This document shows, piece after piece, positions 1 to 64,000 of a DNA stretch of 64,000 nucleotides (the first letter of the stretch is position 1; each line of letters opens with the position of its first letter). The notes beneath the pieces are model-generated. The model did no database searches. It saw only the letters and a list, made by a program, of their open reading frames with translations, and was not told where the DNA came from. The stretch lies in contig JAFGCB010000024.1 in the NCBI GenBank assembly GCA_016932855.1, positions 2,813 to 66,812 on the forward strand. The letters are read 5' to 3'. Origin of the DNA: Candidatus Omnitrophota bacterium (GTDB lineage Bacteria > Omnitrophota > Gorgyraeia > Duberdicusellales > Duberdicusellaceae). A program made the position numbers and the translations under genes.

Positions 1-4
1 GAAT

Positions 5-610
5 TCAAAAATAAAAATTCGATTTTTTAAATAAAACTTGCCAGTCTTTGCGTTGGAAATCAGCTTTAGCGATAGAAGCACAGTTGTAATTAAGGAAAAG
101 ATATCGGGCAAGTTGTGAGATTGATTTGGCTTTTGTTTTTTTAAGACTGGTGTTATCGATCAGATAGTAGCAATCCTCATCTTTGAATACGCATATTGCA
201 TGACTTTTGAACAAGCGCAGCAAGGCCAGGACTTCAGGTTCAAATCCCAGCGCTTTTAAAACCGCTTTGTGCAGAAAAGCCAGATCTTCGCAGTCGCCAC
301 CTTTAGTTTTAAGAGTATCAATAGGGTCAGACCAGGAATCAGTTTTTTCATCGGCCCTGTATTTTAGGTTTTTGCTCAGCCAGCCTGCGTAGTCTCGGGG
401 CGTAATGATTTTATTAAAGGTAAGAAGGTGCATGATTTCCTCATCAAGGGGATCCGGCCGGGATATCAGCAAGCCTGCTTTTTCGAAGCGCTGCTGGCTT
501 ATGCGCATATTTACTCCTGAACCGGAAGTCTTTTCTCTGGCCGGCAAATGGTTTTGGAAAATCACCAGGCTTAAAATGATACAGCTAAACCAAACCTTAA
601 AACGCCTCAT
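5..610 (-). CDS. secreted transglutaminase-like cysteine protease domain protein
   Basis: 201 aa ORF with N-terminal signal peptide; KGGDCEDLAFLHKAV resembles the transglutaminase-like Cys core, with downstream His and Asp. Confidence 0.4.
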   Translation of the reverse strand: MRRFKVWFSCIILSLVIFQNHLPAREKTSGSGVNMRISQQRFEKAGLLISRPDPLDEEIMHLLTFNKIITPRDYAGWLSKNLKYRADEKTDSWSDPIDTLKTKGGDCEDLAFLHKAVLKALGFEPEVLALLRLFKSHAICVFKDEDCYYLIDNTSLKKTKAKSISQLARYLFLNYNCASIAKADFQRKDWQVLFKKSNFYF

Positions 611-616
611 TACTTT

Positions 617-1087
617 TTAACCTTTTAAGTGCTTTTTAATCTCGCGCCGGGCTTCGCGTTTTGTGTATTCTTCTTTTATTTTCCGGCGCTTATCATAGAG
701 AAGTTTTCCTTTTGCCAAGGCGATCTCGATTTTTACAAATCCCCTTTCGTTAAAATATACCTTAAGAGGAATAAGGGTATAGCCTCTTTGCGAAGTCAGG
801 CCCCACAAGCGGTCGATCTCTTTTTTGTGGAGCAGAAGCTTCCGGGGCCTTCGGGGATCGCTTTTAAAGTAGGATGATTTGATGAATTCCGGTATGTGCA
901 TATTGTAGAGTATTGCCTGGCCGTTTTCAACCCGGGCGTAACTTTCCTCGATGCTGCCTCTTGACCAGCGCAGGGATTTTACTTCATCCCCTTTTAAGGC
1001 TATCCCGGCTTCATAAGCGTCGAAGATTTCGTAATTTTTTCTGGCTTTGCGGTTTGTCGCGATTACCTTACTTTCTTTTTTAGTCAT
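617..1087 (-). CDS. smpB: SsrA-binding protein SmpB
   Basis: 156 aa; KNYEIFDAYEAGIALKGDEVKSLR and the C-terminal basic tail are typical of SmpB. Confidence 0.9.
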   Translation of the reverse strand: MTKKESKVIATNRKARKNYEIFDAYEAGIALKGDEVKSLRWSRGSIEESYARVENGQAILYNMHIPEFIKSSYFKSDPRRPRKLLLHKKEIDRLWGLTSQRGYTLIPLKVYFNERGFVKIEIALAKGKLLYDKRRKIKEEYTKREARREIKKHLKG

Positions 1088-1144
1088 TTAAAGCTTTTGG
1101 TCTTAAGTCTTTTTTAAGGGTTTATAATCGAAGGTTTAATAAGC

Positions 1145-2104
1145 TTAAAACGCGATTCGAGAAAAAACCCGTATCCAGAAAGGTACGGTTATAAGCGAAA
1201 ATACATGAGTAAAGAATACAATTTGAGAAGCATAACCGAAGTCAGCGCCTTTCCATTTCGTCACTATCGGCAATGACGCTGCCGAAGGCATCGCAGCTTC
1301 TAAAATAATAAAAAGCCCTAAAAGCCCTGCTATTTTTAAGTTTGCCACCAGGATTATAAAAATAAAGGGAACCGCGACGAGTTTAAGCGTTGATATAACC
1401 ACGGTATTTAATAGAAGTCTGTTATTTATCTGCGAAAAACCGGCCCTAGACAGACCCGCGCCCAATACCAGCATTGATAAGGCAAAGCTCATATGTCCTA
1501 TCATTTTCATGGGTGACAGCATAACTTCCGGCAGCATGCCGGCGGGGATGATTCTCCTGACCGCAAGAGCGATTATTATTGCCAGCACCGGCGGGTTCAG
1601 CAGAGATTTTAAGTCGAAGTTTTCGCTTTTCTTTTTAAATATAAAAAAGCTTCCCACTGACCACATAAGGATATTAAAGCCGAGAATATACAAGAATATG
1701 TATCCCAAGAGCTCATCTTTTTGCGGTGATGAAAACAGAAAATAAACTATGTTCATGGGAAGATATCCGCAGTTCTGAAAGGCTAAAAGGGCTATGGTTT
1801 CCTTGGAAAAGGATTTGTCTTTAACCAGCCACGTATAGAGTATCCCCAGGGTTAGCCCCACCAGAAAAATAACTATGCTTAATATAATAAATATCCATAC
1901 TGATGGGCCAGAGCTTAGTATGGGGTTTTCAACCAGATTAGTAAAAATTAAACAAGGGACGCATATTTTTATTAAAAAATCAGTCAGGAAATTGACCCCG
2001 GCCTCAGTAAGAGTTTTTTTTCGATATAGAAAGAAGCCAAGCCCGGCCAGGATAATAAGCTTGGTTATTATGGAATAAATATTGAGAAGCGATGCGTCGT
2101 GCAT
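1145..2104 (-). CDS. AEC (auxin efflux carrier/malate permease-like) family membrane transporter
   Basis: 319 aa polytopic membrane protein with two hydrophobic halves, the AEC-family architecture. Confidence 0.6.
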   Translation of the reverse strand: MHDASLLNIYSIITKLIILAGLGFFLYRKKTLTEAGVNFLTDFLIKICVPCLIFTNLVENPILSSGPSVWIFIILSIVIFLVGLTLGILYTWLVKDKSFSKETIALLAFQNCGYLPMNIVYFLFSSPQKDELLGYIFLYILGFNILMWSVGSFFIFKKKSENFDLKSLLNPPVLAIIIALAVRRIIPAGMLPEVMLSPMKMIGHMSFALSMLVLGAGLSRAGFSQINNRLLLNTVVISTLKLVAVPFIFIILVANLKIAGLLGLFIILEAAMPSAASLPIVTKWKGADFGYASQIVFFTHVFSLITVPFWIRVFSRIAF

Positions 2105-2221
2105 TTCTTTTAATATTGAACCTAATTATATCAGAAAAGAGTTGATTTAAAAAGGCCAATTGATACAATAAATAAGCTAACCCTTGCTGGCAGCGGCGTT
2201 TTTTTTGGTCCCCTGAATAAA

Positions 2222-2305
2222 GCCGGGGTGGCGGAATTGGCAGACGCGCAGCGCTCAGAACGCTGTGGTCGAAAGGCCTTCGGGGTTCAAATCCCCGCTC
2301 CGGCA
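2222..2305 (+). tRNA. tRNA-Leu (anticodon CAG)
   Basis: Cloverleaf read by eye: acceptor GCCGGGG/CTCCGGC, anticodon stem CAGCG/CGCTG with loop CTCAGAA, long variable arm, T-arm GGGG-TTCAAAT-CCCC; a TTGATT-N16-TACAAT promoter-like element sits about 75 bp upstream. Confidence 0.85.
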
Positions 2306-2340
2306 TTATTTTTCGAAGCAAGAATCCAATATTGAATTAG

Positions 2341-3327
2341 TTGAAGAATACAAGGCATTCAGCGCGATTTTACGGGCTTGTTTTGTTGTTATTTGTTTGT
2401 CTAGGCATATCTTGCTATTTTATCGATAATCCCAGGCCTGCTAGCGTTACTTCGGGAATCCCTTCTTCTTACCAACCTCCCACAGATAGCCAGATCATAG
2501 AAGACTTGCTCGAAAGTCCTTTAAAAGTATTTTTCCTGGAGATTTTAACCCTGCTTATTATTTTCGGGATTATAGCCGGATTGCTTATAGATTTTAAATT
2601 TGTCGTTGAAGTGGTGAAGGCAAAAACCTTGGGGTTTTCTGAAAAATTTCCCGGTTTTCCGGTTAACCTTTCGACTTTCCTGAAAGTTTCGCTCTTAATG
2701 GGTTTTTTTTACCTGGCTTTTAAGTTTGTTCAAATTTATCTAAATTACTTTTTTCCGTCCCGGGTACTTTCGATCGCAATCACATTTAACGGTCTTTTTG
2801 AAATCGCGTCGATTATTTGCATAGTTTCTTTTTTTGGAGAAAGAAATATCTTTTCAGGCAGAGTTTCGATTAACCTTTTTACATCGGCCCTCAGGACATA
2901 CATCGGAATTTTGCCTATTTTGCTGGGCGTTTTGCTTTTAAATATTTTGATATTTAGATTTTTTAAGATTGAGCCCGAGTATATGCAGCCGGTCAAGATA
3001 ATTTTTCAAGAGAAGAGCCTTTTTAACGTTGCGCTTTTATTGCTGGAAGGAGCGATCTTCGCTCCTCTATTTGAGGAGCTCTTTTTCAGAGGTTTGTTTT
3101 ACGGCCTTTTAAGGAACAGATTTTCAATTGGTTTTTCCGCGTTGGCAAGCGGGTTATTCTTTTCTTTACTTCACCAAAACGCTTTTGCTTTTCTGCCTAT
3201 ATTTATTCTAGGCTTAAGTTTTGCTTTTCTGTATGAACGGACAAAGAATATATTCGTTCCGATTTTACTCCATGCCTTTCACAATTCTTTTATCCTCGTG
3301 CTTATTTTCATCATAAAGCCCTGGTAA
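2341..3327 (+). CDS. CPBP family intramembrane metalloprotease (CAAX protease-like)
   Basis: 328 aa multi-TM protein with FEELFFRG and HAFHN motifs. Confidence 0.8.
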   Translation: MKNTRHSARFYGLVLLLFVCLGISCYFIDNPRPASVTSGIPSSYQPPTDSQIIEDLLESPLKVFFLEILTLLIIFGIIAGLLIDFKFVVEVVKAKTLGFSEKFPGFPVNLSTFLKVSLLMGFFYLAFKFVQIYLNYFFPSRVLSIAITFNGLFEIASIICIVSFFGERNIFSGRVSINLFTSALRTYIGILPILLGVLLLNILIFRFFKIEPEYMQPVKIIFQEKSLFNVALLLLEGAIFAPLFEELFFRGLFYGLLRNRFSIGFSALASGLFFSLLHQNAFAFLPIFILGLSFAFLYERTKNIFVPILLHAFHNSFILVLIFIIKPW

Positions 3328-3440
3328 CCTCCAGGAATTAAAAGTCGCAAGTCTTGCTTGCCCCGTGGCGTAGCTTTACGGGGCTTGCCCCTTGACGAGC
3401 GTCAGGGAGTTTTGCGGGGAGCTTTTGGTTTTAAGTCTGA

Positions 3441-4244
3441 TTAATCGTTTATTATATCCTGAAATTCCAAAGGCAGGCCCAGTAATTGTTTTATTGATCG
3501 TATCCTCTGAGATATGTAGGGGTGGGTGCGGAAATAGGATATGGGACGGGGTTTTTCCTCCCGGTTTTTTTCCCGTAGCTTATTTAAAACGTTGATTCCT
3601 TCTTTGGGATCAAAACCGGCCTTTTCAGTGTATTTGACAGCTAATTCGTCAGCCAGAAGTTCGTCTTCCTGCGAATATTCGCTCATTATCGTGGCGAATA
3701 TCAAATCTACTCCCTGGGCTCCGGAGATATTCCCTGATGACGGCACCTGGGAAGCGGCGAGAAGAAGAAAGTTGTATCCCAGAGCCGCTTGCAGCTTTTT
3801 TATATGATGTCTGGCGACTATATGTCCGATTTCATGAGCCAAGACAAAAGCTATCTGGTCGTCATTATCAAGCATATCCAGAAGACCCCTGTAGACATAG
3901 ATATAACCTCCGGGCAGGCTGGCGGCATTTATTTCATCCTTTTCGTCGATCACTCCGAAATAATAATTTATTTCTTTTCGGTCACAGACATCAGAGACCA
4001 TGCGCCCGATCTCAAAAATTTTATTTGTTATCCGAGGGTCTTTAAATATAGGCAGTTTATTTTCGACTGATTTGGATACGTTACGGCCGAGATTTACCTC
4101 TTTTTCGGTAGAATAGAAGAATATATCTTGCTGGTGAGTCGCGGTGTTGTATTCAGTGGTGATGCAGCCATAAAGGCCGAGGCCACAAAGCATTAAAATA
4201 AAAATGGTCCGGGAAGGTATGATTTTATTATTCGGTAAATTCAC
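3441..4244 (-). CDS. M48 family zinc metallopeptidase, probable lipoprotein
   Basis: HEIGHIVARH HEXXH motif; signal peptide with LMLCGLGLYGC lipobox-like segment. Confidence 0.8.
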   Translation of the reverse strand: MNLPNNKIIPSRTIFILMLCGLGLYGCITTEYNTATHQQDIFFYSTEKEVNLGRNVSKSVENKLPIFKDPRITNKIFEIGRMVSDVCDRKEINYYFGVIDEKDEINAASLPGGYIYVYRGLLDMLDNDDQIAFVLAHEIGHIVARHHIKKLQAALGYNFLLLAASQVPSSGNISGAQGVDLIFATIMSEYSQEDELLADELAVKYTEKAGFDPKEGINVLNKLREKNREEKPRPISYFRTHPYISQRIRSIKQLLGLPLEFQDIIND

Positions 4245-4779
4245 GAAGTTTGAACAGGGATTGTAGCGGGCAGCCGTAGCCGGAAAGTGCTTCCCCGGCG
4301 CCCTCTTCTCTGTCTACGACCACAAAGGCTTTTGTAACGTTTATTTTTAAGGTGCGCAGTTTCTGGATTGCTTCAACCAGGGATTTGCCGGTCGTGGCGA
4401 CATCGTCGATTATAATAACTTTTGAGTTCTTGGGTATGTTTGGGCCTTCAATTATTTTAGCCCGGCCGTGTTTTTTGGCTGATTTTCTAACAATAAATGT
4501 CTTAAGGCATTTCCGCTTAATGTGAGCGTGGTAGGCCAGGCTGGAAAGTATGGGATCAGCCCCTAAAGTCGGACCCCCGACAGCGGAAAATTTCTCTTTT
4601 TCAAGTTCTTTCCAGAGAAGGTTCGCGATTAAAAACGCGCCTTTGCTTTTAAGGCTTATTTTGCGCACGTCGACATAGAAGCTGCTTATTTTACCTGAGG
4701 AAAGAAGTATGCGTTTTTTAAAGAAAGCTTCGTTATATATAAGCTTAAATAAATCTCTTCGCAAATCTTTTTCATTCAT
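4228..4779 (-). CDS. pyrE: orotate phosphoribosyltransferase
   Basis: PRTase motif VIIIDDVATTGKS; length 183 aa. Confidence 0.85.
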   Translation of the reverse strand: MNEKDLRRDLFKLIYNEAFFKKRILLSSGKISSFYVDVRKISLKSKGAFLIANLLWKELEKEKFSAVGGPTLGADPILSSLAYHAHIKRKCLKTFIVRKSAKKHGRAKIIEGPNIPKNSKVIIIDDVATTGKSLVEAIQKLRTLKINVTKAFVVVDREEGAGEALSGYGCPLQSLFKLREFTE

Positions 4780-4896
4780 AGCCGCCTATTGTAACGCGTC
4801 TTTGAGCCGAAGTCAATCGTCGACTTGTCGTGGCTTTACGGCACGCAAGTAGCGACAAAAAGGTTTACAACAGCGGCTTTCATGTTAAAATAGTCT

Positions 4897-5640
4897 GTGA
4901 TTTTCACTGAGTACGCGAAAGGGTTGTTGGATGTCTTGATTCCCAGGGCTTGTCTTCGTTGCGGAGTTAAACTTATTAAAAAGTCCGCTCTTTGTGATAA
5001 TTGCTTGAGCTTTAAAAGGAATTTTCCCCCTTTTTGTCCAAGGTGCGGTCAGGGTATATCCGCGGGATTTAAGACAAAGACCTGTCCGCGCTGTTTGCGA
5101 ACAAAATTTTATTTTGACCGGAATTTAAGCCCCTTTTTATTTGAAAGCCCTTTGACGGAGCTTATCCATTTATTCAAATATCAGGGCTTCGACAATTTAG
5201 GCCTTATTTTCTCGGAAAAATTAGCCCTTTTTATACGAAGTCTAAATTTAAGGCTTGATAATTACGATTTCATAACCAGCGTTCCTCTTCACCCTCGGAA
5301 GCTGCGGGAACGCGAATACAATCAGAGCAGAATTTTAGCCGAAAATATAGGTTTAAAATTCGGGTTACAATTTTTTCAGGCATTAGGCGTAAAGAGATAT
5401 TTGAAAAGCCAGGTGACCAGGACTTATCGGCAGAGGCAAACCGAGCTCAAAGATAATTTTTATCTAAAGGCAGATGTTTCAGGAAAGCGGCTTGTCCTGG
5501 TGGACGATGTTTTTACAACCGGAGCAACGGTTTCGGAATCCGCCAAAGTCTTAAAGGAAAATGGCGCCTCGGAGGTTTTAGTTTTAACTCTGGCTATTAG
5601 AAAGCCTCAGTATCAAAAAAGCGATGAGAATAATACGTAA
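4897..5640 (+). CDS. comF: ComF family protein (PRTase-like competence protein)
   Basis: N-terminal CxxC...CxxC zinc ribbon; C-terminal PRTase motif VLVDDVFTTGAT. Confidence 0.75.
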   Translation: MIFTEYAKGLLDVLIPRACLRCGVKLIKKSALCDNCLSFKRNFPPFCPRCGQGISAGFKTKTCPRCLRTKFYFDRNLSPFLFESPLTELIHLFKYQGFDNLGLIFSEKLALFIRSLNLRLDNYDFITSVPLHPRKLREREYNQSRILAENIGLKFGLQFFQALGVKRYLKSQVTRTYRQRQTELKDNFYLKADVSGKRLVLVDDVFTTGATVSESAKVLKENGASEVLVLTLAIRKPQYQKSDENNT

Positions 5641-6694
5641 CTATTTTTTAAGCGAGTTTTTCAGTAACTTTTTCTTTTCTTTCCTGATTATTACCTTTTT
5701 TATGGTTTTGGGAAATTTAATGGTATTGCCCGACCTTATTATTCGTAAGGGTATAGGCGTAATCGCTGCCTTTCAGATTTTTATCTATCGCATGCCTTAT
5801 CTTCTTATCTATACTTTACCTTTATCGTGCCTATTGGGAGTGCTTTTGTCGATGGGCAGAATTTCCGCCGATAATGAAATAATAGCCCTTAAGGTGGCCG
5901 GAATTGCTTTTTCCCGGATTTTAGCGATGTTTTTTGTTGTGGGTCTTATTATTTCCTTATTTTTAATTGTTCTTAACGATTCTTTTATTCCTCGGGTCCA
6001 TTTTGCCTCCCGCAAGCTTTACAAGCAGGTAAGTAAAGAAAACCCTTTTATTTTCATTGAACCGGGCTCTTTTGTCGAGTTCAACGAATATAAACTTTTT
6101 GCCCAGGATATAGAGCGGAATTCTCTTAAGAAAGTCTTCATCTATGAGCTTAAGGAGGGTTCTTCTAATGTTATTTATGCTGATGAGGGTGATTTTGTGA
6201 TTGACGAGTCGCTCTTGAAGATAAAGCTTAAAGACGGATTTATCGAAGGACCGGGCATGAAATATCGAATACATTTTAAGAATCATTTTATGCATCTGCC
6301 TATTGAGAAGGAAGGTGCGAAGGCTTCCAAAAAGGCAAAGGATATGGGTATAAAAGAGATTAAAAGAAAGATTGAGCGCCTTGAACAGGAAGATATTGAT
6401 CCCCTTCCTCTTCGGGTGGAATTCCATAGGAAGATAAGCCTTTCGTTTTCAAGCGTGGTTTTTGTTCTTTTAGGATTTGGGATAGCCGGTATAGTTCGCC
6501 ACAGAGAGAAAAACATAAACATAGGTATTTGCATTTTGGTTGGCTTGCTGTACTATTTTCTGGCTGATGGTCTGGACGTGGGTAAACTCCTTGCATTTAA
6601 GGGAATAATGCCGGCATTCTTGTCGATGTGGACACCGAATATAGTATTTCTTGCTATCGGAGGTTATTTTTCGTATAAAATATGCGTATCATAG
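5624..6694 (+). CDS. lptF: LPS export permease, LptF/LptG (YjgP/YjgQ) family
   Basis: 356 aa; 3 TM + periplasmic domain + 3 TM; paired with a downstream paralog. Confidence 0.7.
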   Translation: MRIIRNYFLSEFFSNFFFSFLIITFFMVLGNLMVLPDLIIRKGIGVIAAFQIFIYRMPYLLIYTLPLSCLLGVLLSMGRISADNEIIALKVAGIAFSRILAMFFVVGLIISLFLIVLNDSFIPRVHFASRKLYKQVSKENPFIFIEPGSFVEFNEYKLFAQDIERNSLKKVFIYELKEGSSNVIYADEGDFVIDESLLKIKLKDGFIEGPGMKYRIHFKNHFMHLPIEKEGAKASKKAKDMGIKEIKRKIERLEQEDIDPLPLRVEFHRKISLSFSSVVFVLLGFGIAGIVRHREKNINIGICILVGLLYYFLADGLDVGKLLAFKGIMPAFLSMWTPNIVFLAIGGYFSYKICVS

Positions 6695-7770
6695 ACAGAT
6701 ATATATTTAAACAAGTTACCTCAGGTTATGTCCTGTTGCTTGTAGCCTTTTTATTCCTTTACGTAATTATCGACGCTTCTAGCCAGCTTCAGGACATACT
6801 TAAAGACAAAATACCTTTTTTAATAATCCTTAAATATTATCTTTTTTTTCTGCCCCAGATATTTATAGTAGTTTCGCCTTTTTCGTTTCTTCTTTCTTCC
6901 TTGTACTGCATAGGCGTGCTCAATAAAGACAATGAGATAATTTCTTTACGGACCCAGGGGATGAGCGTGCTCGGCATTGCCCAGGTGTTTATTGTCTTGG
7001 CTATTTTTTTAAGTTTTGTTTCTCTGTTTCTGGAAGACCAGATTATTCCCCAAAGCTACGGCCAGCTTAAGCAAATCCGCGGTTACAAAGAATTGAAGCT
7101 TAAAGAAGATGAAATCGTTGAAAAATTCGCGTTTTATTCCTCGGAAGGATATGTGGTATTTGCCCGGGATTTCAATCTTAGCCAGCGTACATTGAACAAT
7201 GTTAATGTTTTTGTTCAGGATGAAAAAGGCAATATCACCCATGAAATAATCGCCGAAAAATTAGTCTATCGCGCAGGATCCTGGAATTTTATAAATGCCT
7301 CCTTTTATATGCTTGTCGAAAATCGATTGATGCCCGGAAGCCCTAGTTTTATGGAAGAAAGAGAGCTGGATTTGTCGGATACCCCCCGGGAACTTTTTGA
7401 GAAATCTAATATGCGCTGGCAGGATTTATCTTTGAAGGATATCCAGAATCAAATTTCGAAATTAGCTGCTTGGAAAGCAAGAAAGATTATAAACTCCCTG
7501 CGGGTTGAATTTCACCGCAAGATCGCTTTAAGCTTCTCCACTTTTTTCATGCTTTTAGGAAGCCTTCCTTTCGCCTTGAAGATTAAAAAACGCCAGGTCG
7601 GCCTTTCAAGTCTGGGCCTTGCGTTTTTTACCGGTTTTTTGTACTACGTGATGTTTTCTTTAAGTTCGCCTTTAGGTAAAGTCGATTTTTTCTTTCCCTG
7701 GTTATCCTGCTGGCTTCCTAACGTATTCTTCGGTATTTCCGGTGCTGTAGGCCTTTACACTCTTACCTAA
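6682..7770 (+). CDS. lptG: LPS export permease, LptF/LptG (YjgP/YjgQ) family
   Basis: 362 aa paralog of the upstream gene, overlapping it by 13 bp; C-terminal SLRVEFHRKIALSF matches LRVEFHRKISLSF of the upstream gene. Confidence 0.7.
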   Translation: MRIIDRYIFKQVTSGYVLLLVAFLFLYVIIDASSQLQDILKDKIPFLIILKYYLFFLPQIFIVVSPFSFLLSSLYCIGVLNKDNEIISLRTQGMSVLGIAQVFIVLAIFLSFVSLFLEDQIIPQSYGQLKQIRGYKELKLKEDEIVEKFAFYSSEGYVVFARDFNLSQRTLNNVNVFVQDEKGNITHEIIAEKLVYRAGSWNFINASFYMLVENRLMPGSPSFMEERELDLSDTPRELFEKSNMRWQDLSLKDIQNQISKLAAWKARKIINSLRVEFHRKIALSFSTFFMLLGSLPFALKIKKRQVGLSSLGLAFFTGFLYYVMFSLSSPLGKVDFFFPWLSCWLPNVFFGISGAVGLYTLT

Positions 7771-8876
7771 ACGTAAATTCTTTTTATATCGCTGGCAAGT
7801 CCGGTGAAGATTTCGTAAGGAATGGTTGCGGATTTCTCGGCAAGTTCCCGGGCAGTAATTTCTTCGCTTCCGCTTTTACCGATTAAAACGGCGGTGTCGC
7901 CGATATTTACATTACCCTTTAAGGGGCTTAAGTCTATAACTATGTGGTCCATGCACACCCGGCCTAAAACCCGGCAGCGCCTTTGTTTTATCAAGGCTTC
8001 GGCTTTTCCGGAAAGCCGCCAGGGATAACCATAAGCATAACCGCAGGCTAACACTCCTGCCAGGGTATCTTTTTTTGTTTTAAAAGTATTGGAGTAACTC
8101 ACAAAAGAATTTTTTGCTATTTTCTTAATGTGTATAATCCTTGATTTAAGACTAAGCGCAGGTTTTAGGTTTATTTTCAAGTGAGGGTCCGGCTTCGCGC
8201 CGTAAAGAAGCAGACCCGTTCTTACCATATTTAAGTGCGCATGCTTAAAGTTTACCAGGCCTGCGCTGTTGCAAAGATGCAAAATTGCAATAGGTATATT
8301 TTTTTGCTTAAGTCTTTCAATTAAGGCTTTAAATCTCTTTATTTGAAGATTAGTAAATTGCACGTTGCTTTCGGCTGATGAAAAATGCGAGTAGAGACCT
8401 TCGATCTTTATATTTTTAAGGCTGTATGCTTTTTCGATAAAAGATTGGGCCGTTTCGTATTTAAGCCCGAGCCGGCTCATTCCGGTATCCACCTTAATGT
8501 GTATTAAAGCTTTAATATTGCATTTTTTTGCGCTGTTGTTAAGGTGTTCAAGCAAGCTTTCCTCCATTACCGTAAAGCGCACTTTTTTCTTTATATAATA
8601 AGCCAGATTCTCGTAAAGAATAATATTGCTTAAGATTAATAAGGGAGTTGTAATTCCGGCTGCCAGCATTTTCCGAGCTTCGTTAAGGCTGTTAATTCCC
8701 AGGAAATCAACTTTTTCTTTTTCCAAAACTTCGGCTATCTTTATAAGTCCGTGGCCATAGGCGTTTTGTTTGATTACTCCCATTATCTTTGTTGAGGCCG
8801 GAATTTTTGCCCGCACACGTTTTAGGTTTTGCGAAATATTCTTCAAGCTTATCTCAATCCAGATATTATCATTCAT
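7767..8876 (-). CDS. alr: alanine racemase
   Basis: PLP-lysine region VIKQNAYGHG; 369 aa. Confidence 0.85.
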   Translation of the reverse strand: MNDNIWIEISLKNISQNLKRVRAKIPASTKIMGVIKQNAYGHGLIKIAEVLEKEKVDFLGINSLNEARKMLAAGITTPLLILSNIILYENLAYYIKKKVRFTVMEESLLEHLNNSAKKCNIKALIHIKVDTGMSRLGLKYETAQSFIEKAYSLKNIKIEGLYSHFSSAESNVQFTNLQIKRFKALIERLKQKNIPIAILHLCNSAGLVNFKHAHLNMVRTGLLLYGAKPDPHLKINLKPALSLKSRIIHIKKIAKNSFVSYSNTFKTKKDTLAGVLACGYAYGYPWRLSGKAEALIKQRRCRVLGRVCMDHIVIDLSPLKGNVNIGDTAVLIGKSGSEEITARELAEKSATIPYEIFTGLASDIKRIYV

Positions 8877-8898
8877 GCGTTATGCCTTTAATTGAAGG

Positions 8899-8916
8899 AC
8901 GCTAATTTCCGCGAAT
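8899..8916. repeat. intergenic motif A copy (ACGCTAATTTCCGCGAAT)
   Basis: Exact 18-mer; related copies at 19525, 33040 and (reverse complement) 16508. Confidence 0.6.
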
Positions 8917-8934
8917 TTAAAGACTAATTCGAGT

Positions 8935-9603
8935 TCAACGTTTTCTAATTTGACAGGTTTCAGGGTGTAAGTATAACGGTTCAAGCGCGCCGACATCAAT
9001 GAAATTTTTATTTGCGTATTCTTCCTCGCTTTTCGGCACAAGATTGGCGGCCGTGGGGTAGCTTAGACCTTCGGTTATATGAGCATCGGGATGTATTTTT
9101 TCTATCCCTTCTTTAAATTTTAGACTTTCCCCGCAGAAAATACAATCTTTATCCGTAAATTTTTTTAAGAATTCCTCTAAGGGCATGAGTTTAGGCTTTA
9201 CGCGGGCTTTAATCCTATTTTTTGTTTTTGTATAAACCGCCCCGTAGATTAGGGTTTTTTTTGCGTCAGTAATTATCACTGTTTTTTTACCCGGGCAGGA
9301 TATTTCCTGGGCAACGGCAATAAAGCTTGAAAGGCCGATTATCGGCTTTTTCAAAGCCGCGTGAAAGCCTTTGACAGTGCTGCAGGCGATTCTTAGGCCT
9401 GTAAACGAACCCGGTCCCAGCCCCACGGAAAAGGCATTGATTTCGTTGATATCCAAGCCGGCTTTATTTAAAAGTTTATCGGTGATCGGAATTATCTCTC
9501 TTGAGGCGTCAGAGGCGGCGGTATTTTCTTGAAATATTTTACCTTGTTTGCATAAAGCGATGCTCAGACTGGGAGTTGAGTTCTCTATGACTAGGATGTT
9601 CAT
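8935..9603 (-). CDS. tsaB: tRNA t6A biosynthesis protein TsaB
   Basis: YeaZ-like inactive Kae1 paralog, 222 aa; adjacent to tsaE. Confidence 0.8.
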   Translation of the reverse strand: MNILVIENSTPSLSIALCKQGKIFQENTAASDASREIIPITDKLLNKAGLDINEINAFSVGLGPGSFTGLRIACSTVKGFHAALKKPIIGLSSFIAVAQEISCPGKKTVIITDAKKTLIYGAVYTKTKNRIKARVKPKLMPLEEFLKKFTDKDCIFCGESLKFKEGIEKIHPDAHITEGLSYPTAANLVPKSEEEYANKNFIDVGALEPLYLHPETCQIRKR

Positions 9604-9613
9604 ATTATTTAGG

Positions 9614-10075
9614 TTAGGGTATCGGTTTTAGTTTAGATAATTTTTTCATTAGGCCGGCCGTATTGGCGCTTATGGTTATTTTTCTTGAAGTAAGAGATTT
9701 TAGCTCGATATGTATTTTAAAACAGGCCCCTTTGATTTCGATTTTATCAGCCCATTCGATTAAGACTAATCCTTTTTTATCTGAAATTAGTTCGAAAACT
9801 TCGTCGGGTATTTGTCTTGAGTTTAAGCGGTATAAGTCAACATGGTAAAGGGGAAGCCTGCCTCGATGTTCCTTAAGAATAACAAAGGAACTGCTGGTTA
9901 CTTCATCAGGCTTTATTGCGAAACTTTCGGCAATCCCTTTTATGAAAGTGGTTTTTCCCGCACCAAGCCTGCCCTGGAAGCCCACCACATCGCCCTTACT
10001 CAGGATTCGGGAGAATTTGCGGGCTAAGACCAGGGTTTGGCCCAGGTTCTTCGTTACAAACTTTTTCATAGACAA
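9614..10075 (-). CDS. tsaE: tRNA t6A biosynthesis ATPase TsaE
   Basis: Walker A GRLGAGKTTFIKG; 153 aa. Confidence 0.85.
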   Translation of the reverse strand: MSMKKFVTKNLGQTLVLARKFSRILSKGDVVGFQGRLGAGKTTFIKGIAESFAIKPDEVTSSSFVILKEHRGRLPLYHVDLYRLNSRQIPDEVFELISDKKGLVLIEWADKIEIKGACFKIHIELKSLTSRKITISANTAGLMKKLSKLKPIP

Positions 10076-10929
10076 AAGTACCCTTCGATTTTTAAAGGCA
10101 GGGTTTTTCCCTCTGTATTCCGGATTGATACCTTGGCTTTTCGGGAGTTTTTAATAAAGCCGATATAAAAAAAACCTTTTTTTTCAAGGGTGCCACGATT
10201 TTTTAGCGGGCTCGTAAAAAGGAGTTCATAGTCCTCTCCGTCATAGAGGGCATTTTCTATTTTAGCCCCGGGATTTAAAGGTATGTGGTCTTTGAATAAG
10301 ACAGCTTGTTTCTTGCTCTCAGAAAGAATTCTGTAAAGATCAAGAACCAGGCCGTCGGAAATATCTATCATGGAGTTTATCTTAAAATTCCTGGTTAAAA
10401 ATTGCGCTTCTTTTATTTTCGGCCTGAACCTTACTTTGCCATTTAGAGAACATCCCAGTTTTCCGCTCGTGAATATCCCGTCCGCGTCTTTAGCGCCGCT
10501 TCGGGTTGTTATTCTATTTTTTTCGGCATAACCCAAGCACCAGACATCCAAAAAGATTTTTCTTGCCCTGCTCATATCTCCTCCGACTATGCTGAGTTTA
10601 AACTTTTCGGAGATTTCCCTGATTCCTTTTAGAATCGAAAGAGCTTTTTTTGAATATTTTCGGGGTAAAGCCAGAGATACGCCTATATATTTGGGTCTGC
10701 CGGCCATTGCCGCGACATCACTTAGGGTTCTTGCCACAGCGCGATATCCTATATCTTCGAATTTGCATTTCTTTATGGTAAAATGCACGTCTTCGATAAA
10801 CATATCCCCGCAAAAAAGTAAATATTTCTTGCCGGATTTAATAACCGCGGCATCATCCCCCGGTCCTATGTAGACGGATTTATCCTGTCGTAACTTCTTG
10901 AATTTCTGAATTAGCTTAAGCTCTTCCAT
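10066..10929 (-). CDS. thiL: thiamine-monophosphate kinase
   Basis: AIRS-domain signature GDDAAVI...CGDMFIEDVHF. Confidence 0.8.
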   Translation of the reverse strand: MEELKLIQKFKKLRQDKSVYIGPGDDAAVIKSGKKYLLFCGDMFIEDVHFTIKKCKFEDIGYRAVARTLSDVAAMAGRPKYIGVSLALPRKYSKKALSILKGIREISEKFKLSIVGGDMSRARKIFLDVWCLGYAEKNRITTRSGAKDADGIFTSGKLGCSLNGKVRFRPKIKEAQFLTRNFKINSMIDISDGLVLDLYRILSESKKQAVLFKDHIPLNPGAKIENALYDGEDYELLFTSPLKNRGTLEKKGFFYIGFIKNSRKAKVSIRNTEGKTLPLKIEGYFCL

Positions 10930-10964
10930 CTTTTACAAATTTACCTATTAATCACAAATCACTA

Positions 10965-11013
10965 ACCGCTATCGCTATACGCTATACGCTATACGCTATA
11001 CGCTATACGCTAC
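10965..11013. repeat. tandem heptamer array (ACGCTAT)x~6 preceded by CTAACCGCTAT
   Basis: Read directly: atcgctat acgctat acgctat acgctat acgctat acgctac, in the upstream region of thiL. Confidence 0.8.
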
Positions 11014-12051
11014 TCAACCTATAACCTTCTTTATATTTTTTCCATAGGGCGGTCGTATTATCCCTTTTTCGGTTATTATCGCAGTTATAAGCTGGGGAGG
11101 TGTTATGTCGAAGGCAGGATTATAGGCTTTCACTTTCTTGGGGGCAATAGCTTTTCCGAAAACGCTTTTTATTTCCTGGGGGCTTCTTTCCTCGATAGGT
11201 ATACTCCGCCAGCTTCGCAGGTTAAGGTCAAATGTCGATGACGGCGCGGCTACATAGAAAGGTATCTTATGGTATTTGCACAGGACCGCGAGACTATATG
11301 TGCCGATTTTATTGGCAGCGGCTCCGTCTTTGGTTATTCTGTCGGCACCCACAATGGTTTTATCTATTTGTCCGGCCTTGATAAGCGCGGCTGCCGCATT
11401 ATCGCAGATTAAGGTAGTATCTATTTTTCGCGAGGTTAATTCCCAGGCTGTAAGCCTGGCCCCTTGCAAAAGCGGCCGGGTTTCATCAGCAAAGACTTTT
11501 ATCCCCGGATATCGTTTATGGGCCCGATAGATTATGGCTAGAGCCGTTCCTTGGCCGGAGGTCGCTAAGAAGCCGGCATTGCAGTGGGTAAGAATAGCAT
11601 CTTTTGGTTTTATGAGCTTGGCTCCGAAAGCAGCGATTCCCTGACAAAGCTTTATATCTTCATTGTGGATTGCCCGGGATTCATTTTTGATTACAGTTTT
11701 GATGGTTTTGATGCTTCTATTTTTGTTAGCAATTATTTTATTTTGAATTCTATCCAGAGCCCAAAACAGATTAACCGCCGTGGGCCGGCTTATTTTTAAG
11801 TGCTGGATGTTGTTAAAGACTGTTTTTAAAAAAGCTTTTTTTGATTTTGTTTTTATATTCTTTATTGAAACGTATACGCTGTAGCCGGCAAATACGCCTA
11901 TTAACGGCGCGCCCCGGACCTTAAGCCGCTTTATAGCCGTAAAGGCGTCTTTTATGGTTTTAATCTCAAGGTAGCTTACTTTTAAAGGTAATTTAGTCTG
12001 ATCGATTATTGTCAGCTTTGAATTTTTGAAGGACAAGGAAAAATGCTTCAT
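11014..12051 (-). CDS. mtnA: S-methyl-5-thioribose-1-phosphate isomerase (eIF-2B-like)
   Basis: eIF-2B alpha/beta/delta family; CNAGFLATSGQGTALAII signature. Confidence 0.8.
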   Translation of the reverse strand: MKHFSLSFKNSKLTIIDQTKLPLKVSYLEIKTIKDAFTAIKRLKVRGAPLIGVFAGYSVYVSIKNIKTKSKKAFLKTVFNNIQHLKISRPTAVNLFWALDRIQNKIIANKNRSIKTIKTVIKNESRAIHNEDIKLCQGIAAFGAKLIKPKDAILTHCNAGFLATSGQGTALAIIYRAHKRYPGIKVFADETRPLLQGARLTAWELTSRKIDTTLICDNAAAALIKAGQIDKTIVGADRITKDGAAANKIGTYSLAVLCKYHKIPFYVAAPSSTFDLNLRSWRSIPIEERSPQEIKSVFGKAIAPKKVKAYNPAFDITPPQLITAIITEKGIIRPPYGKNIKKVIG

Positions 12052-12071
12052 TTAGCCCCTTTCATGTTAAA

Positions 12072-13217
12072 TCAGCTTAAGGTTTCTTTTGTTTTCGGCT
12101 TAGCCCCCAGGATGCTCTTCAATAACTTATACAACAGACTGTACTCTACGTCAACCGCGGCGTAGGGGCATACTTCCCGGCAGCAGAGGCATTTTATGCA
12201 CCGGGAATAATCGATTTCAACTTGTTTTTTTTGATTTATTTTGATGGCGGCAACAGGGCAGGTTTCAATGCACTTTTTACAGATTTTGCAAACTGACGTA
12301 TTGATTACGGGCTTAAGACTAAGAAGCGTTCCGGCGAGCTTAAGAACCGGTCTGGGGATTGTTGCGAGAATCGTCGGTGGTGCAAAAATAAAATCATTTA
12401 TTTTGAATTTTTGCCAGTCTTCGGGTTCGATTTGGATCTGCGAAGGGTCAAAAAGATGTTGCGTAAGGCCCAGCCGAATGTAGGGAATTTTTTCAGGGTC
12501 TATTTTTATAAGTTTGCATAAAACCCAATCTAAAGCCCAGGCAGAGTCGGAAAATACTATTAATCCTCGCTTTTTTGGCGTACCTTTTTTAGCAGGGCCT
12601 TCTCCTTCCAGGGATACTATCGCATCAAGTATATTTATTTGAGGTTTAAACATTTTAAAGATATCGACCAGTATGCGGGCAAAATCATCCGGCTTAGGGA
12701 AATCTTTATGCAGCGAGCTTTTTTTCATTCCCTGGACAAACCCGTAGGTGTTTTTTACGGCCGCGGTTATAAGCATTAAGTCGTGGGTCTTCAGTTTAGG
12801 CAAGTTAATGACAGCATCAAATCCTTTTGTCCACCATGAGAACGGGATTTGATTCTTTGCATAGGGAGGTTTATCATTGGAAAGAAGGGTCAGGGTCTCG
12901 GGGAATTTATCAAGGCCGAGGGTTGTGTAAATTTCTGAAACTGAAGTTACGGATGTGAAGCCGCCCGGGTTATCAGCCAGAAAAACTTTTGTTCCTTTAT
13001 CTTTTAGGGCATGAGCCAAAGCCAGGATGAAGTTTGGATGAGTGGTTATTGCTTCGTGGGGTTCCGCATTCATTAAAAGATTTGGTTTAATGAGGACGCG
13101 TTTTTTATCCTGAAAATAATTTTCGCCAAAAACGTTATCTAATCTCTCTCTTATCAGGTGGTATAATTTTTCCTTATCGTAGTCGTAATTATCGGTTTTG
13201 CTTATAAAGACCTTCAT
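12072..13217 (-). CDS. DUF362 domain protein with C-terminal 4Fe-4S dicluster ferredoxin domain
   Basis: Two CxxCxxCxxxCP motifs at the C-terminus (CKICKKCIETCP, CIKCLCCREVCP). Confidence 0.65.
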   Translation of the reverse strand: MKVFISKTDNYDYDKEKLYHLIRERLDNVFGENYFQDKKRVLIKPNLLMNAEPHEAITTHPNFILALAHALKDKGTKVFLADNPGGFTSVTSVSEIYTTLGLDKFPETLTLLSNDKPPYAKNQIPFSWWTKGFDAVINLPKLKTHDLMLITAAVKNTYGFVQGMKKSSLHKDFPKPDDFARILVDIFKMFKPQINILDAIVSLEGEGPAKKGTPKKRGLIVFSDSAWALDWVLCKLIKIDPEKIPYIRLGLTQHLFDPSQIQIEPEDWQKFKINDFIFAPPTILATIPRPVLKLAGTLLSLKPVINTSVCKICKKCIETCPVAAIKINQKKQVEIDYSRCIKCLCCREVCPYAAVDVEYSLLYKLLKSILGAKPKTKETLS

Positions 13218-13969
13218 ATATTAAATATTCTTTTCGCGTTTTCAAGAATTATTTCCTTCATGGCATTTGGGTCTTTATTTTTTATTCTGGCAATTTCCAT
13301 AAGGCCCTCTTTGACATATAAAGGATTATTCCTTTTGCCTCGAATCGCCTGGGGCGCGAGATACGGTGAATCGGTCTCGGTTAAAATAAGTTCTTCAGGC
13401 GCAAGCTTTATTGCCTCTCTTAGTATATCAGCTTTTTTAAAAGTGATGTTTGTCGCGAACGAGGCGAAATAGCCGCAGGAGGCGACTTCTTTTATGAATT
13501 CTTTGTCCTGGGAAAAGCAGTGGAATACAACTTTTTTTAATCCTTTTTCTTTGAGCATTTTAAGGATTGTTTCTTTAAAGCCCCGGTTATGAATAAAAAG
13601 AGGCAAGTTGTATTCTTTTGCCAGGTCCATAAATTCGGAAAACACCTCTTTCTGCTTTTCGATGGCTACAGTTGATTTGGTATCCAGCCCTACTTCGCCG
13701 ATAGCGACAATCCGTTTATTATTTTCAATGAAGCGGCTGTATTCCTGTATTACCCCGGGATTAAAATCCTGCGCGTAATAGGGGTGGAATCCTAAGCTGA
13801 ATTTAATTAAATTGCAGCCGGAAAAAAGCTTGATGGCATTTCTTGCGTTTTCAAGGTTTACCGCGCTTTCTATTGCAGCGTAAAGACTATTTTCTAAACT
13901 TTTAAGAACTTTGTCCAAATCATTAGAAAAGTCAGGGAAGGACAAGTGGCAGTGGCAGTCAATCAGCAT
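13214..13969 (-). CDS. tatD: TatD family hydrolase
   Basis: MLIDCHCHL N-terminal metal-binding motif; 251 aa. Confidence 0.85.
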   Translation of the reverse strand: MLIDCHCHLSFPDFSNDLDKVLKSLENSLYAAIESAVNLENARNAIKLFSGCNLIKFSLGFHPYYAQDFNPGVIQEYSRFIENNKRIVAIGEVGLDTKSTVAIEKQKEVFSEFMDLAKEYNLPLFIHNRGFKETILKMLKEKGLKKVVFHCFSQDKEFIKEVASCGYFASFATNITFKKADILREAIKLAPEELILTETDSPYLAPQAIRGKRNNPLYVKEGLMEIARIKNKDPNAMKEIILENAKRIFNI

Positions 13970-13989
13970 TTTAATTCTTAATAAAATAT

Positions 13990-14021
13990 GTCACAAGGAT
14001 ACAAAGTCACAAGGTCACATG
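13990..14021. repeat. direct repeats GTCACAAGG x2(+half) upstream of tatD
   Basis: gtcacaagg ataca aagtcacaagg tcacatg read directly. Confidence 0.6.
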
Positions 14022-14031
14022 CGGCTTGTAA

Positions 14032-15573
14032 TCAGGTTTCGATTCTGGGGAATAAAGGTTCGCCCTTTTTGGTTGCCAGGCCCGAAGGTAAACTCCCCCA
14101 TTCTATTTCTTTCTGAAAATCCGCTTTATCCAGGGGTTTATCAAGGCCGAGCTGGTTATAGATTTTCTGGCAAGTTTCCGGGATAAACGGGTAGAGATAG
14201 ATGCTTATTATACGCAGCGATTCCATTAAGAAGTATATAAAGTTTTCAAGCTCTTTAATCTTTTTTTCTTTCGCTAAAGACCAGGGTTTCTTTTCTTCTA
14301 CTGATTTATTGGCAATTCTTACCAGCTCCCAGATATTTTCCAGGCTTAAGTAGAAATTTATATCCTTCATTGACTTAAGATATTTTTCAGGAAGCTCGTC
14401 TATCACTTTTTTGTATTCAGCCGGCATTTCTTTGCCGGCTTCGGGAATACGTCCCATGAAATATTTTTCAACCATATTTAGGCTTCGAAAGACAAGGTTT
14501 CCTAAATCATTAGCCAGATCGCTGTTTACTCTCTGGATCATTGCCTTGTAGGAGAATTTCCCGTCTAAGCCAAAAGGCACTTCCCGTAAAAGAAAGAAGC
14601 GGAAACAGTCCTTTCCGAATTCTTCGACTATATCCAGGGGCGATACTACATTTCCTTTCGACTTGGACATCTTTTCGCTGCCGCTATCTTTTTCTACCAG
14701 CCACCAGCCATGGGCAAATACGCATTTAGGCGGCGGAAGTTCCAGAGCTTTAAGCATTATCGGCCAGTAAATCGCGTGTTGACGCAGGATATCTTTTCCT
14801 ATGAAGTGAAAATCCGCCGGCCAGAGCCTTTCGAATTTCGCCTTATCGGAAAAACATCCTGCCGCACTTATATAATTTAGAAGGGCGTCAAACCAGACAT
14901 AGGTTACATAATCAGGGTCAAATGCGAATTCGATTCCCCATTCGAGGCGCTCTTTGGGGCGCGAAATGCATAAGTCGTTGAGCTTATTACCTTTAAGGAA
15001 GCTTAAAACTTCGTTATAACGTTCTGTAGGCTTTATGAAATCTTTATTTTTTTCAATGTGGCTGATAAGCCAGTCCTGGTATTTGGAGAGTTTGAAGAAA
15101 TAATTCTTTTCTTTGATAAATTCAACATCTCTCTTGCAGTCAGGGCATTTATTATCGGCGGCTTGAGTTTCGGTCCAGAACGATTCACAGGGCACGCAGT
15201 AAAAACCTTCATAGACCGATTCATAGACATCTTTTTTTTCATAGAGATCTTTGATTACTTTCTGGACTACTTTTTTATGCCGGGGTTCGGTTGTGCGTAT
15301 AAAATCATCAGTTCTTACATTAAGGGTCTGCCACAAAATCTTAAAATTATCAGATGTTTTATCCACAAAATCCTGGGGTGATAAATTTTGTTCTTCAGCC
15401 GCCCGTTTAATTTTTTGTCCGTGTTCATCGGTCCCGGTTAAAAAGAAAACCTCGTCGCCCAGGAGTCTATGAAACCTTGCCTGGACATCACCGGCTATAT
15501 TAGTGTAGGCGTGGCCGATGTGGGGTGAAGAGTTGACATAATATAAAGGCGTGCTTAAATAGAATTTTTTCAT
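14032..15573 (-). CDS. metG: methionyl-tRNA synthetase
   Basis: HIGH variant PHIGHAYT, KMSKS present, zinc knuckle CPDCK. Confidence 0.9.
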   Translation of the reverse strand: MKKFYLSTPLYYVNSSPHIGHAYTNIAGDVQARFHRLLGDEVFFLTGTDEHGQKIKRAAEEQNLSPQDFVDKTSDNFKILWQTLNVRTDDFIRTTEPRHKKVVQKVIKDLYEKKDVYESVYEGFYCVPCESFWTETQAADNKCPDCKRDVEFIKEKNYFFKLSKYQDWLISHIEKNKDFIKPTERYNEVLSFLKGNKLNDLCISRPKERLEWGIEFAFDPDYVTYVWFDALLNYISAAGCFSDKAKFERLWPADFHFIGKDILRQHAIYWPIMLKALELPPPKCVFAHGWWLVEKDSGSEKMSKSKGNVVSPLDIVEEFGKDCFRFFLLREVPFGLDGKFSYKAMIQRVNSDLANDLGNLVFRSLNMVEKYFMGRIPEAGKEMPAEYKKVIDELPEKYLKSMKDINFYLSLENIWELVRIANKSVEEKKPWSLAKEKKIKELENFIYFLMESLRIISIYLYPFIPETCQKIYNQLGLDKPLDKADFQKEIEWGSLPSGLATKKGEPLFPRIET

Positions 15574-15575
15574 CT

Positions 15576-16412
15576 TTAAGGTTTTTGGTGGCCTTTGGGT
15601 TTATCAACCGGCAACTTTTCACATTGCATATCTTTATCGTAAGCTAATCTTTCGCGGCTTCCTCCTTCGAATTCCAAGACAACTTCTCGCTTAAGAGGAT
15701 TGACTTCCAGGACCCGGGCTTTTCCTTTTGGGGTATTTAAGGTTTGGCCTTCTTTGGGCAGTTTTTTCCGCAGTTCCTTATAGACTTTGTGCTCATAGCT
15801 TAGACAGCACATAAGTCTTCCGCATATTCCGGATATCTTTGTGGGGTTAAGGGGCAGGTTTTGTTCTTTGGCCATTTTTATCGTAACCGGTTCGAAGTTT
15901 CTTAAGAAAGACGTACAGCATAGGGCTCTTCCGCACGGCCCTATCCCCCCGAAAAGGCGGGTTTCATCCCGTACGCCCATTTGGCGCATCTCAATCCGGG
16001 TCTTGAATATCTTGGCTAGGTCCTTTACCAGGTCACGGAAGTCAATTCTTCCTTCAGCGGTAAAATAGAAAATAATCTTGGACTTATCGAAGGAATATTC
16101 CGCGTCAATAAGTTTCATGTTAAGGTTATGTTCGCTTATATTCTTTTCACAGGTCTTTATTGCTTTTTTTGCTTTGCTGTTGTTTTCTTTTACCTGCTTA
16201 AGGTCGTCCATGTGCATTATCCGGACTATATTCTTTACCGAATTCTTTGTTTCTTCCGCGATTTCTTCGGGTTCGGATATCACTTGACCGTAGTCTTGTC
16301 CGCGTTCGGCTTCGACTATGACGTAGTCGCCGATTTTCACTTCCAGGTCACCGTAGGCAAAAAGGTTTGTAAGCCCCACCTCTCTTAATCTTACTGCTAC
16401 TGTTTTATTCAT
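15576..16412 (-). CDS. ricT: PSP1-domain regulatory protein RicT (YaaT)
   Basis: Strong match to YaaT: RIEMRQMGVRDE...GPCGRALCC...GICGRLMCCLSYEH. Confidence 0.85.
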   Translation of the reverse strand: MNKTVAVRLREVGLTNLFAYGDLEVKIGDYVIVEAERGQDYGQVISEPEEIAEETKNSVKNIVRIMHMDDLKQVKENNSKAKKAIKTCEKNISEHNLNMKLIDAEYSFDKSKIIFYFTAEGRIDFRDLVKDLAKIFKTRIEMRQMGVRDETRLFGGIGPCGRALCCTSFLRNFEPVTIKMAKEQNLPLNPTKISGICGRLMCCLSYEHKVYKELRKKLPKEGQTLNTPKGKARVLEVNPLKREVVLEFEGGSRERLAYDKDMQCEKLPVDKPKGHQKP

Positions 16413-16507
16413 CTCTTACTCCTTTAAACGCTGATTTTCGCTAATCAAGACACTAATTTTCGCTAATTAGAACGCGTACGCTAATACTATCTTGCTTTGT
16501 TAATCTT

Positions 16508-16546
16508 AATTCGCGGAAATTAGTCTTCAATTCGCGTAAATTAGCG
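16508..16546. repeat. intergenic motif A copies in reverse orientation (AATTCGCGGAAATTAGTC, ATTCGCGTAAATTAGCGT)
   Basis: Reverse complements of GACTAATTTCCGCGAATT and ACGCTAATTTACGCGAAT; the surrounding 16413-16556 spacer is rich in CGCTAAT units. Confidence 0.55.
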
Positions 16547-16556
16547 TCTTTAAGCT

Positions 16557-17474
16557 TTACGCTAGTATATCCCTAATAAGGTTATTTGCCAGGTTTAAAT
16601 TGATATTGTCCAAGGTTTCGTTTATTGCGAATAAACGTTCGACTTTATCGGCAAGTTCATCCAGGCTAAAGCGCTTCTGGTAATTTTCGATTTTTTGGTC
16701 GAAGTCCGAATTCATTACCTCGTTTTCTTCACCGACTTTTGTCAATAAGCAGTCCCGCAGAAACGAAAGCAAAAGCTGGGTCGTCTCTTTAAGGGATTTA
16801 CGGTCTGTTTCGTATACATTGAACTGTAAAGTCGAATCAGCGAAAATTTTCTGCCGTTTCAGTAAATAGCTTTTTGATGTCAATTTATTTATTGAGTTTA
16901 AGCGGCCTTCGGAGAATTTAAGCAAAAAGTCAATATTTTCGGCTGAAGCGTATTTACTTAAAACATATTTTTTCGATTCGTCGATTTTAAGGCAAAACCA
17001 TATTTTTTGAGTTCTCGAGCGTATAGTCGCAAGAAGGTTTTCCGGCTTTGAGCTTATCAGGAAAAAAACTACATTGGCCGGCGGCTCTTCCAGGGTTTTG
17101 AGGAAGGCGTTGCTGGCGTCAGGGGTCAGTTTATCCGCCTCGTCGATAATTATCACTTTGTAAGTAGCGGAGAAATTCTTCAAGCAGACCTTTTGTTGTA
17201 TTTCCCGGATATCCTGAATGCCGATTGAGTTCTTGGGTTTCACTTCAATTACGTCAGGATGAATTTTTGCCTGGATATTCCGGCAGGTCTGACAGGTAAG
17301 ACAAGGCCTATCTTCTTGAGGGCAATTAAGAAGACTTACAATATACCAGGCTGTCTTTTTTTTGCCGATGCCGTCCTTTCCGGTGAAAAGATAGGCGTGC
17401 CCTATCCGTTTATTTTTTTGAATAAGTTTAAAATAATCAATTACGTTCTTATGACCGATAATTTCTACTGACAT
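16557..17474 (-). CDS. holB: DNA polymerase III delta' subunit
   Basis: AAA+ motif HAYLFTGKDGIGKK and zinc module CLTCQTCRNI. Confidence 0.85.
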   Translation of the reverse strand: MSVEIIGHKNVIDYFKLIQKNKRIGHAYLFTGKDGIGKKKTAWYIVSLLNCPQEDRPCLTCQTCRNIQAKIHPDVIEVKPKNSIGIQDIREIQQKVCLKNFSATYKVIIIDEADKLTPDASNAFLKTLEEPPANVVFFLISSKPENLLATIRSRTQKIWFCLKIDESKKYVLSKYASAENIDFLLKFSEGRLNSINKLTSKSYLLKRQKIFADSTLQFNVYETDRKSLKETTQLLLSFLRDCLLTKVGEENEVMNSDFDQKIENYQKRFSLDELADKVERLFAINETLDNINLNLANNLIRDILA

Positions 17475-18121
17475 ATTTTTTTGCGGCAGGGTTTTATTTT
17501 TAAGTTTACGACTTCTGCGATTTGTTTATGAGTGCGCGCTTTGTCGCCGTCTGCCTTTATGATTTTTATGCGTTTTGGCTCTTTTTTAGCTAAAACCCGG
17601 TAGCCTTTCCTTAAGGCTTCGTGGAATTTTAAGGGCCTGCGTTCAATACGGTCTTTTTTCCGCTTTATCCTAAGAAGAGCTTTCTTTGGGGCAACATCCA
17701 GGACAAAGGTTAAATCCGGCTTTATGCCTTGGCAGGCTAATTTAACCACTGTTGATATTTTTTTTATCCCTAAGCCTAAGGCATACCCCTGATATACAAG
17801 GGTTGAGTCAGAAAACCTGTCGCAGATCACTACCTTGTATTTTTTTAAGGCCTTAAACAGTTCTTCTTTAACAAATTGAGCCCTGGCCGCGCAGTATAGA
17901 AAAAGCTCTGTTTCCGGGGCTATCCCCCTTTTAGAATAAAGAAGTACCTTTCGTATTTGTTCGCTTAACTTTGTTGAGCCGGGCTCCCGGAATCTTTTAA
18001 CGCTTAAGCCTCTTTTACGCAGAAGCTTTGCCAGGAACTTGATATGGGTGCTTTTACCGGTGCGTTCCCCTCCTTCAAAGGTTATAAACAAGGCTTTTCT
18101 CTTTAAAGTTTTCTTCGCCAT
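17465..18121 (-). CDS. tmk: thymidylate kinase
   Basis: P-loop ITFEGGERTGKST; DRF motif ICDRFSDST. Confidence 0.85.
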   Translation of the reverse strand: MAKKTLKRKALFITFEGGERTGKSTHIKFLAKLLRKRGLSVKRFREPGSTKLSEQIRKVLLYSKRGIAPETELFLYCAARAQFVKEELFKALKKYKVVICDRFSDSTLVYQGYALGLGIKKISTVVKLACQGIKPDLTFVLDVAPKKALLRIKRKKDRIERRPLKFHEALRKGYRVLAKKEPKRIKIIKADGDKARTHKQIAEVVNLKIKPCRKKICQ

Positions 18122-19521
18122 TCGGTGCCGTCCTTTGTATCTTCCAGTATTACGCCCTTATTTTCAAGCTCTTTGCGGATCTTATCAGCTTCGGCGAATT
18201 TCTTTTCTTTTCGAAGTTTAAGGCGCAAGTTTATGAGTTCGCTTATTTTCTCGTTGTCCATCGAGCCGCTATCAATTTCAGGGAAAGTAAAACCGAACAC
18301 GTCGGTTATTACGGTCATTAAATTAACGATTTTACCGAGCTTTATTTCGCTTTGAGAATCTTCAGTTTCAAGAAGCTTATTGGTCATATTAACCAATTCG
18401 AATAAGACAGCCAGGGCTTTTGGGGTATTAAAATCGTCATCCATTGATTCCTGAAACTGAGCCCTGATTTCTTCTATGCCGCCGATTTTCGTTTCACATG
18501 CCGGAAGTGACATTTTTTTAAGTTTGTTTACCAAAAGATATATTCTTTCGTAAGCGCTTTTTGCCTCTTCCATCTTCTCCCAGGAAAAGTCAACCGGGCT
18601 TGAGTAATGAGCCTGCAGGTAAAAGATCTTAAGGATGTCCGCCGGGTATTTATTTATGACATCTTTAATTGTATAGAAATTACCCAAAGACTTTGCCATC
18701 TTTTGCCCGTTTATGGTCAAAAGGCCGTGATGTATCCAGAAATTAGCAAAAGGTTTTCCGGTTAAGGCCTCGGATTGAGCGATTTCATTTTCGTGATGAG
18801 GAAAGACAAGGTCGCGTCCGCCTCCGTGTATGTCCAGAGTATCGGTTTTTAGGTATTTCTGGCTCATGACCGAGCATTCGATATGCCAGCCGGGCCGGCC
18901 CTTTCCCCAAGGGCTTTGCCATGAAGGCTCGTTTTCTTTTGCGGCCTTCCAGAGGGCAAAATCAAGCGGGTCCTCTTTTAAGGGGTCTTCTTCGATTCTT
19001 ACCGAAGACAATAAATCATCGATTTTTTTGCCGGAAAGTTTTCCGTAATCCTTGAATTTCCTTACCGAGAAATAGACGTTTCCCTGTTTTTCGTAAGCAA
19101 TGTCTTTTGCGATTAGGCCCTGGGCGAATTTAATCATTTCAGGGATATTTTCCGTAGCTTTGGGCTCTATGTCGGCTTTGGGGATTTTTAAACTTTCCAG
19201 GTCCTGGTAGTAGCTGTCAATATAAGTCTTTCGGACTTCCTCAAAACCTTCTTCTAGTGAGATATTTTTATCTTTGCTCCACTGCCTGGCTTTATTTATG
19301 ATCTTGTCGTCAATGTCAGTTATATTTCGTATAAAATCAACCTTAAACCCCCTGTATTTTAGATATTTGCGTATTACCTCGAATATATAGAGTGAGCGGG
19401 CGTGTCCTATATGACAGTCGTCATATACCGTTACCCCGCAGGTATACATCTTTATTTCCTGGTTTTTTTGGGGCTTAAATTCCTGCTTTTTCCTGGTTAA
19501 AGTATTGTAGATCTTGATCAT
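18103..19521 (-). CDS. cysS: cysteinyl-tRNA synthetase
   Basis: HIGHARS and KMAKSLGN class I motifs. Confidence 0.9.
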   Translation of the reverse strand: MIKIYNTLTRKKQEFKPQKNQEIKMYTCGVTVYDDCHIGHARSLYIFEVIRKYLKYRGFKVDFIRNITDIDDKIINKARQWSKDKNISLEEGFEEVRKTYIDSYYQDLESLKIPKADIEPKATENIPEMIKFAQGLIAKDIAYEKQGNVYFSVRKFKDYGKLSGKKIDDLLSSVRIEEDPLKEDPLDFALWKAAKENEPSWQSPWGKGRPGWHIECSVMSQKYLKTDTLDIHGGGRDLVFPHHENEIAQSEALTGKPFANFWIHHGLLTINGQKMAKSLGNFYTIKDVINKYPADILKIFYLQAHYSSPVDFSWEKMEEAKSAYERIYLLVNKLKKMSLPACETKIGGIEEIRAQFQESMDDDFNTPKALAVLFELVNMTNKLLETEDSQSEIKLGKIVNLMTVITDVFGFTFPEIDSGSMDNEKISELINLRLKLRKEKKFAEADKIRKELENKGVILEDTKDGTEWRRKL

Positions 19522-19524
19522 AAG

Positions 19525-19542
19525 ACGCTAATTTCCGCGGAT
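19525..19542. repeat. intergenic motif A copy (ACGCTAATTTCCGCGGAT)
   Basis: 17/18 identical to the 8899 copy; immediately upstream of cysS. Confidence 0.55.
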
Positions 19543-19670
19543 TACAATGACAAATTTACACTAATTTTATTAGCCGTAATCCTTTTTAAGTTAACCCAGA
19601 TTATACCTTTTTTTTATCGGAGAATCAAGGTCGTTATAATCGGCAAAAACCATCTAGCACTATTCTCAAA

Positions 19671-19727
19671 TTCTTAAGAATATTGGAATAGTTAAGGGTG
19701 AATAAAGTATTCCAATATTCTTAAGAA
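19671..19727. repeat. perfect 20-bp inverted repeat (TTCTTAAGAATATTGGAATA / TATTCCAATATTCTTAAGAA) with 17-nt loop
   Basis: Read directly; a third partial direct copy TTGGAATAGCTAGG follows; lies between the stop of the downstream HK gene and the cysS upstream region. Confidence 0.8.
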
Positions 19728-19749
19728 CGTTGGAATAGCTAGGAATGGT

Positions 19750-21369
19750 TTAGGTAGACAAGGGTAAGGTTATTGTGAAGGTAGTGCCGTGGTTGGGCGT
19801 GCTTTCCACGTTTATCGTACCTTTATGGTTTTGGATTATTCCGTAGGTAATTGCCAGGCCAAGGCCGACGCCCTTTTCTTTCTTGGAGTAGAAAGCATCG
19901 AATATATGGGGCATATCCTCTTCTTTTATTCCTTTTCCTGTATCCTTTATCATTATAATAATGCTGTTTGTGTCCTGCAGCTTGTAGCCTGCAGCTGTAT
20001 TCAAGGTCGTTTCAACTACTATCTCTCCCCCATCCGGCATGGCATCTATAGCGTTTAATATTATGTTTAGAAAGGCCTGCTTAATTTGTTTTGAATCCAC
20101 CGAAACTTCGGGGATATCCTGGCAAAAGTTTTTCGCTAAGGAGATGTTTTGCTGTTTCAGTTTAATTTCGATTAATTCCAGGGTTTCCTCAAGAAGGTTG
20201 CGGACATTAGAAGGTTTAAGCTCTAAAGGCTTAGGAGAAGAAAATTCAAGGAGCTGTTTTACAATAGAGCCTATTCGGTCAAGTTCAGAAGGCACTATTC
20301 TTTTAAACTTCTTTCTAAATTCAGCATCAGCATATTTCTTATCAACATAATCAGCAAATGTCCTAATAGATGTTAAGGGATTCTTTATCTCATGAGCAAG
20401 CCCGGAAGCCATAGTCCCGGCAGCAGCAAGTCTTTCTGCCTGAAGAAGCTTAGCTTGGGTAGTCTGGAGCTCTTCTTGAAGAAGGGTTGTTCGGGAAAGC
20501 AAAAACCGCTCTGCCTTGCGTTGGAAATAGATGTATAGAAATGGACCAGCAGTTGCTAATACAAACATGCTTATTCCCATAGTGAGCCATGATTTTGTCT
20601 GATATCCTATGTAAAAAGGTAGTCCTAAAACGACAGTATACACTATAGTAAATATACTTACTCGAGTTGCAGCAATTTTAATGTCCATTAGTCGATATTT
20701 AATTATTGCATAAGTAATAAATAGTGGATAAAAACCAATCATTAAAATCGAATAAGGATATAAATGGATTCCAAAACTAGGCAAAAACTCGAATTCAGCT
20801 CCTATCCATCCTATCGTAACGCCAAGGATAAAGTATTTGAGCTGATTGCGTCGTATTCCAGTGGAGCGGTTATATGCTTTAATTATTAAGAAAAAATTAT
20901 AACCCAACAAAACCATGTAGAAGCCTACATAAAAAACTAAATAAATAATACTTTTTGTGTTAAGCCAGTCGTGCCAGTAGAATTGCTCAAAGATAAAGTT
21001 TAGTTTGCCTAAAAATAGGCGCGAGCGGCCATACCAATTTAAAAGTAGAAATAAAAAACTGAGTAGATAGATAGTTCGTATAAACCATTTCTTTTGAAGG
21101 CTTAAGTAGCGGATAACAAAGTGTGTGAAAAAAGCACAAACAAAAATCACGCCACTATAGCCAATTTGCCACCACAAGAGCGCTAAATTATATGATGTTT
21201 CAGGAAGACTCGAGGACACGCTACAGGCAAGTCCCCATAGACCACTAGATACCGCTACCCCGCTAAAAATTCTTGCAGAAGGGTTCTTTTTCCATTTGAG
21301 CAGAAGAAAAATCGCGATACCAAAGTTACTTACCGTGGTGATAATTGAAAATAGCGTAAAGAGCTTCAT
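19750..21369 (-). CDS. sensor histidine kinase with N-terminal 7TM sensor domain (HisKA_7TM-like)
   Basis: Multi-TM N-terminus with KYRLMDI motif shared with two paralogs; H-box LAHEIKNPLTSI; HATPase_c G-boxes; overlaps ispF by 4 bp. Confidence 0.8.
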   Translation of the reverse strand: MKLFTLFSIITTVSNFGIAIFLLLKWKKNPSARIFSGVAVSSGLWGLACSVSSSLPETSYNLALLWWQIGYSGVIFVCAFFTHFVIRYLSLQKKWFIRTIYLLSFLFLLLNWYGRSRLFLGKLNFIFEQFYWHDWLNTKSIIYLVFYVGFYMVLLGYNFFLIIKAYNRSTGIRRNQLKYFILGVTIGWIGAEFEFLPSFGIHLYPYSILMIGFYPLFITYAIIKYRLMDIKIAATRVSIFTIVYTVVLGLPFYIGYQTKSWLTMGISMFVLATAGPFLYIYFQRKAERFLLSRTTLLQEELQTTQAKLLQAERLAAAGTMASGLAHEIKNPLTSIRTFADYVDKKYADAEFRKKFKRIVPSELDRIGSIVKQLLEFSSPKPLELKPSNVRNLLEETLELIEIKLKQQNISLAKNFCQDIPEVSVDSKQIKQAFLNIILNAIDAMPDGGEIVVETTLNTAAGYKLQDTNSIIIMIKDTGKGIKEEDMPHIFDAFYSKKEKGVGLGLAITYGIIQNHKGTINVESTPNHGTTFTITLPLST

Positions 21370-21824
21370 TGAATAACAGCTACGCTAATGCAGAATAGGC
21401 ACTCTTTCCTGGCGGGGATTAGGCCTTCTTGAGATTTTACTTTGAGGTTGAGTTTAGTTTCAGGCAGTTTTAGGAGTTTGCAAAGGCTTTGCACTATTTT
21501 TTGTTTGAAGCTTTTAAGTTTCGGCCTTTCAAGGATTACGGTTATATCAATATTGTTTATTCTTCGCTTGCCGAGTAGTTTAAGGACTTTTTTAAGGATT
21601 TCTTTGCTTGAGATGCCTTTACATTTCGGGTCTTCCGGAGGAAAATAATCACCGATATCCCCTTTTCCTAATGCTCCTAATATGGCATCGCAGACACTAT
21701 GCAGTATTACGTCGGCATCAGAAATACCGGCTAAACCCTTTGTGTAAGGAATTTCCACCCCGCCAAGGATTAATTTTCTTCCTTTAACCAGTCTGTGAAC
21801 ATCGAAGCCGAGTCCAATCTTCAT
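21366..21824 (-). CDS. ispF: 2-C-methyl-D-erythritol 2,4-cyclodiphosphate synthase
   Basis: IGLGFDVHRL motif; 152 aa. Confidence 0.9.
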   Translation of the reverse strand: MKIGLGFDVHRLVKGRKLILGGVEIPYTKGLAGISDADVILHSVCDAILGALGKGDIGDYFPPEDPKCKGISSKEILKKVLKLLGKRRINNIDITVILERPKLKSFKQKIVQSLCKLLKLPETKLNLKVKSQEGLIPARKECLFCISVAVIQ

Positions 21825-21909
21825 TGTTTGTAAAATTGTTTTTCGGGCATAGCGTTTTGGGTGTGGGGTGCCGGGAAGAAACGAAACCCGATACGCGACA
21901 CCCGAAGAC

Positions 21910-24111
21910 CTACCGCTTTGTTGTTGGTAGTTCCATGTAAAAGGTTGAGCCCTTCATGTATTCCGATTCAAACCAGATTTTACCCCTGTGGTTTTCTTCA
22001 ACAATTCTTTTTATAACGTACATCCCAAGGCCGGTTCCGGATTTTGCCGATGATTTGGTGGTATAAAAAGGAGCGAACATCTTGGATTTATTCTCTTCGG
22101 CTATGCCGATCCCGTTATCACTGACTTTTACAAGCAAGGAACCTTCAAGAGGCTGTAATTCTATATTCAGCTCTTTTTCGACTTTTTGAGGATTTCCATG
22201 ATTTTTAAGAGCCATCTGCTTATCTTCTATTGCTTCATAAGCATTATCAATTAAGTTAAAAACTGCCTCGGATAGCTGGGCCGGCGAGCCCCAGACCTTG
22301 GGAGTACCGTCAGTAACTTTTATTGAAGGCTTAAAATCTTTGAGGTTATGCTTTACGCCTAAGAGGTCAACCGCAACGTTTATTATCTCGTTTATGTCGA
22401 AGAATCTAAAGGAAGCGTCTTTTTCAGTGCGGGCATAATTAAGAATTCCCCGGATAATCTGGGCTGAATGAAGCACGTTTTTTTCTATTTTATCAAGACC
22501 GTAGAGACAATATTCTAAATCCTTCCTTAAGTTTTCGGGGTTTTCTTTCTCAAGGGTAGTCTGCACTACGTCTTTTAAGTCTCCGGCAACCGCGGCAAAA
22601 GCCTGGAGACGGTTATTTAACTGGTGCGATACCCCTTCAGCCATAGCACCGACTGTAGCTAATTTATCAGCGTGGAATATCTTCTCCTGCGTTTTCTTAA
22701 ACTCTTCCAGAAACAAGCAGTTCTCAATTGCCAAAGAAGCCTGGTGCGCTAAAATCTTAAAGACATTTATATCATCCTCCGTAAAAACCTGCTTATTCGG
22801 TTTCGAGCCTAACGCTAATATGCCTAGAAGGTCTCTTTCGGTAAGTGAAGGGATTACTAAATGGAGCTTGAATCTTTCGAAAAATTCTTTAATTTCCTTT
22901 TGATTGGCGCTATCTTGAATAACAAAGGGGATATCTTCCAATAATAAAGCCTCTTGGGTTTTTAAAAGATATTCAATAATCGGATGGTCGTGAGAGATTG
23001 CAACCTCCTCTTTAAATAATTCTCTATCCCGGTAAGCTTCTAGTTTGTAAACCTTTCGTTCTTTGTCGAAACGGAATATCGCCGCTACATCGACCCGCAC
23101 AGCTTTCGTAACAATATGAACAATTAAATTGATAAGTCGTTTAAGTTCCCGAATTTTCACCATTCCCTGAGCAGCCTGGATTAGTGTTTTTTGGTATCTC
23201 TTTTGCTGGGCCAGTATAAGATTTTCAGCTTTCCTTCGTAAGCGTGTATAAATCAGAGGCCCGGTGCTTGCTAAAAGAAACATTATCGCAGTAGACGGAA
23301 GCCAGGATTGAGTGGTGTATCCTATCCAGAACGGAATACCGAGAACTAAGGCGTATACAAAAGAGAAAATTCCGAAGCGGGTCAAAACAACGTTGATGTC
23401 CATGAGACGGTATTTAAGTATTGCATAGGTAAATATCAAAGGATAGAGAACAATACAGAGGTTGCTATAAGGATAGAGTTTTACACCAATCTCTATTGAC
23501 CACATTAATATTGGACCTAGCCAGCCAATGACTGATGCAACTATGAAATATTTTATTTGATTTCGGAAAATGCCACTAGATCGCTTGTAAGATTTAACTA
23601 GTAATAAGAATGAGAATCCTAAAAGTATCCAGTAAAACGAAATGTAAAAAACCAAATATAGAGGTATTTTATATATCCACCAATCAGAGTAATAAAATTT
23701 ATTAAAAACAAAACTCATTCCGCCTACAAAATATTCCTTGGGGAAAAACAAATTTAGGGATAGGAAAGTGTAAGCCAGTGTATATATGGTAATTAATATA
23801 TATCTGAAATAATCCTTTTTGAGACTAAGGAATGTGTAGATGAAGTGATAATAAAGCACAGGAGTGAGGATAACTCCTATGTTGGCAATTCTCCGCCAGA
23901 AAATTGCAGTCTCAAGGTCAAAGGTTGTAGAGAATTTATATACACCTACGCCCCAAATTGTTGTGAGTATACATAGCCATCCCCAGATTTTAGTTTTAAT
24001 GTTACGAGTCTTTTTGTCTCTCCAGAACAAAAATATTGCCAATAGAGAATTGGTAACAACAACCAAAATTCCAGAAATGCTAAATAAGTTAATATTTTGC
24101 ATAAGAGGCAA
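21910..24111 (-). CDS. sensor histidine kinase, HisKA_7TM-like membrane domain + GAF + HisKA + HATPase_c
   Basis: 733 aa paralog of the 19750 and 34502 kinases; H-box GVSHQLNNRL; last gene of the lipid operon. Confidence 0.8.
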   Translation of the reverse strand: MPLMQNINLFSISGILVVVTNSLLAIFLFWRDKKTRNIKTKIWGWLCILTTIWGVGVYKFSTTFDLETAIFWRRIANIGVILTPVLYYHFIYTFLSLKKDYFRYILITIYTLAYTFLSLNLFFPKEYFVGGMSFVFNKFYYSDWWIYKIPLYLVFYISFYWILLGFSFLLLVKSYKRSSGIFRNQIKYFIVASVIGWLGPILMWSIEIGVKLYPYSNLCIVLYPLIFTYAILKYRLMDINVVLTRFGIFSFVYALVLGIPFWIGYTTQSWLPSTAIMFLLASTGPLIYTRLRRKAENLILAQQKRYQKTLIQAAQGMVKIRELKRLINLIVHIVTKAVRVDVAAIFRFDKERKVYKLEAYRDRELFKEEVAISHDHPIIEYLLKTQEALLLEDIPFVIQDSANQKEIKEFFERFKLHLVIPSLTERDLLGILALGSKPNKQVFTEDDINVFKILAHQASLAIENCLFLEEFKKTQEKIFHADKLATVGAMAEGVSHQLNNRLQAFAAVAGDLKDVVQTTLEKENPENLRKDLEYCLYGLDKIEKNVLHSAQIIRGILNYARTEKDASFRFFDINEIINVAVDLLGVKHNLKDFKPSIKVTDGTPKVWGSPAQLSEAVFNLIDNAYEAIEDKQMALKNHGNPQKVEKELNIELQPLEGSLLVKVSDNGIGIAEENKSKMFAPFYTTKSSAKSGTGLGMYVIKRIVEENHRGKIWFESEYMKGSTFYMELPTTKR

Positions 24112-25566
24112 TTATTTTCCAAATGGCCAATGTTTTCCGAGGTCTTCCAGGATTAACCGTGCGCATCGTCGTCCAGAAAATGCAACATTTGGGATACCGC
24201 CTTGCCCGGAAGAACCAGTGGTTGTCCAGTGGCCAACGAGATAGATCCCATCTATAGAAGTTCGTTGCGGAATAATATTAGATTTAATCTGGTTTAATGT
24301 AGATACCCATCCGAGTACGGCTCCGTTTTTATTTAAGGTGTACCGATGAAATGTATGCGGAGTGGCAAATATTTTGACGTCAATTAAATTACGGAGATCG
24401 TAAAAGACCTTCTCCGATTTTTTAATTATGCGATTGCCGACCTCTATTTTATTCTCATCCCAGAATTTCTTGGAAATATAAGGAGAATATATAAATAGTT
24501 GCATGGTCGGCCTATTGGTGTTGCTTAAGCTTATGTCATGAGCAGATGGGAAACAGCAGAAAAAGTAATCGAGGTCAGCGTTCAATATGTTATATTGCTG
24601 AGAATAAATTCTTGAGTACACTTTCTCGATATCGTAAGTGGCGAAATAGCAAGTATTTATTCTTTCAGCAATTTCATTGTGCGCGTTTTCTTTGAGACCT
24701 AAATATACCAAGAACATAGACGGAGATGGAGTTAGTTTATTAATTGTGTTAAGTTCCTTAGTTTTGACATCAATCAGGTCTCCGAATGTCATGGAAACGT
24801 CTGCATTCGAGATAATTATGTTAGATGCTATTTCATCGCTAGTATCTAGTATTACCTTTTTGATTTTATTAGTTGTAATTATCTTTACAACCTTGCGGGA
24901 GAAAATTATCTCTCCTCCTCGCTCTTTTAATTTCTTTACTAGCATATTTGGCAGAGTTTGAATGCCACCTTTTGGATAATAGCCAGAATCCAAAACATAC
25001 TCTCGAAATAGAATTATAGCTGAGATAGCTGCGGCTTTTTTAGGAGAAAGTGCAATATTACTTGATAGGCCACCTAAAACAGATTTTAGATTTGGATCTC
25101 GAAAAAAATAATCCAGGGTTTCTTGAAAGACTTGTCCCTTAACTTTTTTATAAATATTAAAAAGCTGTTCTTGCAGAATGAAGCCGAAAAACTTTTCAAG
25201 ATTTTTTCGTTCTTTAGGGAAGCTTTTTTGAAATTCCGTTAGTGTATTTTTGGGACAAGCCCGAATGTATGTAGTATTATCGGGGAATATTATTTTATCA
25301 GTTGGATCAGCTTGGGAAAATTCGAGGCTTTCGTCCATTTGTAGCTCTCGGAGAGTTTTGCCTAATATTCCTCGCTTGATGCCGCCTAGGTAGTGTACTC
25401 CAATGTCAAATTTATAACCCTTTCGTTCAAAAGAAGTGCAGTAGCCACCTGGTTTATCATGCTTTTCGATGATTAAAACCTTTAATCCGGCTTTTGATAA
25501 ATAATTTGCGCAGATTAAGCTTCCAATGCCAGAACCTACGAATATTGCATCAAATTGGGTGTTCAT
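24112..25566 (-). CDS. FAD-dependent oxidoreductase, phytoene desaturase (CrtI)-like family
   Basis: N-terminal dinucleotide-binding fold FDAIFVGSGIGSL...LIIEKHDKPGGY; 484 aa. Confidence 0.7.
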   Translation of the reverse strand: MNTQFDAIFVGSGIGSLICANYLSKAGLKVLIIEKHDKPGGYCTSFERKGYKFDIGVHYLGGIKRGILGKTLRELQMDESLEFSQADPTDKIIFPDNTTYIRACPKNTLTEFQKSFPKERKNLEKFFGFILQEQLFNIYKKVKGQVFQETLDYFFRDPNLKSVLGGLSSNIALSPKKAAAISAIILFREYVLDSGYYPKGGIQTLPNMLVKKLKERGGEIIFSRKVVKIITTNKIKKVILDTSDEIASNIIISNADVSMTFGDLIDVKTKELNTINKLTPSPSMFLVYLGLKENAHNEIAERINTCYFATYDIEKVYSRIYSQQYNILNADLDYFFCCFPSAHDISLSNTNRPTMQLFIYSPYISKKFWDENKIEVGNRIIKKSEKVFYDLRNLIDVKIFATPHTFHRYTLNKNGAVLGWVSTLNQIKSNIIPQRTSIDGIYLVGHWTTTGSSGQGGIPNVAFSGRRCARLILEDLGKHWPFGK

Positions 25567-26153
25567 TTAATGTAGTTAACGCTGTCTTTTATTGGCTTTC
25601 GGAGAGATCGTGTATTTCTCTGGCTCGCGTATCCGAGTGTGATTACAGCAACCATTTTGCCTTTGTGTCTAAGCAATTTATTTATTTTCTGTGCTTGAAG
25701 TAACGGCGTATCAAGCCAACAAGAGCCAACCCCAAAACTTTCCGCTACTAACATCATATTTTGTATAGCTGCGGCGATGGCGGACAGTTCAACAATATCA
25801 AGGATTCGCTCAAATTTTAAGTACAGTTGCTTGAGTCTGTGTCTCATTGCGTGCATATCTCCAGAATTATAAACAATAATGATGGCTGCCGCGCTACGAA
25901 TTATATTGCTTGCAGAATACTCTAGCAGATTGGATACTGTCTTCGTAGAGGAATCGGCTCTTAATAAAAGTTGAGCAATCTCAACTATAGTTTTTTTGTT
26001 AGTTATCGCGAAGAACTTCCATGGTTGGTAATGATGAACGGCAGGTCCCCATATTCCAGCTTCAATAATTTTCGAGAGAATATTATGAGGTATTCGTTTT
26101 TTCTTATATTCTCGTACACACTGTTTAGACTTTATTAAGCGTAATAATTCCAT
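25563..26153 (-). CDS. nitroreductase family protein
   Basis: 196 aa; N-terminal RIPHNILSKIIEAGIWGPAVHHYQPW nitroreductase-like; 4-bp overlap with the downstream gene. Confidence 0.6.
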   Translation of the reverse strand: MELLRLIKSKQCVREYKKKRIPHNILSKIIEAGIWGPAVHHYQPWKFFAITNKKTIVEIAQLLLRADSSTKTVSNLLEYSASNIIRSAAAIIIVYNSGDMHAMRHRLKQLYLKFERILDIVELSAIAAAIQNMMLVAESFGVGSCWLDTPLLQAQKINKLLRHKGKMVAVITLGYASQRNTRSLRKPIKDSVNYIK

Positions 26154-27241
26154 CTTTTTTCCCCGATTATATCATAAATCGACTTTTGTTCATGGTAATA
26201 TTGAAACGACGGCAATAATTTTTGATCAGTGATCTGTGGAATTCGGAAATTATAACCATCAAGAGTTTTTTGTGTATGTATATAACAGAATTTTGTTGTA
26301 TAGTTAAAGTAGGGTATATATGGTGATGCTAAGATTTTTTGCGCAGGAGTCCAATAAGAATAATCAAACCTCTCAGCCGGTATTAGCCTCGGTGTTCGAA
26401 ATTGAAAAAAACGCGAGGCCAAATCCATGAATTTACCAACATTAAAGGGTTTTGGCGAAACAACATGATAAGTAGTATTGCTGCCCTGATCCCCTAGTAA
26501 AAAAAATACTTTTGCCACTGTATCGATGTTGATTAGATTTTGGTGACAATCAATGTTGATAGGAAACTCATTGTAGATCTCTTTGGAAAAAAAACGAATC
26601 GGTTCGTAGAAAAGTCGGAAAGTGGTGGCTTGGCCAGTCTTGGAATGCCCTATAACCATACTAGGTCTAAAAACAGAAATATTCAGTCCTTTTACGCGAT
26701 AGTCTTGGACTAAAAGCTCGGCTTCATATTTTGTCTGTTCGTAGGTGTTGTTAAATCCCTGGCCGAGCTCTAATTCGTTCTCTCTAAAGTTATAGTCATT
26801 TTTTGTCCCTACTACGTATGCTGTGCTTATATGGTTAAACTTTTCAAGCTTCGGGAATTTCAAAGCGAAATCAAGAACATTTTTTGTGCCCAGAACGTTT
26901 ATTTTTCGGATTACTTCGAGTTCAACTCTTAATTTTGCCAGGGCTGCGCTGTGAAAGATTATTTCGCAATCAGCGCGAATCTCGTCGATTAATTGTTTTG
27001 ACTTTATGCCTAAGTCGGTTAAGGTAATATCGCCATCGACTATTACCAGGTTTTTTGGACTTTGGCTGGTATGTTCTTCAGTCCAGAATTTTAGGGCATT
27101 TAATACTCGCGCCCGCGCAGCTTCTTTTTTACTGCTTCTTGCCAGAGCATAGACTTTACAGCCATTCTCAAGCAGGATTTTTAAAAGATAAGAAGCAACA
27201 AATCCGGTTGCCCCGGTCAATAATACAATTCGTTTTTCCAT
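26135..27241 (-). CDS. thioester reductase-domain (NAD_binding_4, fatty acyl reductase-like) protein
   Basis: LLTGATGFVASYLL Rossmann motif, catalytic YEQTK, alternating CLVR/GDI/HSAA blocks typical of terminal reductase domains. Confidence 0.7.
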   Translation of the reverse strand: MEKRIVLLTGATGFVASYLLKILLENGCKVYALARSSKKEAARARVLNALKFWTEEHTSQSPKNLVIVDGDITLTDLGIKSKQLIDEIRADCEIIFHSAALAKLRVELEVIRKINVLGTKNVLDFALKFPKLEKFNHISTAYVVGTKNDYNFRENELELGQGFNNTYEQTKYEAELLVQDYRVKGLNISVFRPSMVIGHSKTGQATTFRLFYEPIRFFSKEIYNEFPINIDCHQNLINIDTVAKVFFLLGDQGSNTTYHVVSPKPFNVGKFMDLASRFFQFRTPRLIPAERFDYSYWTPAQKILASPYIPYFNYTTKFCYIHTQKTLDGYNFRIPQITDQKLLPSFQYYHEQKSIYDIIGEKRWNYYA

Positions 27242-27256
27242 TACAGTTCGCTAAGT

Positions 27257-28480
27257 TTATTTGTTATTTAAGCTGCCAAATACCACACAACAATTATTTC
27301 CGCCAAACGCAAAGCCGTTATTTAGGACAATTTTTACTTCTTTTTTTCTAGCCGTATTAGGCACACAATCTATATCACATTCAGGGTCAGGGGTTTCATA
27401 ATTTATTGTGGGCGGGATTAGGCTATTTTCAATAACCAAGCAGCAGACTGCCGCCTCAATCGCCGAGGCTGCGCCCATAGGATGACCAAGCATTGATTTA
27501 ACGGAACTTACAGGAACTTTATAATCCGCGAAGACATCTTTTATAGCTGCGCATTCAACTTTGTCGTTAGTTGGGGTTCCGGTGCCATGGGCGCAGATAT
27601 AATCTACATCCCTGGTAGATAAACCAGCGTCTTTAATCGCCTTTTTCATCACATTCGCAACTCCTTTTGGGTCAGGAGCGGTTATGTGGTAGGCATCACA
27701 GGACAGACCATACCCTAAGACTTCCGCGTATATTTTGGCGTTTCGTTTAAGAGCTGATTCTAAAGACTCCAGAAGTATTACTCCCGCGCCTTCTCCTAAA
27801 ATTAAGCCCTTTCGGTTTTTATCAAACGGCTGGGGTTTTTCAGGGGCCATGCTGTAAAGGCGTTGAAAGCCGACATAGGCGACATGAGAAAAGGCTTCGG
27901 CGCCACCGGCAAGTATAAAATTTAAGTCTCCTTTTCTGATTAAATCATATCCATAGCCGATAGCGTAATTTCCGGCAGCGCAGGCAGTGGGGATTAAGCA
28001 ATTTAATCCCATTGCCTTAAATTGTATCCCGACATTAGCCGGGATATTGTGAACTGCTGCCTGAAGGACTCTTGTCCGGTCAACCTCTTTAAGCCCGCCT
28101 TTTGCCCAGGATTCTATCAATTCTTCCATTGGACGTTCGCCTACCGTAGTCCCGAAGATAATTCCGAATTTTTTTGAGTCGATAGCCGAAGGGTTGAGTT
28201 TCGCGTCTTCCAAGGCCAGATGAGCACCGGCTATCGCCAGCTGCGAGGTTTTCCCGAGAAACCTTGTTTTTCGTTTCGGGATAAAGGCGGCAGGATCAAA
28301 ATCTTTTATTTCACCTCCGTATTTGCAACGAAAACCTTCGGTATCAAAGGAGGTAATTTTACTTACCCCGGATTTTCCGGCGGTCAAGGCTTTCCAGAAA
28401 CCATCTTTCCCTGTTCCGATTGACGATATTACTCCCAGTCCGGTTACAACTATACGTCTTTTATTCCTCATATTTTGCAA
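27257..28480 (-). CDS. beta-ketoacyl-ACP synthase II-like, catalytically intact
   Basis: Active-site Cys in PTACAAG; both His present (CAHGTGT, MLGHPMG). Confidence 0.85.
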   Translation of the reverse strand: MQNMRNKRRIVVTGLGVISSIGTGKDGFWKALTAGKSGVSKITSFDTEGFRCKYGGEIKDFDPAAFIPKRKTRFLGKTSQLAIAGAHLALEDAKLNPSAIDSKKFGIIFGTTVGERPMEELIESWAKGGLKEVDRTRVLQAAVHNIPANVGIQFKAMGLNCLIPTACAAGNYAIGYGYDLIRKGDLNFILAGGAEAFSHVAYVGFQRLYSMAPEKPQPFDKNRKGLILGEGAGVILLESLESALKRNAKIYAEVLGYGLSCDAYHITAPDPKGVANVMKKAIKDAGLSTRDVDYICAHGTGTPTNDKVECAAIKDVFADYKVPVSSVKSMLGHPMGAASAIEAAVCCLVIENSLIPPTINYETPDPECDIDCVPNTARKKEVKIVLNNGFAFGGNNCCVVFGSLNNK

Positions 28481-29732
28481 TTATCGCGCTGGCGTTTCCT
28501 CCACCGGGGCCAAAATTGTTTATTAAAATATTATTAAGGGATTCATGCCTAGCTGAGTTAGGAACGTAATCAAGGTCACATCCGGATGCATTTCCTTCAA
28601 AATTTATTGTAGGAGGGATAACCGCATTTTTTAAAGCTCCTATAGAGGCCGCAATTTGTAATCCTCCATTGGCGCTTACGCTTTCACCGATCATTGACTT
28701 AATCGAGCTTACCGGGATGCTTTTCGAATAAAGTTTAAAGACTTTTTTTATGGCTTCAGTTTCAAGCGTATCCTGCACAGGGACTGAATTGGCAGAGGCG
28801 CAGATGTAGTCTATCTCTTCGGTATTAAGCTCTGCATTCTCTATTGCTCTTGTCATACTTTGGATAAGTCCCTCGGCCTTAGGGGCGTATTTACCGGTTT
28901 TGTAGGCGTCAAAAGAATTTTCAACGCTAAGAATTTCCGCCAGGATATTCGCCTTGCGTTTTTGAGCATATTCTTTATTTTCAATAACCAACGTCGTTGT
29001 TCCTTCGCCGAGAACTATGCCGTTATGTCTTTTATCGTAAGGACAGCTGATTTCAGGGCCTTTTAATCCGGCAAGAAATCCGATTTTATAAAATCCGGTA
29101 AAGTTGGAAAAGGAGAAGCTTTCAATCCCGCAGACAAGAACGATTTGAGCCCGGCCCAGTCTTATCAAATCAATAGCATACTTAAGGGCGTCAAGACCGG
29201 CTGTATAGCCGGTAGATATAGTCGTGTTGAAAGCCCTTGCTTTAAATCGTATAGACAACTGACTGGATGGAAAATTCATGGTAGTAGGCGGAAATAAAGC
29301 CGGGTTAACAAGCTGGGCTCCTTCGTCTACTTGTTCTTTAGTAAATTTTGCCAGATCCGAGGTAATTGAAAGCGTAGTCGCGGTTACCACTCCGATATCG
29401 TCAGCATTCTCGTCGGTTATCTGCAAGTTTGCGTCATCTAAGGCTAATTTTACTCCGGAGCAGAGCAGGGTTGTAGTGCGGTCAAGATTTCTTAAACCCT
29501 TAGTGCCTAAAAAATCTTCAGCTTTGAAATCAGTACATTCTCCGGCAGTTTTAGTCTTAAAAAAGGAGACATCAAAAAGAGTTATGGGTTTAATTCCCGA
29601 TTGGCCAGCATTGAGCGCTTTCCAAAAGGCTTCCTTGCCTGTTCCGTTAGGAGAAATAACACCGATTCCGGTAACTACGACTTGTTTGGCGTTCATTTTT
29701 TTACGTATCCAGGTTTCGTTCAATAATTTCAA
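28461..29732 (-). CDS. ketosynthase-like partner lacking catalytic residues (chain-length-factor-like)
   Basis: KS fold, but Cys replaced (ISTGYTAG) and both His replaced (CASANSV, MIGESVS); 20-bp overlap with the catalytic KS. Confidence 0.75.
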   Translation of the reverse strand: MKLLNETWIRKKMNAKQVVVTGIGVISPNGTGKEAFWKALNAGQSGIKPITLFDVSFFKTKTAGECTDFKAEDFLGTKGLRNLDRTTTLLCSGVKLALDDANLQITDENADDIGVVTATTLSITSDLAKFTKEQVDEGAQLVNPALFPPTTMNFPSSQLSIRFKARAFNTTISTGYTAGLDALKYAIDLIRLGRAQIVLVCGIESFSFSNFTGFYKIGFLAGLKGPEISCPYDKRHNGIVLGEGTTTLVIENKEYAQKRKANILAEILSVENSFDAYKTGKYAPKAEGLIQSMTRAIENAELNTEEIDYICASANSVPVQDTLETEAIKKVFKLYSKSIPVSSIKSMIGESVSANGGLQIAASIGALKNAVIPPTINFEGNASGCDLDYVPNSARHESLNNILINNFGPGGGNASAIIAKYEE

Positions 29733-30078
29733 GAAATTCGTTTGTATCGAACGGTTTATGCAGGTAGCCGGCGACTTTTAAGTTGACTGCCGATTTGTAT
29801 TTATCTTCGTCCACAAAACCGGTAATGAAAACTTCGGGAATCGGTGCTTTTCCCTGTTTTTGGCGAAAGTCACGAATTGACTTTATGGTTTCTATGCCGT
29901 CCATCTCCGGCATTCGTATATCGCAGACTATCATATGGAAATCGTCATTTTGAATCTTCGTAAGAGCATCCGCTCCCCCGTAAGCAATCGTTACCTCATA
30001 GCCTTTCTCTTGGAGTAATTTTTGCAGACTTTTCGTTATAATTTTCTCATCCTCGATTATTAAGATTTTATTTTTCAT
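29701..30078 (-). CDS. single-domain response regulator (CheY-like receiver)
   Basis: 125 aa; acidic pocket IEDE and phospho-Asp in VCDIRMPEMDG; embedded in the lipid operon. Confidence 0.8.
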   Translation of the reverse strand: MKNKILIIEDEKIITKSLQKLLQEKGYEVTIAYGGADALTKIQNDDFHMIVCDIRMPEMDGIETIKSIRDFRQKQGKAPIPEVFITGFVDEDKYKSAVNLKVAGYLHKPFDTNEFLEIIERNLDT

Positions 30079-30548
30079 TATACGCCCCTTTTGTTATTTT
30101 CTTTTAATTTGACTCCGAAAAAAATACGCGCTCGCGCCACTACTTCGTTTTCGACTAAGGCACGGGCTTCGACCATCCCGCTATTATTAAGGATTTTTGC
30201 GGCATTGACTTCTAGAGTCAGCTGGCTACCTGCGGATACAGGCTTAAGGAAATGCGCGTCGACTTTTCCAAGATAATACGACGGTTTTTTATTGGCAATA
30301 TCAGGTTTAAGGACGGAATAAAGGATAATGCTTGCTTGGGCCAGAGCTTCGATGATTATGGCGCCGGGAACAACGGGGTTTTTCGGGAAATGCCCCTGAA
30401 AGAAATGTTCGTTGTAGGAAAAATTTTTCAGGCACTTTATTTTTTTATCCTTTTCGTTAATTTCGGTCACTCTATCGATAAATAAAAACGGATAGTCTTG
30501 GGGAAGAATTGCTTTGATTTGTTCGATATCCCAAATCGCACTCATCAT
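30078..30548 (-). CDS. 3-hydroxyacyl-ACP dehydratase, FabZ/FabA hot-dog family
   Basis: HFFQGHFPKNPVVPGAIIIEALAQ catalytic His motif. Confidence 0.8.
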   Translation of the reverse strand: MMSAIWDIEQIKAILPQDYPFLFIDRVTEINEKDKKIKCLKNFSYNEHFFQGHFPKNPVVPGAIIIEALAQASIILYSVLKPDIANKKPSYYLGKVDAHFLKPVSAGSQLTLEVNAAKILNNSGMVEARALVENEVVARARIFFGVKLKENNKRGV

Positions 30549-30797
30549 TCATTTGTTTAGTGACTTTAAGACAACTTCATATACATTCTCTAGAGACCGT
30601 ATATTCGGTATTTCTTCTTCAGGTATGGTTACTTTATATTTCTTTTCAATGCTGGCTACAATTTCTAATGCCATCATGCTGTCTACGCCCAGCTCGTCGG
30701 CAAAGCTGGCATCATCACGAAGCTCACTTTCGGGCATTTCCACGATCTCCGAGACAGCCTTTTTTATTTCTTTTTTGATTTGTTCAGGCTTGGCCAT
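30549..30797 (-). CDS. acyl carrier protein
   Basis: 82 aa; phosphopantetheine attachment site DLGVDSMMALE. Confidence 0.85.
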   Translation of the reverse strand: MAKPEQIKKEIKKAVSEIVEMPESELRDDASFADELGVDSMMALEIVASIEKKYKVTIPEEEIPNIRSLENVYEVVLKSLNK

Positions 30798-30815
30798 AGG
30801 CCTCCTTTCTTTAAA

Positions 30816-31565
30816 TTAAATTGCCAATCCTCCGTCGATCTTTATAACTTCACCTGTTATGTATTCAGATTCACCGGAAGCAAGAAACGCGCAGAGGTTT
30901 GCAACTTCGTTTGCGGTCCCCATCCTTTTTACTGGTATATTTTCGATTATCTTTTTTTTGACATCATCGCGTAAAGCGGTGACCATCTCCGTGGCGATAT
31001 ATCCGGGGCATATGGTATTGACTCGGATATTGTATGACGCAATTTCTTTTGCCAGGGCTTTCGAAAAGCCGATTATGCCGGCCTTTGAAGCGCAGTAATT
31101 AGTTTGCCTTGGCGTTCCTGTTAAACCGCTAACAGAGCTGATATTTAGGATACATCCGCTTTTTTGTTTAAGTAGAGTAGTAATGCAGGCTCTTGTCATA
31201 TTGAATGTGCCGTTTAGGTTTGTATCAATGACGTCTTTCCAGTCTTCCAGGGTCATCATCATTAAGGCTTTATCTTTTATTATGCCGGCATTATTTATTA
31301 AAATATCGATTTTCCTGAAATTATCAAGGGTTTTAGTGACTATTTCCCGGCATTGACCATAGTCGCGTACATCTGCCTGTAAGCTTAAATGCTTACATTG
31401 GCAAGTTTTTAGTTTTTTGGCTAATTCTTGGGCTTCGTCTTTACTTTTAGCGTAGGTAAAGACTACATTTGCACCTAGCTGTGCAAAGAGTTCGCAACAG
31501 GCCCGGCCTATTCCGCGAGAGCCACCGGTAATTATAGCAGTCTGATTTTTAAGCGTTTTTTCCAT
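30816..31565 (-). CDS. fabG: 3-oxoacyl-ACP reductase (SDR)
   Basis: TGGSRGIGRA cofactor motif; NAG, S..YxxxK catalytic residues. Confidence 0.85.
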   Translation of the reverse strand: MEKTLKNQTAIITGGSRGIGRACCELFAQLGANVVFTYAKSKDEAQELAKKLKTCQCKHLSLQADVRDYGQCREIVTKTLDNFRKIDILINNAGIIKDKALMMMTLEDWKDVIDTNLNGTFNMTRACITTLLKQKSGCILNISSVSGLTGTPRQTNYCASKAGIIGFSKALAKEIASYNIRVNTICPGYIATEMVTALRDDVKKKIIENIPVKRMGTANEVANLCAFLASGESEYITGEVIKIDGGLAI

Positions 31566-31664
31566 AAATTTCTTTAGGTCTTAATTATCTCACTGCAAAA
31601 AAGATATGTAAAGCTTATATTTTCATAGCGTTACGCAAAAAAATGTCTATTCGAATACCGCGTT

Positions 31665-33017
31665 TTATTCCTTCGTCACAATAAAAAAATAAATGTAGCC
31701 GAAGTTGTCAGATTCCAGTATAAGTGCTGAATTTGGAATTCCTGAATCAAGAAATAACTTTCTTACGTCATCCTTTGTTCGGGAGACAAATTTCCAGTCG
31801 CAAAACCAATCCGGGCAAATAGGCGGAATGGTCTTTTCACGATTTTTATGAGTCATTATTATTTTACCATTTTTTTCCAATACCTGAAACAAGGCAAAAA
31901 TGAGCTTTTTTAGGACTCTATCCGGCAAATAGTCAATGAGTCCTATGCTGTAGATTAAGTTTTGTTTTACGGGCAGGTGAGCGATCTGTTTATTTCTTTC
32001 AATATTAACCCCTTGTAGGTGCGAAAAGTGAAATTTAATATTCGGAAACTGCTGGTTAGCAAAAGCCTCGGCTGAGAATTTCAAGGCTTCGCCATCCCAA
32101 TCAAGGCATCTGAAAATCACTGTTTTTTCAGTTTTAAGGCTGAGTAAAAGTTCTCTTATTTCTCTGCAGCAGCTGCAGGCAATGCTTAGAATATGTACCG
32201 GTGAAGCTGGAGTTTCGTGAATAAACTCGGTAATAAGGTTTTTAAGGCGGTCTTTACGTGACCGGGCAGCTACCGCGTAAGGGCTTTTTAGAAAAATGTT
32301 ATCGAAATAAAGACCTATATTTTGGGAAACAGGTTTATTTGAATAAATAAATTCAAGAGCCCGGTGGTCTTCGGAATAGCCCCGGGGTTTGTCAAAGGCC
32401 TGTTTTACGATAATGCTTTTATATATCCAGGCGTCTACCAGGCGCCGGAAGTTGTCTTTAATCCGCTGGGTAGTCTTTTTATCGGCAAGAATAAGCTCCA
32501 GGCTGTAACCTTTTAAGAGGATTTTATTATTTAATTGTTCTATAATAGATTCTAATTCAGGTAGATAGGTTTTGTCGGTATAGGTGCCGGGAATAAGACG
32601 GGTTATTTCAGTTATATATTCAAACATATCTTTGGTAAAAAAATCCCGGACCAATAATCTAGCATCAGATTTCCTAATATCTCGAAGAAGTTGGCTTATT
32701 TGAGCTTTGATTAATTCCTTTCTTAAAGACGTTTTTTCATTTTCGTTAAGTCCGGTAAACTCGAGGCCATAGATGGTGTTGCCGTTATCGACAGTTTTTC
32801 GCCAGGCAAGTTTAGCGGTAGTTTTTATTTTAGAGGTTTTACCGGGGAAATTTATTTGTAAGGAGATTTCCGGACTCGATATCACTTGCGATGCGACAAA
32901 ACTTACCCCTCCTTCGCTTAGGTCAATCGAATCACCCGCGCTTTTAGGGGAAAATTTGAGTTTTAAGTTTGCCTTTATTCTGGGATAAGCCCGTTTTTCC
33001 TGGTAATTTTTATTCAT
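31665..33017 (-). CDS. PilZ domain - class I SAM-dependent methyltransferase-like fusion protein
   Basis: N-terminal RAYPR...DLSEGG PilZ motifs; C-terminal ILSIACSCCREI / LDWDGE / IYSIGLIDYL resemble MTase motifs I, post-I and II. Confidence 0.5.
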   Translation of the reverse strand: MNKNYQEKRAYPRIKANLKLKFSPKSAGDSIDLSEGGVSFVASQVISSPEISLQINFPGKTSKIKTTAKLAWRKTVDNGNTIYGLEFTGLNENEKTSLRKELIKAQISQLLRDIRKSDARLLVRDFFTKDMFEYITEITRLIPGTYTDKTYLPELESIIEQLNNKILLKGYSLELILADKKTTQRIKDNFRRLVDAWIYKSIIVKQAFDKPRGYSEDHRALEFIYSNKPVSQNIGLYFDNIFLKSPYAVAARSRKDRLKNLITEFIHETPASPVHILSIACSCCREIRELLLSLKTEKTVIFRCLDWDGEALKFSAEAFANQQFPNIKFHFSHLQGVNIERNKQIAHLPVKQNLIYSIGLIDYLPDRVLKKLIFALFQVLEKNGKIIMTHKNREKTIPPICPDWFCDWKFVSRTKDDVRKLFLDSGIPNSALILESDNFGYIYFFIVTKE

Positions 33018-33057
33018 ACGCTAATTTACGCTAATTATAAAGCTAATTTCCGCGAAT
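33018..33057. repeat. intergenic motif A copies (ACGCTAATTT, ACGCTAATTA, AAGCTAATTTCCGCGAAT) with ~10-bp phased GCGAAT/ACTAAT units
   Basis: Read directly; repeat-rich spacer 33018-33124 upstream of the PilZ-MTase gene. Confidence 0.6.
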
Positions 33058-33124
33058 CAAGATGCGAATTTAAAGCGAATTTACACTAATCTACGACGAA
33101 TTAAGACTAATAATACATATCACA

Positions 33125-33577
33125 TTAAACGCTTGAATAAGCATTTCGCGAAGAGGAGATAATTCTTTTTTTATCCAGAATTCTGCGCCTTATATCGATT
33201 TTTGTAGCGCCAAAGTTGATTATATATCCTAATTTATAATTCGTACCTTTTAAGTAATTGTATAGCTGAGTTTCATAGAATTTCGGCATAATTTCCACGG
33301 CTTTTATTTCTATGATAATTTTCTTATCAATAATGAAGTCCGGGGTATAATAACCCGCAGTTTTGTTTTTGTACTTTATCGGAATGCGCCTTTCTTCTTC
33401 GTGCGTAATATTTTTAAGCGCGAATTCGATTGTCAGCGCCTTACGGTAAACCGATTCCTTAAAGCCCGGTCCAAGTTCATTATAAACTTCAAAGAAACAG
33501 CCCACAATATCATAGGAAAGGTCCTTATATAATAGATTCTTGCAATTTTTACTCTTTATACGCATAGAATTTTTCAA
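33125..33577 (-). CDS. GxxExxY family protein (PD-(D/E)XK nuclease-like fold)
   Basis: IVGCFFEVYNELGPGFKESVYRKAL signature; 150 aa. Confidence 0.75.
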   Translation of the reverse strand: MKNSMRIKSKNCKNLLYKDLSYDIVGCFFEVYNELGPGFKESVYRKALTIEFALKNITHEEERRIPIKYKNKTAGYYTPDFIIDKKIIIEIKAVEIMPKFYETQLYNYLKGTNYKLGYIINFGATKIDIRRRILDKKRIISSSRNAYSSV

Positions 33578-33617
33578 TCCGCGAAAATTAGTTTAATCAA
33601 TTAGCGAGAATTAGCGT

Positions 33618-33998
33618 TTAAATAATAGTTTTTTTAATCGCCTCTAAAAGCACTGCGTTGTCAAAAGGTTTGTATAAATGCTCTGCTACTTTTAGTTTCA
33701 TCGCTTCCTGGTATTTCTCCATATCAGCATAACCTGTTATTAAAATCTCAGGGATTTGCTTCTTTTTTGCTTTATTTAAGTAGCTGCGGATTTGTTTAAT
33801 TATTTCAATGCCGTCCGCCTCGGGAATTCTGATATCGCAGATAATAAGATTAAAATCAGTTTCCTTTATTTTTTCTAAAGCTTCTTTCCCGCTTTGAGCA
33901 ATGCTTGTTTCATAGCCCGAGGTTTTTAAAAGCATGGATACGCTCTTTGTTACCAGCTCTTCGTCGTCAATCAATAGAATTCTTTTGCTCATAATCAA
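33618..33998 (-). CDS. single-domain response regulator (CheY-like receiver)
   Basis: 126 aa; clear paralog of the 29701 RR (ICDIRIPEADGIEIIKQIR...ILITGY). Confidence 0.8.
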   Translation of the reverse strand: MIMSKRILLIDDEELVTKSVSMLLKTSGYETSIAQSGKEALEKIKETDFNLIICDIRIPEADGIEIIKQIRSYLNKAKKKQIPEILITGYADMEKYQEAMKLKVAEHLYKPFDNAVLLEAIKKTII

Positions 33999-34076
33999 GC
34001 TCCTTTATAAGGGATTCCAGAGATTATTAAAATAGATTACAGAGATTAAATAAATATTACGTTGATTGCGCATTGA

Positions 34077-34487
34077 TTACGGTGATTTTAAATTCAGCCT
34101 TCGTATTTTGCAGCTTTTATTGCCAAAGTTTATCAATAAACCTACATTATAACCTGAGACTTTCATGTAAGACAAAAGCTGCGCTTCGAATAGCCTAGGC
34201 ATGATTCCGGTTACAGCCTTAACTTCGACTATTACCGAATTTTCAATAATTAGATCTATACGAAGAGTTCCGACTTTACGGCTGCGATAATCTACTTTAT
34301 ATTCGCTTTTCGTTGAGTACTTTAGGCCCGCGTCATTTAATGCCAGGTTTAAAGAATTATGATATATTTTTTCATTAAACCCCGGACCTAATTCGCTGTG
34401 AACTTTATACGCACAAGCGATGATTTTTTCCGTAAGCGGATCTCTTTCTTTAATCTTTGAAATCGGTTTCTTAATCTCTGTAATTAT
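34077..34487 (-). CDS. GxxExxY family protein, second paralog; no canonical start codon in frame
   Basis: My own minus-strand translation gives ...EIKKPISKIKERDPLTEKIIACAYKVHSELGPGFNEKIYHNSL...NFGNKSCKIRRLNLKSP*. The frame has no ATG/GTG/TTG near the expected N-terminus (only ATA/ATT) and runs on into the 3' end of the HK gene in another frame. It is absent from the ATG-based ORF track. Confidence 0.5.
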   Translation of the reverse strand: MITEIKKPISKIKERDPLTEKIIACAYKVHSELGPGFNEKIYHNSLNLALNDAGLKYSTKSEYKVDYRSRKVGTLRIDLIIENSVIVEVKAVTGIMPRLFEAQLLSYMKVSGYNVGLLINFGNKSCKIRRLNLKSP

Positions 34488-34501
34488 TGAAGAATATTTT
34501 G

Positions 34502-36697
34502 TTAACTTTTTACTTTGCTTTCTTCTTTCATTGCAGGGAGTTGCACGGTGAATACGGCGCCTTGGTTGGGTTCGGATTCTACTGAAATCGTGCCTTTATG
34601 CTTTGCGATAATTGAATGGCAGATAGAAAGCCCTAGACCAAGTCCTTTGCCTACGTCTTTCGTAGTAAAAAACGGGTCGAATATTTTGGAAAGAATACCT
34701 TGTGGTATGCCCGGACCTTCATCTTGGACTTCAATCATTATCGTTTCATCTTTTTTTGAGATAGCTACATGTATTATACCACTTTTCTTTAAGCGTTTAA
34801 TCGCGTCTTTTGCGTTGAGGATTAGATTGGTTACGACTTGTTCAAGCTCATTGTGATTACCGGAAACAAAATATCCGCCTTCGTCTATTTGAGTGTTTAT
34901 TTTGATATTTTCCTGCTCTAACTGGTAGCTGATAAAAGCAATGGTTATATCTAATACTTTTCTTAAATCGACTTTATCAAGTCGTGCGGATTCAAGAGGC
35001 TTCTTGGCGTAAGTCATAAGTTTCTGGACAATTGTCCGGCATCGTTTCGTCGCCTCCTCTATCAGTTCCAGTGATTCTCTGTCTAATTCCGAATCAATCG
35101 GTTTAGCGGCTAAAAGCATTTGAACATTAGTAAGGATTGCGGTTAAGGGGTTATTTATTTCATGGGCCACTCCTCCGGCCAGGGTGCCTACTGTTGCTAA
35201 CTTTTCTGCCTGAACGAGTTGGTTCTGGACTTCCATTAGTTCTTTGGTCCGCTGGCGCACCTGTTCTTCAATATTTTCATAGCGCAAGGCATTATCAATA
35301 GCCAAAGCAGCTTCGGTTACAAAAACAGAAAAGTTATGTAAATCTTCCGAGGTGTAAGGCCTTTTGGAGAGTTTGTCTCCCAAAATAAGGATGTTTAGCA
35401 ATTTTTCTTCCAGGAAACTAGCCACGACTACCTTGGCGTTTAAAAGGGCCATTTCGCTTTCTAGCTGCGTAAAGACAGAGTCAGGATTGTCTTCGGATTT
35501 TCGTTTTACTTCTTCGTATACAAGGGGTTCGTTTTGCTTTTCAAGGTAGTGAATTAAAGGATTTTTTTTGTCGATGGAAATCGGCTGTTTTTCGTTTAGA
35601 TTGCGGCCGGCTTTAAGGATAAATTGGTTAAATTCCGGATCAAAAAGATAAATTGCGGAATGAGAAATACGGACGGTCTTAGTAATCGTATAAGCAATAA
35701 AATCCAGAAGCTTCTTTGAATTACGGATACGGGCTATTCCGATTGCGGCCTGCTTTAGCGTTTCCTGATAGCTGCGCTGTTCCCGCAAAAGTATTGCTTC
35801 AGCGTTTCGCAGTAAATATATATACGCAAAAGGGCCAGTGGTTGCCAAGATTGCCATAAGAATGAGAGGTCCCAGCCACCAGTTTGTCCCCAAAAAAATA
35901 ATTAACCAATCTTTGCCAGCATTGATTAAAAGAAAAGGCAAGCCAAGTACGATAGTGTAAACTGCAACGAATATAGCAGTGCGAGTTACGACTACGCGGA
36001 TATCCATTAGGCGGTATTTGACGATAGCGTAAGCCATCAGGAGTAAATAAATTATAGTCAAAACATCATGCGGAAAAGAAATCTTGATCCCGAAGACTGA
36101 GAGAAAATAAATAGCTGAACCTAGAAAGCCGATAAATGTAGCTAATAGAAAATATTTAAGTTGATCATTCTTATGGGCTATTGATTTTTTATAAAAGGAA
36201 TATGCTTTACAGAAACCGTATGTCGCATATGAGTACCAATAAAAAAGAAAAAAGTAATAACTCACCCCTGGAACGAGATGCGTTTTAATAAAAGGCAAGT
36301 TGCTAGGAGTAATTTCTCTAAAGAAAAAAGGACTAAGCGTTAATAGAAAGCATAATGGAGAAAGAATGAACGAAGACCGGGCCAGATAAAGACCGATTCG
36401 ATCATTTTCTATCTTTTTGCCAGCTATATTATATACAACTAATAGCCAAAACGCAGGCATAAAGGAAACCGGTGCAAAAAAAAGTTTCTCGTAGAATATT
36501 GATGTCGCTACATTTTGTTTCGTCATTGTTATAAAGTGACTAAAACACCAGCTGCTAATGCAAAGACTAAAAACAAAAAAAACAAAGTTTAGGCTGTTTT
36601 TAATGTTTTTGAGTAATACAAAAACACCAATCCCGAAACTAATTAATACAGCGCTTAGGGTAACGGCCTGGTATACGTTCATACTTATATCCGGCAT
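34502..36697 (-). CDS. sensor histidine kinase, HisKA_7TM-like membrane domain + GAF-like + HisKA + HATPase_c
   Basis: 731 aa; third paralog; H-box GVAHEINNPLTAI; KYRLMDIRVV motif in the membrane domain. Confidence 0.8.
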   Translation of the reverse strand: MPDISMNVYQAVTLSAVLISFGIGVFVLLKNIKNSLNFVFFVFSLCISSWCFSHFITMTKQNVATSIFYEKLFFAPVSFMPAFWLLVVYNIAGKKIENDRIGLYLARSSFILSPLCFLLTLSPFFFREITPSNLPFIKTHLVPGVSYYFFLFYWYSYATYGFCKAYSFYKKSIAHKNDQLKYFLLATFIGFLGSAIYFLSVFGIKISFPHDVLTIIYLLLMAYAIVKYRLMDIRVVVTRTAIFVAVYTIVLGLPFLLINAGKDWLIIFLGTNWWLGPLILMAILATTGPFAYIYLLRNAEAILLREQRSYQETLKQAAIGIARIRNSKKLLDFIAYTITKTVRISHSAIYLFDPEFNQFILKAGRNLNEKQPISIDKKNPLIHYLEKQNEPLVYEEVKRKSEDNPDSVFTQLESEMALLNAKVVVASFLEEKLLNILILGDKLSKRPYTSEDLHNFSVFVTEAALAIDNALRYENIEEQVRQRTKELMEVQNQLVQAEKLATVGTLAGGVAHEINNPLTAILTNVQMLLAAKPIDSELDRESLELIEEATKRCRTIVQKLMTYAKKPLESARLDKVDLRKVLDITIAFISYQLEQENIKINTQIDEGGYFVSGNHNELEQVVTNLILNAKDAIKRLKKSGIIHVAISKKDETIMIEVQDEGPGIPQGILSKIFDPFFTTKDVGKGLGLGLSICHSIIAKHKGTISVESEPNQGAVFTVQLPAMKEESKVKS

Positions 36698-36709
36698 AAT
36701 TAGTTTAGG

Positions 36710-38179
36710 TTATTGTTTTCCATTCTTGAATTTATAGGCAAAATCATGCAAATTTAGCCCAAATAGGACAGCCACCAAAGATGCATTTCTTATTTTCCAT
36801 AAGCTTCGGATTACAAAATTAAATCGTTGTTTGTCGAACGAAAGAAAAGCTTTTAACGTAAGCATTAATCTTGTTCGTGAAAATAGAGCGGAAATACTAT
36901 AATTACGTTTTATTAAAACACCGCTTTTCCAGAGATTGACTAGGCGACTATACAGTTGCGGGTAGGAGTATATTTCTTTTAGAACTCGAATGTAGCCTTC
37001 TTCCAGTATTTTTTCGGACATAAATTTTGGTCTAAAACAAACATTGCTAAAAGTATATTTTTCCCAGCTTTCATGCAATAATCTTTGGTCTTTTTTTAAT
37101 CTTTTGTATAAACTTGTACCTACTAAAGGCGTCAGAATAGAAATTTGAGGAAACGCTATGTTAGATTCTTGCACAAAATTGATAATTTCATCAAATGTTT
37201 TTTCATCATCATAATCTTCGCCCAAAACAAAAGCACCCACTATCGAAATTCCAGAATGATGAATCCTATTAATTAATTCAATATATTCATGTCGTTTATT
37301 GACAGTGTTTTTTTTAATTAAATCCAAATTTTCTTGTCGCAAAGATTCGAAGCCGATCAATAATTGTCGACAACCACTCTTGTACATTAACTTCAATAAC
37401 TTATCATCTTTTGCAACATTCAATGAAACTTGTCCCCACCAATATTTAATTTTAAAAGGGGTAATAGCAGTAAAAAGTTCTTTGGCTCGTTCCGTATCAA
37501 AAACTATATTGTCATCGGCGAAAAAAATTCCTTTTCTTTTATCAATTCTTAATAAAGTTTCAATCTCGTGGATAACATTCTGGATTGGCTTTGGCCGGTA
37601 AGTATTACCTAAAAATGAAGTCACAGAACAAAATTCACATTTAAACGGGCACCCCCTAGCGGTTTGCATAATGTGAATATTATAAAGCTTATTTTTTAGC
37701 AAATCCCATCGCGGTACAGGAGAATGTGCTAAATCCGGAAATTTAGGTGCGTAATATATACTTTTAAGCTTTCTCTGACGAAAATCCTTTATTATGTCGG
37801 ACCATATCAGTTCTGCTTCTCCGACAACTACAGAATTTGCAAATTTAGAAGCTTCTTCAGGTAACATAGATGCATGAATTCCTCCTAGAATTACCGGTAT
37901 ATTTCGTTTTCGAAAATTATTTGCTATTTCATAGGCGCGCGGAGCTAGCGACGTATTAAACGTAATTCCTATTAAATCAACATCCTGTTGATAATTAATT
38001 GATTCGATGTTTTCGTCGATAAGTGTTATTTTGACATCTTTTGGAGTCAAGGCGGCTATGGTTGGTAATGCTAAAGGGGCACCCCCGCCGTATTTTCTAC
38101 CCAAAAGCTGAGCGGCAAATTTAAAATCCCAAAAATCGTAATCATCTTTTCTTGCAGGAGATATTAAAGCAAGTTTCAT
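36710..38179 (-). CDS. B12-binding domain radical SAM protein
   Basis: N-terminal cobalamin-binding-like Rossmann region; CPFKCEFCSV CxxxCxxC radical SAM cluster motif; 489 aa. Confidence 0.8.
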   Translation of the reverse strand: MKLALISPARKDDYDFWDFKFAAQLLGRKYGGGAPLALPTIAALTPKDVKITLIDENIESINYQQDVDLIGITFNTSLAPRAYEIANNFRKRNIPVILGGIHASMLPEEASKFANSVVVGEAELIWSDIIKDFRQRKLKSIYYAPKFPDLAHSPVPRWDLLKNKLYNIHIMQTARGCPFKCEFCSVTSFLGNTYRPKPIQNVIHEIETLLRIDKRKGIFFADDNIVFDTERAKELFTAITPFKIKYWWGQVSLNVAKDDKLLKLMYKSGCRQLLIGFESLRQENLDLIKKNTVNKRHEYIELINRIHHSGISIVGAFVLGEDYDDEKTFDEIINFVQESNIAFPQISILTPLVGTSLYKRLKKDQRLLHESWEKYTFSNVCFRPKFMSEKILEEGYIRVLKEIYSYPQLYSRLVNLWKSGVLIKRNYSISALFSRTRLMLTLKAFLSFDKQRFNFVIRSLWKIRNASLVAVLFGLNLHDFAYKFKNGKQ

Positions 38180-38243
38180 TGTGCAAATATGTTTAATCTA
38201 GTATTTATGATTTTTAGCAAATAGATAGCAAATAAAAAGCTCA

Positions 38244-39812
38244 TTAAACCTTAGCAGTTTCTTTTATTTTTTCAATAAGTGGCTTATCGACTAATCGGTT
38301 TCCCCAGTGGAAATCAGAGACTTCAAAGCCGTGTTTTTTGCCGAGGTTTCTTATTTCATCAATCTTTTCTATGGTTATGTTTCCGCGTCCGAAACTAAAG
38401 TTTTCAAAGCGTTTTTCTAGCGCAAGAATAATTGCTTCAGCAAAGCACCCGTACAGAGTCTCAGTTGTGGGCAGGCCGGTGTCGAAAGGAAATGTAATCG
38501 GCGTGGGAGTTTTGGTTAAGCCTCCGGAGAAAATAAGAATATCTTCCCGGGCGGTGGGCATATAGGAAACATTCTTTGGATATCCGACGTCACAGATTAT
38601 TGCGCCGGGCTTAAACCAACTGACATTAAGAATTGAAGCGCTTACGCTTGCGGCAGCAATAATAATATCAGCATCTCTTACGGCCTTTTCGTTGTCTGTG
38701 GAAGCGACAATTTCAGCTTTGTGTTTTTTTGCTAATTCGTGGCGTAAAGCCCGGAGGTTTGTCTTTGTCCGGCCGGTGATAGTTAATGTTTTTACTTTAT
38801 CGGACAATACTCTTGAGCAAGCGCTTCCGATATCGCCGGTACCACCGATTATAGCGACTTTCACTTGACTTACATCGAGATTTAAAAGTTGCGCGCCTTT
38901 TAGGACTCCATCAATAGCCATGGCTGCGGTAAAGGTATTTCCGGAGGTAAGAGGTACGTCAACTTCATGGGCAGCTTGGTGGCCTATTCTTTCTGCGACG
39001 ATAGAAGTAAAGCCACCCAGGGTTACGATTCCCACTCCTTGTTTTTCAGCGATTTTACAGGCTTTAACAACTTTGGAGAATATTGCCCATTTATCCTTCT
39101 CCATCATATCCGGGATAAAAGTGGCTACAATAAAGCATCCATCTACTGTTTGCCCGGTTTTGGAGCGAAAATCTTTAATGTCTGATAATTTGAACGACGG
39201 TGTTATCTGGAAAAGCTGGCCGAGAAATTCCTGCGACGGTATTTTAAAATCCGGGTTTAACATTTGAAGGCATCTGGCCAGATGATTAAAATTATAGAGA
39301 TGTCCGATAATGCCGAAGCCGGCTAATTTTTCGGTGTCGCCGTTTTTATAGCTGGTATACCTTGTGGATACCAGCCTTTTTTCCAGGGCCATTAATATTG
39401 CGGTAAAGTTGCTAGTAACTATTTGTTTCATAAAAGGTTCGGCAAAATCGCTTATTGCCGGGACACCTGCCCTCAGGTAAACTTTTAGGGAAACTAAAGT
39501 CCCTTCGGGGCGGTCTTCGAATTTCCACTCACCATGAAACTCTTCCAGGTCCCCTTCGATTGTCGTGAAACAGATGGTATTATTTTTTAAATCAAGAGTA
39601 TCTTCCTCTATCCAGCGTATAGGTACCTTGCTTACTTCTATTCGCCAATTTGTTTTCATTTTATTGTGAGTTTTCTCAATTACAGTAGCTTCCTTAACAC
39701 AAGGTACATATGACGGGAATTCCCACACTTTGGTTAAAAGTCGAACTACTCTCCATTTTTGGGCAGGGATTATTCTTGAAACGTTTACTTCGATTAGGTT
39801 TTTATCCGGCAT
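38244..39812 (-). CDS. SRPBCC (polyketide cyclase/START-like) domain fused to acyl-ACP reductase (cyanobacterial AAR-like)
   Basis: C-terminal ~340 aa aligns block by block with Synechococcus acyl-ACP reductase as I recall it: FGIIGHL, LGGFTSIV, TSGNTFTA, VAIIGGTGDIGSACSRVL, DVGYPKN, YGCFAEAIILALE, NFSFGRGNITIEKIDEI, KHGFE. N-terminal ~150 aa is an SRPBCC-type lipid-binding fold. Confidence 0.7.
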   Translation of the reverse strand: MPDKNLIEVNVSRIIPAQKWRVVRLLTKVWEFPSYVPCVKEATVIEKTHNKMKTNWRIEVSKVPIRWIEEDTLDLKNNTICFTTIEGDLEEFHGEWKFEDRPEGTLVSLKVYLRAGVPAISDFAEPFMKQIVTSNFTAILMALEKRLVSTRYTSYKNGDTEKLAGFGIIGHLYNFNHLARCLQMLNPDFKIPSQEFLGQLFQITPSFKLSDIKDFRSKTGQTVDGCFIVATFIPDMMEKDKWAIFSKVVKACKIAEKQGVGIVTLGGFTSIVAERIGHQAAHEVDVPLTSGNTFTAAMAIDGVLKGAQLLNLDVSQVKVAIIGGTGDIGSACSRVLSDKVKTLTITGRTKTNLRALRHELAKKHKAEIVASTDNEKAVRDADIIIAAASVSASILNVSWFKPGAIICDVGYPKNVSYMPTAREDILIFSGGLTKTPTPITFPFDTGLPTTETLYGCFAEAIILALEKRFENFSFGRGNITIEKIDEIRNLGKKHGFEVSDFHWGNRLVDKPLIEKIKETAKV

Positions 39813-40398
39813 TGATTAACTCCTTGATTGTGTTTTTGGTTTTAAGAGTACCTTCCTGTAAGTAAATATCATTAATTACTTCCCCGAATTCTTTCAAAAT
39901 GAATACCGGTTTACCGATTTTTACTTTAATAGGAAGAAAGAATTTTGCGAATCGCGCTCCAAAAGGAAGGGCTTTGTAAGCGCCCAGGATTGCGCAGGGA
40001 AGAATAGGCCTGCCGGTTTTAGCGGCTAAAAGCGCTGCGCCTCTGCGAAATTCACCGAGACTTCCGTCAGTGCTAAGTTTTCCTTCCGGATACAGGCCCA
40101 CGTTTTTATTCTTTAATAATAATCGTACAGCCTTATCTGAGGCATTTCCAGTAGGCAAAGCTTCCACTTTTAAGAGAAACCATTTTATGAAGGCAATTCC
40201 GTAAAGATAACGGGCCACCAGGCAGTAGATTTTTTTGGGAACAGCAGCCATGATGATTAAAGGATCAAGAAAGCTGGCATGGTTGGCAACGATAATGAAA
40301 TTTGTTTTCTGGGGGATGTTTTCTAATCCCTCCACTTCAAATTTGTAAAATGTTTTGAAAAACACGCGAAATATAGCGCAAAATATATAGTACCACAT
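39802..40398 (-). CDS. lysophospholipid (1-acyl-glycerol-3-phosphate-type) acyltransferase, PlsC family
   Basis: HxxxxD motif VANHASFLD; FPEG motif YPEGKLS; 198 aa. Confidence 0.75.
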   Translation of the reverse strand: MWYYIFCAIFRVFFKTFYKFEVEGLENIPQKTNFIIVANHASFLDPLIIMAAVPKKIYCLVARYLYGIAFIKWFLLKVEALPTGNASDKAVRLLLKNKNVGLYPEGKLSTDGSLGEFRRGAALLAAKTGRPILPCAILGAYKALPFGARFAKFFLPIKVKIGKPVFILKEFGEVINDIYLQEGTLKTKNTIKELINAG

Positions 40399-40584
40399 CT
40401 ACTTATTATTGTTATTTTCCTGGTTTTCGACCCATTCCTCTATTTTAGCTTTTTTAAAGCGCCAGTGTTTACCGACCCTAAAGGCCGGGATTTTCCCGGT
40501 CCTTGCCAGTTGATAAAGACTCGAGCGAGGTATTTTTAAATATTTACAGACTTCTTCTGCGGTTAAGATTACTTCTTGTACCAT
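40399..40584 (-). CDS. excisionase/AlpA-family helix-turn-helix DNA-binding protein
   Basis: 61 aa; LTAEEVCKYLKIPRSSLYQLARTGKIPAFRVGKHWRF is typical of the MerR-like excisionase HTH; abuts the plsC-like gene. Confidence 0.6.
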   Translation of the reverse strand: MVQEVILTAEEVCKYLKIPRSSLYQLARTGKIPAFRVGKHWRFKKAKIEEWVENQENNNNK

Positions 40585-40600
40585 CTTAATTCACGGTTCT

Positions 40601-40628
40601 AGCAGTTATAGCGGTTATAGCAGTTATG
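40601..40628. repeat. iteron-like direct repeats AGCAGTTAT-AGCGGTTAT-AGCAGTTAT
   Basis: Three contiguous 9-mers read directly, about 20 bp upstream of the HTH gene start. Confidence 0.7.
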
Positions 40629-40715
40629 TTACAGGATAGCTAAAAGTTTGTCAAGCATTTCTTGGGAGATTTGCAACAGGTCATCGAATTATTATTCACG
40701 CAATAAAACCACGGT

Positions 40716-41405
40716 TTATGGGCTTTGAGGGGCTAGTTTAAAGGGTTTATCCCGGCAGGTATCAAAAAGTTCCTTTAAGTCTTCTAGGTTAGACAAAATC
40801 AGGAGTAAATCTTTCTTTTTATCCTTATCACAATTATCTAAAGCGACGGCGACTTCGGCAATCATTGCTTTTAGTGCTGTTTCATAATCTTCCTTATTGT
40901 CCGGCCCGACAAGGGGCAGGTTGATTGCCGCAGGGTCCATGAAGGAGACGACTATTGCTCCGTCGATTTCTTTGGTCGACAGATTAAGGCGGTAAACTAC
41001 GTGCAAGACCATGGGTTTTTCGCCGATAGAGGCATTTCCATCTTTTGCAACGGAATCGCCATTAATGCCGGGGAAGAAATTTTGGTCGCGAAGCCGAAAG
41101 ATGATTGAATGTTCAGTTAGCAACTCGTCATCATCTGCGGTTATCCCAACCATATTTTTGGTGATTTCAATTTCGGGTATTGTAAAATCTTGCCCATAAA
41201 GAGTCAGATTGCTGTTTATAGGTAAATCAACAGTCATTTCCATCTCTTTAAATTTCAACTTGTAGAGCTGCATGGGCGTAAACAGCGAATCAAGGGATAA
41301 CGCCGGCATTTGCGTATTGAAATCAGGTTTTACTTTTTCTCGGTCAGGGTATGTGCTATGCAGGCAAAAAAGAAACCCTATTACAAAAATCAATGTTTTT
41401 TTCAA
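40716..41405 (-). CDS. hypothetical secreted protein
   Basis: 229 aa with N-terminal signal peptide; no recognisable motifs. Confidence 0.4.
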   Translation of the reverse strand: MKKTLIFVIGFLFCLHSTYPDREKVKPDFNTQMPALSLDSLFTPMQLYKLKFKEMEMTVDLPINSNLTLYGQDFTIPEIEITKNMVGITADDDELLTEHSIIFRLRDQNFFPGINGDSVAKDGNASIGEKPMVLHVVYRLNLSTKEIDGAIVVSFMDPAAINLPLVGPDNKEDYETALKAMIAEVAVALDNCDKDKKKDLLLILSNLEDLKELFDTCRDKPFKLAPQSP

Positions 41406-41761
41406 GAAGACCTCCTGTTATAAAAAAAAACTGAACCCCTCGCCTCCCAGCGATAAGTTCATTTTAGAACAGGAGTATAGCATATTTTGGATCACTTTTC
41501 AACATATTCAAATATTCTCGTCCGACAGAACTGTTATGGATGAGGAACTTCGTAAAGAAAACGAAACGAAATACACGCGAAGTTGCTTTTCGAATTTTGG
41601 AATGGGTAGATTTAAGGGGTGATGGCGAAAGTGGTTTGTCGTGCGCCTGGCTTTAACGAAATTGAGGCGGTGCAAACAAAATTTTGCCGCCGAAAGTTAG
41701 AAATTTGTATTTTTTTTAAAGGTTTTTTGGGTGTGTAATTATTAAACATATTTAAAAAGTC

Positions 41762-41790
41762 TTGAAAATACTTGATGCTATTGCTAAAAT
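41762..41790 (+). promoter_or_regulatory. sigma70-type promoter TTGAAA-N17-TAAAAT
   Basis: Near-consensus -35/-10 with 17-nt spacer on the plus strand in a 560-bp gene-free spacer. Confidence 0.45.
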
Positions 41791-41796
41791 TATGTT

Positions 41797-41889
41797 ACCT
41801 TAAAGTCGCTTTAAATGGGTCTCCATCGAGGGACCAAAGCCACGTATATACCCCTTCCCTGTCTATGTAGGGAAGGGGTTCTTTATTTC
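41797..41889 (+). ncRNA. candidate small RNA (~90 nt) between promoter and intrinsic terminator
   Basis: Promoter at 41762-41790 and terminator hairpin at 41851-41878 + T-tract bracket a ~90-nt unit with no coding potential. Confidence 0.3.
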
Positions 41890-41905
41890 TCGCAAGGCGA
41901 GAAAT
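41851..41905 (+). terminator. intrinsic terminator hairpin CCCCTTCCC-loop-GGGAAGGGG + TTCTTTATTT, followed by a second hairpin ATTTCTCGC/GCGAGAAAT
   Basis: Perfect 9-bp GC-rich stem with T-rich tail read directly; the second hairpin could terminate ispD on the minus strand. Confidence 0.55.
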
Positions 41906-41965
41906 AAATCCAACTGACAAATGACAAAATCCAAATGAAATCCAGAATCTATTGGGATTAGTTTA

Positions 41966-42652
41966 TTATTGGGAATCCCGTAGTTTTGACAAGTAAAATC
42001 TCGCAAGGGAAAGGTCGTGGGGAGTTGTTATTTTGAAATTCGAAGGAGAGGACGGAATAATCTTAACTTCTTTGTGTTTTTCGATTAAGATCACATCATC
42101 ATAGACATTTTTCGCCTTTTTACTTTTTGCCAAGAGATTTTTAATAAGTTTTACCCGGAGTCCCTGGGGAGTTTGAATCTGATAAATATTTCTTCTATCC
42201 AGGGTGCTTTTAACAATTTTTTGGCTATTCACAGACTTCAAGGTATCCTTGGCCGGTATTCCCGGAACCGCAGCCTCATATTTTTCTAAGGCAGAAATAA
42301 TCCTGGTAATCAGCTCTTTTTTTACGAATGGCCTGGCGGCATCGTGAATAAGGACATATTTAGCCTTAGGGCTAATACTTTCTAAGCCGTTAACAACAGA
42401 GTCTTTGCGCTGTCTTCCTCCGGCTATAACCTTTCCTGTCTTGTTAAATCCATAACGCCTGACTAAATCTTCAGCTTTTTTAATCTGATTTTTCCGGACA
42501 ACCAGTATGATTTCGCTGATTTTGGGGTGTTTCTGGAAGGTCTTCAGGCTGTAAAACAAGATAGGTTTGCTGCCCAGGGCAAGGAAAGCCTTAGGCTTTG
42601 CGCCCATGCGCTTGCCTTTGCCGGCGGCAACGATTATTGCATCAGTTTTCAT
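41966..42652 (-). CDS. ispD: 2-C-methyl-D-erythritol 4-phosphate cytidylyltransferase
   Basis: AIIVAAGKGKRMG N-terminal motif; 228 aa. Confidence 0.9.
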   Translation of the reverse strand: MKTDAIIVAAGKGKRMGAKPKAFLALGSKPILFYSLKTFQKHPKISEIILVVRKNQIKKAEDLVRRYGFNKTGKVIAGGRQRKDSVVNGLESISPKAKYVLIHDAARPFVKKELITRIISALEKYEAAVPGIPAKDTLKSVNSQKIVKSTLDRRNIYQIQTPQGLRVKLIKNLLAKSKKAKNVYDDVILIEKHKEVKIIPSSPSNFKITTPHDLSLARFYLSKLRDSQ

Positions 42653-42715
42653 GTTTAGCGTATAGCGGATAGCGTTTAGGGTGTAGCGATTAGGGATTGT
42701 TTATATCACTATAGG

Positions 42716-42738
42716 CTAACCGCTAAACCTTATACGCT
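42716..42738. repeat. intergenic motif B copy (CTAACCGCTAAACCTTATACGCT)
   Basis: Related to CTAACCGCTATACGCT at 10963 and 45198; preceded by TAGCG-rich spacer 42653-42715. Confidence 0.5.
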
Positions 42739-42739
42739 C

Positions 42740-43723
42740 TTATTGGACTACTTTGGTAAAGATTATCCGGCCGCTGGGGCTTTGGAGAATCGAGGTAACC
42801 TCTACTTTTACGGTCTTTCCTATCAGCCAGCGGGCGTTCTCCACTACTACCATTGTTCCGTCGTCTAAATAGCCTACTGCCTGGTTGTATTCTTTGCCTT
42901 CCCGGATAAGCTTTAAAGAGAACCGTTCGCCCGGCAGGAGTACCGGCTTTAAGGTTTCAGAAAGCTCGTTAATATTCAAAACTTTTACTTTTTGAAGGGC
43001 TGCTACTCTATTTAGATTGTAGTCGGTAGTCATTACCCGGGCGTCAAGAAGCTGGCCGAGCTTTACCAGCTTAGCGTCAGTATCAAGGCGGCCTTCAACT
43101 TCCTGTTCATGTATTTTCAGTTCAACGTCAGGCAGTCCCTGTAAGGTCTTTAAGATTTCAAGACCTCTTTGGCCGCGCTGGCGCTTGATGGGATCCTGGG
43201 AGTCGGAGATTATCTGGATTTCCTTAAGAATAAAGCGGGGAACAAAAAAGCGGGCTTCAATAAAGCCGGTTTTTATGATGTCTACAATTCTACCATCAAT
43301 AATCACGCTTGTATCAAGAAGTATAATATCCTGATACTGCTGTTGTTTTTTAAACTGGACATAAGGAATTACCAGGTGGAATTCGTCCTGGCCGCGCAGG
43401 CCTAAGACTAGTCCAATATAAGCAAAAACCATAAGAAAGATCGTATTAAGGGTTTCAATAAGAACTTCGTCTTTTATGCGAAGAAGCCCTAAGACACCCA
43501 TCATAATCCTGGCCAGAAGAATACCTAAAAGAAAGCCAAATACCGCTGAGGAAAGGCCTCGCAGGGAAATTTTCTTAGTGATATATTCAAAAAAGGCCAC
43601 AAAAGAAGAAATAACAAAAGCCAGGGTCATCCCCAAGAAGGGGTTATTATAGTTTGAGCCGACCTGAAACCCGATTATTACTGAGACAATAATAAAAAAT
43701 ATTCTTATTAACCAAAGTGCCAT
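42740..43723 (-). CDS. yacL: PIN and TRAM domain-containing membrane protein (YacL-like)
   Basis: N-terminal TM segments, central PIN-like domain, C-terminal TRAM (GKTVKVEVTSIL); sits between radA and ispD as in Bacillus. Confidence 0.7.
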   Translation of the reverse strand: MALWLIRIFFIIVSVIIGFQVGSNYNNPFLGMTLAFVISSFVAFFEYITKKISLRGLSSAVFGFLLGILLARIMMGVLGLLRIKDEVLIETLNTIFLMVFAYIGLVLGLRGQDEFHLVIPYVQFKKQQQYQDIILLDTSVIIDGRIVDIIKTGFIEARFFVPRFILKEIQIISDSQDPIKRQRGQRGLEILKTLQGLPDVELKIHEQEVEGRLDTDAKLVKLGQLLDARVMTTDYNLNRVAALQKVKVLNINELSETLKPVLLPGERFSLKLIREGKEYNQAVGYLDDGTMVVVENARWLIGKTVKVEVTSILQSPSGRIIFTKVVQ

Positions 43724-43818
43724 TGCAATCCTCCGTTAAAAAATTAAAATTACAGATAAAAAATTAAAATAAACCCAAAATTGACTTTCTGTTCTATTCT
43801 TTTCTTCCATTTTAATTT

Positions 43819-45156
43819 TTACGTTTTCATTTTTATTTTTTCAATCACCTCCTTTGCATTGTTAAATCCCAGGATATTAAGGCCGAAGAAATCCTTAGGA
43901 TTAAGCTTTTTGTGGTTTATTTCCGGGATAAAGGCCTGTTTAAAGCCTAAACGCTTTGCTTCCATGAGGCGCTGGGTAATATTATACGCTATTCTTAGCT
44001 CTCCGGAAAGCCCTACTTCACCGATAAAAATAGAGTCAGCCGGGACGACAAAATCCTGAGCGCTGGAGGCGACTGCCGCTACCAGGGCAAGGTCAGCAGT
44101 AGGGTCATCTATTCGTATGCCTCCGGTAATATTAACAAATACGTCCTGGGTAGCCAGATGAAGCCCCAGCCGCTTCTCAAGCATGGCTACAAGCAGGCTA
44201 AAGCGGTTAAAATCAAACCCTGAGGTTTTTCTGCGGATCATTCCGAAATTCCCCTTAGTTACCAGGGCCTGTATTTCTACAAGCATGGGGCGCATTCCTT
44301 CTAAGATGCAGGCGGTGCTTCTTCCGGGCATAATCTGGTTGTCCTGGGAGATAAAAATTGATGAGGGGTTTTCGACTTGCTCGAGGCCTTTTTGGGTCAT
44401 TTCAAAAACACCGATTTCACCTACTGAGCCGAACCTGTTCTTCATTGCCCGCAGGATTCTGAAATTTGAGTTTTTTTCACCTTCAAAGTATACCACGCAA
44501 TCAACAATATGCTCCATGACCTTAGGTCCGGAAATAACCCCTTCCTTGGTAACGTGGCCCACAATAATCAGGCATACGCCTGTTTTTTTGGCTTTTTCAG
44601 TCAGAACACCGGTGGTTTCCCTTACCTGGACCAGACTTCCGGCGGAGCCGCTTAGATAATTCAAACGCACGACCTGAATGGAATCGATTATTACGACTGA
44701 GAAGTCTTTGTCAAACAGCGGCAAAATATCTTCGATATTGTCTTCAGTGACTATAAAGAGGTTGTCAGGGCAAATACCTAAGCGTTTTGCTCTTAAGTTA
44801 ATTTGGTTTATTGATTCTTCGGCGCTTACATATAAAACTTTATTTTCCTGAGCAAGCTTGGCCGCGGTTTCAAGCAACAGGGTTGATTTGCCTACTCCCG
44901 GCTCACCGCCGATTAAGACTACTTCTCCTTTGACCAATCCTCCGCCAAGAACCCTGTCAAATTCGTTTATCCCGGTAGGCAATCTTTTTTCGGTGGTTTG
45001 CGCGAGTTCTTTTATGTTCACAAGGGTTACATCTTTAGTTTTTGCCGCCTTCCGGGGTTTTGCGTCTTCCTCTATAAAACTTTCCCAAAAGCCGCATTGA
45101 GGGCATTTGCCCAGCCATTTTAGAGTCTTATATCCGCAATTCGTACAGGCAAACAT
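43819..45156 (-). CDS. radA: DNA repair protein RadA/Sms
   Basis: C4 zinc finger CTNCGYK...CPQCGFW, Walker A GEPGVGKST, KNRFG motif, Lon-like C-terminus. Confidence 0.9.
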   Translation of the reverse strand: MFACTNCGYKTLKWLGKCPQCGFWESFIEEDAKPRKAAKTKDVTLVNIKELAQTTEKRLPTGINEFDRVLGGGLVKGEVVLIGGEPGVGKSTLLLETAAKLAQENKVLYVSAEESINQINLRAKRLGICPDNLFIVTEDNIEDILPLFDKDFSVVIIDSIQVVRLNYLSGSAGSLVQVRETTGVLTEKAKKTGVCLIIVGHVTKEGVISGPKVMEHIVDCVVYFEGEKNSNFRILRAMKNRFGSVGEIGVFEMTQKGLEQVENPSSIFISQDNQIMPGRSTACILEGMRPMLVEIQALVTKGNFGMIRRKTSGFDFNRFSLLVAMLEKRLGLHLATQDVFVNITGGIRIDDPTADLALVAAVASSAQDFVVPADSIFIGEVGLSGELRIAYNITQRLMEAKRLGFKQAFIPEINHKKLNPKDFFGLNILGFNNAKEVIEKIKMKT

Positions 45157-45195
45157 ATTTCTTCAGTTTAGGCTTGGCTAGTCACTCTACACTAG

Positions 45196-45214
45196 ACGCT
45201 AACCGCTATACGCT
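45196..45214. repeat. intergenic motif B copy (ACGCTAACCGCTATACGCT)
   Basis: Read directly upstream of radA. Confidence 0.55.
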
Positions 45215-45215
45215 T

Positions 45216-45908
45216 TTATTTACGGGGTTTGTGGAGTAGTTTCCAGGGATGCGTTTTCAAATCAGTAACAAATTCTTCGAGCTCAGTGTATAAAGCGTCT
45301 TCATAAAAAAGTTTACCTATTGTTCCCTTGCCTGATTTTAAGTCATTTAGAAGAGTTTCCAGATTTGTGGAGGCACCCTGGAGGCTTCCCACGAATTTTT
45401 TAAAGGTTTCGGTTATTTCCTGGTCTTCAACCAATTTGGCAAAGGAAGTTAATACTCTGTCAAAACGCACCAGAATATTACGGGCAAATTCCCCCATGCG
45501 ATATATAGGCACGGAATCCTGGCCGATAATCGAATCCCCGTCTTTAAGATAACCGGTGGGATCTTCCTTGGGTATAATTTCCAAATATTTTTGACCAAGG
45601 ATACTTAAGTTGTTTACAAAAGCTTCGGAACCCTGGGGTATCTTTACTGTCCGGCGTATCCAGGCATATACACATACTTTTGTTTTACCGCCTACGTTTA
45701 CCAGGGCGATATTTTTAACTTCGCCCACGTCGACTCCCGAAACCCTTACCGGCGAAGCAGGCTTCATCCCGTCGCCGAAATTAAAAAATACTTTGATAGT
45801 GTATCCGGGATTAAAAATTCTGAAATCATTGATGGAAAAAATCGCAATAATGAATATTACCAGAGCGCCTACTATAAATGCACCTAAGGCGATTTCTTTT
45901 GTTTTCAT
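45216..45908 (-). CDS. mlaD: MCE-domain protein MlaD-like
   Basis: N-terminal TM + MCE domain; operon with mlaE and mlaF. Confidence 0.7.
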   Translation of the reverse strand: MKTKEIALGAFIVGALVIFIIAIFSINDFRIFNPGYTIKVFFNFGDGMKPASPVRVSGVDVGEVKNIALVNVGGKTKVCVYAWIRRTVKIPQGSEAFVNNLSILGQKYLEIIPKEDPTGYLKDGDSIIGQDSVPIYRMGEFARNILVRFDRVLTSFAKLVEDQEITETFKKFVGSLQGASTNLETLLNDLKSGKGTIGKLFYEDALYTELEEFVTDLKTHPWKLLHKPRK

Positions 45909-45924
45909 CAGCTAAATCCCCCCT

Positions 45925-46677
45925 TTAAATATCAACTTCTTTAATCGGACCGGACATATTCCCGTCAATAAACTGCCGCAATTTCGAATCGTCAGTTTTT
46001 TTAAGATCTTCGGGTGTCCCGGTAAAGATTATCTTTCCTCCAAAAAGCATGGAGATAGAGTGCGCAATCTTAAAAGCGCTGTTTAAATCATGAGTAACTA
46101 CCACCGAGGTTGTACCCAGTTTATTCTGCAAGTTTTTTATAAGAGAATTAATCATATCCGCGCCGATAGGGTCGACTCCAGTAGTCGGTTCGTCATAGAG
46201 AAGAACCGAAGGATTAAAACAAAGAGCCCTGGCAATAGCTACTCTCTTTTTCATCCCGCCGCTTAATTCTTGAGGATATTTAGTTTCGATATCTTTAAGC
46301 CCTACCAGGCTTAAGGAATTTGTCACTTTTTCTTTTATTTCGGATTTAGAAAAGCGGGAGTTTTCATATAAAAGAAAACCCACGTTTTCCCGTATGTTTA
46401 AGGAATCAAAAAGAGCCGCGCCCTGGAAGACCATTCCGAATTTAATTCGTATTTTATCCAGCTCTTTTTCGCTTAAGGCGGTTATTTCCAGATCATCGAT
46501 AAATATCTTTCCGGCATCAGGCTTGATAATGCCGAGTATATGCTTAAGGAGCACGCTTTTGCCGCTTCCCGAACGGCCGATTATTACATGGGTTTTGGCG
46601 GCCTCTATAGACAGATTTACTCCCCGCAAAACCCGAAGGCCGTTAAAATTCTTTTGAAGCTCTTGTATTCTTATCAT
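45925..46677 (-). CDS. mlaF: ABC transporter ATP-binding protein MlaF-like
   Basis: Walker A GRSGSGKS, signature LSGGMKKRVAIARA, Walker B LLYDEP. Confidence 0.8.
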   Translation of the reverse strand: MIRIQELQKNFNGLRVLRGVNLSIEAAKTHVIIGRSGSGKSVLLKHILGIIKPDAGKIFIDDLEITALSEKELDKIRIKFGMVFQGAALFDSLNIRENVGFLLYENSRFSKSEIKEKVTNSLSLVGLKDIETKYPQELSGGMKKRVAIARALCFNPSVLLYDEPTTGVDPIGADMINSLIKNLQNKLGTTSVVVTHDLNSAFKIAHSISMLFGGKIIFTGTPEDLKKTDDSKLRQFIDGNMSGPIKEVDI

Positions 46678-46680
46678 TTC

Positions 46681-47442
46681 CTAAGGTATTAGTAAATAAA
46701 ACAAAGCTGTCAGTATACAGTCCGCGGTAAGGATTAGAAGAAAGGACCTTACCACCGAATTAATAACAGATTTACCTACGCCCGTTGCTCCGCCCTTAGA
46801 AGAAAAACCTTCATGGCAGCAAACTACTCCGATAATAGCTCCGAATACGCCGGCTTTAACTAAACCGGTAAGTATGTCTTTAAGATGGAGTGACTCTATA
46901 GTCATTCTCATGTATAAATTAAAGGATATATTAAGTTTGGTAGCGCCTACAATGTAGCCTCCCAGAATCCCCACTAAATCCGAATACAGTACCAGCAAGG
47001 GAAGGGTAAGTACCAGCGCGACGAATTTCGGCGTCGCTAAGTAATCAACAGGGTCAGTACCCAGGCTTTTTAAAGCGTCTATCTGTTCGGTCACTTTCAT
47101 CGAGCTTATTTCGGCTGAAATCGATGCCCCGCTTCTTCCGGCAACTATAAGCGACGTAAGCATGGGCCCCAGTTCCCGGGTCAACGACAAAACAACAAGA
47201 GATGCGATATGAATTCCCGACGATATTTTTTCAAGCTGGTATGATGTTTGAAAGCCCATGATAATACCGGTAAACAAGGCTATAAGCGATACAATAGGAA
47301 GCCCTTCCGCGCCTAAGGTTATCATCTGATAAACAGTGTTTCTAATTCTCTTTTTACCGTATAAAATATAGTGGATTATTTCAAAAAAAAGAATCGCAAT
47401 TTTTCCGAAATAAACGAGTAATTCTTTTAAACCGGCTATCAT
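46681..47442 (-). CDS. mlaE: ABC transporter permease MlaE-like
   Basis: 253 aa polytopic permease of the MlaE/YrbE family. Confidence 0.75.
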   Translation of the reverse strand: MIAGLKELLVYFGKIAILFFEIIHYILYGKKRIRNTVYQMITLGAEGLPIVSLIALFTGIIMGFQTSYQLEKISSGIHIASLVVLSLTRELGPMLTSLIVAGRSGASISAEISSMKVTEQIDALKSLGTDPVDYLATPKFVALVLTLPLLVLYSDLVGILGGYIVGATKLNISFNLYMRMTIESLHLKDILTGLVKAGVFGAIIGVVCCHEGFSSKGGATGVGKSVINSVVRSFLLILTADCILTALFYLLIP

Positions 47443-47443
47443 T

Positions 47444-48385
47444 TTAGAATTCCAATGTAGGCGCGGCTTTAGGAAAAATACTTTCTTTAGGAGTAAGCCG
47501 CAGGAAACTGTCAGTATCCAGTTTATAAACTAAAAGATTATGGGAGCTCGGCAAGGCTAAAAAACCTTTAACCGAGTCAGCCACGATCATGTTTTGTTCT
47601 GTTTCGTCAAAAAATCTTATCGGCGGAAGATCCGGAGACTGGCCGACTTTATCGTAAGGCAGATCGTAAAGCCTGGCGACGTTAAAAGTACCTTCGATAT
47701 TAAAGCCAAAGCCTTGAATAGAAGCGTAAGAATCCGAAAACCTAATCCAGGGGTATGTTCCTTTAAACATAAGAAAAACCTTTTCGTATTTATATCCCTC
47801 GAGATTTCCATGGTAGGCTTCAAGAAATCCCTGAATCAGGATACTGTTGACGTCGCCCTTAAGGGATATTTTTCCTCTGAAGTCGCCTTCGAAAGGAAAA
47901 TTCTCAATGCCCCAGAGCTTGTTGAAATCCTCGAGGTTTATCCCCCTGATATCAACGTCTAGGTTCAGAAAAGCGTTTTTACTGAAGTCTATTGCCCCGC
48001 TAAGAATCAATTCTTTTGTTTTAAAGTAGGTGATTGTGGCCAGTTTGTCGCTGTAGACGAGATACAGGGAAAAATCGTGGCTTATAGCTCCGTCTATAGT
48101 TATGTTACCTGAGGTTATTTCCAGTATGCTGCGCTCGGCGTCTATTTTAAGATAGCCCTGAAGGATTACATCGACTATTTTATCGTTCCAGTGTATTTTC
48201 TGGCCGATGCCTTGAAAGTCGTAGCAGGCTTTATCAGGCTCGGCGTCTTTTTTTTTAATGGTGAAATTAAGGACAGGTTTTTCGAAGGCGCCGGTTGTTG
48301 TCGCCGGTGACGCTGCAAGAAAAGAAGGAATAACAGCCCCTCCGGCCAAAAGTATAAAAAAAAATCGAAAGAAAGTTATTTTCAT
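47444..48385 (-). CDS. hypothetical secreted protein (Mla operon-associated)
   Basis: 313 aa with signal peptide; first gene of the mla operon; no recognisable domain. Confidence 0.4.
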
Positions 48386-50826
48386 TCAAAGTAAAGCGTG
48401 TCGTTTTTCCGGGTTATTTTTATCACGGCCACCTGGCCTTTTTGCGCCTCTTTTTTCTCCTTGAATTTACCGGAAATTATATCCTCGGCTAAGGGGTCTT
48501 CCAAGAACCGCTGGATAACCCGTTTTAAGGGCCGGGCGCCGAACACAGGATCGAACCCTTTTCCAATAAAAAATTCCTCTGCCTCGGCATTCAGCTCTAC
48601 TTTTATGCCTTGTTCTTTTAAGCGCTGGTTAACGTAGTCTATTTCGATATTTACAATATTTCTTAAACCTTCCTTTGAAAGGGGTCTAAAGACTATAATT
48701 TCATCAAGGCGGTTCAAGAACTCCGGTTTAAAGGTTCTTTTTACTTCATCGAGGAGCCGGGTTTTCATTTCTTCGTAACCTATCTCTTCTTTGACCGCCG
48801 CAAAGCCTAAAGAGCCTTTGCGTTTAAGAATATCCACCCCTACGTTAGAGGTCATAATCAGAATAGTATTTTTGAAATCAACGCGTCTTCCGAAGCTGTC
48901 GGTAAGGCGGCCTTCTTCCAATATTTGAAGAAGCAGGTTAAAGACGTCGGGGTGCGCTTTTTCTATTTCGTCCAAAAGAATTACTGAATAAGGTCTCCGC
49001 CGTACCCGTTCCGAGAGCTGACCGCCTTCTTCATATCCGACGTAACCGGGTGGCGCGCCGATAAGCCGGGAGACGTTGAATTTTTCCATGTATTCAGACA
49101 TATCAAGCTGGATAAGGGCGTCTTCATCGCCGAACATAAATTCCGCCAGGACCCTGGCTAAAAGAGTCTTTCCTACCCCGGTAGGCCCCATAAAGACAAA
49201 AGAGCCTATGGGCCGCTTGGGGTCTTTGATCCCCGCCCGGGACCGACGCAAGGCTCTGGCTATGGCTTGTATGGGTTCACTCTGCCCGACTACTCTCTTC
49301 GAGATTTGCTCCTCCATTCGCAATAGCTTTTCAGATTCCTTTTCTTCCAGGCGGAATATCGGTATCCCGGTCCATTGCGATACAAGTCTTGCGATATCTT
49401 CCGCGTTAACCTGGGGCAGAATCTTATCGCGTGATTTAAACCAGTCTTTACGCTGTTGCTCTAATTTAAATTTGAGTTCCCGTTCCTGGTCGCGCAGTTT
49501 TGCCGCGGCTTCGAAATCCTGCTGTTTAATAAGGGCTTCCTTTTCTTTTGTGATATTTTGCAGTTCCTGCTCCAGGTCTTTTATTTCTTTCGGAGTGGTC
49601 AACACTTGCAAACGGGCCCGTGAGCCGGCTTCATCGATAAGATCCACAGCTTTATCAGGCAGAAACCTTCCGGAAATATAAATATCGGATAATTTTGAGG
49701 CGGCTTCCAGGGCTTCATCAGTGAATTTTACTCTGTGGTGAGCCTCATAGCGGTCACGCAATCCTTTTAATATTTCCACGGTTTCGTTTACCGTGGGGGG
49801 GTCAACGATTATAGGCTGAAATCTACGCTCTAAAGCAGCGTCTTTTTCTATATGTTTTCTGTATTCGTCCAGGGTGGTAGCGCCTATGCATTGTATTTCG
49901 CCGCGGCTTAAGGCTGGCTTTAAGATATTGGAAGCGTCTATTGCGCCTTCGGCAGCGCCGGCTCCGACCAAAGTATGCAACTCGTCAATGAACATGATTA
50001 CGTCTTTTGAGCGTTTGATCTCCTCCATTATCGCTTTTATTCGTTCCTCGAATTGACCGCGGTACTTTGTTCCGGCTACCATCATGGCTAAATCTAAGAC
50101 AATAATTCTTTTATTTCGCAGGACTTCGGGGATATTGCCGATAACTATAGATTGGGCAAGACCTTCGACTATTGCGGTTTTGCCGACCCCGGCTTCTCCC
50201 AGAAGGACCGGGTTATTCTTTGTCCGGCGGGACAATACCTGGATTACCCGCTCGATTTCGTTTAATCTTCCGATAACCGGGTCGAGCATGTTTTTCTGAG
50301 CAAGGGAGGTAAGGTCACGGCCGAAGGAGTCTAAAGCAGGAGTTTTTTTAACTGTGGGCTGAGATTGGCTGGCCGTGGGACTAGAGAACTCTCCTCCTAA
50401 AAGCTCAAGCACCGCCCTTCTTACAGAATTTATATCTAGGCCTAGGCCCAGAAGCACCTGGGAGGCGATTCCTTCCTGTTCACGTAAAAGCCCAAGAAGT
50501 AAATGCTCTGTGCCTATATAGTTATGTCCCATACTGCGCGCTTCTTCAGCGGCAAGTTCCAATACTTTTTTTGCCCGGGGGGTAAAAGGGAGCTCTCCTA
50601 ATACCTGGGTCTGGCCGCCGGGACGAAGAAGTTTTTCAATTTCCTGCTTTACCGTAGATAAATCTGTGCCCAGGTTCTGAAGAACTGCGGCAGCTACTCC
50701 TTCCTGTTCGGAGACCAAAGCCAAGAGCATGTGCTCGGTGCCGATATAATCATGATTAAAACGCCTTGCCTGCTCTTTGGCAAGCAGCAAAACTTTACGT
50801 GCCCGTTCAGTAAACTTATTAAACAT
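48382..50826 (-). CDS. clpC: ATP-dependent Clp protease ATP-binding subunit ClpC
   Basis: Two Clp_N repeats, two AAA+ modules ([16 protein letters not shown]), UVR motif between them; 814 aa. Confidence 0.9.
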
Positions 50827-50871
50827 CTTACCTCCTTAAATGTGCGTAGGATAACTTTAATATCCGCGGTA

Positions 50872-51930
50872 TTAAATGCTTATTTTTTCCAGTTTTTCCC
50901 GCAGAAGAGTCGCTCTTATAGAATCTCTTTCCTGATGGGAAAGTTTCTTTTTATATATTTTTTGCAAATGCGCCGGCTGGATTATAATGAATAAATTATT
51001 GATAAGTTCCGTATCCAAACCCCGTATTATACCTAAATCCATGCCTAGACGCAACAAAGAAAGATGACTCAAGGTTTCGTTGCTGGCGATAAGGCGGGAG
51101 CTTTTAAGTGTTCCCAGGGCCCGCCATATTCTGTCTTCCATAGACAGCTTGTATTTCGAAACCATATACTCTCTGGCTTCCATTTCTTGGCTTTTAAGTT
51201 GTTTTATAACTCCGGCGAGATTGCTTAAAATTTCACTTTCGCTTAAGCCTAAGGTTATCTGGTTTGAGACCTGAAAGAAGTTTCCGATTGCCTGAGTCCC
51301 TTCACCAAAAAAGCCCCTGGTGGTAAAAGATAGTTTGGCAACCAGTTCCAGGATTCGATTTATCCGTTTAGTCATTATCAGCCCTGGAAGATGAAGCATG
51401 CAGGAAGCGCGAATTCCGGTACCAACATTAGTGGGACAGGAAGTAAGATACCCGATGCTGCCGGAAAAGGCAAAATCCAGATTTTTGGCGAATTCAGCCT
51501 CTATTTTGCTGGCGATTTCCCATGTATCGTATAAATCGAAGCCTGATTTTATCACCTGGATGCGCAGATGGTCTTCTTCGTTTATCATAATCGAGCAAAC
51601 TTCATCTTTGCGCAAGAGCAGGGCTTTGCCCTGGGAAGTGGTTATATGCTCCTGGCTTACCAGATGCCGCTCAAGAAGCAGCTCTTTGTCCAGGGTTGAA
51701 AACTCTTCCATTTTCAGGAAATTGAAGCTGCGCAAGATACTGCTTTTGGCTTGAGCTTTTTGTATTTGCTCAAAGGCCTCCTGAGATTGTTTAAGGTCCA
51801 TTTTATTAGGGAAAACAAAACCTTTTATGTTTCTGGCAAGGCGAATACGCGAAGAAACGATAATATGGGAGTCAGGGCCTTTGCCTTTTAGCCATTCCCC
51901 GGGTTTATTAAGTAGTTCTTCCAAGTCCAT
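50872..51930 (-). CDS. mcsB: protein arginine kinase McsB
   Basis: Guanido phosphotransferase signature CPTNVGTGIRAS. Confidence 0.85.
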   Translation of the reverse strand: MDLEELLNKPGEWLKGKGPDSHIIVSSRIRLARNIKGFVFPNKMDLKQSQEAFEQIQKAQAKSSILRSFNFLKMEEFSTLDKELLLERHLVSQEHITTSQGKALLLRKDEVCSIMINEEDHLRIQVIKSGFDLYDTWEIASKIEAEFAKNLDFAFSGSIGYLTSCPTNVGTGIRASCMLHLPGLIMTKRINRILELVAKLSFTTRGFFGEGTQAIGNFFQVSNQITLGLSESEILSNLAGVIKQLKSQEMEAREYMVSKYKLSMEDRIWRALGTLKSSRLIASNETLSHLSLLRLGMDLGIIRGLDTELINNLFIIIQPAHLQKIYKKKLSHQERDSIRATLLREKLEKISI

Positions 51931-51954
51931 AATAATAGCTTTTTCTTTTATTTC

Positions 51955-52470
51955 TTAACGATTGTTGGGTTTACTTTTTTTATTCTTTCGCTCAAGTTCC
52001 CTGATTTCGTCGCGGATACGAGCTGCTTCCTCGTATTCTTCCAGTTTGATGGCCCGCTCCAGGTAAGCTTTTAATTCCTTCATTCGCTCATCGAAGGGGA
52101 TTTCTTTTTTTATCTTTATTTTGGGAGTTTTGCCTCTATGGCGGCTGGAACCTTGCATTCTCCGCAAAAGAGGTTGAAGTTGGCTTTTAAAATCTTCATA
52201 GCACTGGGGGCAGCCGAGCCGGCCTTTTTTCTTGAATTCCTGATAAGTAAGCCCGCAGTTTGAGCAATGTAGCGCGGGCAGACCTGTTTTGCCAGCAGGA
52301 TCGACATTTACCAGCTCCGAGAGAAAGTTGGTAATGTTGAACTGTTTTTGGAATTCTTCGGATTTCTTTTTAGCGCATTCTTCGCAGAGATGGACTTCAA
52401 TAATCTTACCGGCGATTATTTCGGTTAAATGGACTGTAGCCGGATTCTTAGTGCAAACATCGCAGAGCAT
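51955..52470 (-). CDS. mcsA: McsA (ClpC adaptor/activator of McsB), zinc-finger + UVR motif protein
   Basis: Paired CxxC motifs (CDVC...CEEC, CSNC...CPQC) and UVR-like EEYEEAARIRDEIRELE. Confidence 0.7.
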   Translation of the reverse strand: MLCDVCTKNPATVHLTEIIAGKIIEVHLCEECAKKKSEEFQKQFNITNFLSELVNVDPAGKTGLPALHCSNCGLTYQEFKKKGRLGCPQCYEDFKSQLQPLLRRMQGSSRHRGKTPKIKIKKEIPFDERMKELKAYLERAIKLEEYEEAARIRDEIRELERKNKKSKPNNR

Positions 52471-52551
52471 ATTTTTACTCGGTTTGGGATTTGCGCCGGG
52501 TCATTTGCAGTAATTATGCAAAGCTTTAACCGCAACACAAACCTTAAAAAA

Positions 52552-53427
52552 TTATAGTTTATAGGGAATGCCTTCTTTTTTTGTAACTTCGTGGAAATTC
52601 TGCATAAGTTTTTTAGTGACCGGGCCGGGCACTCCCGTACCGATAACCCTTCCATCTACTTTGACTACAGGAACAATTTCAGCGGCAGTCCCTGTTAAGA
52701 AACACTCATCGCTGATATAGACTTCGTGACGTGTGATTACATGTTCATGGGCCGGGATTTTAATCTTTTTCGAGATATCTAAAACAGTATCCCGGGTAAT
52801 TCCCCGCAATGTGCCCATGCATTGAGGCGGCGTGTAAAGATTACTTTCTCTTACCACAAAAATATTGTCTCCGGTGCATTCGGCGACATAGCCCAAAGAA
52901 TCGAGCATTATTGCTTCTGCGAACCCGGAGTTTATAGCCTCAATTTTTGCAAGGATGTTGTTTAGATAATTCAGAGATTTAATTTGAGGGTTTAAGGCCT
53001 CGGGCAGATTGCGCACCGTAGGAACAGTTATTATTTCCATGCCGTTTTTATAGTATTCCTTGGGATAAAGAGTGATCTTATCGGTAATGATAATAAGGGT
53101 TTCGTTGCCTTTGCATTTTCGGGGGTCAAGGCCTAAATCGCCTTCCCCGCGCGTAAGTACCACCCGGATATAAGCGTCCTTAAGGTTATTTGCTTTAAGG
53201 GTATTAATAATCGCCTTTTCCAGATCTTTTTTGCTTAAAGGGGTCTTAAGCATGATTGATTGCGCTGATTTGAAGAGGCGGTCAATATGTTCCGCCAGTT
53301 TAAAAACCAAGCAATTATAGGACCTTATACCTTCGAACACACCGTCTCCATACAGAAGACCGTGGTCAAAAACAGAAACCTTGGCATCCTTTTTATCCAC
53401 TAAGCTACCGTTAACATAAACCTTCAT
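52552..53427 (-). CDS. ilvE: class IV aminotransferase (branched-chain amino acid / D-amino acid aminotransferase)
   Basis: DHGLLYGDGVFEGIR motif; 291 aa. Confidence 0.75.
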   Translation of the reverse strand: MKVYVNGSLVDKKDAKVSVFDHGLLYGDGVFEGIRSYNCLVFKLAEHIDRLFKSAQSIMLKTPLSKKDLEKAIINTLKANNLKDAYIRVVLTRGEGDLGLDPRKCKGNETLIIITDKITLYPKEYYKNGMEIITVPTVRNLPEALNPQIKSLNYLNNILAKIEAINSGFAEAIMLDSLGYVAECTGDNIFVVRESNLYTPPQCMGTLRGITRDTVLDISKKIKIPAHEHVITRHEVYISDECFLTGTAAEIVPVVKVDGRVIGTGVPGPVTKKLMQNFHEVTKKEGIPYKL

Positions 53428-53472
53428 TCTGACCTCCTGTAAGCTAAAAAAGCGTAGTAGTAAGCTATTTAT

Positions 53473-54150
53473 TTAATTTGTGATCCGGCCGTCTTTTATA
53501 TTTAACACTCTTTGAGCGTCTTTTGCAAGTTCTAAATTATGAGTTACTAAGACAACGGTTGTCTTATGCGCGGCGTTAAGTTTTTTTATTAAATTCCGGA
53601 TATTTTCAGCTGAATCATGGTCCAGGTTCCCTGTGGGTTCGTCACAGAATAAGACTTTCGGTTCGTTTATTACGGCCCTGGCAAAAGCCACTTTTTGCTG
53701 CTGGCCGCCGGAAAGCTGGCTGGGATAAAAGTTCAAGCGTTGTGATAAGTCTAATTCCCTGGCTATTTCCTCAGCCCGTTTGCGGACAATTCGTTTTTTC
53801 TGGCCGGAAAGCCGGCAAGGCAGCATGATATTTTCCAGGGCTGTAAGTTCTTTAAGCAGGTGGTAAAACTGAAACATAAACCCTACTTTTTTATTTCGTA
53901 AAGAAAAAAGCCTTCGGAATTTCAGGGAAACCAGATTTCTTCCTTCGAAAAAAACTTTTCCGGAAGAAGGTAAATCAAGCCCTCCTAGAATATGAATAAG
54001 CGTGGATTTGCCGGCTCCTGAAGGCCCGACAATAGCGATGTATTGCGAAGATTCTATTTGAAGATTTATATCATTCAGGGCAGCGACTTGTCGGGACGCG
54101 TCCTTATAGAATTTGGATAATTCTTTTGTTTCCAGAATATAACTACTCAT
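53473..54150 (-). CDS. lolD: lipoprotein-releasing ABC transporter ATP-binding protein LolD-like
   Basis: Walker [10 protein letters not shown], signature [14 protein letters not shown]. Confidence 0.75.
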
Positions 54151-55300
54151 ATCTTAAAGCCTCGATTTCTTTTATTTTTGAGGCCCGAATACTGGGCATT
54201 AAACTGAATATAAAGCTCATAGTAAGAGCCACGATGCAAACGCTGGCAATGTCATTGTAATCAATAGTTACCGGTAGATAATCTATGGAGTAAATTTTAG
54301 CCGGAAGAACCTTCAAATGGTATTTTTCGAGAAAAAGACAGATTCCGATACCGGCACCCGAGCCCAAGAGAGTACCTAGTAATCCCAGAAATATTCCCTG
54401 CAGGCAGAAAAGAAGATTTATCCCCCAGCCGGTCATGCCTAAAGATTTAAGAATGCCGATATCCTTTACTTTTTCTACGACCTTTACGGTTTGAGTCGCG
54501 AATATATTAAACGAGGCTACGAGAATTATCAGGTTTAAAATAACGAACATCGTGATTTTTTCCAGCTGAAGAGCTGAGAATAGGGTTTCATTCAACTCTG
54601 CCCAGGTTTTAATCAGATATATTCCTTTGGGATTTCGATCCAGTATAGCTTTTTTAATAGGTTCAGCTTTATAAATATCGTCTACCCTTATTCCTAAGGC
54701 AAAAAGGGCTTCAACTTCCTTAAGGAAATCCCGCGCTTCTGATAAGGGGTAGACGACGAAATTAGCGTCAAGGTCATAAATGCCGAAGCTAAAAATCCCG
54801 CTTACCTTGAACTTCTTCGGCTTAAAAGTCTTAGGGTTAAAAACCTCAACTTCGTCTCCGATATAAAGGTCTAAACTTCTTGCCAATATACGGCCTATGG
54901 CTAAACCTTGGAAATTGCCGTCGGTCAAGTATGTTTTCCAAAGGGCTTCTTCAGCTTCGTTAAATTTAAGGCCTTCAAAAATAACCGGGGTGATGTTTTT
55001 GTCCTTTTTGACGGCTGTTTGTATTTGAGAAAATTCAACCAGGCTTTTTACGCCTTCAACGCTTTGAATTTTCTCAAACTCGACTTGCCCGCTGTTATCC
55101 AAATAGGCTACCAGATGGAAGCTTGAGCCCAGCAATTTTTCTTTAAGATTATTGTCAAATCCGCTCATTACCCCCAGGACTACTATCAGACAGCAAACCC
55201 CCAGGGCTATACCCAGACAGGTAACTATGCTTATAAACGAAATATGCCGTTTACGGTTTCGCGACATAAATCTAAGTGCCAGCCAGAGTTCGATATTCAT
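54143..55300 (-). CDS. lolC: LolC/LolE-family (FtsX-like) permease with MacB-like periplasmic domain
   Basis: 385 aa, 4 TM FtsX fold; overlaps lolD by 8 bp. Confidence 0.7.
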   Translation of the reverse strand: MNIELWLALRFMSRNRKRHISFISIVTCLGIALGVCCLIVVLGVMSGFDNNLKEKLLGSSFHLVAYLDNSGQVEFEKIQSVEGVKSLVEFSQIQTAVKKDKNITPVIFEGLKFNEAEEALWKTYLTDGNFQGLAIGRILARSLDLYIGDEVEVFNPKTFKPKKFKVSGIFSFGIYDLDANFVVYPLSEARDFLKEVEALFALGIRVDDIYKAEPIKKAILDRNPKGIYLIKTWAELNETLFSALQLEKITMFVILNLIILVASFNIFATQTVKVVEKVKDIGILKSLGMTGWGINLLFCLQGIFLGLLGTLLGSGAGIGICLFLEKYHLKVLPAKIYSIDYLPVTIDYNDIASVCIVALTMSFIFSLMPSIRASKIKEIEALRYE

Positions 55301-55309
55301 AAGATTGAA

Positions 55310-56734
55310 TTATTCTTCAGCTTCTTTCGGCTTAAGCAAAGGAAAGAGAATGACTTCTTTAAGGGAGGGTTGGTTAAGAAGAATCATTACCAGCCTGTCG
55401 ATGCCTATTCCTAAGCCAGCGGCCGGAGGCATGCCGTATTCCAAGGCTTCAAGAAAATCCTCGTCTAGTTTTTTAGGAAGCTCTTCTTCGGTATCAAGTT
55501 GCTTTACCAGGCGCTTTTTTTGTTCGACAGGGTCGTTTAATTCCGAATAAGCGTTGGCGACCTCAATGCCGGCTATAAACAACTCGAAACGTTCAACTAT
55601 ATGAGGATTGTCTTTTTTAGCTTTTGCTAAAGGTGACATCCAGGTGTAAAAATCCGTAACAAAAACCGGTTCCTGGCCGTAGTACTTTTCTTCAATCAAA
55701 TCTTCAATAAGCTTTATTATTTGAGAACGGCTTAAATTCTCCTTGATTTTAAGCCGGGAAGACATCTTTTTTATAAACTCCTGGGGCGAGTCGTCGAATT
55801 CTACGCCGAAGTCCTCTTTCAGCTTTGAAGCCAGAGAAAAAATCCTGAATTTCCTTGAAAAATCAATGGTTTTATCCTGATAGTCTAGCATCAGGCTTTC
55901 ATTTATTCTTTTGGCCAGCTCTTTTATCATATTTTCGGTTAATTCCATCATATAAGCGTAGTCTTTATAGCAGCTGTAAACTTCAAGCATGGTAAATTCC
56001 GGGTTATGCCGCACAGAAATTCCTTCATTTCGAAAGGAGCGATTAAGTTCATAAATATTATCAAAGCCGCCCACAAGGAGTTTTTTAAGGTAAAGTTCCG
56101 GCGCTATTCGCAGATAAATATCAAGCCCCAGGGCATTGTGAAAAGTTTTAAACGGCCTTCCCGAGGCTCCTCCGGGAATAGAGTGAAGCAAGGGTGTTTC
56201 GACTTCAATAAAGCCCTTTTGATCAAGGAAGCTTCGAATTTCTTTAACGATCTGGTTTCTTTTAATGAATATAGCGACACTTTGAGGGTTGGCTATCAAA
56301 TCCAAGTAGCGTTTTCGAAAACGCAGTTCAATATCTTTGAGGCCGTGCCATTTCTCAGGCAGCGAGCGCAAAGCTTTGGCTAAAACCGTGAATTTCGACA
56401 CAAAAACAGTTATCTCGCCGGTCTTTGTCTTGAACAGCTTACCGCTTACGCCGAGGACATCTCCTATATCAAGCTCTTTTGTCTGCTCAAAGTTTTCTGT
56501 CGCATCTTTTCGCAGATAGCACTGGATATGGCCGGAAAAATCCCTCAGGTCGCAAAACATGCTTTTTCCGTGTTCGCGCCTGGTTGTAAGCCTGCCGGCC
56601 AGGCTTACCTCTTTTTCTTCGAGGAATTCGCTTTTAACCGCGGCTATAGTCTGGGTTTTTTCAAAACGGTTCTGTGAATAGGGATTACCGGTTTTTTCCG
56701 AAATTCTGGCAAGTTTATCTAATCGTTCTTGCAT
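55310..56734 (-). CDS. lysS: lysyl-tRNA synthetase (class II)
   Basis: N-terminal OB anticodon-binding domain; class II motifs FRNEG, GGASGRPF, GLGIGIDRL. Confidence 0.9.
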   Translation of the reverse strand: MQERLDKLARISEKTGNPYSQNRFEKTQTIAAVKSEFLEEKEVSLAGRLTTRREHGKSMFCDLRDFSGHIQCYLRKDATENFEQTKELDIGDVLGVSGKLFKTKTGEITVFVSKFTVLAKALRSLPEKWHGLKDIELRFRKRYLDLIANPQSVAIFIKRNQIVKEIRSFLDQKGFIEVETPLLHSIPGGASGRPFKTFHNALGLDIYLRIAPELYLKKLLVGGFDNIYELNRSFRNEGISVRHNPEFTMLEVYSCYKDYAYMMELTENMIKELAKRINESLMLDYQDKTIDFSRKFRIFSLASKLKEDFGVEFDDSPQEFIKKMSSRLKIKENLSRSQIIKLIEDLIEEKYYGQEPVFVTDFYTWMSPLAKAKKDNPHIVERFELFIAGIEVANAYSELNDPVEQKKRLVKQLDTEEELPKKLDEDFLEALEYGMPPAAGLGIGIDRLVMILLNQPSLKEVILFPLLKPKEAEE

Positions 56735-56853
56735 AGACTAAAGATTATATAGAAGATTATATATTATGTCAAATATTCTTGATTTCCGCTTCTCTGTGCC
56801 GGAATTTTATCCTGAATAACCGTTTTTAGGGTTTACCGGCTAAGAGGCGCGTT

Positions 56854-57609
56854 TTATAAAATACCGGTTTTTTCGAGGATTTCTTTTAGGGATATTAGAA
56901 AGGGGCTGCTTTTGTCTAGATGGGAAAATGATTTGCCTTCAAGGTTTATTTTTTCCAGTTCTTTATCATGAGGTAATTTGCCTATCGCCTCCAGCGAGGT
57001 CTTCTCTTTTATAAGCCTAAGGCTTTCTTCAGGAAAGCGGAAATTCGCAACTAAAAAGGTATTACGACAGTTTATTTTGATATCTTTCAATAATTTTTCT
57101 AATTTAGCCACGCCCTGTAAAGATTTTTGAGAGGGATCTAGCAAGATGAATAGATAATCCACATCATTGGTGATCCGGCGGTTTATGTGCTCGAGGCCGG
57201 CAGGAGAATCAAGGAGAACAAAATTATAATTTTTCTCCAAGCGGCCCAAGGTGCCTTTGAGGATATTATTAGGTTGGCAGTAACAGCCTTCAGACCACTT
57301 GATTCCTAAAGATATAAAATCGAAGAAATCGCCTTCGTATAAGGCGTCATGCTGAAGAAGATAGTCGATTTTTTCGGGAAGACTGAAATTTTTTATATCC
57401 TGCGAAACCGAGCCTTCTTTGATATTAAAAAGCACTTCGGAGATTGTCTTCAAATTATCCTTTATCCCCAGGATGCTTATAAGGCTTTCGTCAGGGTCAG
57501 CGTCCACAATAAGCAAGGGGGACTTGTTGTGTAAAAGAAATGCAGCCCCGCCTAAAAATGAACTTTTTCCGACTCCTCCGCGTCCTACACAAACAATTTT
57601 TTTGCCCAT
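56854..57609 (-). CDS. CooC/MinD/ParA-family P-loop ATPase
   Basis: Deviant Walker A KIVCVGRGGVGKSS. Confidence 0.6.
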   Translation of the reverse strand: MGKKIVCVGRGGVGKSSFLGGAAFLLHNKSPLLIVDADPDESLISILGIKDNLKTISEVLFNIKEGSVSQDIKNFSLPEKIDYLLQHDALYEGDFFDFISLGIKWSEGCYCQPNNILKGTLGRLEKNYNFVLLDSPAGLEHINRRITNDVDYLFILLDPSQKSLQGVAKLEKLLKDIKINCRNTFLVANFRFPEESLRLIKEKTSLEAIGKLPHDKELEKINLEGKSFSHLDKSSPFLISLKEILEKTGIL

Positions 57610-57625
57610 TGGTATTTTTAAAGGT

Positions 57626-58552
57626 TTATGAAGGTGTTAGTATAACATCGCCCGGCCGGCAGTTCAAGTGCTTGGCTACAACCGGACATTTAGCCCGAAA
57701 TAGAAAAAATATATGGTTATGTCCTGACGACAAGGCTTCAAAATTACCTTGTCCCTTGCTAATTATTAAATCCGCCGCTTTCAAAACCTTAACGAAACTT
57801 TTTGAACAGAATTCAAGTATAGCACCCGGAGCGTCACAACCGCTGGATATCACTTTTGCTATTTTGTCGATTCCGCAAAAAAAGGCGTCTTCGATTAAGG
57901 CGTCGTTTATTATCGGTTTCCCCCTCACGGCAAAAACCAAATCTTTGTCCTGCCATTTATTTATTATTTCTTCGATTAAAACCTTGTCAAAAACAATCTC
58001 GCCAGCGTTATCAGCGATATAAAGGATAGTTTTTGCCGCTCGCAAAGCATTTTTGAATTCTTTATAACGAAATGTAGCTTTAGCATGCGGCTTATGGATA
58101 TTAAAATTACCGTTTAGGAAATCGTCAACTTCTTTTTCTACATCAAGGCAATTCTTAACTCCCAAGTCAATGATATTTCCTCGGCAGGCAAGCTCAACAG
58201 CCATCAGCAAAGGATCAGGCGATGTCATCACTTTTTTCTTTAGATGCCTGTATAACTTAAGCGCTAATTTGTTGCTTTTTTTCTTAACGGCTAAATACGG
58301 GTCGGGACATCTAGTCTGTTTTTTAGCGATTTTATAAGCCAGGCGTCCCATATAAGGCGGGCTTTTTTTTAAGCGGTGTTTCGGTATGGCCATAGCCAGC
58401 TTATCCAGAATTCGCTTTTGGACTTTGGGGCTAGCTTTAGCCAGTCTTCCGGCCTCTAAGGCCTGCTTAAAAAAACACGGTATGCAATCTAGATAAGTTT
58501 TCATTGTCAGGTCAGGTTTTGTCCGTCCGTGGCCCGAATAACCCCGTTCCAA
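57626..58552 (-). CDS. DUF89 (ARMT1-like damage-control phosphatase) family protein
   Basis: DNAGE and KGQGNFE signatures. Confidence 0.7.
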   Translation of the reverse strand: MERGYSGHGRTKPDLTMKTYLDCIPCFFKQALEAGRLAKASPKVQKRILDKLAMAIPKHRLKKSPPYMGRLAYKIAKKQTRCPDPYLAVKKKSNKLALKLYRHLKKKVMTSPDPLLMAVELACRGNIIDLGVKNCLDVEKEVDDFLNGNFNIHKPHAKATFRYKEFKNALRAAKTILYIADNAGEIVFDKVLIEEIINKWQDKDLVFAVRGKPIINDALIEDAFFCGIDKIAKVISSGCDAPGAILEFCSKSFVKVLKAADLIISKGQGNFEALSSGHNHIFFLFRAKCPVVAKHLNCRPGDVILTPS

Positions 58553-59174
58553 TCCGTACCATATTCGCGCCTTCTTCTATGGCAATTTTAAAGGAATCGC
58601 TCATGCCCATGGAAAGATACCGCCAGGTTAAATTATCGTGGTGTAATGATTTTGCGCTATCAAAGAGATCTTTAGCTTGCCGAAAGTACGGCCTTAAACC
58701 TTCGGGGTTATCCCGGAAAGGGCCCATGGTCATAAGACCCATAATCTTGATATTTCCAAGCGTTACTATTTTTCGTACGGATTCGTTGACTTCCTCGGGC
58801 ATAAACCCGTATTTTTGAGGCTCTTTAGCTATGTTTATCTCGATCAACGCCGGCATAACTTTATTTATTTTTTTGCATTCAGCGTCTATAACGTTTGCGA
58901 GTTCAAGAGAATCAAGGCTTTGTATCAAGTCAAACATCTCGACAGCCTTTTTAACTTTATTTTTCTGCAAGTGGCCTATAAGATGCCATTCCGCTTTATT
59001 TCCTATTAGATTGATTTTTTCCCCGGCTTCGCTTACGTAGCTTTCCCCGAGAATCTTTACTCCTGCTTCAAGCACTTCGAGAATTTCCTGAACAACTCTT
59101 TTTTTTGTTGCCGCAACAAGAGTTACGTTTTCAGGCAGGCAGGCAATTATTTTTTTTGTATTATTTTTGATCAT
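58512..59174 (-). CDS. yggS: YggS-family PLP homeostasis protein
   Basis: 220 aa alanine-racemase-N-like TIM barrel; MGLMTMGP motif. Confidence 0.8.
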   Translation of the reverse strand: MIKNNTKKIIACLPENVTLVAATKKRVVQEILEVLEAGVKILGESYVSEAGEKINLIGNKAEWHLIGHLQKNKVKKAVEMFDLIQSLDSLELANVIDAECKKINKVMPALIEINIAKEPQKYGFMPEEVNESVRKIVTLGNIKIMGLMTMGPFRDNPEGLRPYFRQAKDLFDSAKSLHHDNLTWRYLSMGMSDSFKIAIEEGANMVRIGTGLFGPRTDKT

Positions 59175-60105
59175 CAGTCCTTTTGACAGCTGCCGTAAAA
59201 AAATTTTTGCGGCTGTAGAATTTCTGCATAATCTTATTTTTTCTAAGAAGGGACTTTATAATTTTATCAAAAGCGGCATCATCTATAGCCAGCGAGTTTA
59301 TCAAGTCTTTTGCCGTTGCAGGGCGCCGTAGAAGATAAGTTAATATCTGCGTTCGGGCTTTAGATGGAGATGTTTGTTGTTTGTTTTTGAAAGGCGAAAT
59401 GACTTCGACCGCGCAGCCCAGGATCTTCTTAATCGTCTTTATTTTTTCAAAAGAAGGAATTTTAACCTGATTTTCCGAAGGCCGCGTTGGTAAATTAAGC
59501 TGTACCTTATCCGGGCGAATTCGCGAGATTATTTTGCGGAATTTAATTGCTTCGGAAACCGAATCGTTACGCCCGGCTACAAGCATTATTTCCAGCCAAA
59601 TTTCACCTTTAAAATTCTTTTTTAAGGCTTTAAGGCCGGAAATTATTTTATCAACGGCAAGGCTTTTATGGGGATTATTTATGTTTTTGAAAACCCTCGG
59701 GCTTACTGCGTCCAAAGACGGAATGATTAAATCAATTTCTTTTATTTCGTTTCTTACGTCTTTTCGATGAAGTAAAGACGAATTGGTAATCAGGCAGACC
59801 GGGTATTTATTTTTTGTTATTTTTTTTACTGCCGAAACTATTTTATCCAGATCTTTATGCAGTGTCGGCTCGCCGCAGCCGGAAAGGGTTATGTAATCGA
59901 TTTTCACCCTTCGCTTGATTATCTGCCTGAGTTCTTTTTTAAGTCTTTGCAAATTGACCGATGAAAATCTGCGAAGGCTTTTCCGGGTCGTTTTTCCCAG
60001 CTGGCAGTAAACACAGTCAAAAGAACATATTTTCCTGGGTATTAAATCAAGCCCCAGAGAAAAACCTAGACGGCGTGAAGGAACCGGCCCGTAAAAATAA
60101 GTCAT
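59161..60105 (-). CDS. radical SAM protein (YGPVPSRRLG family) with C-terminal winged-helix-like region
   Basis: CSFDCVYC CxxxCxxC cluster motif preceded by YGPVPSRRLGFSLGLDL. Confidence 0.7.
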   Translation of the reverse strand: MTYFYGPVPSRRLGFSLGLDLIPRKICSFDCVYCQLGKTTRKSLRRFSSVNLQRLKKELRQIIKRRVKIDYITLSGCGEPTLHKDLDKIVSAVKKITKNKYPVCLITNSSLLHRKDVRNEIKEIDLIIPSLDAVSPRVFKNINNPHKSLAVDKIISGLKALKKNFKGEIWLEIMLVAGRNDSVSEAIKFRKIISRIRPDKVQLNLPTRPSENQVKIPSFEKIKTIKKILGCAVEVISPFKNKQQTSPSKARTQILTYLLRRPATAKDLINSLAIDDAAFDKIIKSLLRKNKIMQKFYSRKNFFTAAVKRTDDQK

Positions 60106-60162
60106 ACTGCTTAAATTTTAATTATATGCAACGCTTTTGTTTCAAACAAAAAATCTTGCATT

Positions 60163-60474
60163 TCAAAGATGGGGCTTAAATTTAGACTCAATTTCTTCTT
60201 TTGTAAGGGTGCCGGAGGCGGTTGTTAGGATTTTACCTTCTTTAAATACCGCTACTGTAGGCATACTCATGATTCCGTAAGCGGAAGCGGTGCGGGGGGA
60301 ATCCTCTATGTTTAATTTGCAGACTTTAAGACGATCTTTGTAATCTTCTGCTATTTTATCGATAATCGGCGAGAGTATTTTGCAAGGCATGCACCAGCTT
60401 GCCCAGAAATCGACCAGAACAGTTTTGTCGGTTTGAAGGACTTCTTTTTTAAAGTTAGCGTCGGTTACAACCAT
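60163..60474 (-). CDS. trxA: thioredoxin
   Basis: WCMPCK active site; 103 aa. Confidence 0.85.
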   Translation of the reverse strand: MVVTDANFKKEVLQTDKTVLVDFWASWCMPCKILSPIIDKIAEDYKDRLKVCKLNIEDSPRTASAYGIMSMPTVAVFKEGKILTTASGTLTKEEIESKFKPHL

Positions 60475-60660
60475 AGCGGTATTTCCTCCTTTCAGTTGTC
60501 TAGTGTCACGTGTTATTGCGATTTAACAAACGCGCCCGGCAGGACTTCCCCGCCTCCTTGATTTTTATTTTCGGCGGGGTCCCGCTGTGCATAGTCAGTC
60601 ATATTAAGGTTGCGGGAGAACCTGCACACCCTTATTTCAAAGATTTACCTAAAACAAGAA

Positions 60661-60734
60661 TGCGCCCGGGGTGACTTGAACACCCAACCCCTTGGTTCGT
60701 AGCCAAGTACTCTATCCAGTTGAGCTACGGGCGC
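60661..60734 (-). tRNA. tRNA-Arg (anticodon ACG)
   Basis: Reverse complement folds as acceptor GCGCCCG/CGGGCGC, D-arm GCTC..GAGT, anticodon stem CTTGG/CCAAG with loop CTACGAA, T-arm GGGTG-TTCAAGT-CACCC. Confidence 0.85.
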
Positions 60735-61069
60735 AATATTTCGTAATGCGTAATGCGTTGTGCGTAACGTGTATCAAATACTTATTTATTTTACTATTAT
60801 ATAAAAAGAACTTTTTTCTACCGTAGTGAAATTGTATAGCCGATTGCGAGCCACCTTAATATTTTGTTTATTAAGGCTAGTCCGCCGAAGCTCTTTTAGA
60901 GCGAAGGCGGAAGCTACGGGCGCTAAATGAAAAATAGCTAATGGCGTATGGCCGATAGTTTTTCGCATTATAAGCCATTAGCTGTTAGCCATTCGCTATT
61001 AAGGAGCGATTTTATCACGCTGCCGACAGGTTCTCAAGGAAAATATCCGATAAAATTAGGTAGGTTAGT

Positions 61070-61549
61070 TTATTGTTTTTGATTCTCGGCAGGATCATCT
61101 GGCCTAGTCTGGTTTAAAGGGGTAATGAATTCTTCAAGCAGGTCAGTTACAAAAAGCTCCTGCTTAAAGCCTGTTTCTTTATCTTCAAGAATGACAGAAT
61201 TGAGGTTGATTTTTTTTATTATGTGGTCGTTTACCGAATCGCCCGCTTCGTAATATTGAGTTCCGATAAGAGCTTTTGGGGTCGCATCGCTAAGAAAGAC
61301 TCCTCGCAAGACAAACTTTATTTTTTTCGGCTGCATCATAAAATCCTCGATTAGTTTATTCATTTCGGGAGTCCGGGAGATTAATTTTTCCGCTTCCGTA
61401 AGCTCGTTCCGTAAACGAGAAAGATTCTTGATTTGGATTTTACTTTGGCCGTGAATATAAAAAAGCGCAATTATAATAACAATAATAGCAATTAAACGAA
61501 AACGAATTGCCGGGTCGATAAAAATGTATTTCAAAAAATTAATTTTCAC
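61070..61549 (-). CDS. bitopic membrane protein, PilO/GspM-like pilus assembly component (tentative)
   Basis: Single N-terminal TM followed by coiled-coil; lies in a pseudopilin cluster. Confidence 0.35.
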   Translation of the reverse strand: MKINFLKYIFIDPAIRFRLIAIIVIIIALFYIHGQSKIQIKNLSRLRNELTEAEKLISRTPEMNKLIEDFMMQPKKIKFVLRGVFLSDATPKALIGTQYYEAGDSVNDHIIKKINLNSVILEDKETGFKQELFVTDLLEEFITPLNQTRPDDPAENQKQ

Positions 61550-62492
61550 GAGTTAGCTTCTCCAGTTTTTCCTTAAGGGCCTTGGCTTGCTGATATTGCT
61601 CAGAGGCCAGGTATTCATAGTTACGGCGGATGGTTTTTTCGGTTTTTAACATATCCGAAACGGAAACCAGAACGATTATAAGACTTGCAGTAATTATGAT
61701 ATTGAGCAGTCCCAGTACGGCTCGACGCAGGCCAAGACTTAAGGCGTGTTTTCTTAGCAGGTTTATTTTGAAGAATTTATCCGCGTTGTAGGCGTGGAAA
61801 TCAGAGTTCATGGGGCGGCTGGTTTCAATCTCGGCATCCAGCTCGGCCTTAAGCCGGTCAATAAGTTCGTCTTTCTCGGATGAATATGGACAAAGGTAGA
61901 TTTTGGTAATTTTTTTGCTTCTGCCTTTTGTGTAACTGTACTTTAGCGAACCCAGTATTTTTTTCCTTGCTTCATCCAGGCTGTCGTAGAGAATTTCGCG
62001 CAGCAATATGCATTTTGAATTGTCGAATACCGCAAGCCTCAGCACTGCCTCGGTTGAAAAATCCAAAAGACAGAAGTTTTCATCAGGAATTTTATTTTTT
62101 TCCAGAAAAGAATTTACAGTCGTGAGGATCGCGGCAGTTGCGCTTACCGGAATAGTTTTCTTTTTGTAGCAAATCGCGGCATATTCGCGTATAAGCTTGG
62201 CTGACGACGCCGCAAAAACACCGTTTATCCTTTTTTCAGAAACACTAAGGATTTGATAATCAATTTCTGTTTGAGAAGGATTAAGAGAAAGCAGTGAAAC
62301 CGCTTCGAGCTTGAGACTTTCTCTAAGCTCGGATAAAGATAATTGAGGAAGGTCGAATTGGCCGGTTACAACCTGAGGATTCGGGATACTAAGGGCGACA
62401 AGAGGCCATTTCTTCTTTTTCGCGAGAGGGGTTAATTTTTCCTCTAATTGTTGAGCTGAGCCGATTTCGAGATTTATTACGTTGTTTTTCAC
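61539..62492 (-). CDS. PilM/PilN (GspL)-like fused pilus assembly protein (tentative)
   Basis: Cytoplasmic domain followed by a TM segment (LGLLNIIITASLIIVLV) and coiled-coil periplasmic tail. Confidence 0.35.
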   Translation of the reverse strand: MKNNVINLEIGSAQQLEEKLTPLAKKKKWPLVALSIPNPQVVTGQFDLPQLSLSELRESLKLEAVSLLSLNPSQTEIDYQILSVSEKRINGVFAASSAKLIREYAAICYKKKTIPVSATAAILTTVNSFLEKNKIPDENFCLLDFSTEAVLRLAVFDNSKCILLREILYDSLDEARKKILGSLKYSYTKGRSKKITKIYLCPYSSEKDELIDRLKAELDAEIETSRPMNSDFHAYNADKFFKINLLRKHALSLGLRRAVLGLLNIIITASLIIVLVSVSDMLKTEKTIRRNYEYLASEQYQQAKALKEKLEKLTREN

Positions 62493-62506
62493 AAGTTCGA
62501 TTAATC

Positions 62507-63382
62507 TTAGAATACTTCCTGCCAGGTTAAGACTTCGTACCGGCCCTGCTCAGGGGTACCGCCGAAGGCTTCGCTTACTGCCCTGGCATCGTATTCTATT
62601 GTGGGGTTCCCGGTAAGTTTTGTATCGACTGTCAGGCCGCATTCAACAAAAACAGAACCATAAATTTCAGGATTTCCAGCACCTACTTGCAGAGTACCTA
62701 AAATATATAGAACACCGGTAAAAATCCCCCCGCTTATCTTGGCATCGCCGTCAACAATAAGTATGCCGTCACCTTTCCAGTGTTCATTTGTGATCTGAAA
62801 GACATTATTATCGGTTAGCGTAACCCAGGTGATGTCCTCGGCAATAAAATCATTAGGGCCGGGATTGACGTATTTGTTTACAGCTAAGTCGTACATTTCT
62901 TCGGGAGTTTTCTTAAAAAGATTATCAAAATTAAAGCTGGCGTATTCCTCATAGCCGCCAGCGATACACTCGCCGTTCTTGCAGTTTCCTTTAAGAGTAA
63001 TGGGTCCGGTTGCCTGAAGGGCTTTGCCTGCAGGAGGACCGGCTACAACTTTTATTTTTCTTTCTATTGAGCCGACAGTGCCTTTGGATTCAATGGTCCA
63101 GCGATAGACTAGCCCAGTATCAGGGTCAGGCGGAAAAGGGATTATCTCGGTCGAGTATCCTCCTTCTCCCAAAGAGCGGTTGAGAGTGTCGGTAGCAGGC
63201 AAATGATCGATCGCCTCTTCTATTCCGGCCTCAGCCAACCAAAAGGATTTTATGGAAGAAACCTTTTTATTGTAAGCAATACGGTGTAAGCCGGAGAAAT
63301 TTATACTGGCAAAGCCCAGGATAGTAAAGGCTAAAATTAAAGATAAAGTGATAGCCAATATTGAGGAACGTCTTTTTTTCAT
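62507..63382 (-). CDS. secreted PilX/GspK-like pseudopilin-associated protein (tentative)
   Basis: N-terminal hydrophobic segment then WLAEAGIEEA, as in PilX/GspK N-termini. Confidence 0.35.
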   Translation of the reverse strand: MKKRRSSILAITLSLILAFTILGFASINFSGLHRIAYNKKVSSIKSFWLAEAGIEEAIDHLPATDTLNRSLGEGGYSTEIIPFPPDPDTGLVYRWTIESKGTVGSIERKIKVVAGPPAGKALQATGPITLKGNCKNGECIAGGYEEYASFNFDNLFKKTPEEMYDLAVNKYVNPGPNDFIAEDITWVTLTDNNVFQITNEHWKGDGILIVDGDAKISGGIFTGVLYILGTLQVGAGNPEIYGSVFVECGLTVDTKLTGNPTIEYDARAVSEAFGGTPEQGRYEVLTWQEVF

Positions 63383-63855
63383 CAGTTTCGTTTAAGAACT
63401 TTTGTTGAAAAGTCAAAAGGATTTAGGTTTTGCTTTCCTACCAGACGAATCGAGAACAGATTGCCGTTTTTCGCAGGATAAAAATTAACTAGTCCCGATT
63501 GAAAAATTGTTTTCCGGATTGAAGTGTCGCTTCGGTCGGGAAGGTAAACAAAGGAAGCCATTTGATCCTGTGTAGAATTGTATACAGCAAAAGCGCTGTT
63601 GTCAATTATAAGGATATCGCTTGTCCAGGGAGGATTAGGCCAGGTGTTTTCGACCCAGGCTGAGTTAGCCGCTCTTAAGCGGTTTGCCGCAAGTTCAAAT
63701 CCGTAAAAAACATCATTATGTACCTGGGCTTGGTTGTGTATTGTCATATGGGATTTGTGACTCGCCAGAGAAATCGCTCCGATCATAAGAATTAGAATCC
63801 CGCCGATAATTAAACTGATAAGTAACTCGATTATGGTGAATCCTCTTTTTCGCAT
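63382..63855 (-). CDS. prepilin-type N-terminal cleavage/methylation domain protein (type IV pilin-like/pseudopilin)
   Basis: KRGFTIIELLISLIIGGIL class III signal peptide. Confidence 0.75.
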   Translation of the reverse strand: MRKRGFTIIELLISLIIGGILILMIGAISLASHKSHMTIHNQAQVHNDVFYGFELAANRLRAANSAWVENTWPNPPWTSDILIIDNSAFAVYNSTQDQMASFVYLPDRSDTSIRKTIFQSGLVNFYPAKNGNLFSIRLVGKQNLNPFDFSTKVLKRN

Positions 63856-64000
63856 TATCTTTTGATGAGAGTATCCAAAGCAAACTGTTCGGGATTGCCT
63901 GAAGCAGGATCGGTCCAGTCGATTGTAATTTGAACATTTTTAGCGTTTGTACCGGATAGAGACCGTACATAAATTTTCTGCCAGGCTGTTAAATCTCCCA
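63856..64000 (-). CDS. C-terminal fragment of an upstream pseudopilin-like gene (5' end outside window)
   Basis: Open frame ...AWQKIYVRSLSGTNAKNVQITIDWTDPASGNPEQFALDTLIKR* ends at 63856, directly abutting the next start codon. Confidence 0.4.

Follow-up and report, generated by a model that had tools for sequence, protein, structure and literature searches.

A phylum-typical lipid/polyketide-type gene cluster that probably moved between ispD and ispF in a sub-clade of Omnitrophota

Extended FAS II ('ladderane-type') gene clusters have been described in Kuenenia stuttgartiensis and Desulfotalea psychrophila (Rattray et al. 2009, PMC2649909), and antiSMASH 'ladderane' calls have been reported for metagenome-assembled genomes (MAGs) of Omnitrophota (PMC9902471). 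The myxobacterial elb ether-lipid cluster includes ElbD, a reductase-ACS-ACP-AGPAT protein whose homologues were reported in 93 of 267 Omnitrophota MAGs (PMC9131029, PMC11868695). Aryl polyene (APE) clusters and the acyl-ACP reductase (AAR) of the cyanobacterial AAR/ADO alkane pathway are further points of reference for the locus described here.

Gene content of the locus and its relation to described clusters

The window, the whole stretch of 64,000 nt that was analyzed, derives from an uncultured Omnitrophota (Omnitrophica) bacterium. Its IspD matches exactly a protein on an 85.9-kb contig of an NCBI 'Candidatus Omnitrophica' MAG, and proteins identical to those of the window carry that database name. 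The separation of ispD from ispF by ~20 kb that was noted in a preliminary description is real: 20.1 kb lie between the two genes, both on the minus strand, within a conserved housekeeping order. The genes named in that description all were located with Pfam and NCBIfam at or near the positions assigned to them, also on the minus strand. Three sensor kinases exist as it proposed, but the third is situated outside the block between ispF and cysS, and therefore ispF is embedded in inserted material instead of marking its edge. Relatives are denoted by L and a number. The features are as follows.

41966..42652, minus: ispD (PF01128, 209 bits), closing the housekeeping array that precedes the insertion
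41762..41890, plus: small convergent transcription unit at the ispD-side junction (promoter/terminator scan)
40716..41405, minus: predicted lipoprotein, 229 aa, signal peptide with FLFC lipobox
40585..40660, minus: promoter of the cluster (TTGACA-17-TAACAT), with three direct repeats of 9 nt in the leader
40399..40584, minus: HTH_17/excisionase-family DNA-binding protein, 61 aa (TIGR01764, 61.9 bits)
39802..40398, minus: PlsC/LPLAT-family acyltransferase (PF01553), HX4D motif intact (HASFLD)
38244..39812, minus: fusion of SRPBCC (lipid-binding) and AAR-like domains (TIGR04058, 184 bits), signature gene of the cluster
36710..38179, minus: B12-binding radical SAM protein (DUF4070; Pfam), occupying the variable slot that follows the AAR fusion
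34502..36697, minus: 7TM-GAF-HisKA sensor histidine kinase (Pfam), the cluster kinase or 'type I'
about 34078..34500, minus: second PD-(D/E)XK_3 (GxxExxY) minigene (PF13366, E 6e-35)
33618..33998, minus: receiver-only response regulator (PF00072), 63% identical to the L066 orthologue
33125..33577, minus: PD-(D/E)XK_3 (GxxExxY) minigene (PF13366 and TIGR04256)
31665..33017, minus: PilZ and SAM-methyltransferase-like fusion (Pfam)
27257..31565, minus: chain-building module (Pfam and NCBIfam), made up of the next six genes
30816..31565, minus: FabG-like ketoreductase (KR), above the FabG equivalog cut-off
30549..30797, minus: acyl carrier protein (ACP), below all ACP cut-offs
30078..30548, minus: FabZ-like dehydratase (DH), above a FabZ cut-off
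29701..30078, minus: receiver-only response regulator
28461..29732, minus: CLF (inactive KS) with none of the Cys-His-His triad
27257..28480, minus: KS with Cys-His-His intact, above a FabF-subfamily cut-off
24112..27241, minus: tailoring trio (Pfam and NCBIfam), made up of the next three genes
26135..27241, minus: stand-alone thioester reductase (NAD_binding_4)
25563..26153, minus: nitroreductase-family flavoprotein
24112..25566, minus: CrtI/amine-oxidase-family flavoprotein
21910..24111, minus: second 7TM-GAF sensor kinase (Pfam), no HisKA match, last gene before ispF
21366..21824, minus: ispF (PF02542), 85 nt downstream of the kinase gene
19750..21369, minus: third 7TM sensor kinase (Pfam)

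The lipoprotein had no Pfam, NCBIfam or PADLOC match, its single-sequence AlphaFold model was unusable (pLDDT 38), and its gene, which was not found in L056-L066, is specific to the version of the block in this genome. No matches to defense systems were obtained. Inverted repeats of 32 nt (33005-33036 and 33599-33630) flank the minigene at 33125-33577, which has no counterpart in L066. The minigene at 34078-34500, which has no ATG, GTG or TTG start, fills an apparent gap without an entry in the gene list and is bracketed by inverted repeats at 34036-34049 and 34471-34484; the corresponding gap in L066 is ~60 nt. An intergenic motif that is dispersed in the host genome recurs inside the block. 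The second kinase is 32% identical to the other cluster kinase and 36% identical to the second kinase of L056, which has the same architecture. The third kinase, at 30–38% identity to the other two, is an old paralogue, and was not found in any relative including L066, in which the ispF-cysS gap is ~140 nt. It is followed by a near-perfect hairpin of 105 nt (19647-19751; −43.7 kcal/mol, z −9.6) with a U-run, the whole feature spanning 19640..21369.

FabF paralogues whose active sites are altered occur both in ladderane-type clusters and in the block, alongside ACP, FabZ and FabG, a B12/radical SAM enzyme, a SAM methyltransferase and PF01593 phytoene-desaturase-like flavoproteins; a product is known only from anammox bacteria. 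However, the radical SAM protein of the block does not belong to the TIGR04072 lipid-biosynthesis family (rSAM_ladder_B12, 80 bits vs. 360) and also scores below the NCBIfam cut-offs for HpnJ (102) and BchE (95). Moreover, the radical SAM and CrtI-like genes are not conserved in the Omnitrophota cluster, whereas the SRPBCC/AAR fusion, PlsC, HTH protein and embedded two-component system of the block are not described for ladderane-type clusters. APE clusters share with the block a KS with an inactive CLF, a dedicated ACP, a KR, a FabZ/ApeI-ApeP-like DH, an LPLAT/PlsC acyltransferase and the lack of an enoyl reductase. The block differs in having no aryl-starter activating enzyme, thioesterase, glycosyltransferase, or LolA-like or MMPL export genes, and APE clusters in having no acyl-ACP reductase or embedded kinases. 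The AAR fusion matches the entire TIGR04058 model, although its 184 bits are below the equivalog cut-off of 450, and aligns over its full length with the Synechococcus elongatus AAR structure 6JZQ (E 1e-37) such that Cys456 is opposite the catalytic Cys294; release of acyl-ACP as fatty aldehyde is therefore predicted. Unlike the cyanobacterial enzyme, the domain carries an SRPBCC domain at its N-terminal side as a fusion, is neighbored by an acyltransferase and variable oxidoreductases, and is not accompanied by an aldehyde-deformylating oxygenase in the block. As in the elb cluster, genes for a fatty-acyl reductase (NAD_binding_4), an AGPAT/PlsC acyltransferase, a carrier protein and NAD-dependent epimerase-family proteins occur together, a combination which by analogy makes an alkyl or ether lipid route plausible. 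The block differs from elb in that the domains are separate proteins with no single ElbD, the adenylation/ACS domain and the ElbB (HAD) gene are lacking, and a KS/CLF chain-building module is present.

The chemistry of the block is deduced entirely from domain content, and no Omnitrophota lipid data were found in the literature searched. The KS/CLF pair, ACP, KR and DH, with no enoyl reductase detected by Pfam in the module or the block, would generate a dedicated hydroxy- or unsaturated acyl-ACP that the AAR domain and the stand-alone reductase may release as aldehyde or alcohol. Acylation of a glycerolipid acceptor would fall to the PlsC enzyme, and tailoring of the chain to the products of the methyltransferase, flavoprotein and radical SAM genes. 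Output would be controlled by the HTH protein and the repeats in the leader, together with the membrane kinases, the receivers and the PilZ domain. The cluster is best interpreted as a self-regulated system of lipid/polyketide type. It is unlikely that the block is instead a housekeeping fatty-acid/phospholipid operon (fabG-acpP-fabZ-fabF-plsC) displaced by an ordinary shuffle of synteny and devoid of a specialized product. The KR, DH and KS exceed the FabG equivalog, FabZ and FabF-subfamily cut-offs noted above, a PlsC-family gene is present, and the cluster is phylum-wide with highly conserved sequence, but FabD, FabH and an enoyl reductase were not found in the block and the ACP falls under every ACP cut-off. 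The KS is partnered by a dead CLF-like protein as in type II PKS and aryl-polyene systems, the DH proteins of relatives match ApeI/ApeP-like models, and the AAR fusion, thioester reductase, radical SAM protein and CrtI-like flavoprotein are foreign to housekeeping fatty acid synthesis.

Ancestral gene order and the usual site of the cluster

The ispD side of the window has the order mcsA-mcsB-clpC-(unknown)-mlaEFD-radA-yacL and the ispF side the order cysS-tmk-holB-PSP1/ricT-metG-tatD. The genes of the Bacillus-type array that previously was recognized in these flanks are present, but the order is that of the Omnitrophota themselves; collinearity with the window was observed for L003 (Ca. Omnitrophota) and for 45 metagenome loci. 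The mla operon, formerly regarded as an insertion between clpC and radA, occupies this position in 14 of 19 loci and represents the ancestral state instead. Of 31 Omnitrophota loci with yacL, ispD and ispF, 28 have the latter two genes <150 nt apart, among them the collinear loci L003, L011 and L013. Contiguity of ispD and ispF in relatives, which the preliminary description anticipated, hence is borne out. Because 28 of the 31 loci keep the pair adjacent, the comparison supports an ancestrally contiguous ispD-ispF pair in which the block is a derived insertion. IspF is 64% identical to its counterparts in L011, L012 and L066, a level that would be expected from vertical descent.

The inserted genes follow an order that is conserved elsewhere in the phylum: HTH_17, PlsC, SRPBCC/AAR fusion, variable tailoring slot, 7TM kinase, receivers, KR, ACP, DH and KS/CLF. 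In five of six long contigs the cluster is downstream of rpoA-rplQ-...-lplA-gcvH, and gene order is kept both at this canonical site (L056, L058, L060, L061 and L064) and in L062, in which the cluster occupies a third locus. Orthologues are 46–72% identical overall, with values of 46–69% for the chain-building module (L058, L060 and L062) and 55–65% for PlsC. The AAR fusion has >120 homologue clusters at 65–73% identity, exceeding that of IspD, and every named one is from Omnitrophota. The slot that follows it holds different genes in other genomes. The TTGACA promoter upstream of the HTH gene is present in seven relatives also, and the HTH_17 gene, at 49–78% identity, precedes PlsC in every relative examined. 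The excisionase-family gene and 'iterons' that were thought to mark an edge are, respectively, the conserved first gene of the cluster and the 9-nt leader repeats (GCTATAACC/GCTATAACT/GCTAGAACC). Judged by their CTATAACYG counterparts in L062 and L066, the latter are conserved repeats between the promoter and the start codon of the HTH gene.

The block resembles genomic islands and integrative elements in that a multi-gene segment, absent from most relatives, breaks a conserved order and includes a small excisionase-family HTH gene. A foreign accessory island delivered by a mobile element, with that gene and its adjoining repeats marking one edge, nevertheless is quite improbable. At 0.386 vs. 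0.434 in the flanks (p about 4e-6), GC3 is reduced in the block, as the island interpretation offered previously would have it, but the shift is modest; four genes account for most of it, and the conserved core is flank-like. Within the window GC3 reaches its minimum in the radical SAM gene (0.265), whose homologues are taxonomically mixed with the nearest only 54% identical, and the tailoring trio (0.34–0.36), for which the best match in other cluster loci is 28% to the L062 amine oxidase, is below core and flanks alike. Against foreign acquisition of the whole, the named homologues of the core genes are confined to Omnitrophota at 65–73% identity and are syntenic at another locus, the HTH gene and repeats are parts of the conserved cluster, and sister lineages possess the same insertion vertically. 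No integrase or other recombinase, transposase or tRNA was found in or around the block, and the flanking direct repeats (att) that also had been contemplated were not found at its edges. On the strength of sequence comparison, the backbone of the block is an Omnitrophota-conserved cluster for which the accessory or foreign interpretation does not hold. Foreign origin is plausible only for sub-parts, namely the radical SAM gene, the thioester reductase/nitroreductase/CrtI-like trio and the PD-(D/E)XK minigenes.

Junctions, sister lineages and history of the insertion

The window comes from a MAG, and the ispF-side junction (kinase-ispF-kinase-cysS) is supported by this assembly only. However, a chimeric contig that fuses unrelated regions is extremely improbable: the independent Logan assembly SRR13394437 reproduces the ispD-side junction from clpC through ispD to the PilZ-methyltransferase gene with identical proteins, the ispD-HTH junction is the same in L066, L067 and L068 from three other samples, a single L066 contig has the cluster running into ispF-cysS, and the genes overlap and are spaced as in an operon. 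Hairpins are located 3′ of ispD. Within ~130 nt beside this gene that are conserved in the window, L066, L068 and L069, the convergent unit has a promoter-like site at 41762-41790 and, in addition to AAAGCCACG, a conserved hairpin of 6 bp and a terminator stem of 13 bp that runs into a U-rich tail (41850-41889). It occupies the same position in all four lineages with base pairs kept despite base changes, and its match to the PyrR-binding-site model is sub-threshold (36.6 bits, gathering 54; 23.7 bits in L068).

In the nearest relatives, L066 and L068, the HTH-PlsC-SRPBCC genes immediately follow ispD. The layout of L066 is ispD-[HTH-PlsC-AAR-unknown-HK-RR-PilZ]-ispF-cysS, an 8.7-kb version that ends at ispF, and that of L068 is ispD-[HTH-PlsC-SRPBCC...]. 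The proposal of a lineage-specific island thus stands for one sub-lineage but not for this genome privately. A neighbor-joining tree of RadA, YacL and IspD (simple distances, 776 columns) placed the window as sister to a group of L066, L068 and L069 with bootstrap support of 92.5%, whereas L011 and L012, which lack the insert, fell outside this clade. Conversely, the AAR fusion of the window is 66% identical to that of L066 and 69–73% identical to those of distant genomes, the two were sisters in 0 of 100 bootstraps, and the cluster kinase is 50–54% identical to those of L058, L060, L063 and L064 vs. 38% to that of sister L066. A single insertion with vertical descent consequently requires either replacement of a cassette or accelerated rates. 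The AAR, PlsC and kinase proteins of the window and L066 are not mutual closest relatives, and the junction has been struck separately by a GNAT gene (L012) and a PEPCK gene (L014), as would suit a recombination hot spot at ispD|ispF that had captured variants of the cluster independently at least twice. Such captures are unlikely, given that the cluster-bearing lineages are monophyletic, the 130-nt junction element is common to them, and the HTH (73–78%), receiver (63%) and PilZ-methyltransferase (58%, to a 450-aa protein directly before ispF in L066) are closest between the window and L066/L068. The mosaic fits replacement of a middle cassette between conserved cluster ends.

The favored explanation, which we consider likely, is a clade-level rearrangement in which a native, phylum-typical cluster with a proposed lipid function moved into the ispD/ispF gap. 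The cluster would have been transplanted into a 20-nt junction in the ancestor of the window, L066, L068 and probably L069, with later remodeling of the middle cassette (slot gene and kinase), which differs among the sister lineages. The radical SAM gene, the reductase/nitroreductase/CrtI-like trio, the two PD-(D/E)XK minigenes and the third kinase probably were added subsequently, and the lipoprotein gene may be counted among these extras. For the 9.7-kb half with the chain-building and tailoring genes, loss from L066 may have occurred instead of gain in this genome. The analysis of this genome covered the window, and the event may have been a duplication with a second copy of the cluster at the canonical site. 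Promoter scanning found no promoter-like site in the 85-nt gap before ispF, whose stop lies in a 4-nt overlap with the third kinase gene. Because the cluster was inserted and remodeled, ispD would now be terminated by its own hairpins, and ispF probably is read through from the last kinase gene of the cluster and coupled translationally to the third. The product of the cluster would be a reduced or unsaturated lipid, likely a specialized membrane lipid and possibly of ether, aldehyde or polyene type.

Gene order and content around ispD and ispF

The genes flanking the block, the ~20-kb interval that separates ispD from ispF, were collinear with those of L003, a GTDB representative of Candidatus Omnitrophota, and with 45 yacL-anchored metagenome loci. 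L003 alone was useful among the nine loci recovered when genome contigs were scanned with concatenated IspD and IspF peptide patterns, which proved over-specific. The same clpC...ispD...PilZ-MT order, where PilZ-MT denotes a PilZ and methyltransferase fusion, is contained in an independent Logan assembly (SRR13394437). Spacing between ispD and ispF was <150 nt, and typically about 20 nt, in 28 of 31 loci holding yacL, ispD and ispF. With the pair adjoining in these relatives, the split noted in the preliminary description is a real and derived interruption. The junction also is occupied by a GNAT acetyltransferase gene in locus L012 (11698-12162) and by a GTP-type PEP carboxykinase gene in L014 (11740-13617), and it is therefore a recurrent breakpoint, disrupted on more than one occasion.

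The mla operon between clpC and radA had been regarded as a second insertion, which was not sustained: mla is located there in 14 of 19 loci and therefore is ancestral to most of the group. A 313-aa protein without a Pfam or NCBIfam match is encoded between clpC and mlaE (47444-48385, minus strand), and occupies the same position in closer relatives with 38-43% identity in L011, L012 and L066. Between ispF and cysS, six loci (L016, L017, L042, L044, L045 and L047) encode a 222-243-aa hexapeptide-repeat protein with an N-terminal membrane segment that looks like the product of cysE (serine acetyltransferase), as in the Bacillus order. Four of these loci (L016, L017, L042 and L047) have no mla between clpC and radA; L044 and L045 stop short of that region. 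No relative compared has a kinase gene between ispF and cysS. A gene for a protein with DUF362 and 4Fe-4S ferredoxin domains in the tatD-mtnA interval (12072-13217, minus strand) was found only in some relatives (L011, L017, L019 and L036), and its position is another variable point of the conserved array.

The ORF listing placed all large reading frames of the region on the minus strand, and matches to Pfam and NCBIfam upheld the gene list drawn up previously.

Gene layout from the ispD-side flank to mtnA
ispD-side flank: aminotransferase IV, mcsA, mcsB, clpC, uncharacterised gene, mlaE, mlaF, mlaD, radA, yacL (PIN-TRAM), ispD
41966-42652, minus: ispD
Block gene 1 from the ispD side: 229-aa predicted lipoprotein
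Block gene 2: 61-aa excisionase-family HTH protein
Block gene 3: PlsC-type acyltransferase, HX4D motif intact
Block gene 4: 522-aa fusion of SRPBCC and acyl-ACP-reductase-like (AAR) domains
Block gene 5: B12-radical SAM enzyme
Block gene 6: 7TM-GAF-HisKA kinase
About 34078-34500, minus: PD-(D/E)XK_3 / GxxExxY minigene 2; inverted repeats 34036-34049/34471-34484, 14 nt at 100%
Next: receiver-only regulator
33125-33577, minus: PD-(D/E)XK_3 / GxxExxY minigene 1; inverted repeats 33005-33036/33599-33630, 32 nt at 81%
Next: PilZ-MT fusion
Next: FabG-like ketoreductase (KR), acyl carrier protein (ACP), FabZ-like dehydratase (DH), second receiver-only regulator
Ketosynthase pair (KS/CLF): KS-like CLF with Cys, His and His all absent; neighbouring KS with triad intact
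ispF-side end: stand-alone thioester reductase, nitroreductase-family protein and CrtI/amine-oxidase-family flavoprotein (the trio), second 7TM-GAF kinase
21366-21824, minus: ispF
19750-21369, minus: 7TM histidine kinase (third kinase), after ispF
Beyond: cysS, tmk, holB, PSP1/ricT, metG, tatD, DUF362 gene, mtnA

Other genes fill ~20.1 kb from ispD to ispF. The third kinase gene is on the far side of ispF, with which it has a 4-nt overlap, and ispF therefore is embedded rather than flanking. Identities of 30-38% ruled out the three kinases as recent duplicates. The ~500-nt apparent gap between the kinase and response regulator genes (about 34078-34500) does not hold a degraded response regulator but encodes the second PD-(D/E)XK_3 protein, which lacks an ATG, GTG or TTG start and so was missed by the ORF listing. 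The 229-aa predicted lipoprotein had no family match in Pfam or NCBIfam, and its AlphaFold model, built without an alignment, had a pLDDT of 38.

Native origin of the block

Homologues of the SRPBCC/AAR fusion formed >120 clusters with 65-73% identity, every named one being from Omnitrophota, and merged into a single representative under 50% clustering. Judged by identity, the fusion is more conserved than IspD, for which values were 35-57%. The genomic contexts of seven homologues contained one recurring cluster, and the definition of an Omnitrophota HTH-PlsC-SRPBCC/AAR-HK-RR-KR-KS/CLF cluster (HK/RR, kinase/response regulator) was drawn from these relatives in the present analysis.

Recurring cluster in relatives and its usual location
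Start: HTH_17, PlsC, SRPBCC/AAR
Variable slot: NAD-epimerase-family gene plus 511-aa uncharacterised gene; or GMC oxidoreductase; or epimerase plus formyltransferase
After the slot: sensor kinase plus one to three receiver-only proteins
End: KR, CLF/KS, ACP and FabZ(ApeI-like) module; or methyltransferase plus second kinase
Array at the canonical site: rpoA-rplQ-aminotransferase-aconitase-T2SSE-aconitase_C-Iso_dh-Ldh-Pyr_redox-LplA-biotin_lipoyl

From 40584 down to 33618 the window has the HTH_17, PlsC, SRPBCC/AAR, slot, kinase and receiver order of L056, L058, L060-L064 and L066. A module of KR, KS/CLF, ACP and FabZ/ApeI-like DH genes adjoins at 31565-27257 and has orthologues of 46-69% identity in L058, L060 and L062; the internal order of this chain-building module is rearranged in the window, with PilZ-MT and response regulator genes interleaved. 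Five of the six long contigs (L056, L058, L060, L061 and L064) have the cluster directly downstream of the rpoA-rplQ array, and L062 has it at a third site that is neither this nor ispD-ispF. The ispD-ispF interval is the location of the cluster in the window, L066 and L068, rather than the site downstream of rpoA-rplQ...lplA-gcvH. In L062, a 23S_rRNA_IVP-family minigene lies between the ACP and DH genes (18435-18782), an invasion of the same cluster, in another lineage, by a different type of small intervening gene.

The HTH gene and its associated "iterons" had been read as the edge of a mobile element. This interpretation fell away, as the HTH gene always opens the cluster, preceded by the terminator of the upstream gene and a TTGACA promoter. 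The supposed iterons are three 9-nt repeats (CTATAACYG) that lie between the -10 element and the start codon and recur in L062 and L066; the repeats appear operator-like, and unlike replication iterons or an att site.

The ORFs of 19.7-42 kb had no integrase, recombinase or transposase domains in Pfam, and the only mobility candidates there were the two PD-(D/E)XK_3 minigenes with their own short inverted repeats. No tRNA gene was present at the block edges, those of the window being at 2222 and 60660 only, and Rfam at gathering thresholds gave these two tRNAs and nothing else. The search for direct repeats proposed for the edges yielded no att-like pair bracketing the block. PADLOC gave no meaningful matches for a defence island. 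Composition, also proposed as a check, differed as GC3 was lower in the block than in the flanks (0.386 vs. 0.434, p 4e-6), but the shift is driven by the radical SAM gene, the trio and the kinases, and the conserved core genes (0.39-0.44) are flank-like. The core gene content is typical of Omnitrophota rather than foreign. Thus, the description of the block as a lineage-specific inserted island stands as far as the derived interruption of ispD-ispF is concerned, but the block is a relocated, remodelled native cluster that is common to a small Omnitrophota clade, and not a foreign accessory island.

The motif CGCGGAAATTAGC and its variants are dispersed in intergenic regions of both block and flanks (nine matches vs. 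2.5 expected), with sites at 8901, 16512, 16533, 19527, 33020, 33042 and 33580. These include positions upstream of cysS, upstream of PilZ-MT and within the inverted repeats that bracket one PD-(D/E)XK minigene, and the sequences preceding cysS and PilZ-MT agree at 73-75% of positions over ~40-60 nt. The spread of the motif inside and outside the block fits long residence in the genome.

Probable inheritance and remodelling in a small clade

The closest relatives of the window IspD among 5.8 billion proteins were those of L066 (57%), L068 (56%) and L069 (52%). L066, a JGI metagenome locus, has the order radA-yacL-ispD-[HTH-PlsC-SRPBCC/AAR-516 aa uncharacterised-HK-RR-PilZ protein]-ispF-cysS, in which the insert at the same ispD-ispF site is an 8.7-kb version. 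The order in L068 (GCA_042568255.1) is yacL-ispD-[HTH-PlsC-SRPBCC...] as far as the contig end, and in L069 no ispF was present within 1 kb after ispD. Occurrence of the same block in close relatives had been named as an observation against a lineage-specific island: a version does occupy the same site in L066 and L068, but only in a shorter form. A neighbor-joining tree of RadA, YacL and IspD (776 ungapped columns, 200 bootstraps) supported the grouping (window,(L066,L068,L069)) at 92.5%; the cluster-free loci L011 and L012 fell outside this group, and all six were united at 100%. The simplest history suggested by these patterns is one insertion in the ancestor of the sub-clade.

The ~130 nt directly after ispD are conserved in the window, L066, L068 and L069. 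A small transcription unit convergent with ispD is located at 41762-41890 (plus strand) of the window, with counterparts at 10750-10890 (minus) in L066, 2938-3080 (minus) in L068 and 3320-3460 (minus) in L069. In the window it comprises a promoter-like site on the plus strand, a 6-bp variable-loop hairpin, AAAGCCACG and a 13-bp terminator with a U-rich tail, and may be an sRNA or an attenuator remnant. Identity with the PyrR attenuator was rejected: the match reached 36.6 bits (23.7 in L068) where the gathering score is 54, the unit lacks the middle hairpin, and its strand carries no gene downstream. The spacer after ispD in L066 (about 11150-11300) has paired REP-like hairpins (CCACGGCCTTACAGCCGTGG / CCACGCCCTTACAGGCGTGG) and the motif CACCCCACACC, which occurs once in the window (21860-21870) within the kinase-ispF gap (21825-21909).

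Compared with one another, the window and L066 clusters form a mosaic. Genes at the edges are mutually closest (HTH 73%, receiver 63% and PilZ-MT 58%). The AAR fusions of the two loci are 66% identical vs. 69-73% to distant genomes, and the PlsC proteins are 57% identical vs. 59-65%. The AAR fusions were sisters in none of 100 bootstraps, and the AAR tree, being star-like or discordant, lent no support when used to test co-descent of the two clusters. The cluster kinases are of two types and are only 38% identical between the window and L066: that of the window is 50-54% identical to the kinases of L058, L060, L063 and L064, and the L066 kinase shares 52-61% identity with its counterparts in L056, L061 and L062. 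The slot holds a radical SAM gene in the window and the 516-aa uncharacterised gene in L066. Across L056, L058, L060-L064 and L066, the kinase types (~38% mutual identity) co-vary with the slot gene, type I accompanying a GMC oxidoreductase, an 879-aa fusion or radical SAM, and type II an epimerase and 511-516-aa uncharacterised gene; the slot and kinase therefore appear to move jointly as a cassette. The patterns fit a replacement of the middle cassette between conserved ends, with independent captures of the cluster at the same ispD-ispF site as a minority alternative.

Within the block, GC3 points to the radical SAM gene (0.265) and the trio (0.34-0.36) as the youngest parts. The radical SAM protein shares 54% identity with its nearest homologue, and its matches came from Omnitrophica, Elusimicrobiota, Actinobacteria and Lokiarchaeia. 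The two PD-(D/E)XK minigenes, which lie either side of one response regulator gene, look like small mobile cassettes, and both are absent from the sister locus L066. A counterpart of the third kinase gene or of the lipoprotein gene was found in no relative compared. The 9.7-kb KR...kinase half may reflect either gain in the window lineage or loss in L066.

Expression and predicted function

Two strong hairpins (z -5.5) follow ispD, and the cluster has its own conserved promoter. The ispF gene begins 85 nt past the last cluster kinase gene, with no promoter-like site in the gap. A 105-nt near-perfect hairpin followed by a U-run (19647-19751; -43.7 kcal/mol, z -9.6) sits between the third kinase gene and cysS and ends the former, and cysS is preceded by its own promoter-like site. 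The hairpin consists of two tandem 47-nt units, each with the palindrome TATTCCAATATTCTTAAGAATATTGGAATA, and has no other copy in the window. Because of the promoterless gap, the 4-nt overlap, the terminal hairpin and the separate promoter-like site of cysS, ispF probably is the penultimate gene of a kinase-containing transcript.

The block lacks at least one defining feature of each of the known lipid-type families compared. It resembles ladderane-type extended FAS II clusters in combining a PF01593 flavoprotein, divergent FabF paralogues, ACP and FabZ, but its radical SAM protein scored 80.1 bits vs. a cut-off of 360 for TIGR04072; the best matches of this protein were HpnJ and BchE, far below their cut-offs. 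Extended FAS II clusters have been discussed for ladderane and polyunsaturated lipids and overlap in components with the block (PMC2649909), and antiSMASH "ladderane" calls are reported in Omnitrophota (PMC9902471). Like aryl polyene or type II PKS clusters, the block has KS plus CLF, ACP, KR and DH without an enoyl reductase, but its Pfam matches included neither an adenylating enzyme or ammonia-lyase for an aryl starter nor thioesterase, LolA-like or MMPL export genes. It shares the reductase and AGPAT logic of the myxobacterial elb ether-lipid genes, but it distributes the reductase, ACP and AGPAT-like domains over individual genes and lacks an adenylation domain, whereas ElbD is a multidomain reductase-ACS-ACP-AGPAT protein (PMC9131029); elb/ElbD homologues are reported in 93 of 267 Omnitrophota MAGs (PMC11868695). 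In comparison with the cyanobacterial AAR/ADO system, the AAR-like domain matched the full TIGR04058 model, albeit with 184 bits vs. a cut-off of 450, but a ferritin-like/ADO gene is absent from the block and from the clusters of relatives. The domain also aligned full-length with PDB 6JZQ (E 1e-37), and the Cys is kept, Cys456 being placed opposite Cys294, the catalytic residue of that enzyme. The organism is uncultured, and a literature search on this cluster or on Omnitrophota lipids found nothing specific.

Read from its domains, the cluster as a whole probably would function as follows. The KS/CLF heterodimer with a dedicated ACP, KR and DH, but no enoyl reductase, would produce hydroxy- or unsaturated acyl-ACP; reductive release as aldehyde or alcohol would fall to the AAR domain together with the NAD_binding_4 reductase, and the SRPBCC domain would bind lipid. 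The PlsC enzyme would move acyl chains onto a glycerolipid, tailoring may be provided by the radical SAM, CrtI-like, nitroreductase and methyltransferase genes, and the 7TM kinases, receiver-only proteins, PilZ domain and HTH protein are predicted to act in sensing and control. That the block instead is a housekeeping FAS operon is improbable: its proteins did score above the cut-offs of housekeeping models (TIGR01830 (FabG), 306 vs. 298; NF000582 (FabZ), 134 vs. 113; PRK07314 (FabF), 411 vs. 387), but FabD, FabH and enoyl-ACP reductase are absent from the block, and a specialised system is favoured by the CLF and AAR genes that it contains. Tentatively, and with considerable doubt, this specialised system may represent a hitherto undescribed pathway, spread across the whole phylum, by which Omnitrophota make a non-canonical membrane lipid, either ether-type and derived from fatty aldehyde or alcohol, or polyunsaturated. 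Such a pathway would have an exchangeable slot for tailoring genes (radical SAM, GMC oxidoreductase or epimerase-family), would be under the control of sensor kinases of its own embedded in the membrane and, in the clade of the window, would have captured ispF at the end of the operon.

Architecturally the block is an ordinary case in which a native cluster appears to have moved into a housekeeping operon, been inherited by a small clade and been remodelled by cassette exchange and small insertions, and it does not belong in catalogues of islands gained by horizontal transfer. The analysis identifies a strongly conserved, Omnitrophota-wide, lipid-type gene set that includes the SRPBCC/AAR fusion, the PlsC enzyme, the KS/CLF pair and embedded sensors. 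The cluster is a concrete candidate for the source of the survey "ladderane" calls and ElbD homologues in Omnitrophota, and studies of ether lipids and unusual lipids in bacteria could take it as a defined target for heterologous expression. If the proposed pathway is correct, capture of ispF, an essential gene of the MEP pathway, would tie the supply of isoprenoid precursors to expression of the lipid cluster.

Follow-up and report, generated by a model that had tools for sequence, protein, structure and literature searches.

Genes at the locus

The window, the whole 64,000-nucleotide stretch that we analyzed from the genome of an uncultured Omnitrophota bacterium, contained three sensor kinase genes (HK1, HK2, and HK3) and two response regulator genes (RR1 and RR2). 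Pfam matches and the open reading frames confirmed the original prediction that the kinases have HisKA_7TM domains and that the regulators are receiver-only; all five genes were on the minus strand (Table 1). No further kinases or receivers were found in the window. The likely true start codons of HK2, HK3, and RR2 were ATG codons located at 24102, 36682, and 33992, respectively. As predicted, HK1 overlapped the upstream ispF gene by 4 bp, with the ispF stop codon and the HK1 start codon sharing ATGA at 21366-21369. ispF is a backbone gene and lies outside the signalling module.

Table 1. Features of the locus in window coordinates
Feature	Position	Strand	Evidence or remark
Two tandem 47-nt units	19647-19754	n/a	Each a palindrome, TATTCCAA..TTCTTAAGAA..TTGGAATA
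HK1	19750-21369	-	HisKA_7TM + HATPase_c; H-box HEIKNPL; short kinase
ispF	21366-21824	-	PF02542, 182.6 bits; housekeeping backbone gene
HK2	21910-24111	-	HisKA_7TM-GAF kinase; H-box HQLNNRL
CrtI-like amine oxidase	24112-25566	-	Pfam, NCBIfam
Nitroreductase-family protein	25563-26153	-	Pfam, NCBIfam
NAD_binding_4 thioester reductase	26135-27241	-	Pfam, NCBIfam
FabF-like ketosynthase	27257-28480	-	Pfam, NCBIfam
FabF-like ketosynthase	28461-29732	-	Pfam, NCBIfam
RR1	29701-30078	-	Receiver-only, PF00072
FabZ/ApeI-like dehydratase	30078-30548	-	Lipid module, 5' half
ACP	30549-30797	-	Lipid module, 5' half
FabG	30816-31565	-	Lipid module, 5' half
PilZ + class I SAM methyltransferase fusion	31665-33017	-	Weak Methyltransf_20 match
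PD-(D/E)XK_3 (GxxExxY-type) gene	33125-33577	-	PF13366, 126.8 bits
RR2	33618-33998	-	Receiver-only, PF00072
Second PD-(D/E)XK_3 frame	34077-34499	-	140 codons open; fills HK3-RR2 gap
HK3	34502-36697	-	HisKA_7TM-GAF-HisKA-HATPase kinase; H-box HEINNPL
B12-binding radical SAM protein	36710-38179	-	Island head
SRPBCC + acyl-ACP-reductase-like protein	38244-39812	-	Island head
PlsC-type acyltransferase	39802-40398	-	Island head
HTH_17 small DNA-binding protein	40399-40584	-	Island head
ispD	41966-42652	-	PF01128, 209.4 bits; backbone gene at upstream edge of insertion

One of the kinases had been predicted to end a lipid operon, and HK2 was indeed the terminal gene of a fatty-acid-synthase-like module, with its start codon directly after the stop codon of the CrtI-like oxidase gene. 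RR1 was inserted between the dehydratase and ketosynthase genes, with a start/stop overlap at the dehydratase-RR1 junction; the lipid module was split into a 3' half (24112-29732) and a 5' half (30078-31565) with RR1 between them. None of the enzymes in the region reached a curated NCBIfam cut-off except in generic FabF and FabZ subfamily models. The acyl-ACP-reductase-like protein scored 183.9 bits against TIGR04058 (cut-off, 449.7) over residues 166-497 of its 522 aa; it is related to the cyanobacterial acyl-ACP reductase and is not an equivalog.

A PD-(D/E)XK_3 gene was inserted between RR2 and the PilZ-methyltransferase gene. The second PD-(D/E)XK_3 frame was 35% identical to this gene (E = 1e-21), and it contained no ATG, GTG, or TTG start codon.

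Sensor domain, kinase classes, and regulators

All three kinases scored above the PF16927 (HisKA_7TM) gathering score of 28.6 bits (HK1, 55.1; HK2, 52.3; HK3, 55.5), and each matched HATPase_c (PF02518) at 82 to 93 bits. PF16927 and BLASTP matches together supported a homologous sensor domain common to HK1, HK2, and HK3. The sensor motifs quoted in the original prediction were found: KYRLMDI and VLG[LI]PF were as given, and RNQ[LI]KYF reads DQLKYF in HK3. Hydropathy and AlphaFold agreed that the sensor has nine transmembrane helices, not seven, and the hydropathy topology placed the N-terminus outside and the C-terminus inside. The AlphaFold model of the HK1 sensor (pLDDT 94) consisted of the nine helices and a short beta-hairpin. 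Loops were short, the longest one on the outside measured about 30 residues and held the beta-hairpin, and there was no large extracytoplasmic domain.

A search with the sensor yielded 2,820 cluster representatives at E ≤ 1e-3. The HisKA_7TM family members that we found were almost all located on Omnitrophota contigs and were often side by side, as in loci L005, L009, and L085 and at the neighbouring tags KJ593_08080 and KJ593_08085. Some adjacency is expected by chance, since each genome carries many paralogues and genes run co-directionally in long strings.

The window kinases represent three old subfamilies: the HK3 type (sensor, GAF, and canonical H-E H-box), the HK2 type (sensor, GAF, and a conserved variant H-box, H-Q-x-N-N-R), and the short HK1 chimera. 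The H-Q class had Q at H+1 and N at H+4 in 134/134 members and R at H+5 in 129/134, and E, N, and P were kept in all 97 members of the H-E class. The N box, D-x-G-x-G (G1), and G-x-G-x-G (G2) columns were conserved in both classes. The H-boxes of HK1 (HEIKN) and HK3 (HEINN) fit the H-E/D-x-x-T/N pattern, with PF00512 (HisKA) scores of 42.8 and 50.6 bits, respectively. In the case of HK2, the His and Asn were present, Gln occupied the acidic position, and there was no PF00512 match. Previous work indicated that kinase activity requires an acidic H+1 residue and that phosphatase activity requires Thr or Asn at H+4 (Willett and Kirby 2012; PMC3510030). The ATP-binding motifs of HK2 were all intact, which argues against a kinase-dead HK2.

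Two kinases had been predicted to carry GAF domains. This held for HK2, the only kinase with a GAF match above threshold. The GAF_3 match of HK3 reached 22.9 bits versus a cut-off of 27, and a GAF domain in HK3 was supported by the full-length HK2 alignment and by the GAF matches of the HK3 orthologue P0103. The HK1 sensor was up to 55% identical to those of long H-Q kinases, and its core was up to 55% identical to those of short H-E kinases; HK1 is chimeric, joining an HK2-type sensor to a short H-E core.

RR1 and RR2 (124 to 125 aa) matched PF00072 at 91.5 and 89.8 bits and had no output domain. RR1 contained D10, D53, T86, and K108, and RR2 contained D12, D55, T88, and K110; both proteins retained the acidic pair, the phospho-accepting Asp (D53 or D55), the Thr, and the Lys. 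The two proteins were paralogous, as predicted (50% identity, E = 3e-45), and their subfamily shares five inserted residues in the alpha3-beta4 loop, as well as a conserved V/I-T-K-S-L in helix alpha1. Their description as orphans did not really hold, since RR2 follows HK3 and is a conserved HK3 neighbour in other genomes.

Gene order in related loci

Gene-order contexts were compared at about 10 loci, which were selected by similarity and contig extent and therefore are not phylogenetically independent. The backbone of L094 was identical, with ispD overlapping ispF and cysS following, and contained neither the island nor HK1. L097 had a shorter island at the same ispD-ispF site and lacked HK1 (ispD-[HTH_17-PlsC-reductase-x-HK3 type-RR-PilZ/methyltransferase]-ispF). 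In L095, an HK2 orthologue adjoined ispF and HK1 was absent. Because L094 has the backbone without the island, the whole island is an insertion between ispD and ispF.

The HTH_17-PlsC-reductase order of the island head was kept in L097 and L088, the latter reading HTH_17-PlsC-reductase-NAD_binding_4-HK3 type-RR-RR-FabG-KS-ACP-DH-KS-oxidase-KS-HK2 type. P0103, which was 49% identical to HK3, occupied the same island position in L088, and the HK3 relative in L097 was 44% identical. RR2 shared 63% identity with the L097 regulator and 55% with RRb of L088. A PilZ-methyltransferase orthologue (58%) directly followed the regulator in L097, where the PD-(D/E)XK_3 gene was absent from that junction. 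Three contigs retained HK3-RR(-PilZ/methyltransferase) within the island, and HK3-RR2-PilZ/methyltransferase is, by gene order, a conserved core of the island. In L005, a PilZ-methyltransferase gene overlapped a 7TM kinase gene, and in L002/L003 and L008 a methyltransferase gene was followed by a kinase gene.

An HK2-type kinase gene followed the nitroreductase and CrtI-like oxidase genes in L092 and L093 (nitroreductase-oxidase-HK2 type), the nitroreductase gene in L004 (...KS-NAD_binding_4-nitroreductase-HK2 type-RR-HD-GYP), and oxidase-KS in L088. These kinases were only 35 to 47% identical to HK2. An HK2-type kinase (H-Q-x-N-N-R) recurs as the last gene of the fatty-acid-synthase-like module. 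HK2-type kinases were also found away from lipid genes: in L002/L003 they lay in a dcw (cell-wall) cluster, and in L005, L009, and L085 in clusters of signalling genes only. The position of RR1 inside the synthase genes was unique to this genome: no regulator was found between the dehydratase and ketosynthase genes in L004, L088, and L092, where the two are adjacent, and L093 had no dehydratase gene, with ACP leading directly into KS.

Relation to known systems

In the DesK/DesR system of Bacillus subtilis, an intramembrane-sensing kinase controls a lipid desaturase; DesK has five helices, a HisKA_3 phospho-acceptor domain, and no GAF domain, and DesR is a DNA-binding regulator. As in DesK, the sensors described here are membrane helix bundles without a sizeable outside domain, and they are tied to a lipid-modifying pathway. 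They differ in having nine helices (PF16927), HisKA or its H-Q variant, mostly GAF domains, and receiver-only regulators, and we know of no sequence relationship between the DesK sensor and those of HK1-3. PrsK, the XrtA/PEP-CTERM kinase (TIGR02916), likewise has a multi-helix membrane N-terminus, a GAF domain, a core, and an envelope biosynthesis locus. However, HK2 scored 81.4 bits against TIGR02916 (cut-off, 300), over the GAF domain and core only (residues 306-729), so it is not a PrsK member, and no PrsR-type sigma-54 activator, PEP-CTERM, or exosortase genes were present here.

Networks in which several kinases feed a single-domain receiver include KinA-E to Spo0F and DivJ/PleC to DivK. 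The locus resembles them in its several paralogous kinases and receiver-only regulators, and by analogy HK1-3 may converge on common regulators, with the H-Q kinases possibly phosphatase-biased like PleC. We found no Spo0B- or ChpT-like phosphotransferase and no terminal DNA-binding regulator in the window.

Ladderane-type clusters were reportedly treated in Rattray 2009 (PMC2649909). The lipid genes resemble such clusters in the KS pair, ACP, FabG, ApeI/FabZ-like dehydratase, and PlsC-type acyltransferase, as well as in the CrtI-like oxidase and B12-binding radical SAM enzyme, although the last scored 80.1 bits against TIGR04072 (rSAM_ladder_B12; cut-off, 360). In passages of PMC9902471, 'ladderane-type' or aryl-polyene-like type II FAS clusters were called by genome-mining tools in non-anammox phyla, including Omnitrophota, and those passages make no mention of embedded HisKA_7TM kinases or receiver-only regulators in them.

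A possible feedback system for lipid synthesis

The predicted wiring to lipid metabolism gained support, as the association of kinase and lipid genes recurred in L004, L088, L092, L093, and L097. Because it recurs in other Omnitrophota contigs, we link the module to lipid biosynthesis. Our best explanation of the whole, which we hold with moderate confidence, is that the region constitutes an island spanning about 18.7 kb (about 21.9-40.6 kb) between ispD and ispF; that it would encode a specialised lipid pathway with the HTH_17 gene at its head and its own two-component genes; and that the ispF-HK1 overlap is a positional by-product of where DNA inserted.

Most likely, the kinases would be intramembrane sensors dedicated to this pathway and exerting feedback control over it. 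A helix-bundle sensor tied to a lipid pathway, as in DesK, makes a loop responding to lipid state the natural reading. The signal that the sensors read would lie within the membrane; the lipid product of the island or the bilayer state is the most plausible candidate. HK3 would phosphorylate RR2 and probably also RR1, since the two regulators are alike in the alpha1 recognition helix. Because they have no output domain, the regulators would act by protein contact, and the adjacent PilZ-methyltransferase and the HTH_17 protein are candidate targets; with neither an output domain nor a DNA-binding regulator tied to the receivers, this output step is a guess. HK2 could provide a second input, and because Gln substitutes for the acidic residue that adjoins the phospho-His, it may act chiefly as a phosphatase. 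Overall, lipid synthesis would come under feedback control. The finding is ordinary in kind and a useful lead to what the PF16927 sensor domain detects.

Alternatively, the kinases could be coincidental neighbours, that is, general sensors of the envelope or of an unknown signal that belong to a heavily expanded family and do not regulate the island, their adjacency being due to long operon-like gene strings and an insertion-accepting locus. We regard this as unlikely but worth serious consideration. The family is large and often in tandem in Omnitrophota, as noted above, HK2-type kinases also occur in the dcw cluster, the islands are insertion-prone (PD-(D/E)XK_3 here; AAA_14 and AbiEii in L092 and L093), and HK1 is clearly a chance insertion. 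Yet the same kinase subtype holds the same position in five contigs (the window, L004, L088, L092, and L093) despite the low identities to HK2, and HK3 and its regulator stay inside the island in three. In addition, start and stop codons touch or almost touch where HK2 follows the oxidase gene and HK3 follows the radical SAM gene, and those of the dehydratase gene and RR1 overlap.

Origin of the paralogues

The original prediction was that the genes looked like a local duplication; in this model, recent copying of a single kinase-regulator module on the spot would have been followed by rewiring of the copies to lipid and isoprenoid neighbours. The shared PF16927 sensor within 17 kb fits this idea, as does the rank of the HK1 sensor, which was the tenth-best match to the HK2 sensor among 1.84 billion cluster representatives and so fairly close to it within the family. 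In BLASTP comparisons, HK1 and HK2 were 38% identical over 444 aa (E = 2e-76), HK2 and HK3 31.6% over 684 aa (E = 3e-91), and HK1 and HK3 37% in the kinase core and 30% in the sensor. Each kinase was nevertheless closer to copies in other Omnitrophota genomes: relatives of HK2 and HK3 reached 56% and 49%, respectively, versus 31 to 38% between window copies, and per-domain identities were 26 to 43% within the window and reached 49 to 74% elsewhere. Neighbour-joining trees of 227 to 230 family members, built separately for sensor and core with 50 bootstrap replicates, never placed any two window kinases in a split of 10 or fewer taxa (0/50 replicates, sensor and core alike). The kinases also differ in H-box class and architecture, HK3-RR2 and HK2 each hold conserved positions in other genomes, and RR2 is nearer to the L097 regulator than to RR1. 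Local duplication is thus already largely refuted, and we consider it very improbable. HK1-3 and RR1-2 are ancient family members travelling with the lipid island, not recent local copies.

HK1 and the ispF-cysS junction

The cysS promoter (19628-19600) was conserved in L094, L097, and L095. In all three, ispF ran straight into this cysS-type promoter with no HK1 between ispF and cysS; the third of these sources was represented by two short contigs. The closest full-length HK1 relatives were located in signalling clusters away from ispF. These gene orders show HK1 to be a later insertion, specific to its lineage, that separates ispF from the conserved promoter of cysS. The predicted wiring to isoprenoid metabolism, read here as the ATGA overlap making HK1 a partner of ispF that senses or controls MEP-pathway flux, is scarcely credible even with ispD and ispF flanking the whole region, given the kinase-free junctions, the location of the HK1 relatives, and the overlap of ispD with ispF where the island is absent. 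The tandem palindromic units were located directly 3' of HK1, upstream of the cysS promoter.

Kinase subfamilies in the window

The original prediction that the window encoded three paralogous HisKA_7TM sensor kinases and two paralogous, receiver-only CheY-like regulators was borne out. In Pfam searches, each kinase (HK1, HK2, and HK3) scored about twice the PF16927 gathering score and carried a HATPase_c domain, and the regulators (RR1 and RR2) contained a receiver only. Pairwise BLASTP E values for the kinases ranged from 1e-31 to 1e-91, the regulators were 50% identical, and no further kinase or receiver was encoded within the window. Some details changed. GAF domains had been assigned to two kinases; HK2 kept its assignment, whereas the match in HK3 fell below threshold. 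HK2 had no recognisable HisKA domain, and RR2 lost the label "orphan" that had been given to both regulators. Seven helices in the sensor were rejected, as nine were counted.

We ranked the kinases among roughly 230 members of the family and 1.84 billion cluster representatives. Of the latter, the sensor domain alone matched 2,820 at E<=1e-3, of which 135 reached E<=1e-30. Homologues that carried names were Omnitrophota nearly throughout, and HK1 was identical to JW734_02540 from a "Candidatus Omnitrophica bacterium" metagenome-assembled genome (MAG). A 231-member family alignment split cleanly by H-box. The HQ class (134 members) had the motif H-Q-x-(N/K)-N-R, with the Q and N invariant and the R present in 129; 130 of its members were about 720 aa long with a GAF domain, as is HK2. 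The HE class (97 members) had the motif H-E-I-K-N-P-L and comprised 70 proteins of about 540 aa, the HK1 type, and 27 long proteins with a GAF domain, the HK3 type.

It had been proposed that the kinases arose by local duplication, and this idea was not supported by comparison with family members from other genomes. The window kinases were less alike mutually (only 26-43% identity per domain) than they were to relatives elsewhere, which reached 56% identity overall and 74% over the core for HK2, and 49% and 69%, respectively, for HK3. Neighbour-joining trees were built for both sensor and core, and none of 50 bootstrap replicates placed a pair of window kinases within a split of <=10 taxa; the placement of the HK3 sensor was set aside as an apparent long-branch or alignment artefact. 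The HK1 sensor nested among long HQ kinases (up to 55% identity), and the HK1 core fell in the HE clade, nearest to short HE members (up to 55%). Judged by these affinities, HK1 is a chimera. On sequence evidence, the window kinases are representatives of three old subfamilies and not local copies. Clusters of HisKA_7TM kinases were common in Omnitrophota: contig L088 and contigs L005 and L009 had two each, and L085 had three, alongside three receivers. L005 and L009, like the Nitrospirota contig L008, were among the matches listed, mostly from unrelated phyla, in a genome-contig search with the kinase alignment.

Conserved association with a lipid-synthesis island

Every gene between 15.5 and 60 kb of the window was on the minus strand, and the lipid-synthesis island occupied about 18.7 kb between ispD and ispF. 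Promoter and terminator scans of the window performed no better than they did on shuffled sequence, so the operon structure was inferred from spacing only. The kinase said to end the lipid gene run does so: the HK2 start abuts the oxidase stop.

Gene order of the island and its borders in the window
Feature	Position	Strand	Placement
ispD	41966-42652	-	First in 5' to 3' order of the region
229-aa ORF, hydrophobic N-terminus, no Pfam match	40716-41405	-	Between ispD and island head
HTH_17, 61 aa, excisionase/MerR-like	40399-40584	-	Island head; stop abuts PlsC start
PlsC-type acyltransferase, then SRPBCC + acyl-ACP-reductase-like protein, then B12-binding radical SAM protein		-	After HTH_17
HK3	34502-36697	-	After B12-binding radical SAM protein
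PD-(D/E)XK_3 (GxxExxY-type) frame without start codon	34077-34499	-	Between HK3 and RR2
RR2	33618-33998	-	
PD-(D/E)XK_3, intact copy	33125-33577	-	Between RR2 and PilZ-methyltransferase
PilZ-methyltransferase	31665-33017	-	
FabG, ACP, FabZ/ApeI-like dehydratase		-	In this order after PilZ-methyltransferase
RR1	29701-30078	-	Between dehydratase and ketosynthase (KS)
KS, KS, NAD_binding_4 reductase, nitroreductase, CrtI-like oxidase		-	Between RR1 and HK2
HK2	21910-24111	-	After CrtI-like oxidase
ispF	21366-21824	-	Between HK2 and HK1
HK1	19750-21369	-	Between ispF and cysS

The predicted wiring of the kinases to lipid metabolism gained support, because the kinase-lipid gene order recurred in other contigs. 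In L088, HTH_17 was followed by an unknown ORF, PlsC, the reductase-like protein, NAD_binding_4, an HK3 orthologue, two regulators, FabG, KS, ACP, dehydratase, KS, oxidase, KS, and a second kinase with the H-box HQINNRF. L088 and the window thus share a kinase of the HK3 type in an internal position, one of the HK2 type at the end, and a pair of regulators. In L092 and L093, a nitroreductase, an oxidase, and an HK2-type kinase closed the same lipid module, and L004 had a nitroreductase, an HK2-type kinase, a regulator, and an HD-GYP protein. The closest named relative of HK2 (L089) came after HTH_17, KS, ACP, and aminotransferase genes. There were counter-examples: L005, L009, and L085 were signalling clusters, and the HK2-type kinase of L002/L003 was in a cell-wall cluster, yet directly after a related methyltransferase. 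A metagenome-contig search with the 522-aa reductase-like protein returned one locus, which was irrelevant. As judged from gene order, the association of the kinases with the lipid island is conserved.

The small HTH_17 gene also headed related lipid clusters in L088, L089, L093, and L097, which makes its product a candidate cluster regulator.

Insertion at the ispD-ispF site

The island was flanked by a housekeeping string: mcsA, mcsB, clpC, mla genes, radA, PIN/TRAM, and ispD on one side, and ispF, cysS, tmk, holB, PSP1, metG, and tatD on the other. In another Omnitrophota genome (L094; ispF 65% identical), the same string lacked the island and HK1, and ispD overlapped ispF, which was followed by cysS. 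At the same site, L097 had a shorter island consisting of HTH_17, PlsC, the reductase-like protein, an unknown ORF, an HK3-type kinase, a regulator, and a PilZ-methyltransferase; the synthase genes, HK2, and HK1 were missing. In L095 and L096, an HK2 orthologue was followed by ispF and then directly by the conserved cysS promoter. These arrangements indicate that the island is an insertion into ispD-ispF, and that HK1 and two 47-nt palindromic repeats constitute an additional, lineage-specific insertion. We looked for flanking direct repeats, a tRNA, an integrase, and an Rfam family, any of which would point to a classical mobile element, and found none; an Rfam search of the window gave no match.

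The 4-bp overlap of ispF and HK1 is real (ATGA), and reading it as coupling to isoprenoid metabolism was tempting. That part of the original prediction was not upheld, as HK1 is missing in L094 and L097; the link is positional and reflects a DNA insertion site, not functional coupling.

The 47-nt units are imperfect palindromes arranged in tandem at 19647-19754, directly 3' of HK1 and ahead of the conserved cysS promoter. They may act as a terminator or operator, or be a scar left when HK1 was inserted. The HK2-ispF spacer (21825-21909; 85 nt) is unusually GC-rich; in L095 (2370-2718) and L096 the corresponding spacer measures 350 nt, is also GC-rich, and seems to be structured. The gap in L097 that matches the 229-aa ORF contains no called gene. 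The order mcsA-mcsB-clpC-(unknown, mlaE, ABC ATPase, mlaD)-radA-PIN/TRAM-ispD-ispF-cysS (window 42740-52470 on the minus strand, and L094) places an Mla lipid-transport cassette between clpC and radA, and this cassette is kept in L094. This backbone order resembles the Bacillus ctsR-clpC-radA-yacL-ispDF-cysS region.

Response regulators and PD-(D/E)XK_3 genes

RR1, RR2, and the regulators of L088 and L097 formed one subfamily, which was marked by a five-residue insertion. RR2 was 63% identical to the L097 regulator versus only 50% to RR1, so the regulator duplication is old too. PD-(D/E)XK_3 genes inserted on both sides of RR2 explain the 503-bp gap between HK3 and RR2.

The frame next to HK3 is open for 140 codons and shares 35% identity with the intact copy. 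It lacks any ATG, GTG, or TTG start, and the source annotations did not call it; either it is a recent pseudogene, or its start is non-canonical. In parallel, AAA_14/DUF4143 genes and an AbiEii/HTH pair interrupt related lipid clusters in L092 (2200-3504 and 7106-8386) and L093 (6823-7980). Islands of this sort seem to collect insertions of a selfish or defence type.

A PilZ-methyltransferase next to HisKA_7TM kinases

A fusion of PilZ with a class I SAM methyltransferase, about 450 aa long, was encoded in the window, in L005 (27-1394), and in L097 (8577-9929); NCBIfam gave no match for it. This gene or that of a related methyltransferase adjoined HisKA_7TM kinases in the Omnitrophota contigs L005, where the two genes overlapped, L002/L003, and L097. 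The methyltransferase came just before the kinase in L002/L003 and in L008, where the relative had the methyltransferase part only. These features suggest a c-di-GMP-gated methyltransferase. Ties to c-di-GMP recurred: PilZ in the window, L093, and L097, HD-GYP in L004 and L085, and GGDEF near L093.

A model for the signalling module

The sensor was almost entirely intramembrane, with conserved RNQLKYF and KYRLMDI motifs at the cytoplasmic face, and we found no solved structures resembling it. Because the sensor is in the membrane and the gene order is conserved, the simplest model has the sensor detect, within the membrane, either the lipid of the island or the state of the bilayer. HK3 would phosphorylate RR2, as well as RR1, which resembles it. 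Since the regulators have no effector domain, their output would go through protein contacts, with the neighbouring PilZ-methyltransferase and the HTH_17 protein as evident candidate partners. The module probably works in this way. By analogy with the mutants of Willett and Kirby (PMC3510030), a bias of HK2 towards phosphatase activity would fit its invariant Gln at H+1 and retained Asn at H+4; we word this role cautiously because the ATP-binding motifs of HK2 are fully intact.

A bolder version strikes us as unlikely: that the HQ class (134 of the 231 sampled) is naturally kinase-weak and phosphatase-biased and acts in push-pull with HE-class kinases on receiver-only regulators, that this and a PilZ (c-di-GMP)-gated methyltransferase make up a membrane-lipid homeostasis circuit that has not been described before and is reserved for an uncharacterised "ladderane-like" lipid island across Omnitrophota, and that the nine-helix sensor binds the lipid product directly.

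The arrangement is ordinary in kind, with two-component genes inside a biosynthetic cluster and a catalogued sensor domain. Lipid feedback of the DesK type may be its closest working likeness, and the layout of PrsK is similar, although the PrsK cut-off was not reached. The lipid genes scored below the equivalog cut-offs for "ladderane" and acyl-ACP reductase. Comparable "ladderane" calls have been published for Omnitrophota MAGs with no function assigned (PMC9902471). The HisKA_7TM literature that we found consisted of census papers. The value of the finding lies in the conserved, subtype-specific positions of the kinases at one lipid island, in the HQ H-box class, and in the methyltransferase pairing; together, they offer a concrete, testable candidate for what HisKA_7TM senses, namely, the lipid of the island or the state of the membrane. 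The HQ H-box class and the recurrent methyltransferase-kinase pairing are also leads for two-component or c-di-GMP work in uncultured phyla.

Additional sequence features

In some representatives of 960-1250 aa (P0411, P0416, P0419, P0427, P0443, and P0459), the sensor domain matched two or three separate stretches, which suggests proteins that carry the HisKA_7TM bundle in tandem. A short motif in intergenic DNA, CGCGGAAATTAGC, which often had ATTAGTGTAAATT close by, occurred at window positions 8901, 16512, 16533, 19527, 33020, 33042, and 33580 (9 matches versus 2.5 expected). Three genes (alr, cysS, and the PilZ-methyltransferase gene) have it in their 5' leaders, and it also lies in two other gaps; it may be a regulatory element or a repeat that these places have in common.

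Follow-up and report, generated by a model that had tools for sequence, protein, structure and literature searches.

What product does a compact set of fatty acid synthase (FAS)-like genes yield when it is embedded among sensor kinases and receivers in the genome of a "Candidatus Omnitrophota" bacterium? We addressed this question for a 64-kb stretch of contig JAFGCB010000024.1 (assembly GCA_016932855.1), here called the window. We tentatively conclude that the module is a specialized type II fatty acid/polyketide-like system, of the kind represented by amxFabF of anammox Cluster I and the highly reducing type II polyketide synthases (PKSs), placed in a sensor-controlled lipid locus. The sequence suggests, with confidence that likewise falls somewhat short of even, a dedicated acyl chain that would leave the module by reduction, as an aldehyde or alcohol, and go into a modified membrane lipid, with lipid sensing and c-di-GMP as the controls.

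Extent and gene content of the locus

The original prediction described eleven minus-strand open reading frames (ORFs), from a PilZ-methyltransferase gene to a sensor kinase. All are present, every domain call is backed by Pfam, and the tight spacing is borne out by gaps and overlaps measured from the ORF coordinates (Table 1). The boundaries it drew were too narrow, however: the conserved locus also holds a SRPBCC-acyl-ACP reductase (AAR) fusion, a PlsC-like acyltransferase, a B12 radical-SAM protein, an HTH_17 protein, two more kinases, and one more receiver. It extends from ~40584 to 19750, beginning with the HTH_17 gene, the first of an upstream sub-operon, and reaching a third HisKA_7TM kinase (HK2) via ispF, after which comes a strong hairpin. 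At the junction of the two sub-operons lies a GxxExxY gene that is probably an unrelated insertion; the same junction in relatives holds toxin-antitoxin or other small genes. The arrangement is not due to chance, because the same gene set recurs in ~20 Omnitrophota contigs.

Table 1. Features of the locus in order of transcription, with the distance from each gene to the next one downstream
Feature	Coordinates	Strand	Basis	Distance to next gene
Best sigma-70-like match of the region, just upstream of the HTH_17 gene	40654-40626		Consensus match only	
HTH_17/excisionase-family DNA-binding protein, 61 aa	40399..40584	-	TIGR01764, 61.9 bits vs cut-off 28.8	
PlsC/Aas-type acyltransferase (AT), 198 aa	39802..40398	-	PF01553, 81.4 bits	
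SRPBCC (START-like) + AAR-like fusion, 522 aa	38244..39812	-	TIGR04058, 183.9 bits	
B12-binding radical-SAM (rSAM) + DUF4070, 489 aa	36710..38179	-	Pfam; CxxxCxxC at residue 177	
Sensor kinase HK3: HisKA_7TM, (GAF), HisKA, HATPase	34502..36697	-	Pfam + motif; H-box AHEINNPL	
Single-domain response regulator RR2	33618..33998	-	PF00072, 89.8 bits	
GxxExxY PD-(D/E)XK protein	33125..33577	-	TIGR04256, 127.8 bits	
PilZ + class I SAM methyltransferase (MTase; Methyltransf_20) fusion	31665..33017	-	Pfam	99-nt gap
Promoter-like match in the 99-nt gap	31612-31584		Consensus match only	
FabG-type ketoreductase (KR; adh_short/KR)	30816..31565	-	TIGR01830, 305.9 bits vs cut-off 297.75	18-nt gap
Dedicated acyl carrier protein (ACP; DSM serine motif)	30549..30797	-	PF00550 PP-binding	0 nt
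FabZ-type dehydratase (DH)	30078..30548	-	FabA/FabZ Pfam	1-nt overlap
Single-domain response regulator RR1	29701..30078	-	PF00072, 91.5 bits; Asp53, Thr85, Lys108 present	4-nt gap with ATG at 29696; 32-nt overlap with TTG ORF start 29732
Chain-length-factor (CLF)-like dead ketosynthase	28461..29696	-	Ketoacyl-synt N and C domains; ATG 29696 in public annotation (411 aa)	20-nt overlap
Catalytic ketosynthase (KS; Cys167, His298, His333)	27257..28480	-	Ketoacyl-synt N and C domains	15-nt gap
Stand-alone thioester reductase (TR; NAD_binding_4)	26135..27241	-	PF07993, 185.7 bits	19-nt overlap
Nitroreductase-family FMN protein (NTR)	25563..26153	-	PF00881, 88.5 bits	4-nt overlap
CrtI-family FAD oxidoreductase	24112..25566	-	Amino_oxidase/NAD_binding_8	0 nt
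Sensor kinase HK1: HisKA_7TM, GAF, (H-box SHQLNNRL), HATPase	21910..24111	-	Pfam + motif	
IspF (housekeeping MEP pathway)	21366..21824	-	PF02542, 182.6 bits	4-nt overlap
Sensor kinase HK2: HisKA_7TM, HisKA, HATPase	19750..21369	-	Pfam	
Hairpin, then U-run	19647-19751		Fold computation: -43.7 kcal/mol, z = -9.6	

A dedicated ketosynthase core

Our results support the view that the ACP, KS, KR, and DH form a dedicated set outside housekeeping metabolism, in which the KS has a dead partner of the KS/CLF type. As originally proposed, that partner lacks the catalytic residues: Tyr, Lys, and Ser replace the Cys, His, and His of the KS. It matches a protein (P0001) of a "Candidatus Omnitrophica" MAG at 100% identity. 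For four core proteins, the closest relatives of solved structure come from anammox Cluster I, namely, amxFabF2 for the KS (9s5h_B, 468.3 bits, followed by Iga11 at 367.5 and Bacillus subtilis FabF at 325.9), amxFabFmut for the dead KS (9s5h_C, 338.8 bits), amxACP for the ACP (7qv0_D, 7auf_A, and 9s5i_E), and amxFabZ for the DH (7qv0_A and 8ayb, 119.5 bits versus 98.9 for the next FabZ). In alignments with the anammox homologues, the KS retains A164, F203, M337, and F394 of the tunnel and gate, and tunnel residues F135, T138, and V139 of amxFabFmut are F, T, and T in the dead KS. The DH bears Ile at position 69 and nonbasic residues at 96 and 115, the signature defined for amxFabZ (PMC10139942).

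Could this be a plain housekeeping fab operon with unusual neighbors? In favor of this, the KR scores above the FabG cut-off and the DH above that of one FabZ model (NF000582, 133.6 versus 113), and the 64-kb window holds no other fab genes. Nevertheless, we consider this highly improbable. The set is not housekeeping FAS because the KS, CLF, and ACP fall below the NCBIfam FabF and AcpP cut-offs (429.6 versus 493.75 for the KS and 43.2 versus 70.45 for the ACP) and because a related MAG (L037) carries a canonical plsX-fabH-fabD-fabG-acpP-fabF operon ~8 kb from its own copy of the cluster, with a FabF that scores 537 bits despite being partial. One KS partner has lost its catalytic triad, and the locus has no fabH, fabD, fabI, or plsX. 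By extension from L037, the genome from which our 64-kb window derives would also carry a canonical FAS. A long branch sets both the KS clade and the CLF clade apart from FabF in a neighbor-joining (NJ) tree, and the window pair falls in an Omnitrophota/Planctomycetia/Nitrospirota clade adjoining the anammox clade. Thus, neither outcome named beforehand as counting against the original prediction was seen: the KS pair falls outside the ordinary FabF group, and the reductase is of the thioester reductase type rather than a sugar epimerase (185.7 bits for NAD_binding_4 versus 76.8 for Epimerase), its best solved relative being the MxaA reductase domain (4u7w, 94.6 bits).

The suggestion that the layout matches nothing known did not hold, since the core shares homology with highly reducing type II PKSs as well as with anammox Cluster I (in antiSMASH terms, the "ladderane-type" clusters). 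KS/CLF proteins of this family occur widely in Omnitrophota, Planctomycetia, Nitrospirota, Acidobacteriota, and Desulfobacterota, and KS-CLF pairs and "ladderane" biosynthetic gene clusters were previously listed, without analysis, for Omnitrophota. Ladderanes or ladderane-like cyclobutane lipids, as proposed for Cluster I, would fit the presence of counterparts to all six Cluster I gene types (ACP, FabZ with Ile69, KS, CLF, CrtI-like, and B12 rSAM) within 17 kb. However, the enzyme presumed to form the rings, the rSAM, is encoded in another sub-operon and is only 36% identical to that of Cluster I; >120 clusters from several unrelated phyla are closer (43 to 54% identity), and we rejected it as an orthologue. 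Most Omnitrophota copies of the cluster have no B12 rSAM, the shared core occurs in many phyla not known for ladderanes, and no ladderanes were found in a deltaproteobacterium that carries a syntenic FAS-like cluster (PMC2649909). Even in anammox bacteria, the link between Cluster I and ladderanes is without experimental proof in the literature. Ladderane production by this locus is therefore very unlikely.

Tailoring enzymes and the nature of the chain

The TR translation carries the GxxGxxG and YxxxK motifs. The solved relatives of the NTR are all structural-genomics entries, and the TR-NTR pair is kept in L001-L003, L085, and L087. Assignment of the oxidoreductase to the CrtI family was upheld: it scores 145.2 bits against crtI_fam and 142.9 bits against carot_isom (both below cut-offs) and 84.7 bits against CrtI 4dgk, and it is 34% identical (264 bits) to the Brocadia Cluster I "PDH." A CrtI-like gene adjoining KS/CLF recurs across phyla. 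The B12 rSAM, which scores below the TIGR04072 cut-off (80 versus 360), occupies a variable "tailoring slot" that an rSAM also fills in L088 and L089. For the PilZ-MTase fusion, the sequence search found no solved relative; its translation retains the c-di-GMP receptor motifs RAYPR and DLSEGG, and homologues of the MTase domain lie inside the clusters of L004 and L089 and of Nitrospirota/Thermodesulfovibrionales (L058-L060, L071, L074, L076, and L080). The roles of the NTR, CrtI-like enzyme, rSAM, and MTase are putative and drawn from family-level analogy.

Given a KS/CLF, KR, and DH with no encoded enoyl reductase, the module could also be a highly reducing type II PKS that makes a conjugated polyene (a pigment or protective lipid), similar to aryl polyenes (APEs) or the ishigamide chain, reductively released as a polyenal or polyenol and anchored by the acyltransferase. 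APE clusters include an acyltransferase too. Consistent with this idea, Iga11 ranks second among the solved relatives of the KS and is the nearest structure to the anammox homologue as well, the DHs of relatives match ApeI/ApeP-like Pfam families, and a CrtI-family enzyme would suit polyene isomerization or desaturation. We regard a polyene as decidedly unlikely, however, based on the absence from the window of the APE-layout aryl-starter ligase, second ACP, ApeR-type KS, LolA/MMPL export set, and glycosyltransferase, and on the NJ tree, which groups Iga11 with deltaproteobacterial KSs, apart from the window clade. The KR clears the cut-off of the FabG equivalog, the DH resembles FabZ, and photoprotective pigments would be less expected in mostly dark, anoxic habitats.

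A conserved frame of sensors and lipid enzymes

The core sits in an Omnitrophota-specific frame, which comprises the HTH_17 protein, PlsC-like acyltransferase, SRPBCC-AAR fusion, 7TM kinase, and receiver, followed by the KS/CLF module, TR, NTR, CrtI-like enzyme, and 7TM-GAF kinase. The order HTH_17-AT-AAR-HK-RR ... HK is conserved in L001, L004, and L085-L089, and HTH_17 homologues head the locus in L001, L051, L067, L068, L075, L084, and L086-L089, making this protein a candidate transcriptional output. Tailoring genes differ among close relatives, which have either TR-NTR or a third KS-like gene, and an rSAM, MTase, or other gene in the variable slot. The acyltransferase has an HX4D motif (HASFLD, residue 40) and resembles the acyl-ACP:phospholipid O-acyltransferase domain (NF006386, 98.7 bits); its gene always adjoins that of the SRPBCC-AAR fusion in the relatives examined. 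The fusion matches TIGR04058 over model positions 2 to 335 of 339 and scores 187.7 bits against the PigE N-terminal domain. The best fold matches of its AF2 model (pLDDT 77.7) are cyanobacterial AAR (6jzy/6jzu; E 2.6e-23, 30% identity, TM 0.80), and its N-terminal domain matches START/ARO-CYC folds. Cys456, invariant in the alignment, is a candidate catalytic residue. More than 120 protein clusters are 65 to 73% identical to the fusion over its full length, and those with a taxon name are all Omnitrophota, although most carry none. The fusion is conserved more tightly than the KS/CLF pair, which argues for a role in core physiology.

HK3 aligns nearly end to end with PrsK-type kinases, below the cut-off, and occupies an orthologous position in L001, L004, and L085-L089. 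HK1 does so after CrtI or NTR in L001, L004, L035, L067, L079, and L085-L087. HK2 is 39% identical to HK1 over the 7TM region, and L067 has an HK2-like kinase gene between those of its KS and TR. The response regulator noted within the operon (RR1) is a real gene, tightly packed between the DH and dead KS and 50% identical to RR2. In L001, L004, and L085-L087, its orthologues (46 to 60% identity) immediately precede KR or CLF, overlapping that gene in three of these five relatives.

These sensors raise a serious rival to the membrane lipid, a self-contained circuit in which a short- or medium-chain unsaturated aldehyde, alcohol, or methyl ester, diffusible or membrane resident, is sensed by the flanking 7TM kinases, with output via single-domain receivers, RR-HD-GYP proteins, and PilZ. 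Analogues are DSF (RpfF/RpfC/RpfG), 3-OH-PAME (PhcB/S/R), and CAI-1/LAI-1 (Cqs/Lqs). Multi-TM kinases and receivers bracket the synthase genes in ~13 Omnitrophota and 3 Planctomycetia loci, L001-L004 and L085-L086 have HD_5 (HD-GYP-type) proteins after the cluster (receiver-fused in L004), and the window encodes a PilZ domain. If the kinases sense a diffusible product, this could explain why they adjoin the synthase genes, and variable tailoring genes among close relatives typify pathways to signals or secondary metabolites more than those to bulk lipids. In the DH, Ile69 points to C6-C8 substrates (PMC10139942), in line with the preferences of the anammox homologues; such chains would be short for a membrane tail. 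The AAR domain scores as highly against the PigE N-terminal domain as against AAR, and L088 keeps the frame with thioesterases and methyltransferases in place of the KS/CLF module, reminiscent of PhcB. Despite these observations, we judge a signal circuit unlikely. The invariant PlsC-type acyltransferase and SRPBCC lipid-binding domain are not needed by known lipid-signal synthases, the phylum-wide conservation of the fusion is unlike the usual patchiness of signaling, the locus has no exporter, and quorum-type signaling is not obvious in Omnitrophota, many of which are thought to be tiny and host associated.

Proposed pathway to a modified membrane lipid

In the membrane-lipid reading that we favor, the KS/dead-KS heterodimer would decarboxylate malonyl on the dedicated ACP to self-prime and then elongate the chain, as in the anammox homologue, for which the amxFabF2/amxFabFmut heterodimer and self-priming were demonstrated (bioRxiv 10.64898/2026.05.19.726425). 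The FabG-like KR and amxFabZ-like DH would process every round. With no enoyl reductase encoded, the chain would stay unsaturated or FabI would be borrowed; double-bond reduction, isomerization, or desaturation would most plausibly fall to the nitroreductase/CrtI-like flavoprotein pair. The MxaA-like TR and the SRPBCC-AAR fusion, judged by family membership and intact motifs, would convert acyl-ACP to aldehyde or alcohol, and the TR score, its MxaA relative, and the AAR-like fold support reductive release. The product originally proposed, a fatty or polyene chain ending as an aldehyde or alcohol, is plausible. The HX4D acyltransferase would then set the acyl chain on a glycerolipid, and the B12 rSAM and PilZ-MTase may add methyl or C-C modifications.

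A membrane-lipid context is supported by this acyltransferase, by the MGDG-synthase-like glycosyltransferase and LpxL-like acyltransferase genes directly downstream in L001-L003 and L086, and by ElbD-type ether-lipid hits reported for 93 of 267 Omnitrophota MAGs (bioRxiv 10.1101/2024.06.25.600576). The homologous KS/CLF tunnel of the anammox pair can hold C12-C16. Against this reading, the locus encodes no AGPS-like, PlsA/R-like, or other known ether-forming enzyme. The likeliest end product would be a modified membrane lipid, our leading guess being an alkyl/ether-type or unusually tailed lipid, with synthesis predicted to be set by the three membrane-embedded HisKA_7TM kinases, the two output-less receivers, HTH_17, and c-di-GMP via PilZ, as the conserved frame suggests.

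Gene content and setting of the locus

All 11 minus-strand genes of the original prediction were recovered as open reading frames (ORFs), and Pfam backed each assignment (see the table). Their junctions range from a 20-nt overlap to an 18-nt gap, the sole exception being a 99-nt gap after the methyltransferase gene. For the ketosynthase (KS)-like protein without a catalytic triad (dead KS, or CLF), the longest ORF uses a TTG start and encodes 423 aa; an exact look-up of this version had no match, and we rejected it. The public annotation (411 aa) starts at ATG 29696, 4 nt past the receiver stop codon, and therefore the 32-nt overlap of the longest ORF with the receiver gene gives way to a 4-nt gap. 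Catalytic or binding motifs read from the translations were intact in the FabG-like ketoreductase (KR), FabZ-like dehydratase (DH), acyl carrier protein (ACP), thioester reductase (TR), acyltransferase, B12 radical-SAM enzyme (rSAM), both receivers, and all three kinases. The PilZ motifs RAYPR and DLSEGG were also intact, and a sequence search for a solved relative of the PilZ-methyltransferase protein found none.

The upstream half of the locus (40584 to 33618) includes a 61-aa HTH_17 gene that the original prediction did not list. Between this gene and ispD lies a 229-aa ORF with a lipoprotein-like N terminus and no Pfam or NCBIfam match. At the other end, the third kinase gene overlaps ispF, and the transcription unit seems to end after it. 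A near-perfect hairpin (arms of 47 nt; folding energy of −43.7 kcal/mol, z = −9.6) lies directly 3′ of the third-kinase stop codon. A U-run comes after it, and the structure is probably a repeat element or the terminator of this long unit. Scans for promoter and terminator consensus sequences returned as many matches as shuffled sequence did, and individual well-placed sites are leads only. We also observed a 41-nt direct repeat (73% identical) just upstream of the cysS and PilZ-methyltransferase start codons, which may be a shared regulatory element or a product of chance.

Ordinary core genes flank the locus, and their conserved order is an old one: mcsA-mcsB-clpC, mla genes (an mlaEFD set between clpC and radA), radA, a PIN/TRAM protein, ispD, the locus, ispF, a kinase, and cysS. 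The string mcsA-mcsB-clpC … radA-PIN/TRAM-ispD-ispF-cysS, which spans 18103 to 52470 here, is known from Firmicutes. The ∼20-kb lipid/sensor locus sits between ispD and ispF, and no compositional anomaly was found at it. The neighbors of the locus differ in relatives (pantothenate kinase, NAD synthase, and gatCAB), so its position has moved.

Features of the locus and of related loci (L handles) in other genomes
Feature	Sequence	Coordinates	Strand	Evidence
PilZ plus methyltransferase	window	31665-33017	minus	Pfam
FabG-type KR	window	30816-31565	minus	Pfam
ACP	window	30549-30797	minus	Pfam
FabZ-type DH	window	30078-30548	minus	Pfam
Single-domain receiver	window	29701-30078	minus	Pfam
KS-like protein (dead KS)	window	28461-29732 (listed ORF; annotated start 29696)	minus	Pfam
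KS	window	27257-28480	minus	Pfam
NAD_binding_4 reductase (TR)	window	26135-27241	minus	Pfam
Nitroreductase	window	25563-26153	minus	Pfam
CrtI-family flavoprotein	window	24112-25566	minus	Pfam
HisKA_7TM-GAF kinase	window	21910-24111	minus	Pfam
Third kinase (HisKA_7TM)	window	19750-21369	minus	
HisKA_7TM kinase, upstream half	window	34502-36697	minus	
Receiver, upstream half	window	33618-33998	minus	
B12 rSAM	window	36710-38179	minus	
SRPBCC-AAR fusion	window	38244-39812	minus	
ispD	window	41966-42652		
ispF	window	21366-21824		
229-aa ORF	window	40716-41405		
Hairpin	window	19647-19751		
41-nt direct repeat, copy near cysS	window	19527-19567		
41-nt direct repeat, copy near PilZ-methyltransferase	window	33042-33082		
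Junction insertion	window	33125-33577		
Junction insertion	L085	13066-14092		
Junction insertion	L086	7600-8854		
Junction insertion	L087	3079-3351		
Junction insertion	L089	7164-7997		
Third KS-like protein	L035	6168-7481		
Third KS-like protein	L077	7629		
Third KS-like protein	L079			
Third KS-like protein	L086	13139-14446		
Third KS-like protein	L051	15092		
Cluster-I-like gene set	L036	9085-18376		
Cluster-I-like gene set	L057	∼9000-15243		
Replacement of the KS/CLF module	L088	12030-15074		

The ketosynthase pair is closest to anammox Cluster I proteins

The KS and dead KS are adjacent paralogues (38% identical) with overlapping genes, the arrangement of KS/CLF (type II PKS logic) systems; the KS triad Cys167, His298, and His333 is replaced by Tyr, Lys, and Ser in the partner. 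In a search of PDB sequences, the KS best matched amxFabF2 (9s5h_B, 468 bits), followed by the ishigamide KS Iga11 (367.5 bits) and FabFs (≤326 bits), and the dead KS best matched amxFabFmut (9s5h_C, 339 bits). Identity to the anammox counterparts is 50 to 56% for the KS and 40 to 44% for the CLF. Most tunnel and gate residues of the amxFabF2/amxFabFmut heterodimer are retained (F135/T138/V139 of the CLF are F/T/T; A164, F203, M337, and F394 of the KS are identical). A 2026 preprint on amxFabF2/amxFabFmut shows that they form a KS/CLF-like heterodimer, with malonyl-ACP decarboxylation and acetoacetyl-ACP synthesis as its activities, and terms anammox Cluster I unique to ladderane producers (10.64898/2026.05.19.726425). 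The crystallographic and biochemical evidence for an obligate heterodimer applies to the anammox homologues only. The original prediction found no match for the locus among aryl-polyene or classical aromatic type II PKS layouts and overstated how far it departs from known systems: the KS, dead KS, ACP, and DH all best match Cluster I proteins. Its reading of the operon was otherwise broadly right and missed this closest known system.

A scan of one genome per species with two KS motifs yielded >579 loci. Brocadiales KSs are 70 to 95% identical to amxFabF2, and KSs at 53 to 60% identity occur in Omnitrophota, non-anammox Planctomycetia, Nitrospirota/Thermodesulfovibrionales, Acidobacteriota, Desulfobacterota, Desantisbacteria, and one actinobacterial MAG. 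The window pair, at 50 to 56% versus the 70 to 95% found inside the anammox clade, thus falls outside that clade. Local comparison of all ORFs across 89 loci gave a recurrent core of CLF, KS, ACP, and DH, usually with a KR and very often with a CrtI-like gene. We also built a neighbor-joining tree, which carries no support values. In it, the KS clade and the CLF clade mirror each other in their branching, and both are distant from canonical FabF. The window pair groups with Omnitrophota, Planctomycetia, Nitrospirota, and Desantisbacteria sequences in a clade that adjoins the anammox one, and Iga11 is nearer the base with deltaproteobacterial KSs.

Parts of this family have appeared in earlier work. 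One study described dead FabFs and syntenic FAS-like clusters from deltaproteobacteria and Rhodopirellula (PMC2649909), another listed Omnitrophota MAGs with antiSMASH “ladderane” calls (PMC9902471), and a catalogue of KS-CLF pairs includes “Candidatus Omnitrophica” (PMC10132072). The cluster itself is analyzed in none of these three. Literature searches combining Omnitrophota with fatty-acid or ketoacyl topics returned incidental mentions only, those for Omnitrophota host lipids found no lipid data, and those for Velamenicoccus lipids and PDB code 9S5H gave nothing useful. We conclude that the cluster is an undescribed variant of the amxFabF-type KS/CLF clusters, a functionally uncharacterized kind.

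A dedicated carrier and dehydratase rather than housekeeping synthesis

The best solved relatives of the ACP are amxACP structures (7qv0_D, 7auf_A, and 9s5i_E), and those of the DH are amxFabZ structures (7qv0_A and 8ayb; 119 bits versus 99 for the next FabZ). Diagnostic positions of amxFabZ are Ile69 in place of Gly, Ser/Thr96 in place of Lys/Arg, and Val/Ile115 in place of Arg/Lys (PMC10139942). By alignment, these positions are Ile, Leu, and Leu in the window DH, so that position 96 is nonbasic yet not Ser/Thr. A bulky residue at position 69 is common to almost the whole KS/CLF cluster family, and the signature is thus not specific to anammox bacteria. The anammox DH and KS/CLF prefer C6-C8 substrates on their own ACP (10.64898/2026.05.19.726425; PMC10139942), and the anammox KS/CLF tunnel accommodates C12-C16 (10.64898/2026.05.19.726425). 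For the window system, Ile69 is suggestive of chains no longer than about C6-C8, but the homologous tunnel would fit C12-C16.

A housekeeping role in fatty acid synthesis (FAS) is unlikely, although the KR is of the FabG type (TIGR01830, 305.9 against a cutoff of 297.75) and the DH is of the FabZ type (NF000582, 133.6, above 113; TIGR01750, 133.3, below 155.15). Both the KS (429.6) and the dead KS (334.9) score below the 493.75 cutoff of the FabF model TIGR03150, and the ACP (43.2) scores below the 70.45 cutoff of the AcpP model TIGR00517. The related Omnitrophota locus L037 carries a canonical FabF fragment that scores 537.3 and a canonical ACP that scores 127.5 on the same models. Neither the locus nor any other part of the 64-kb window encodes fabH, fabD, an enoyl reductase (ER), or plsX. 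We also rejected the cluster as the only FAS of the phylum, because in the relative L037 it lies ∼8 kb from a canonical plsX-fabH-fabD-fabG-acpP-fabF operon. The window has no canonical fab genes of its own, so that a separate FAS in the window genome is presumed from this relative.

Two candidate reductases for chain release

The TR scores 185.7 on PF07993 versus 76.8 on the epimerase family PF01370, its translation contains GxxGxxG and YxxxK motifs, and its best PDB match is the MxaA reductase domain (4u7w); on TIGR01746 it scores 144.6, below the 213.35 cutoff. The original prediction had allowed that the locus might reduce to a housekeeping fab operon if the KS pair clustered with ordinary FabF/FabB and the reductase were a sugar epimerase. 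The pair does not cluster with ordinary FabF and the enzyme is a thioester reductase, and therefore neither holds.

The second enzyme, a 522-aa fusion of an SRPBCC domain with an acyl-ACP reductase (AAR), is the best-conserved protein of the locus (65 to 73% identity in >120 clusters). The long-chain acyl-ACP reductase model aligns over its whole length with the C-terminal 350 residues of the fusion at 184 bits (183.9; cutoff, 449.7). An AlphaFold model (pLDDT 77.7) best matched cyanobacterial AAR (E value, 2.6e-23; 30% identity; TM, 0.80), and a structure search with it showed that the N-terminal domain resembles START/aromatase-cyclase folds. Invariant Cys456 lies at the place expected for the AAR nucleophile; the AAR fold and this Cys are shared with cyanobacterial AAR and the N-terminal domain of PigE. 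Unlike cyanobacterial AAR, the fusion scores below the equivalog, is joined to an SRPBCC domain, has no ferritin-like aldehyde-deformylating oxygenase partner in the locus, and belongs to a presumed anaerobe. Since fold and Cys are conserved, the domain is AAR-like in its predicted working, yet outside the equivalog. A search of the public protein collection returned no identical copy of the fusion (best, 72 to 73%), and the window CLF and rSAM have 100% identical entries there, from a “Candidatus Omnitrophica” MAG. The fusion ORF is full length and intact, so the public record may have missed this gene or called it in another form.

In several relatives, a very divergent third KS-like protein (435 to 437 aa, 25 to 29% identical to the KS) replaces the TR and nitroreductase between the KS and CrtI genes, which suggests two alternative ways to finish the chain.

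Shared core with ladderane producers

Cluster I (KustE3603-3608) comprises amxACP, amxFabZ, amxFabF2, amxFabFmut, a phytoene-dehydrogenase homologue (PDH), and a B12 rSAM; it is the putative ladderane cluster, on which antiSMASH bases its “ladderane” calls. With the window it shares the KS/dead-KS family, a dedicated ACP, a FabZ with Ile69 and nonbasic residues at 96 and 115, no encoded ER, and a CrtI-like flavoprotein beside the synthase. The latter is 34% identical to the Brocadia PDH (264 bits), and the two have the same sub-threshold crtI_fam/carot_isom profile. A ladderane product is nevertheless unlikely for the window, whose host is a “Candidatus Omnitrophota” MAG and not an anammox bacterium. 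Gene order differs (ACP-DH-KS-CLF-PDH-rSAM in anammox bacteria versus KR-ACP-DH-receiver-CLF-KS-TR-nitroreductase-CrtI-kinase), and the window has its own KR, TR, nitroreductase, AAR fusion, acyltransferase, kinases, and receivers, which Cluster I lacks.

We considered and rejected the window rSAM as an orthologue of the Cluster I enzyme or a TIGR04072 member. It is 36% identical to the Brocadia enzyme, and >120 protein clusters are closer (43 to 54%), from Omnitrophota, Elusimicrobiota, Actinobacteria, and even a Lokiarchaeon; both enzymes score only ∼80 to 90 bits on TIGR04072. The window gene also belongs to a separate sub-operon, 11 kb from the PDH-like gene, and the enzyme is missing from most cluster copies in Omnitrophota.

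Orthologues of the anammox rSAM (58% identity to the Brocadia enzyme) do occur outside the Brocadiales KS clade, in a deltaproteobacterial MAG (L036) and a Planctomycetota MAG (L057), each within a complete Cluster-I-like order of ACP-DH-KS-CLF-CrtI-rSAM. These sets are at odds with Cluster I as unique to ladderane producers. The L036 MAG carries three tandem rSAM paralogues. Proteins studied structurally as specific to ladderane producers have close relatives with the same diagnostic residues in many non-anammox phyla; therefore, the core is unlikely to be ladder-making, and the search narrows to the genes that are not shared.

Comparison with other lipid and polyketide systems

Highly reducing type II PKSs (ishigamide Iga10-13/16 and cispentacin Amc) likewise pair a KS with a CLF, use ACP, KR, and DH as separate proteins, and lack an ER. 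Matches to AmcB, AmcE, and AmcF were sub-threshold. The window KS stands apart from Iga11 in the tree, and the KR and DH are near FabG and FabZ. The window also differs from both in its predicted reductive release, its membrane-lipid and sensor gene context, and the lack of amide-forming or cyclizing enzymes.

A polyene product is possible. Aryl-polyene (APE) clusters share KS/CLF (ApeO/ApeC-like logic), KR, DH, and acyltransferase with the window, and the DHs of relatives match ApeI/ApeP-like Pfam families. APE clusters encode an aryl-starter adenylating enzyme/ligase, two ACPs, an ApeR-type third KS, a thioesterase, a glycosyltransferase, and LolA/MMPL export genes. No aryl-starter enzyme, second ACP, ApeR-type KS, or LolA/MMPL gene occurs among the genes from 19750 to 42652, and the window has no APE-type thioesterase or glycosyltransferase.

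Genes for fatty-acid-derived products also stand beside multi-TM histidine kinases, receivers, and HD-GYP/PilZ proteins in the RpfF/C/G, PhcB/S/R, CqsA/S, and LqsA/S/R systems, which resemble the window. Their synthases are not known to be homologous to those of the window, and the likeness is architectural only.

As in the myxobacterial ElbD and eukaryotic FAR1/GNPAT logic for alkyl ether lipids, acyl-thioester reductase, ACP, and PlsC/AGPAT-type acyltransferase are encoded together (PMC9131029), and Omnitrophota MAGs are rich in ElbD-type BLAST matches (bioRxiv 10.1101/2024.06.25.600576). Unlike in ElbD, each part in the window is a protein of its own, a KS/CLF synthase and not an acyl-AMP ligase would do the loading, an AGPS homologue is lacking, and ether formation is putative.

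A conserved frame of sensors and receivers

From gene tables of close relatives and the local survey, we derived a common Omnitrophota gene order. It opens with an HTH_17 gene, sometimes an AAR paralogue, a PlsC-like acyltransferase, and the SRPBCC-AAR fusion, followed by a variable fifth slot (B12 rSAM, methyltransferase fusion, TR-like gene plus formyltransferase, or unknown gene). A HisKA_7TM kinase, a receiver, often a small selfish gene, and another receiver precede the KR, CLF, ACP, DH, and KS genes, which vary in order in slot 10. Then come TR-nitroreductase or the third KS-like gene, the CrtI-like gene, and a HisKA_7TM-GAF kinase (slots 11 to 13), and finally a receiver, an HD-GYP-type protein, an MGDG-synthase-like glycosyltransferase, and an LpxL-like acyltransferase (slots 14 to 17). 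The sensor-kinase frame with two acyl-ACP reductases is the distinguishing feature of the window-type cluster.

Receivers ahead of the synthase genes form one orthologous group as conserved as the enzymes (46 to 60% identity) and overlap the next gene in three of five relatives. The Omnitrophota relative L088 keeps the whole frame (HTH-AAR-acyltransferase-SRPBCC/AAR-rSAM-kinase-receiver … kinase), and in place of the KS/CLF module it carries two thioesterases (4HBT) and two methyltransferases, one PEMT/ICMT-like and the other of class I. The association with kinases and receivers also appears in three Planctomycetia loci. Junctions between sub-operons gather small genes of selfish or defense type: a GxxExxY PD-(D/E)XK gene in the window and HEPN/nucleotidyltransferase pairs, AbiE, and GIY-YIG genes in relatives.

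Proposed function and significance

We propose that the module would build a non-housekeeping chain on its own ACP. With no ER encoded, this chain would be unsaturated unless FabI or the nitroreductase/CrtI-like pair acts. The TR and AAR fusion would release it as an aldehyde or alcohol; the acyltransferase, rSAM, and methyltransferase would assemble and decorate the lipid; and the kinases, receivers, HTH_17 protein, and PilZ protein would set its level. Within the window, the basis for these steps is family membership, intact motifs, and conserved gene context. Heterodimer formation and self-priming by malonyl-ACP decarboxylation have been shown for the anammox homologues (10.64898/2026.05.19.726425).

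We favor a modified membrane lipid, possibly of the alkyl/ether type, as the product, because the frame always includes the acyltransferase and the lipid-binding reductase fusion, both very tightly conserved, and because glycolipid and lipid A-type acyltransferase genes trail the locus in several relatives and ElbD-type matches abound in Omnitrophota MAGs. The main rival is a lipid-signal circuit. In its favor are the kinases that bracket the synthase genes, the HD-GYP and PilZ components, a DH signature suggestive of short chains, and tailoring genes that turn over between close relatives.

Beyond the membrane-lipid reading, a broader scenario strikes us as rather improbable as a whole. The “ladderane” core (dedicated ACP, Ile69-FabZ, KS/CLF, and CrtI-like flavoprotein) would be an ancient multiphylum module for a short or unsaturated acyl block, with ladderane chemistry residing in non-shared genes, above all the Cluster I rSAM. 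Omnitrophota would have captured this module into a phylum-wide, self-regulating lipid circuit in which 7TM kinases sense lipid state or product and a cotranslated, output-less receiver gates the synthase at the protein level, the products being alkyl/ether-type lipids made by a route so far undescribed in bacteria.

The widely shared “ladderane-specific” core provides a comparative handle on the open ladderane problem. The regulatory design, in which 7TM histidine kinases permanently flank a KS/CLF operon and a receiver gene is packed against the synthase genes, is unusual and may represent a new case of lipid homeostasis or lipid signaling. With two predicted acyl-ACP reductases and an acyltransferase, this conserved 20-kb locus is a candidate pathway, as yet undescribed, to alkyl/ether or modified-tail lipids in the widespread, uncultured phylum Omnitrophota.
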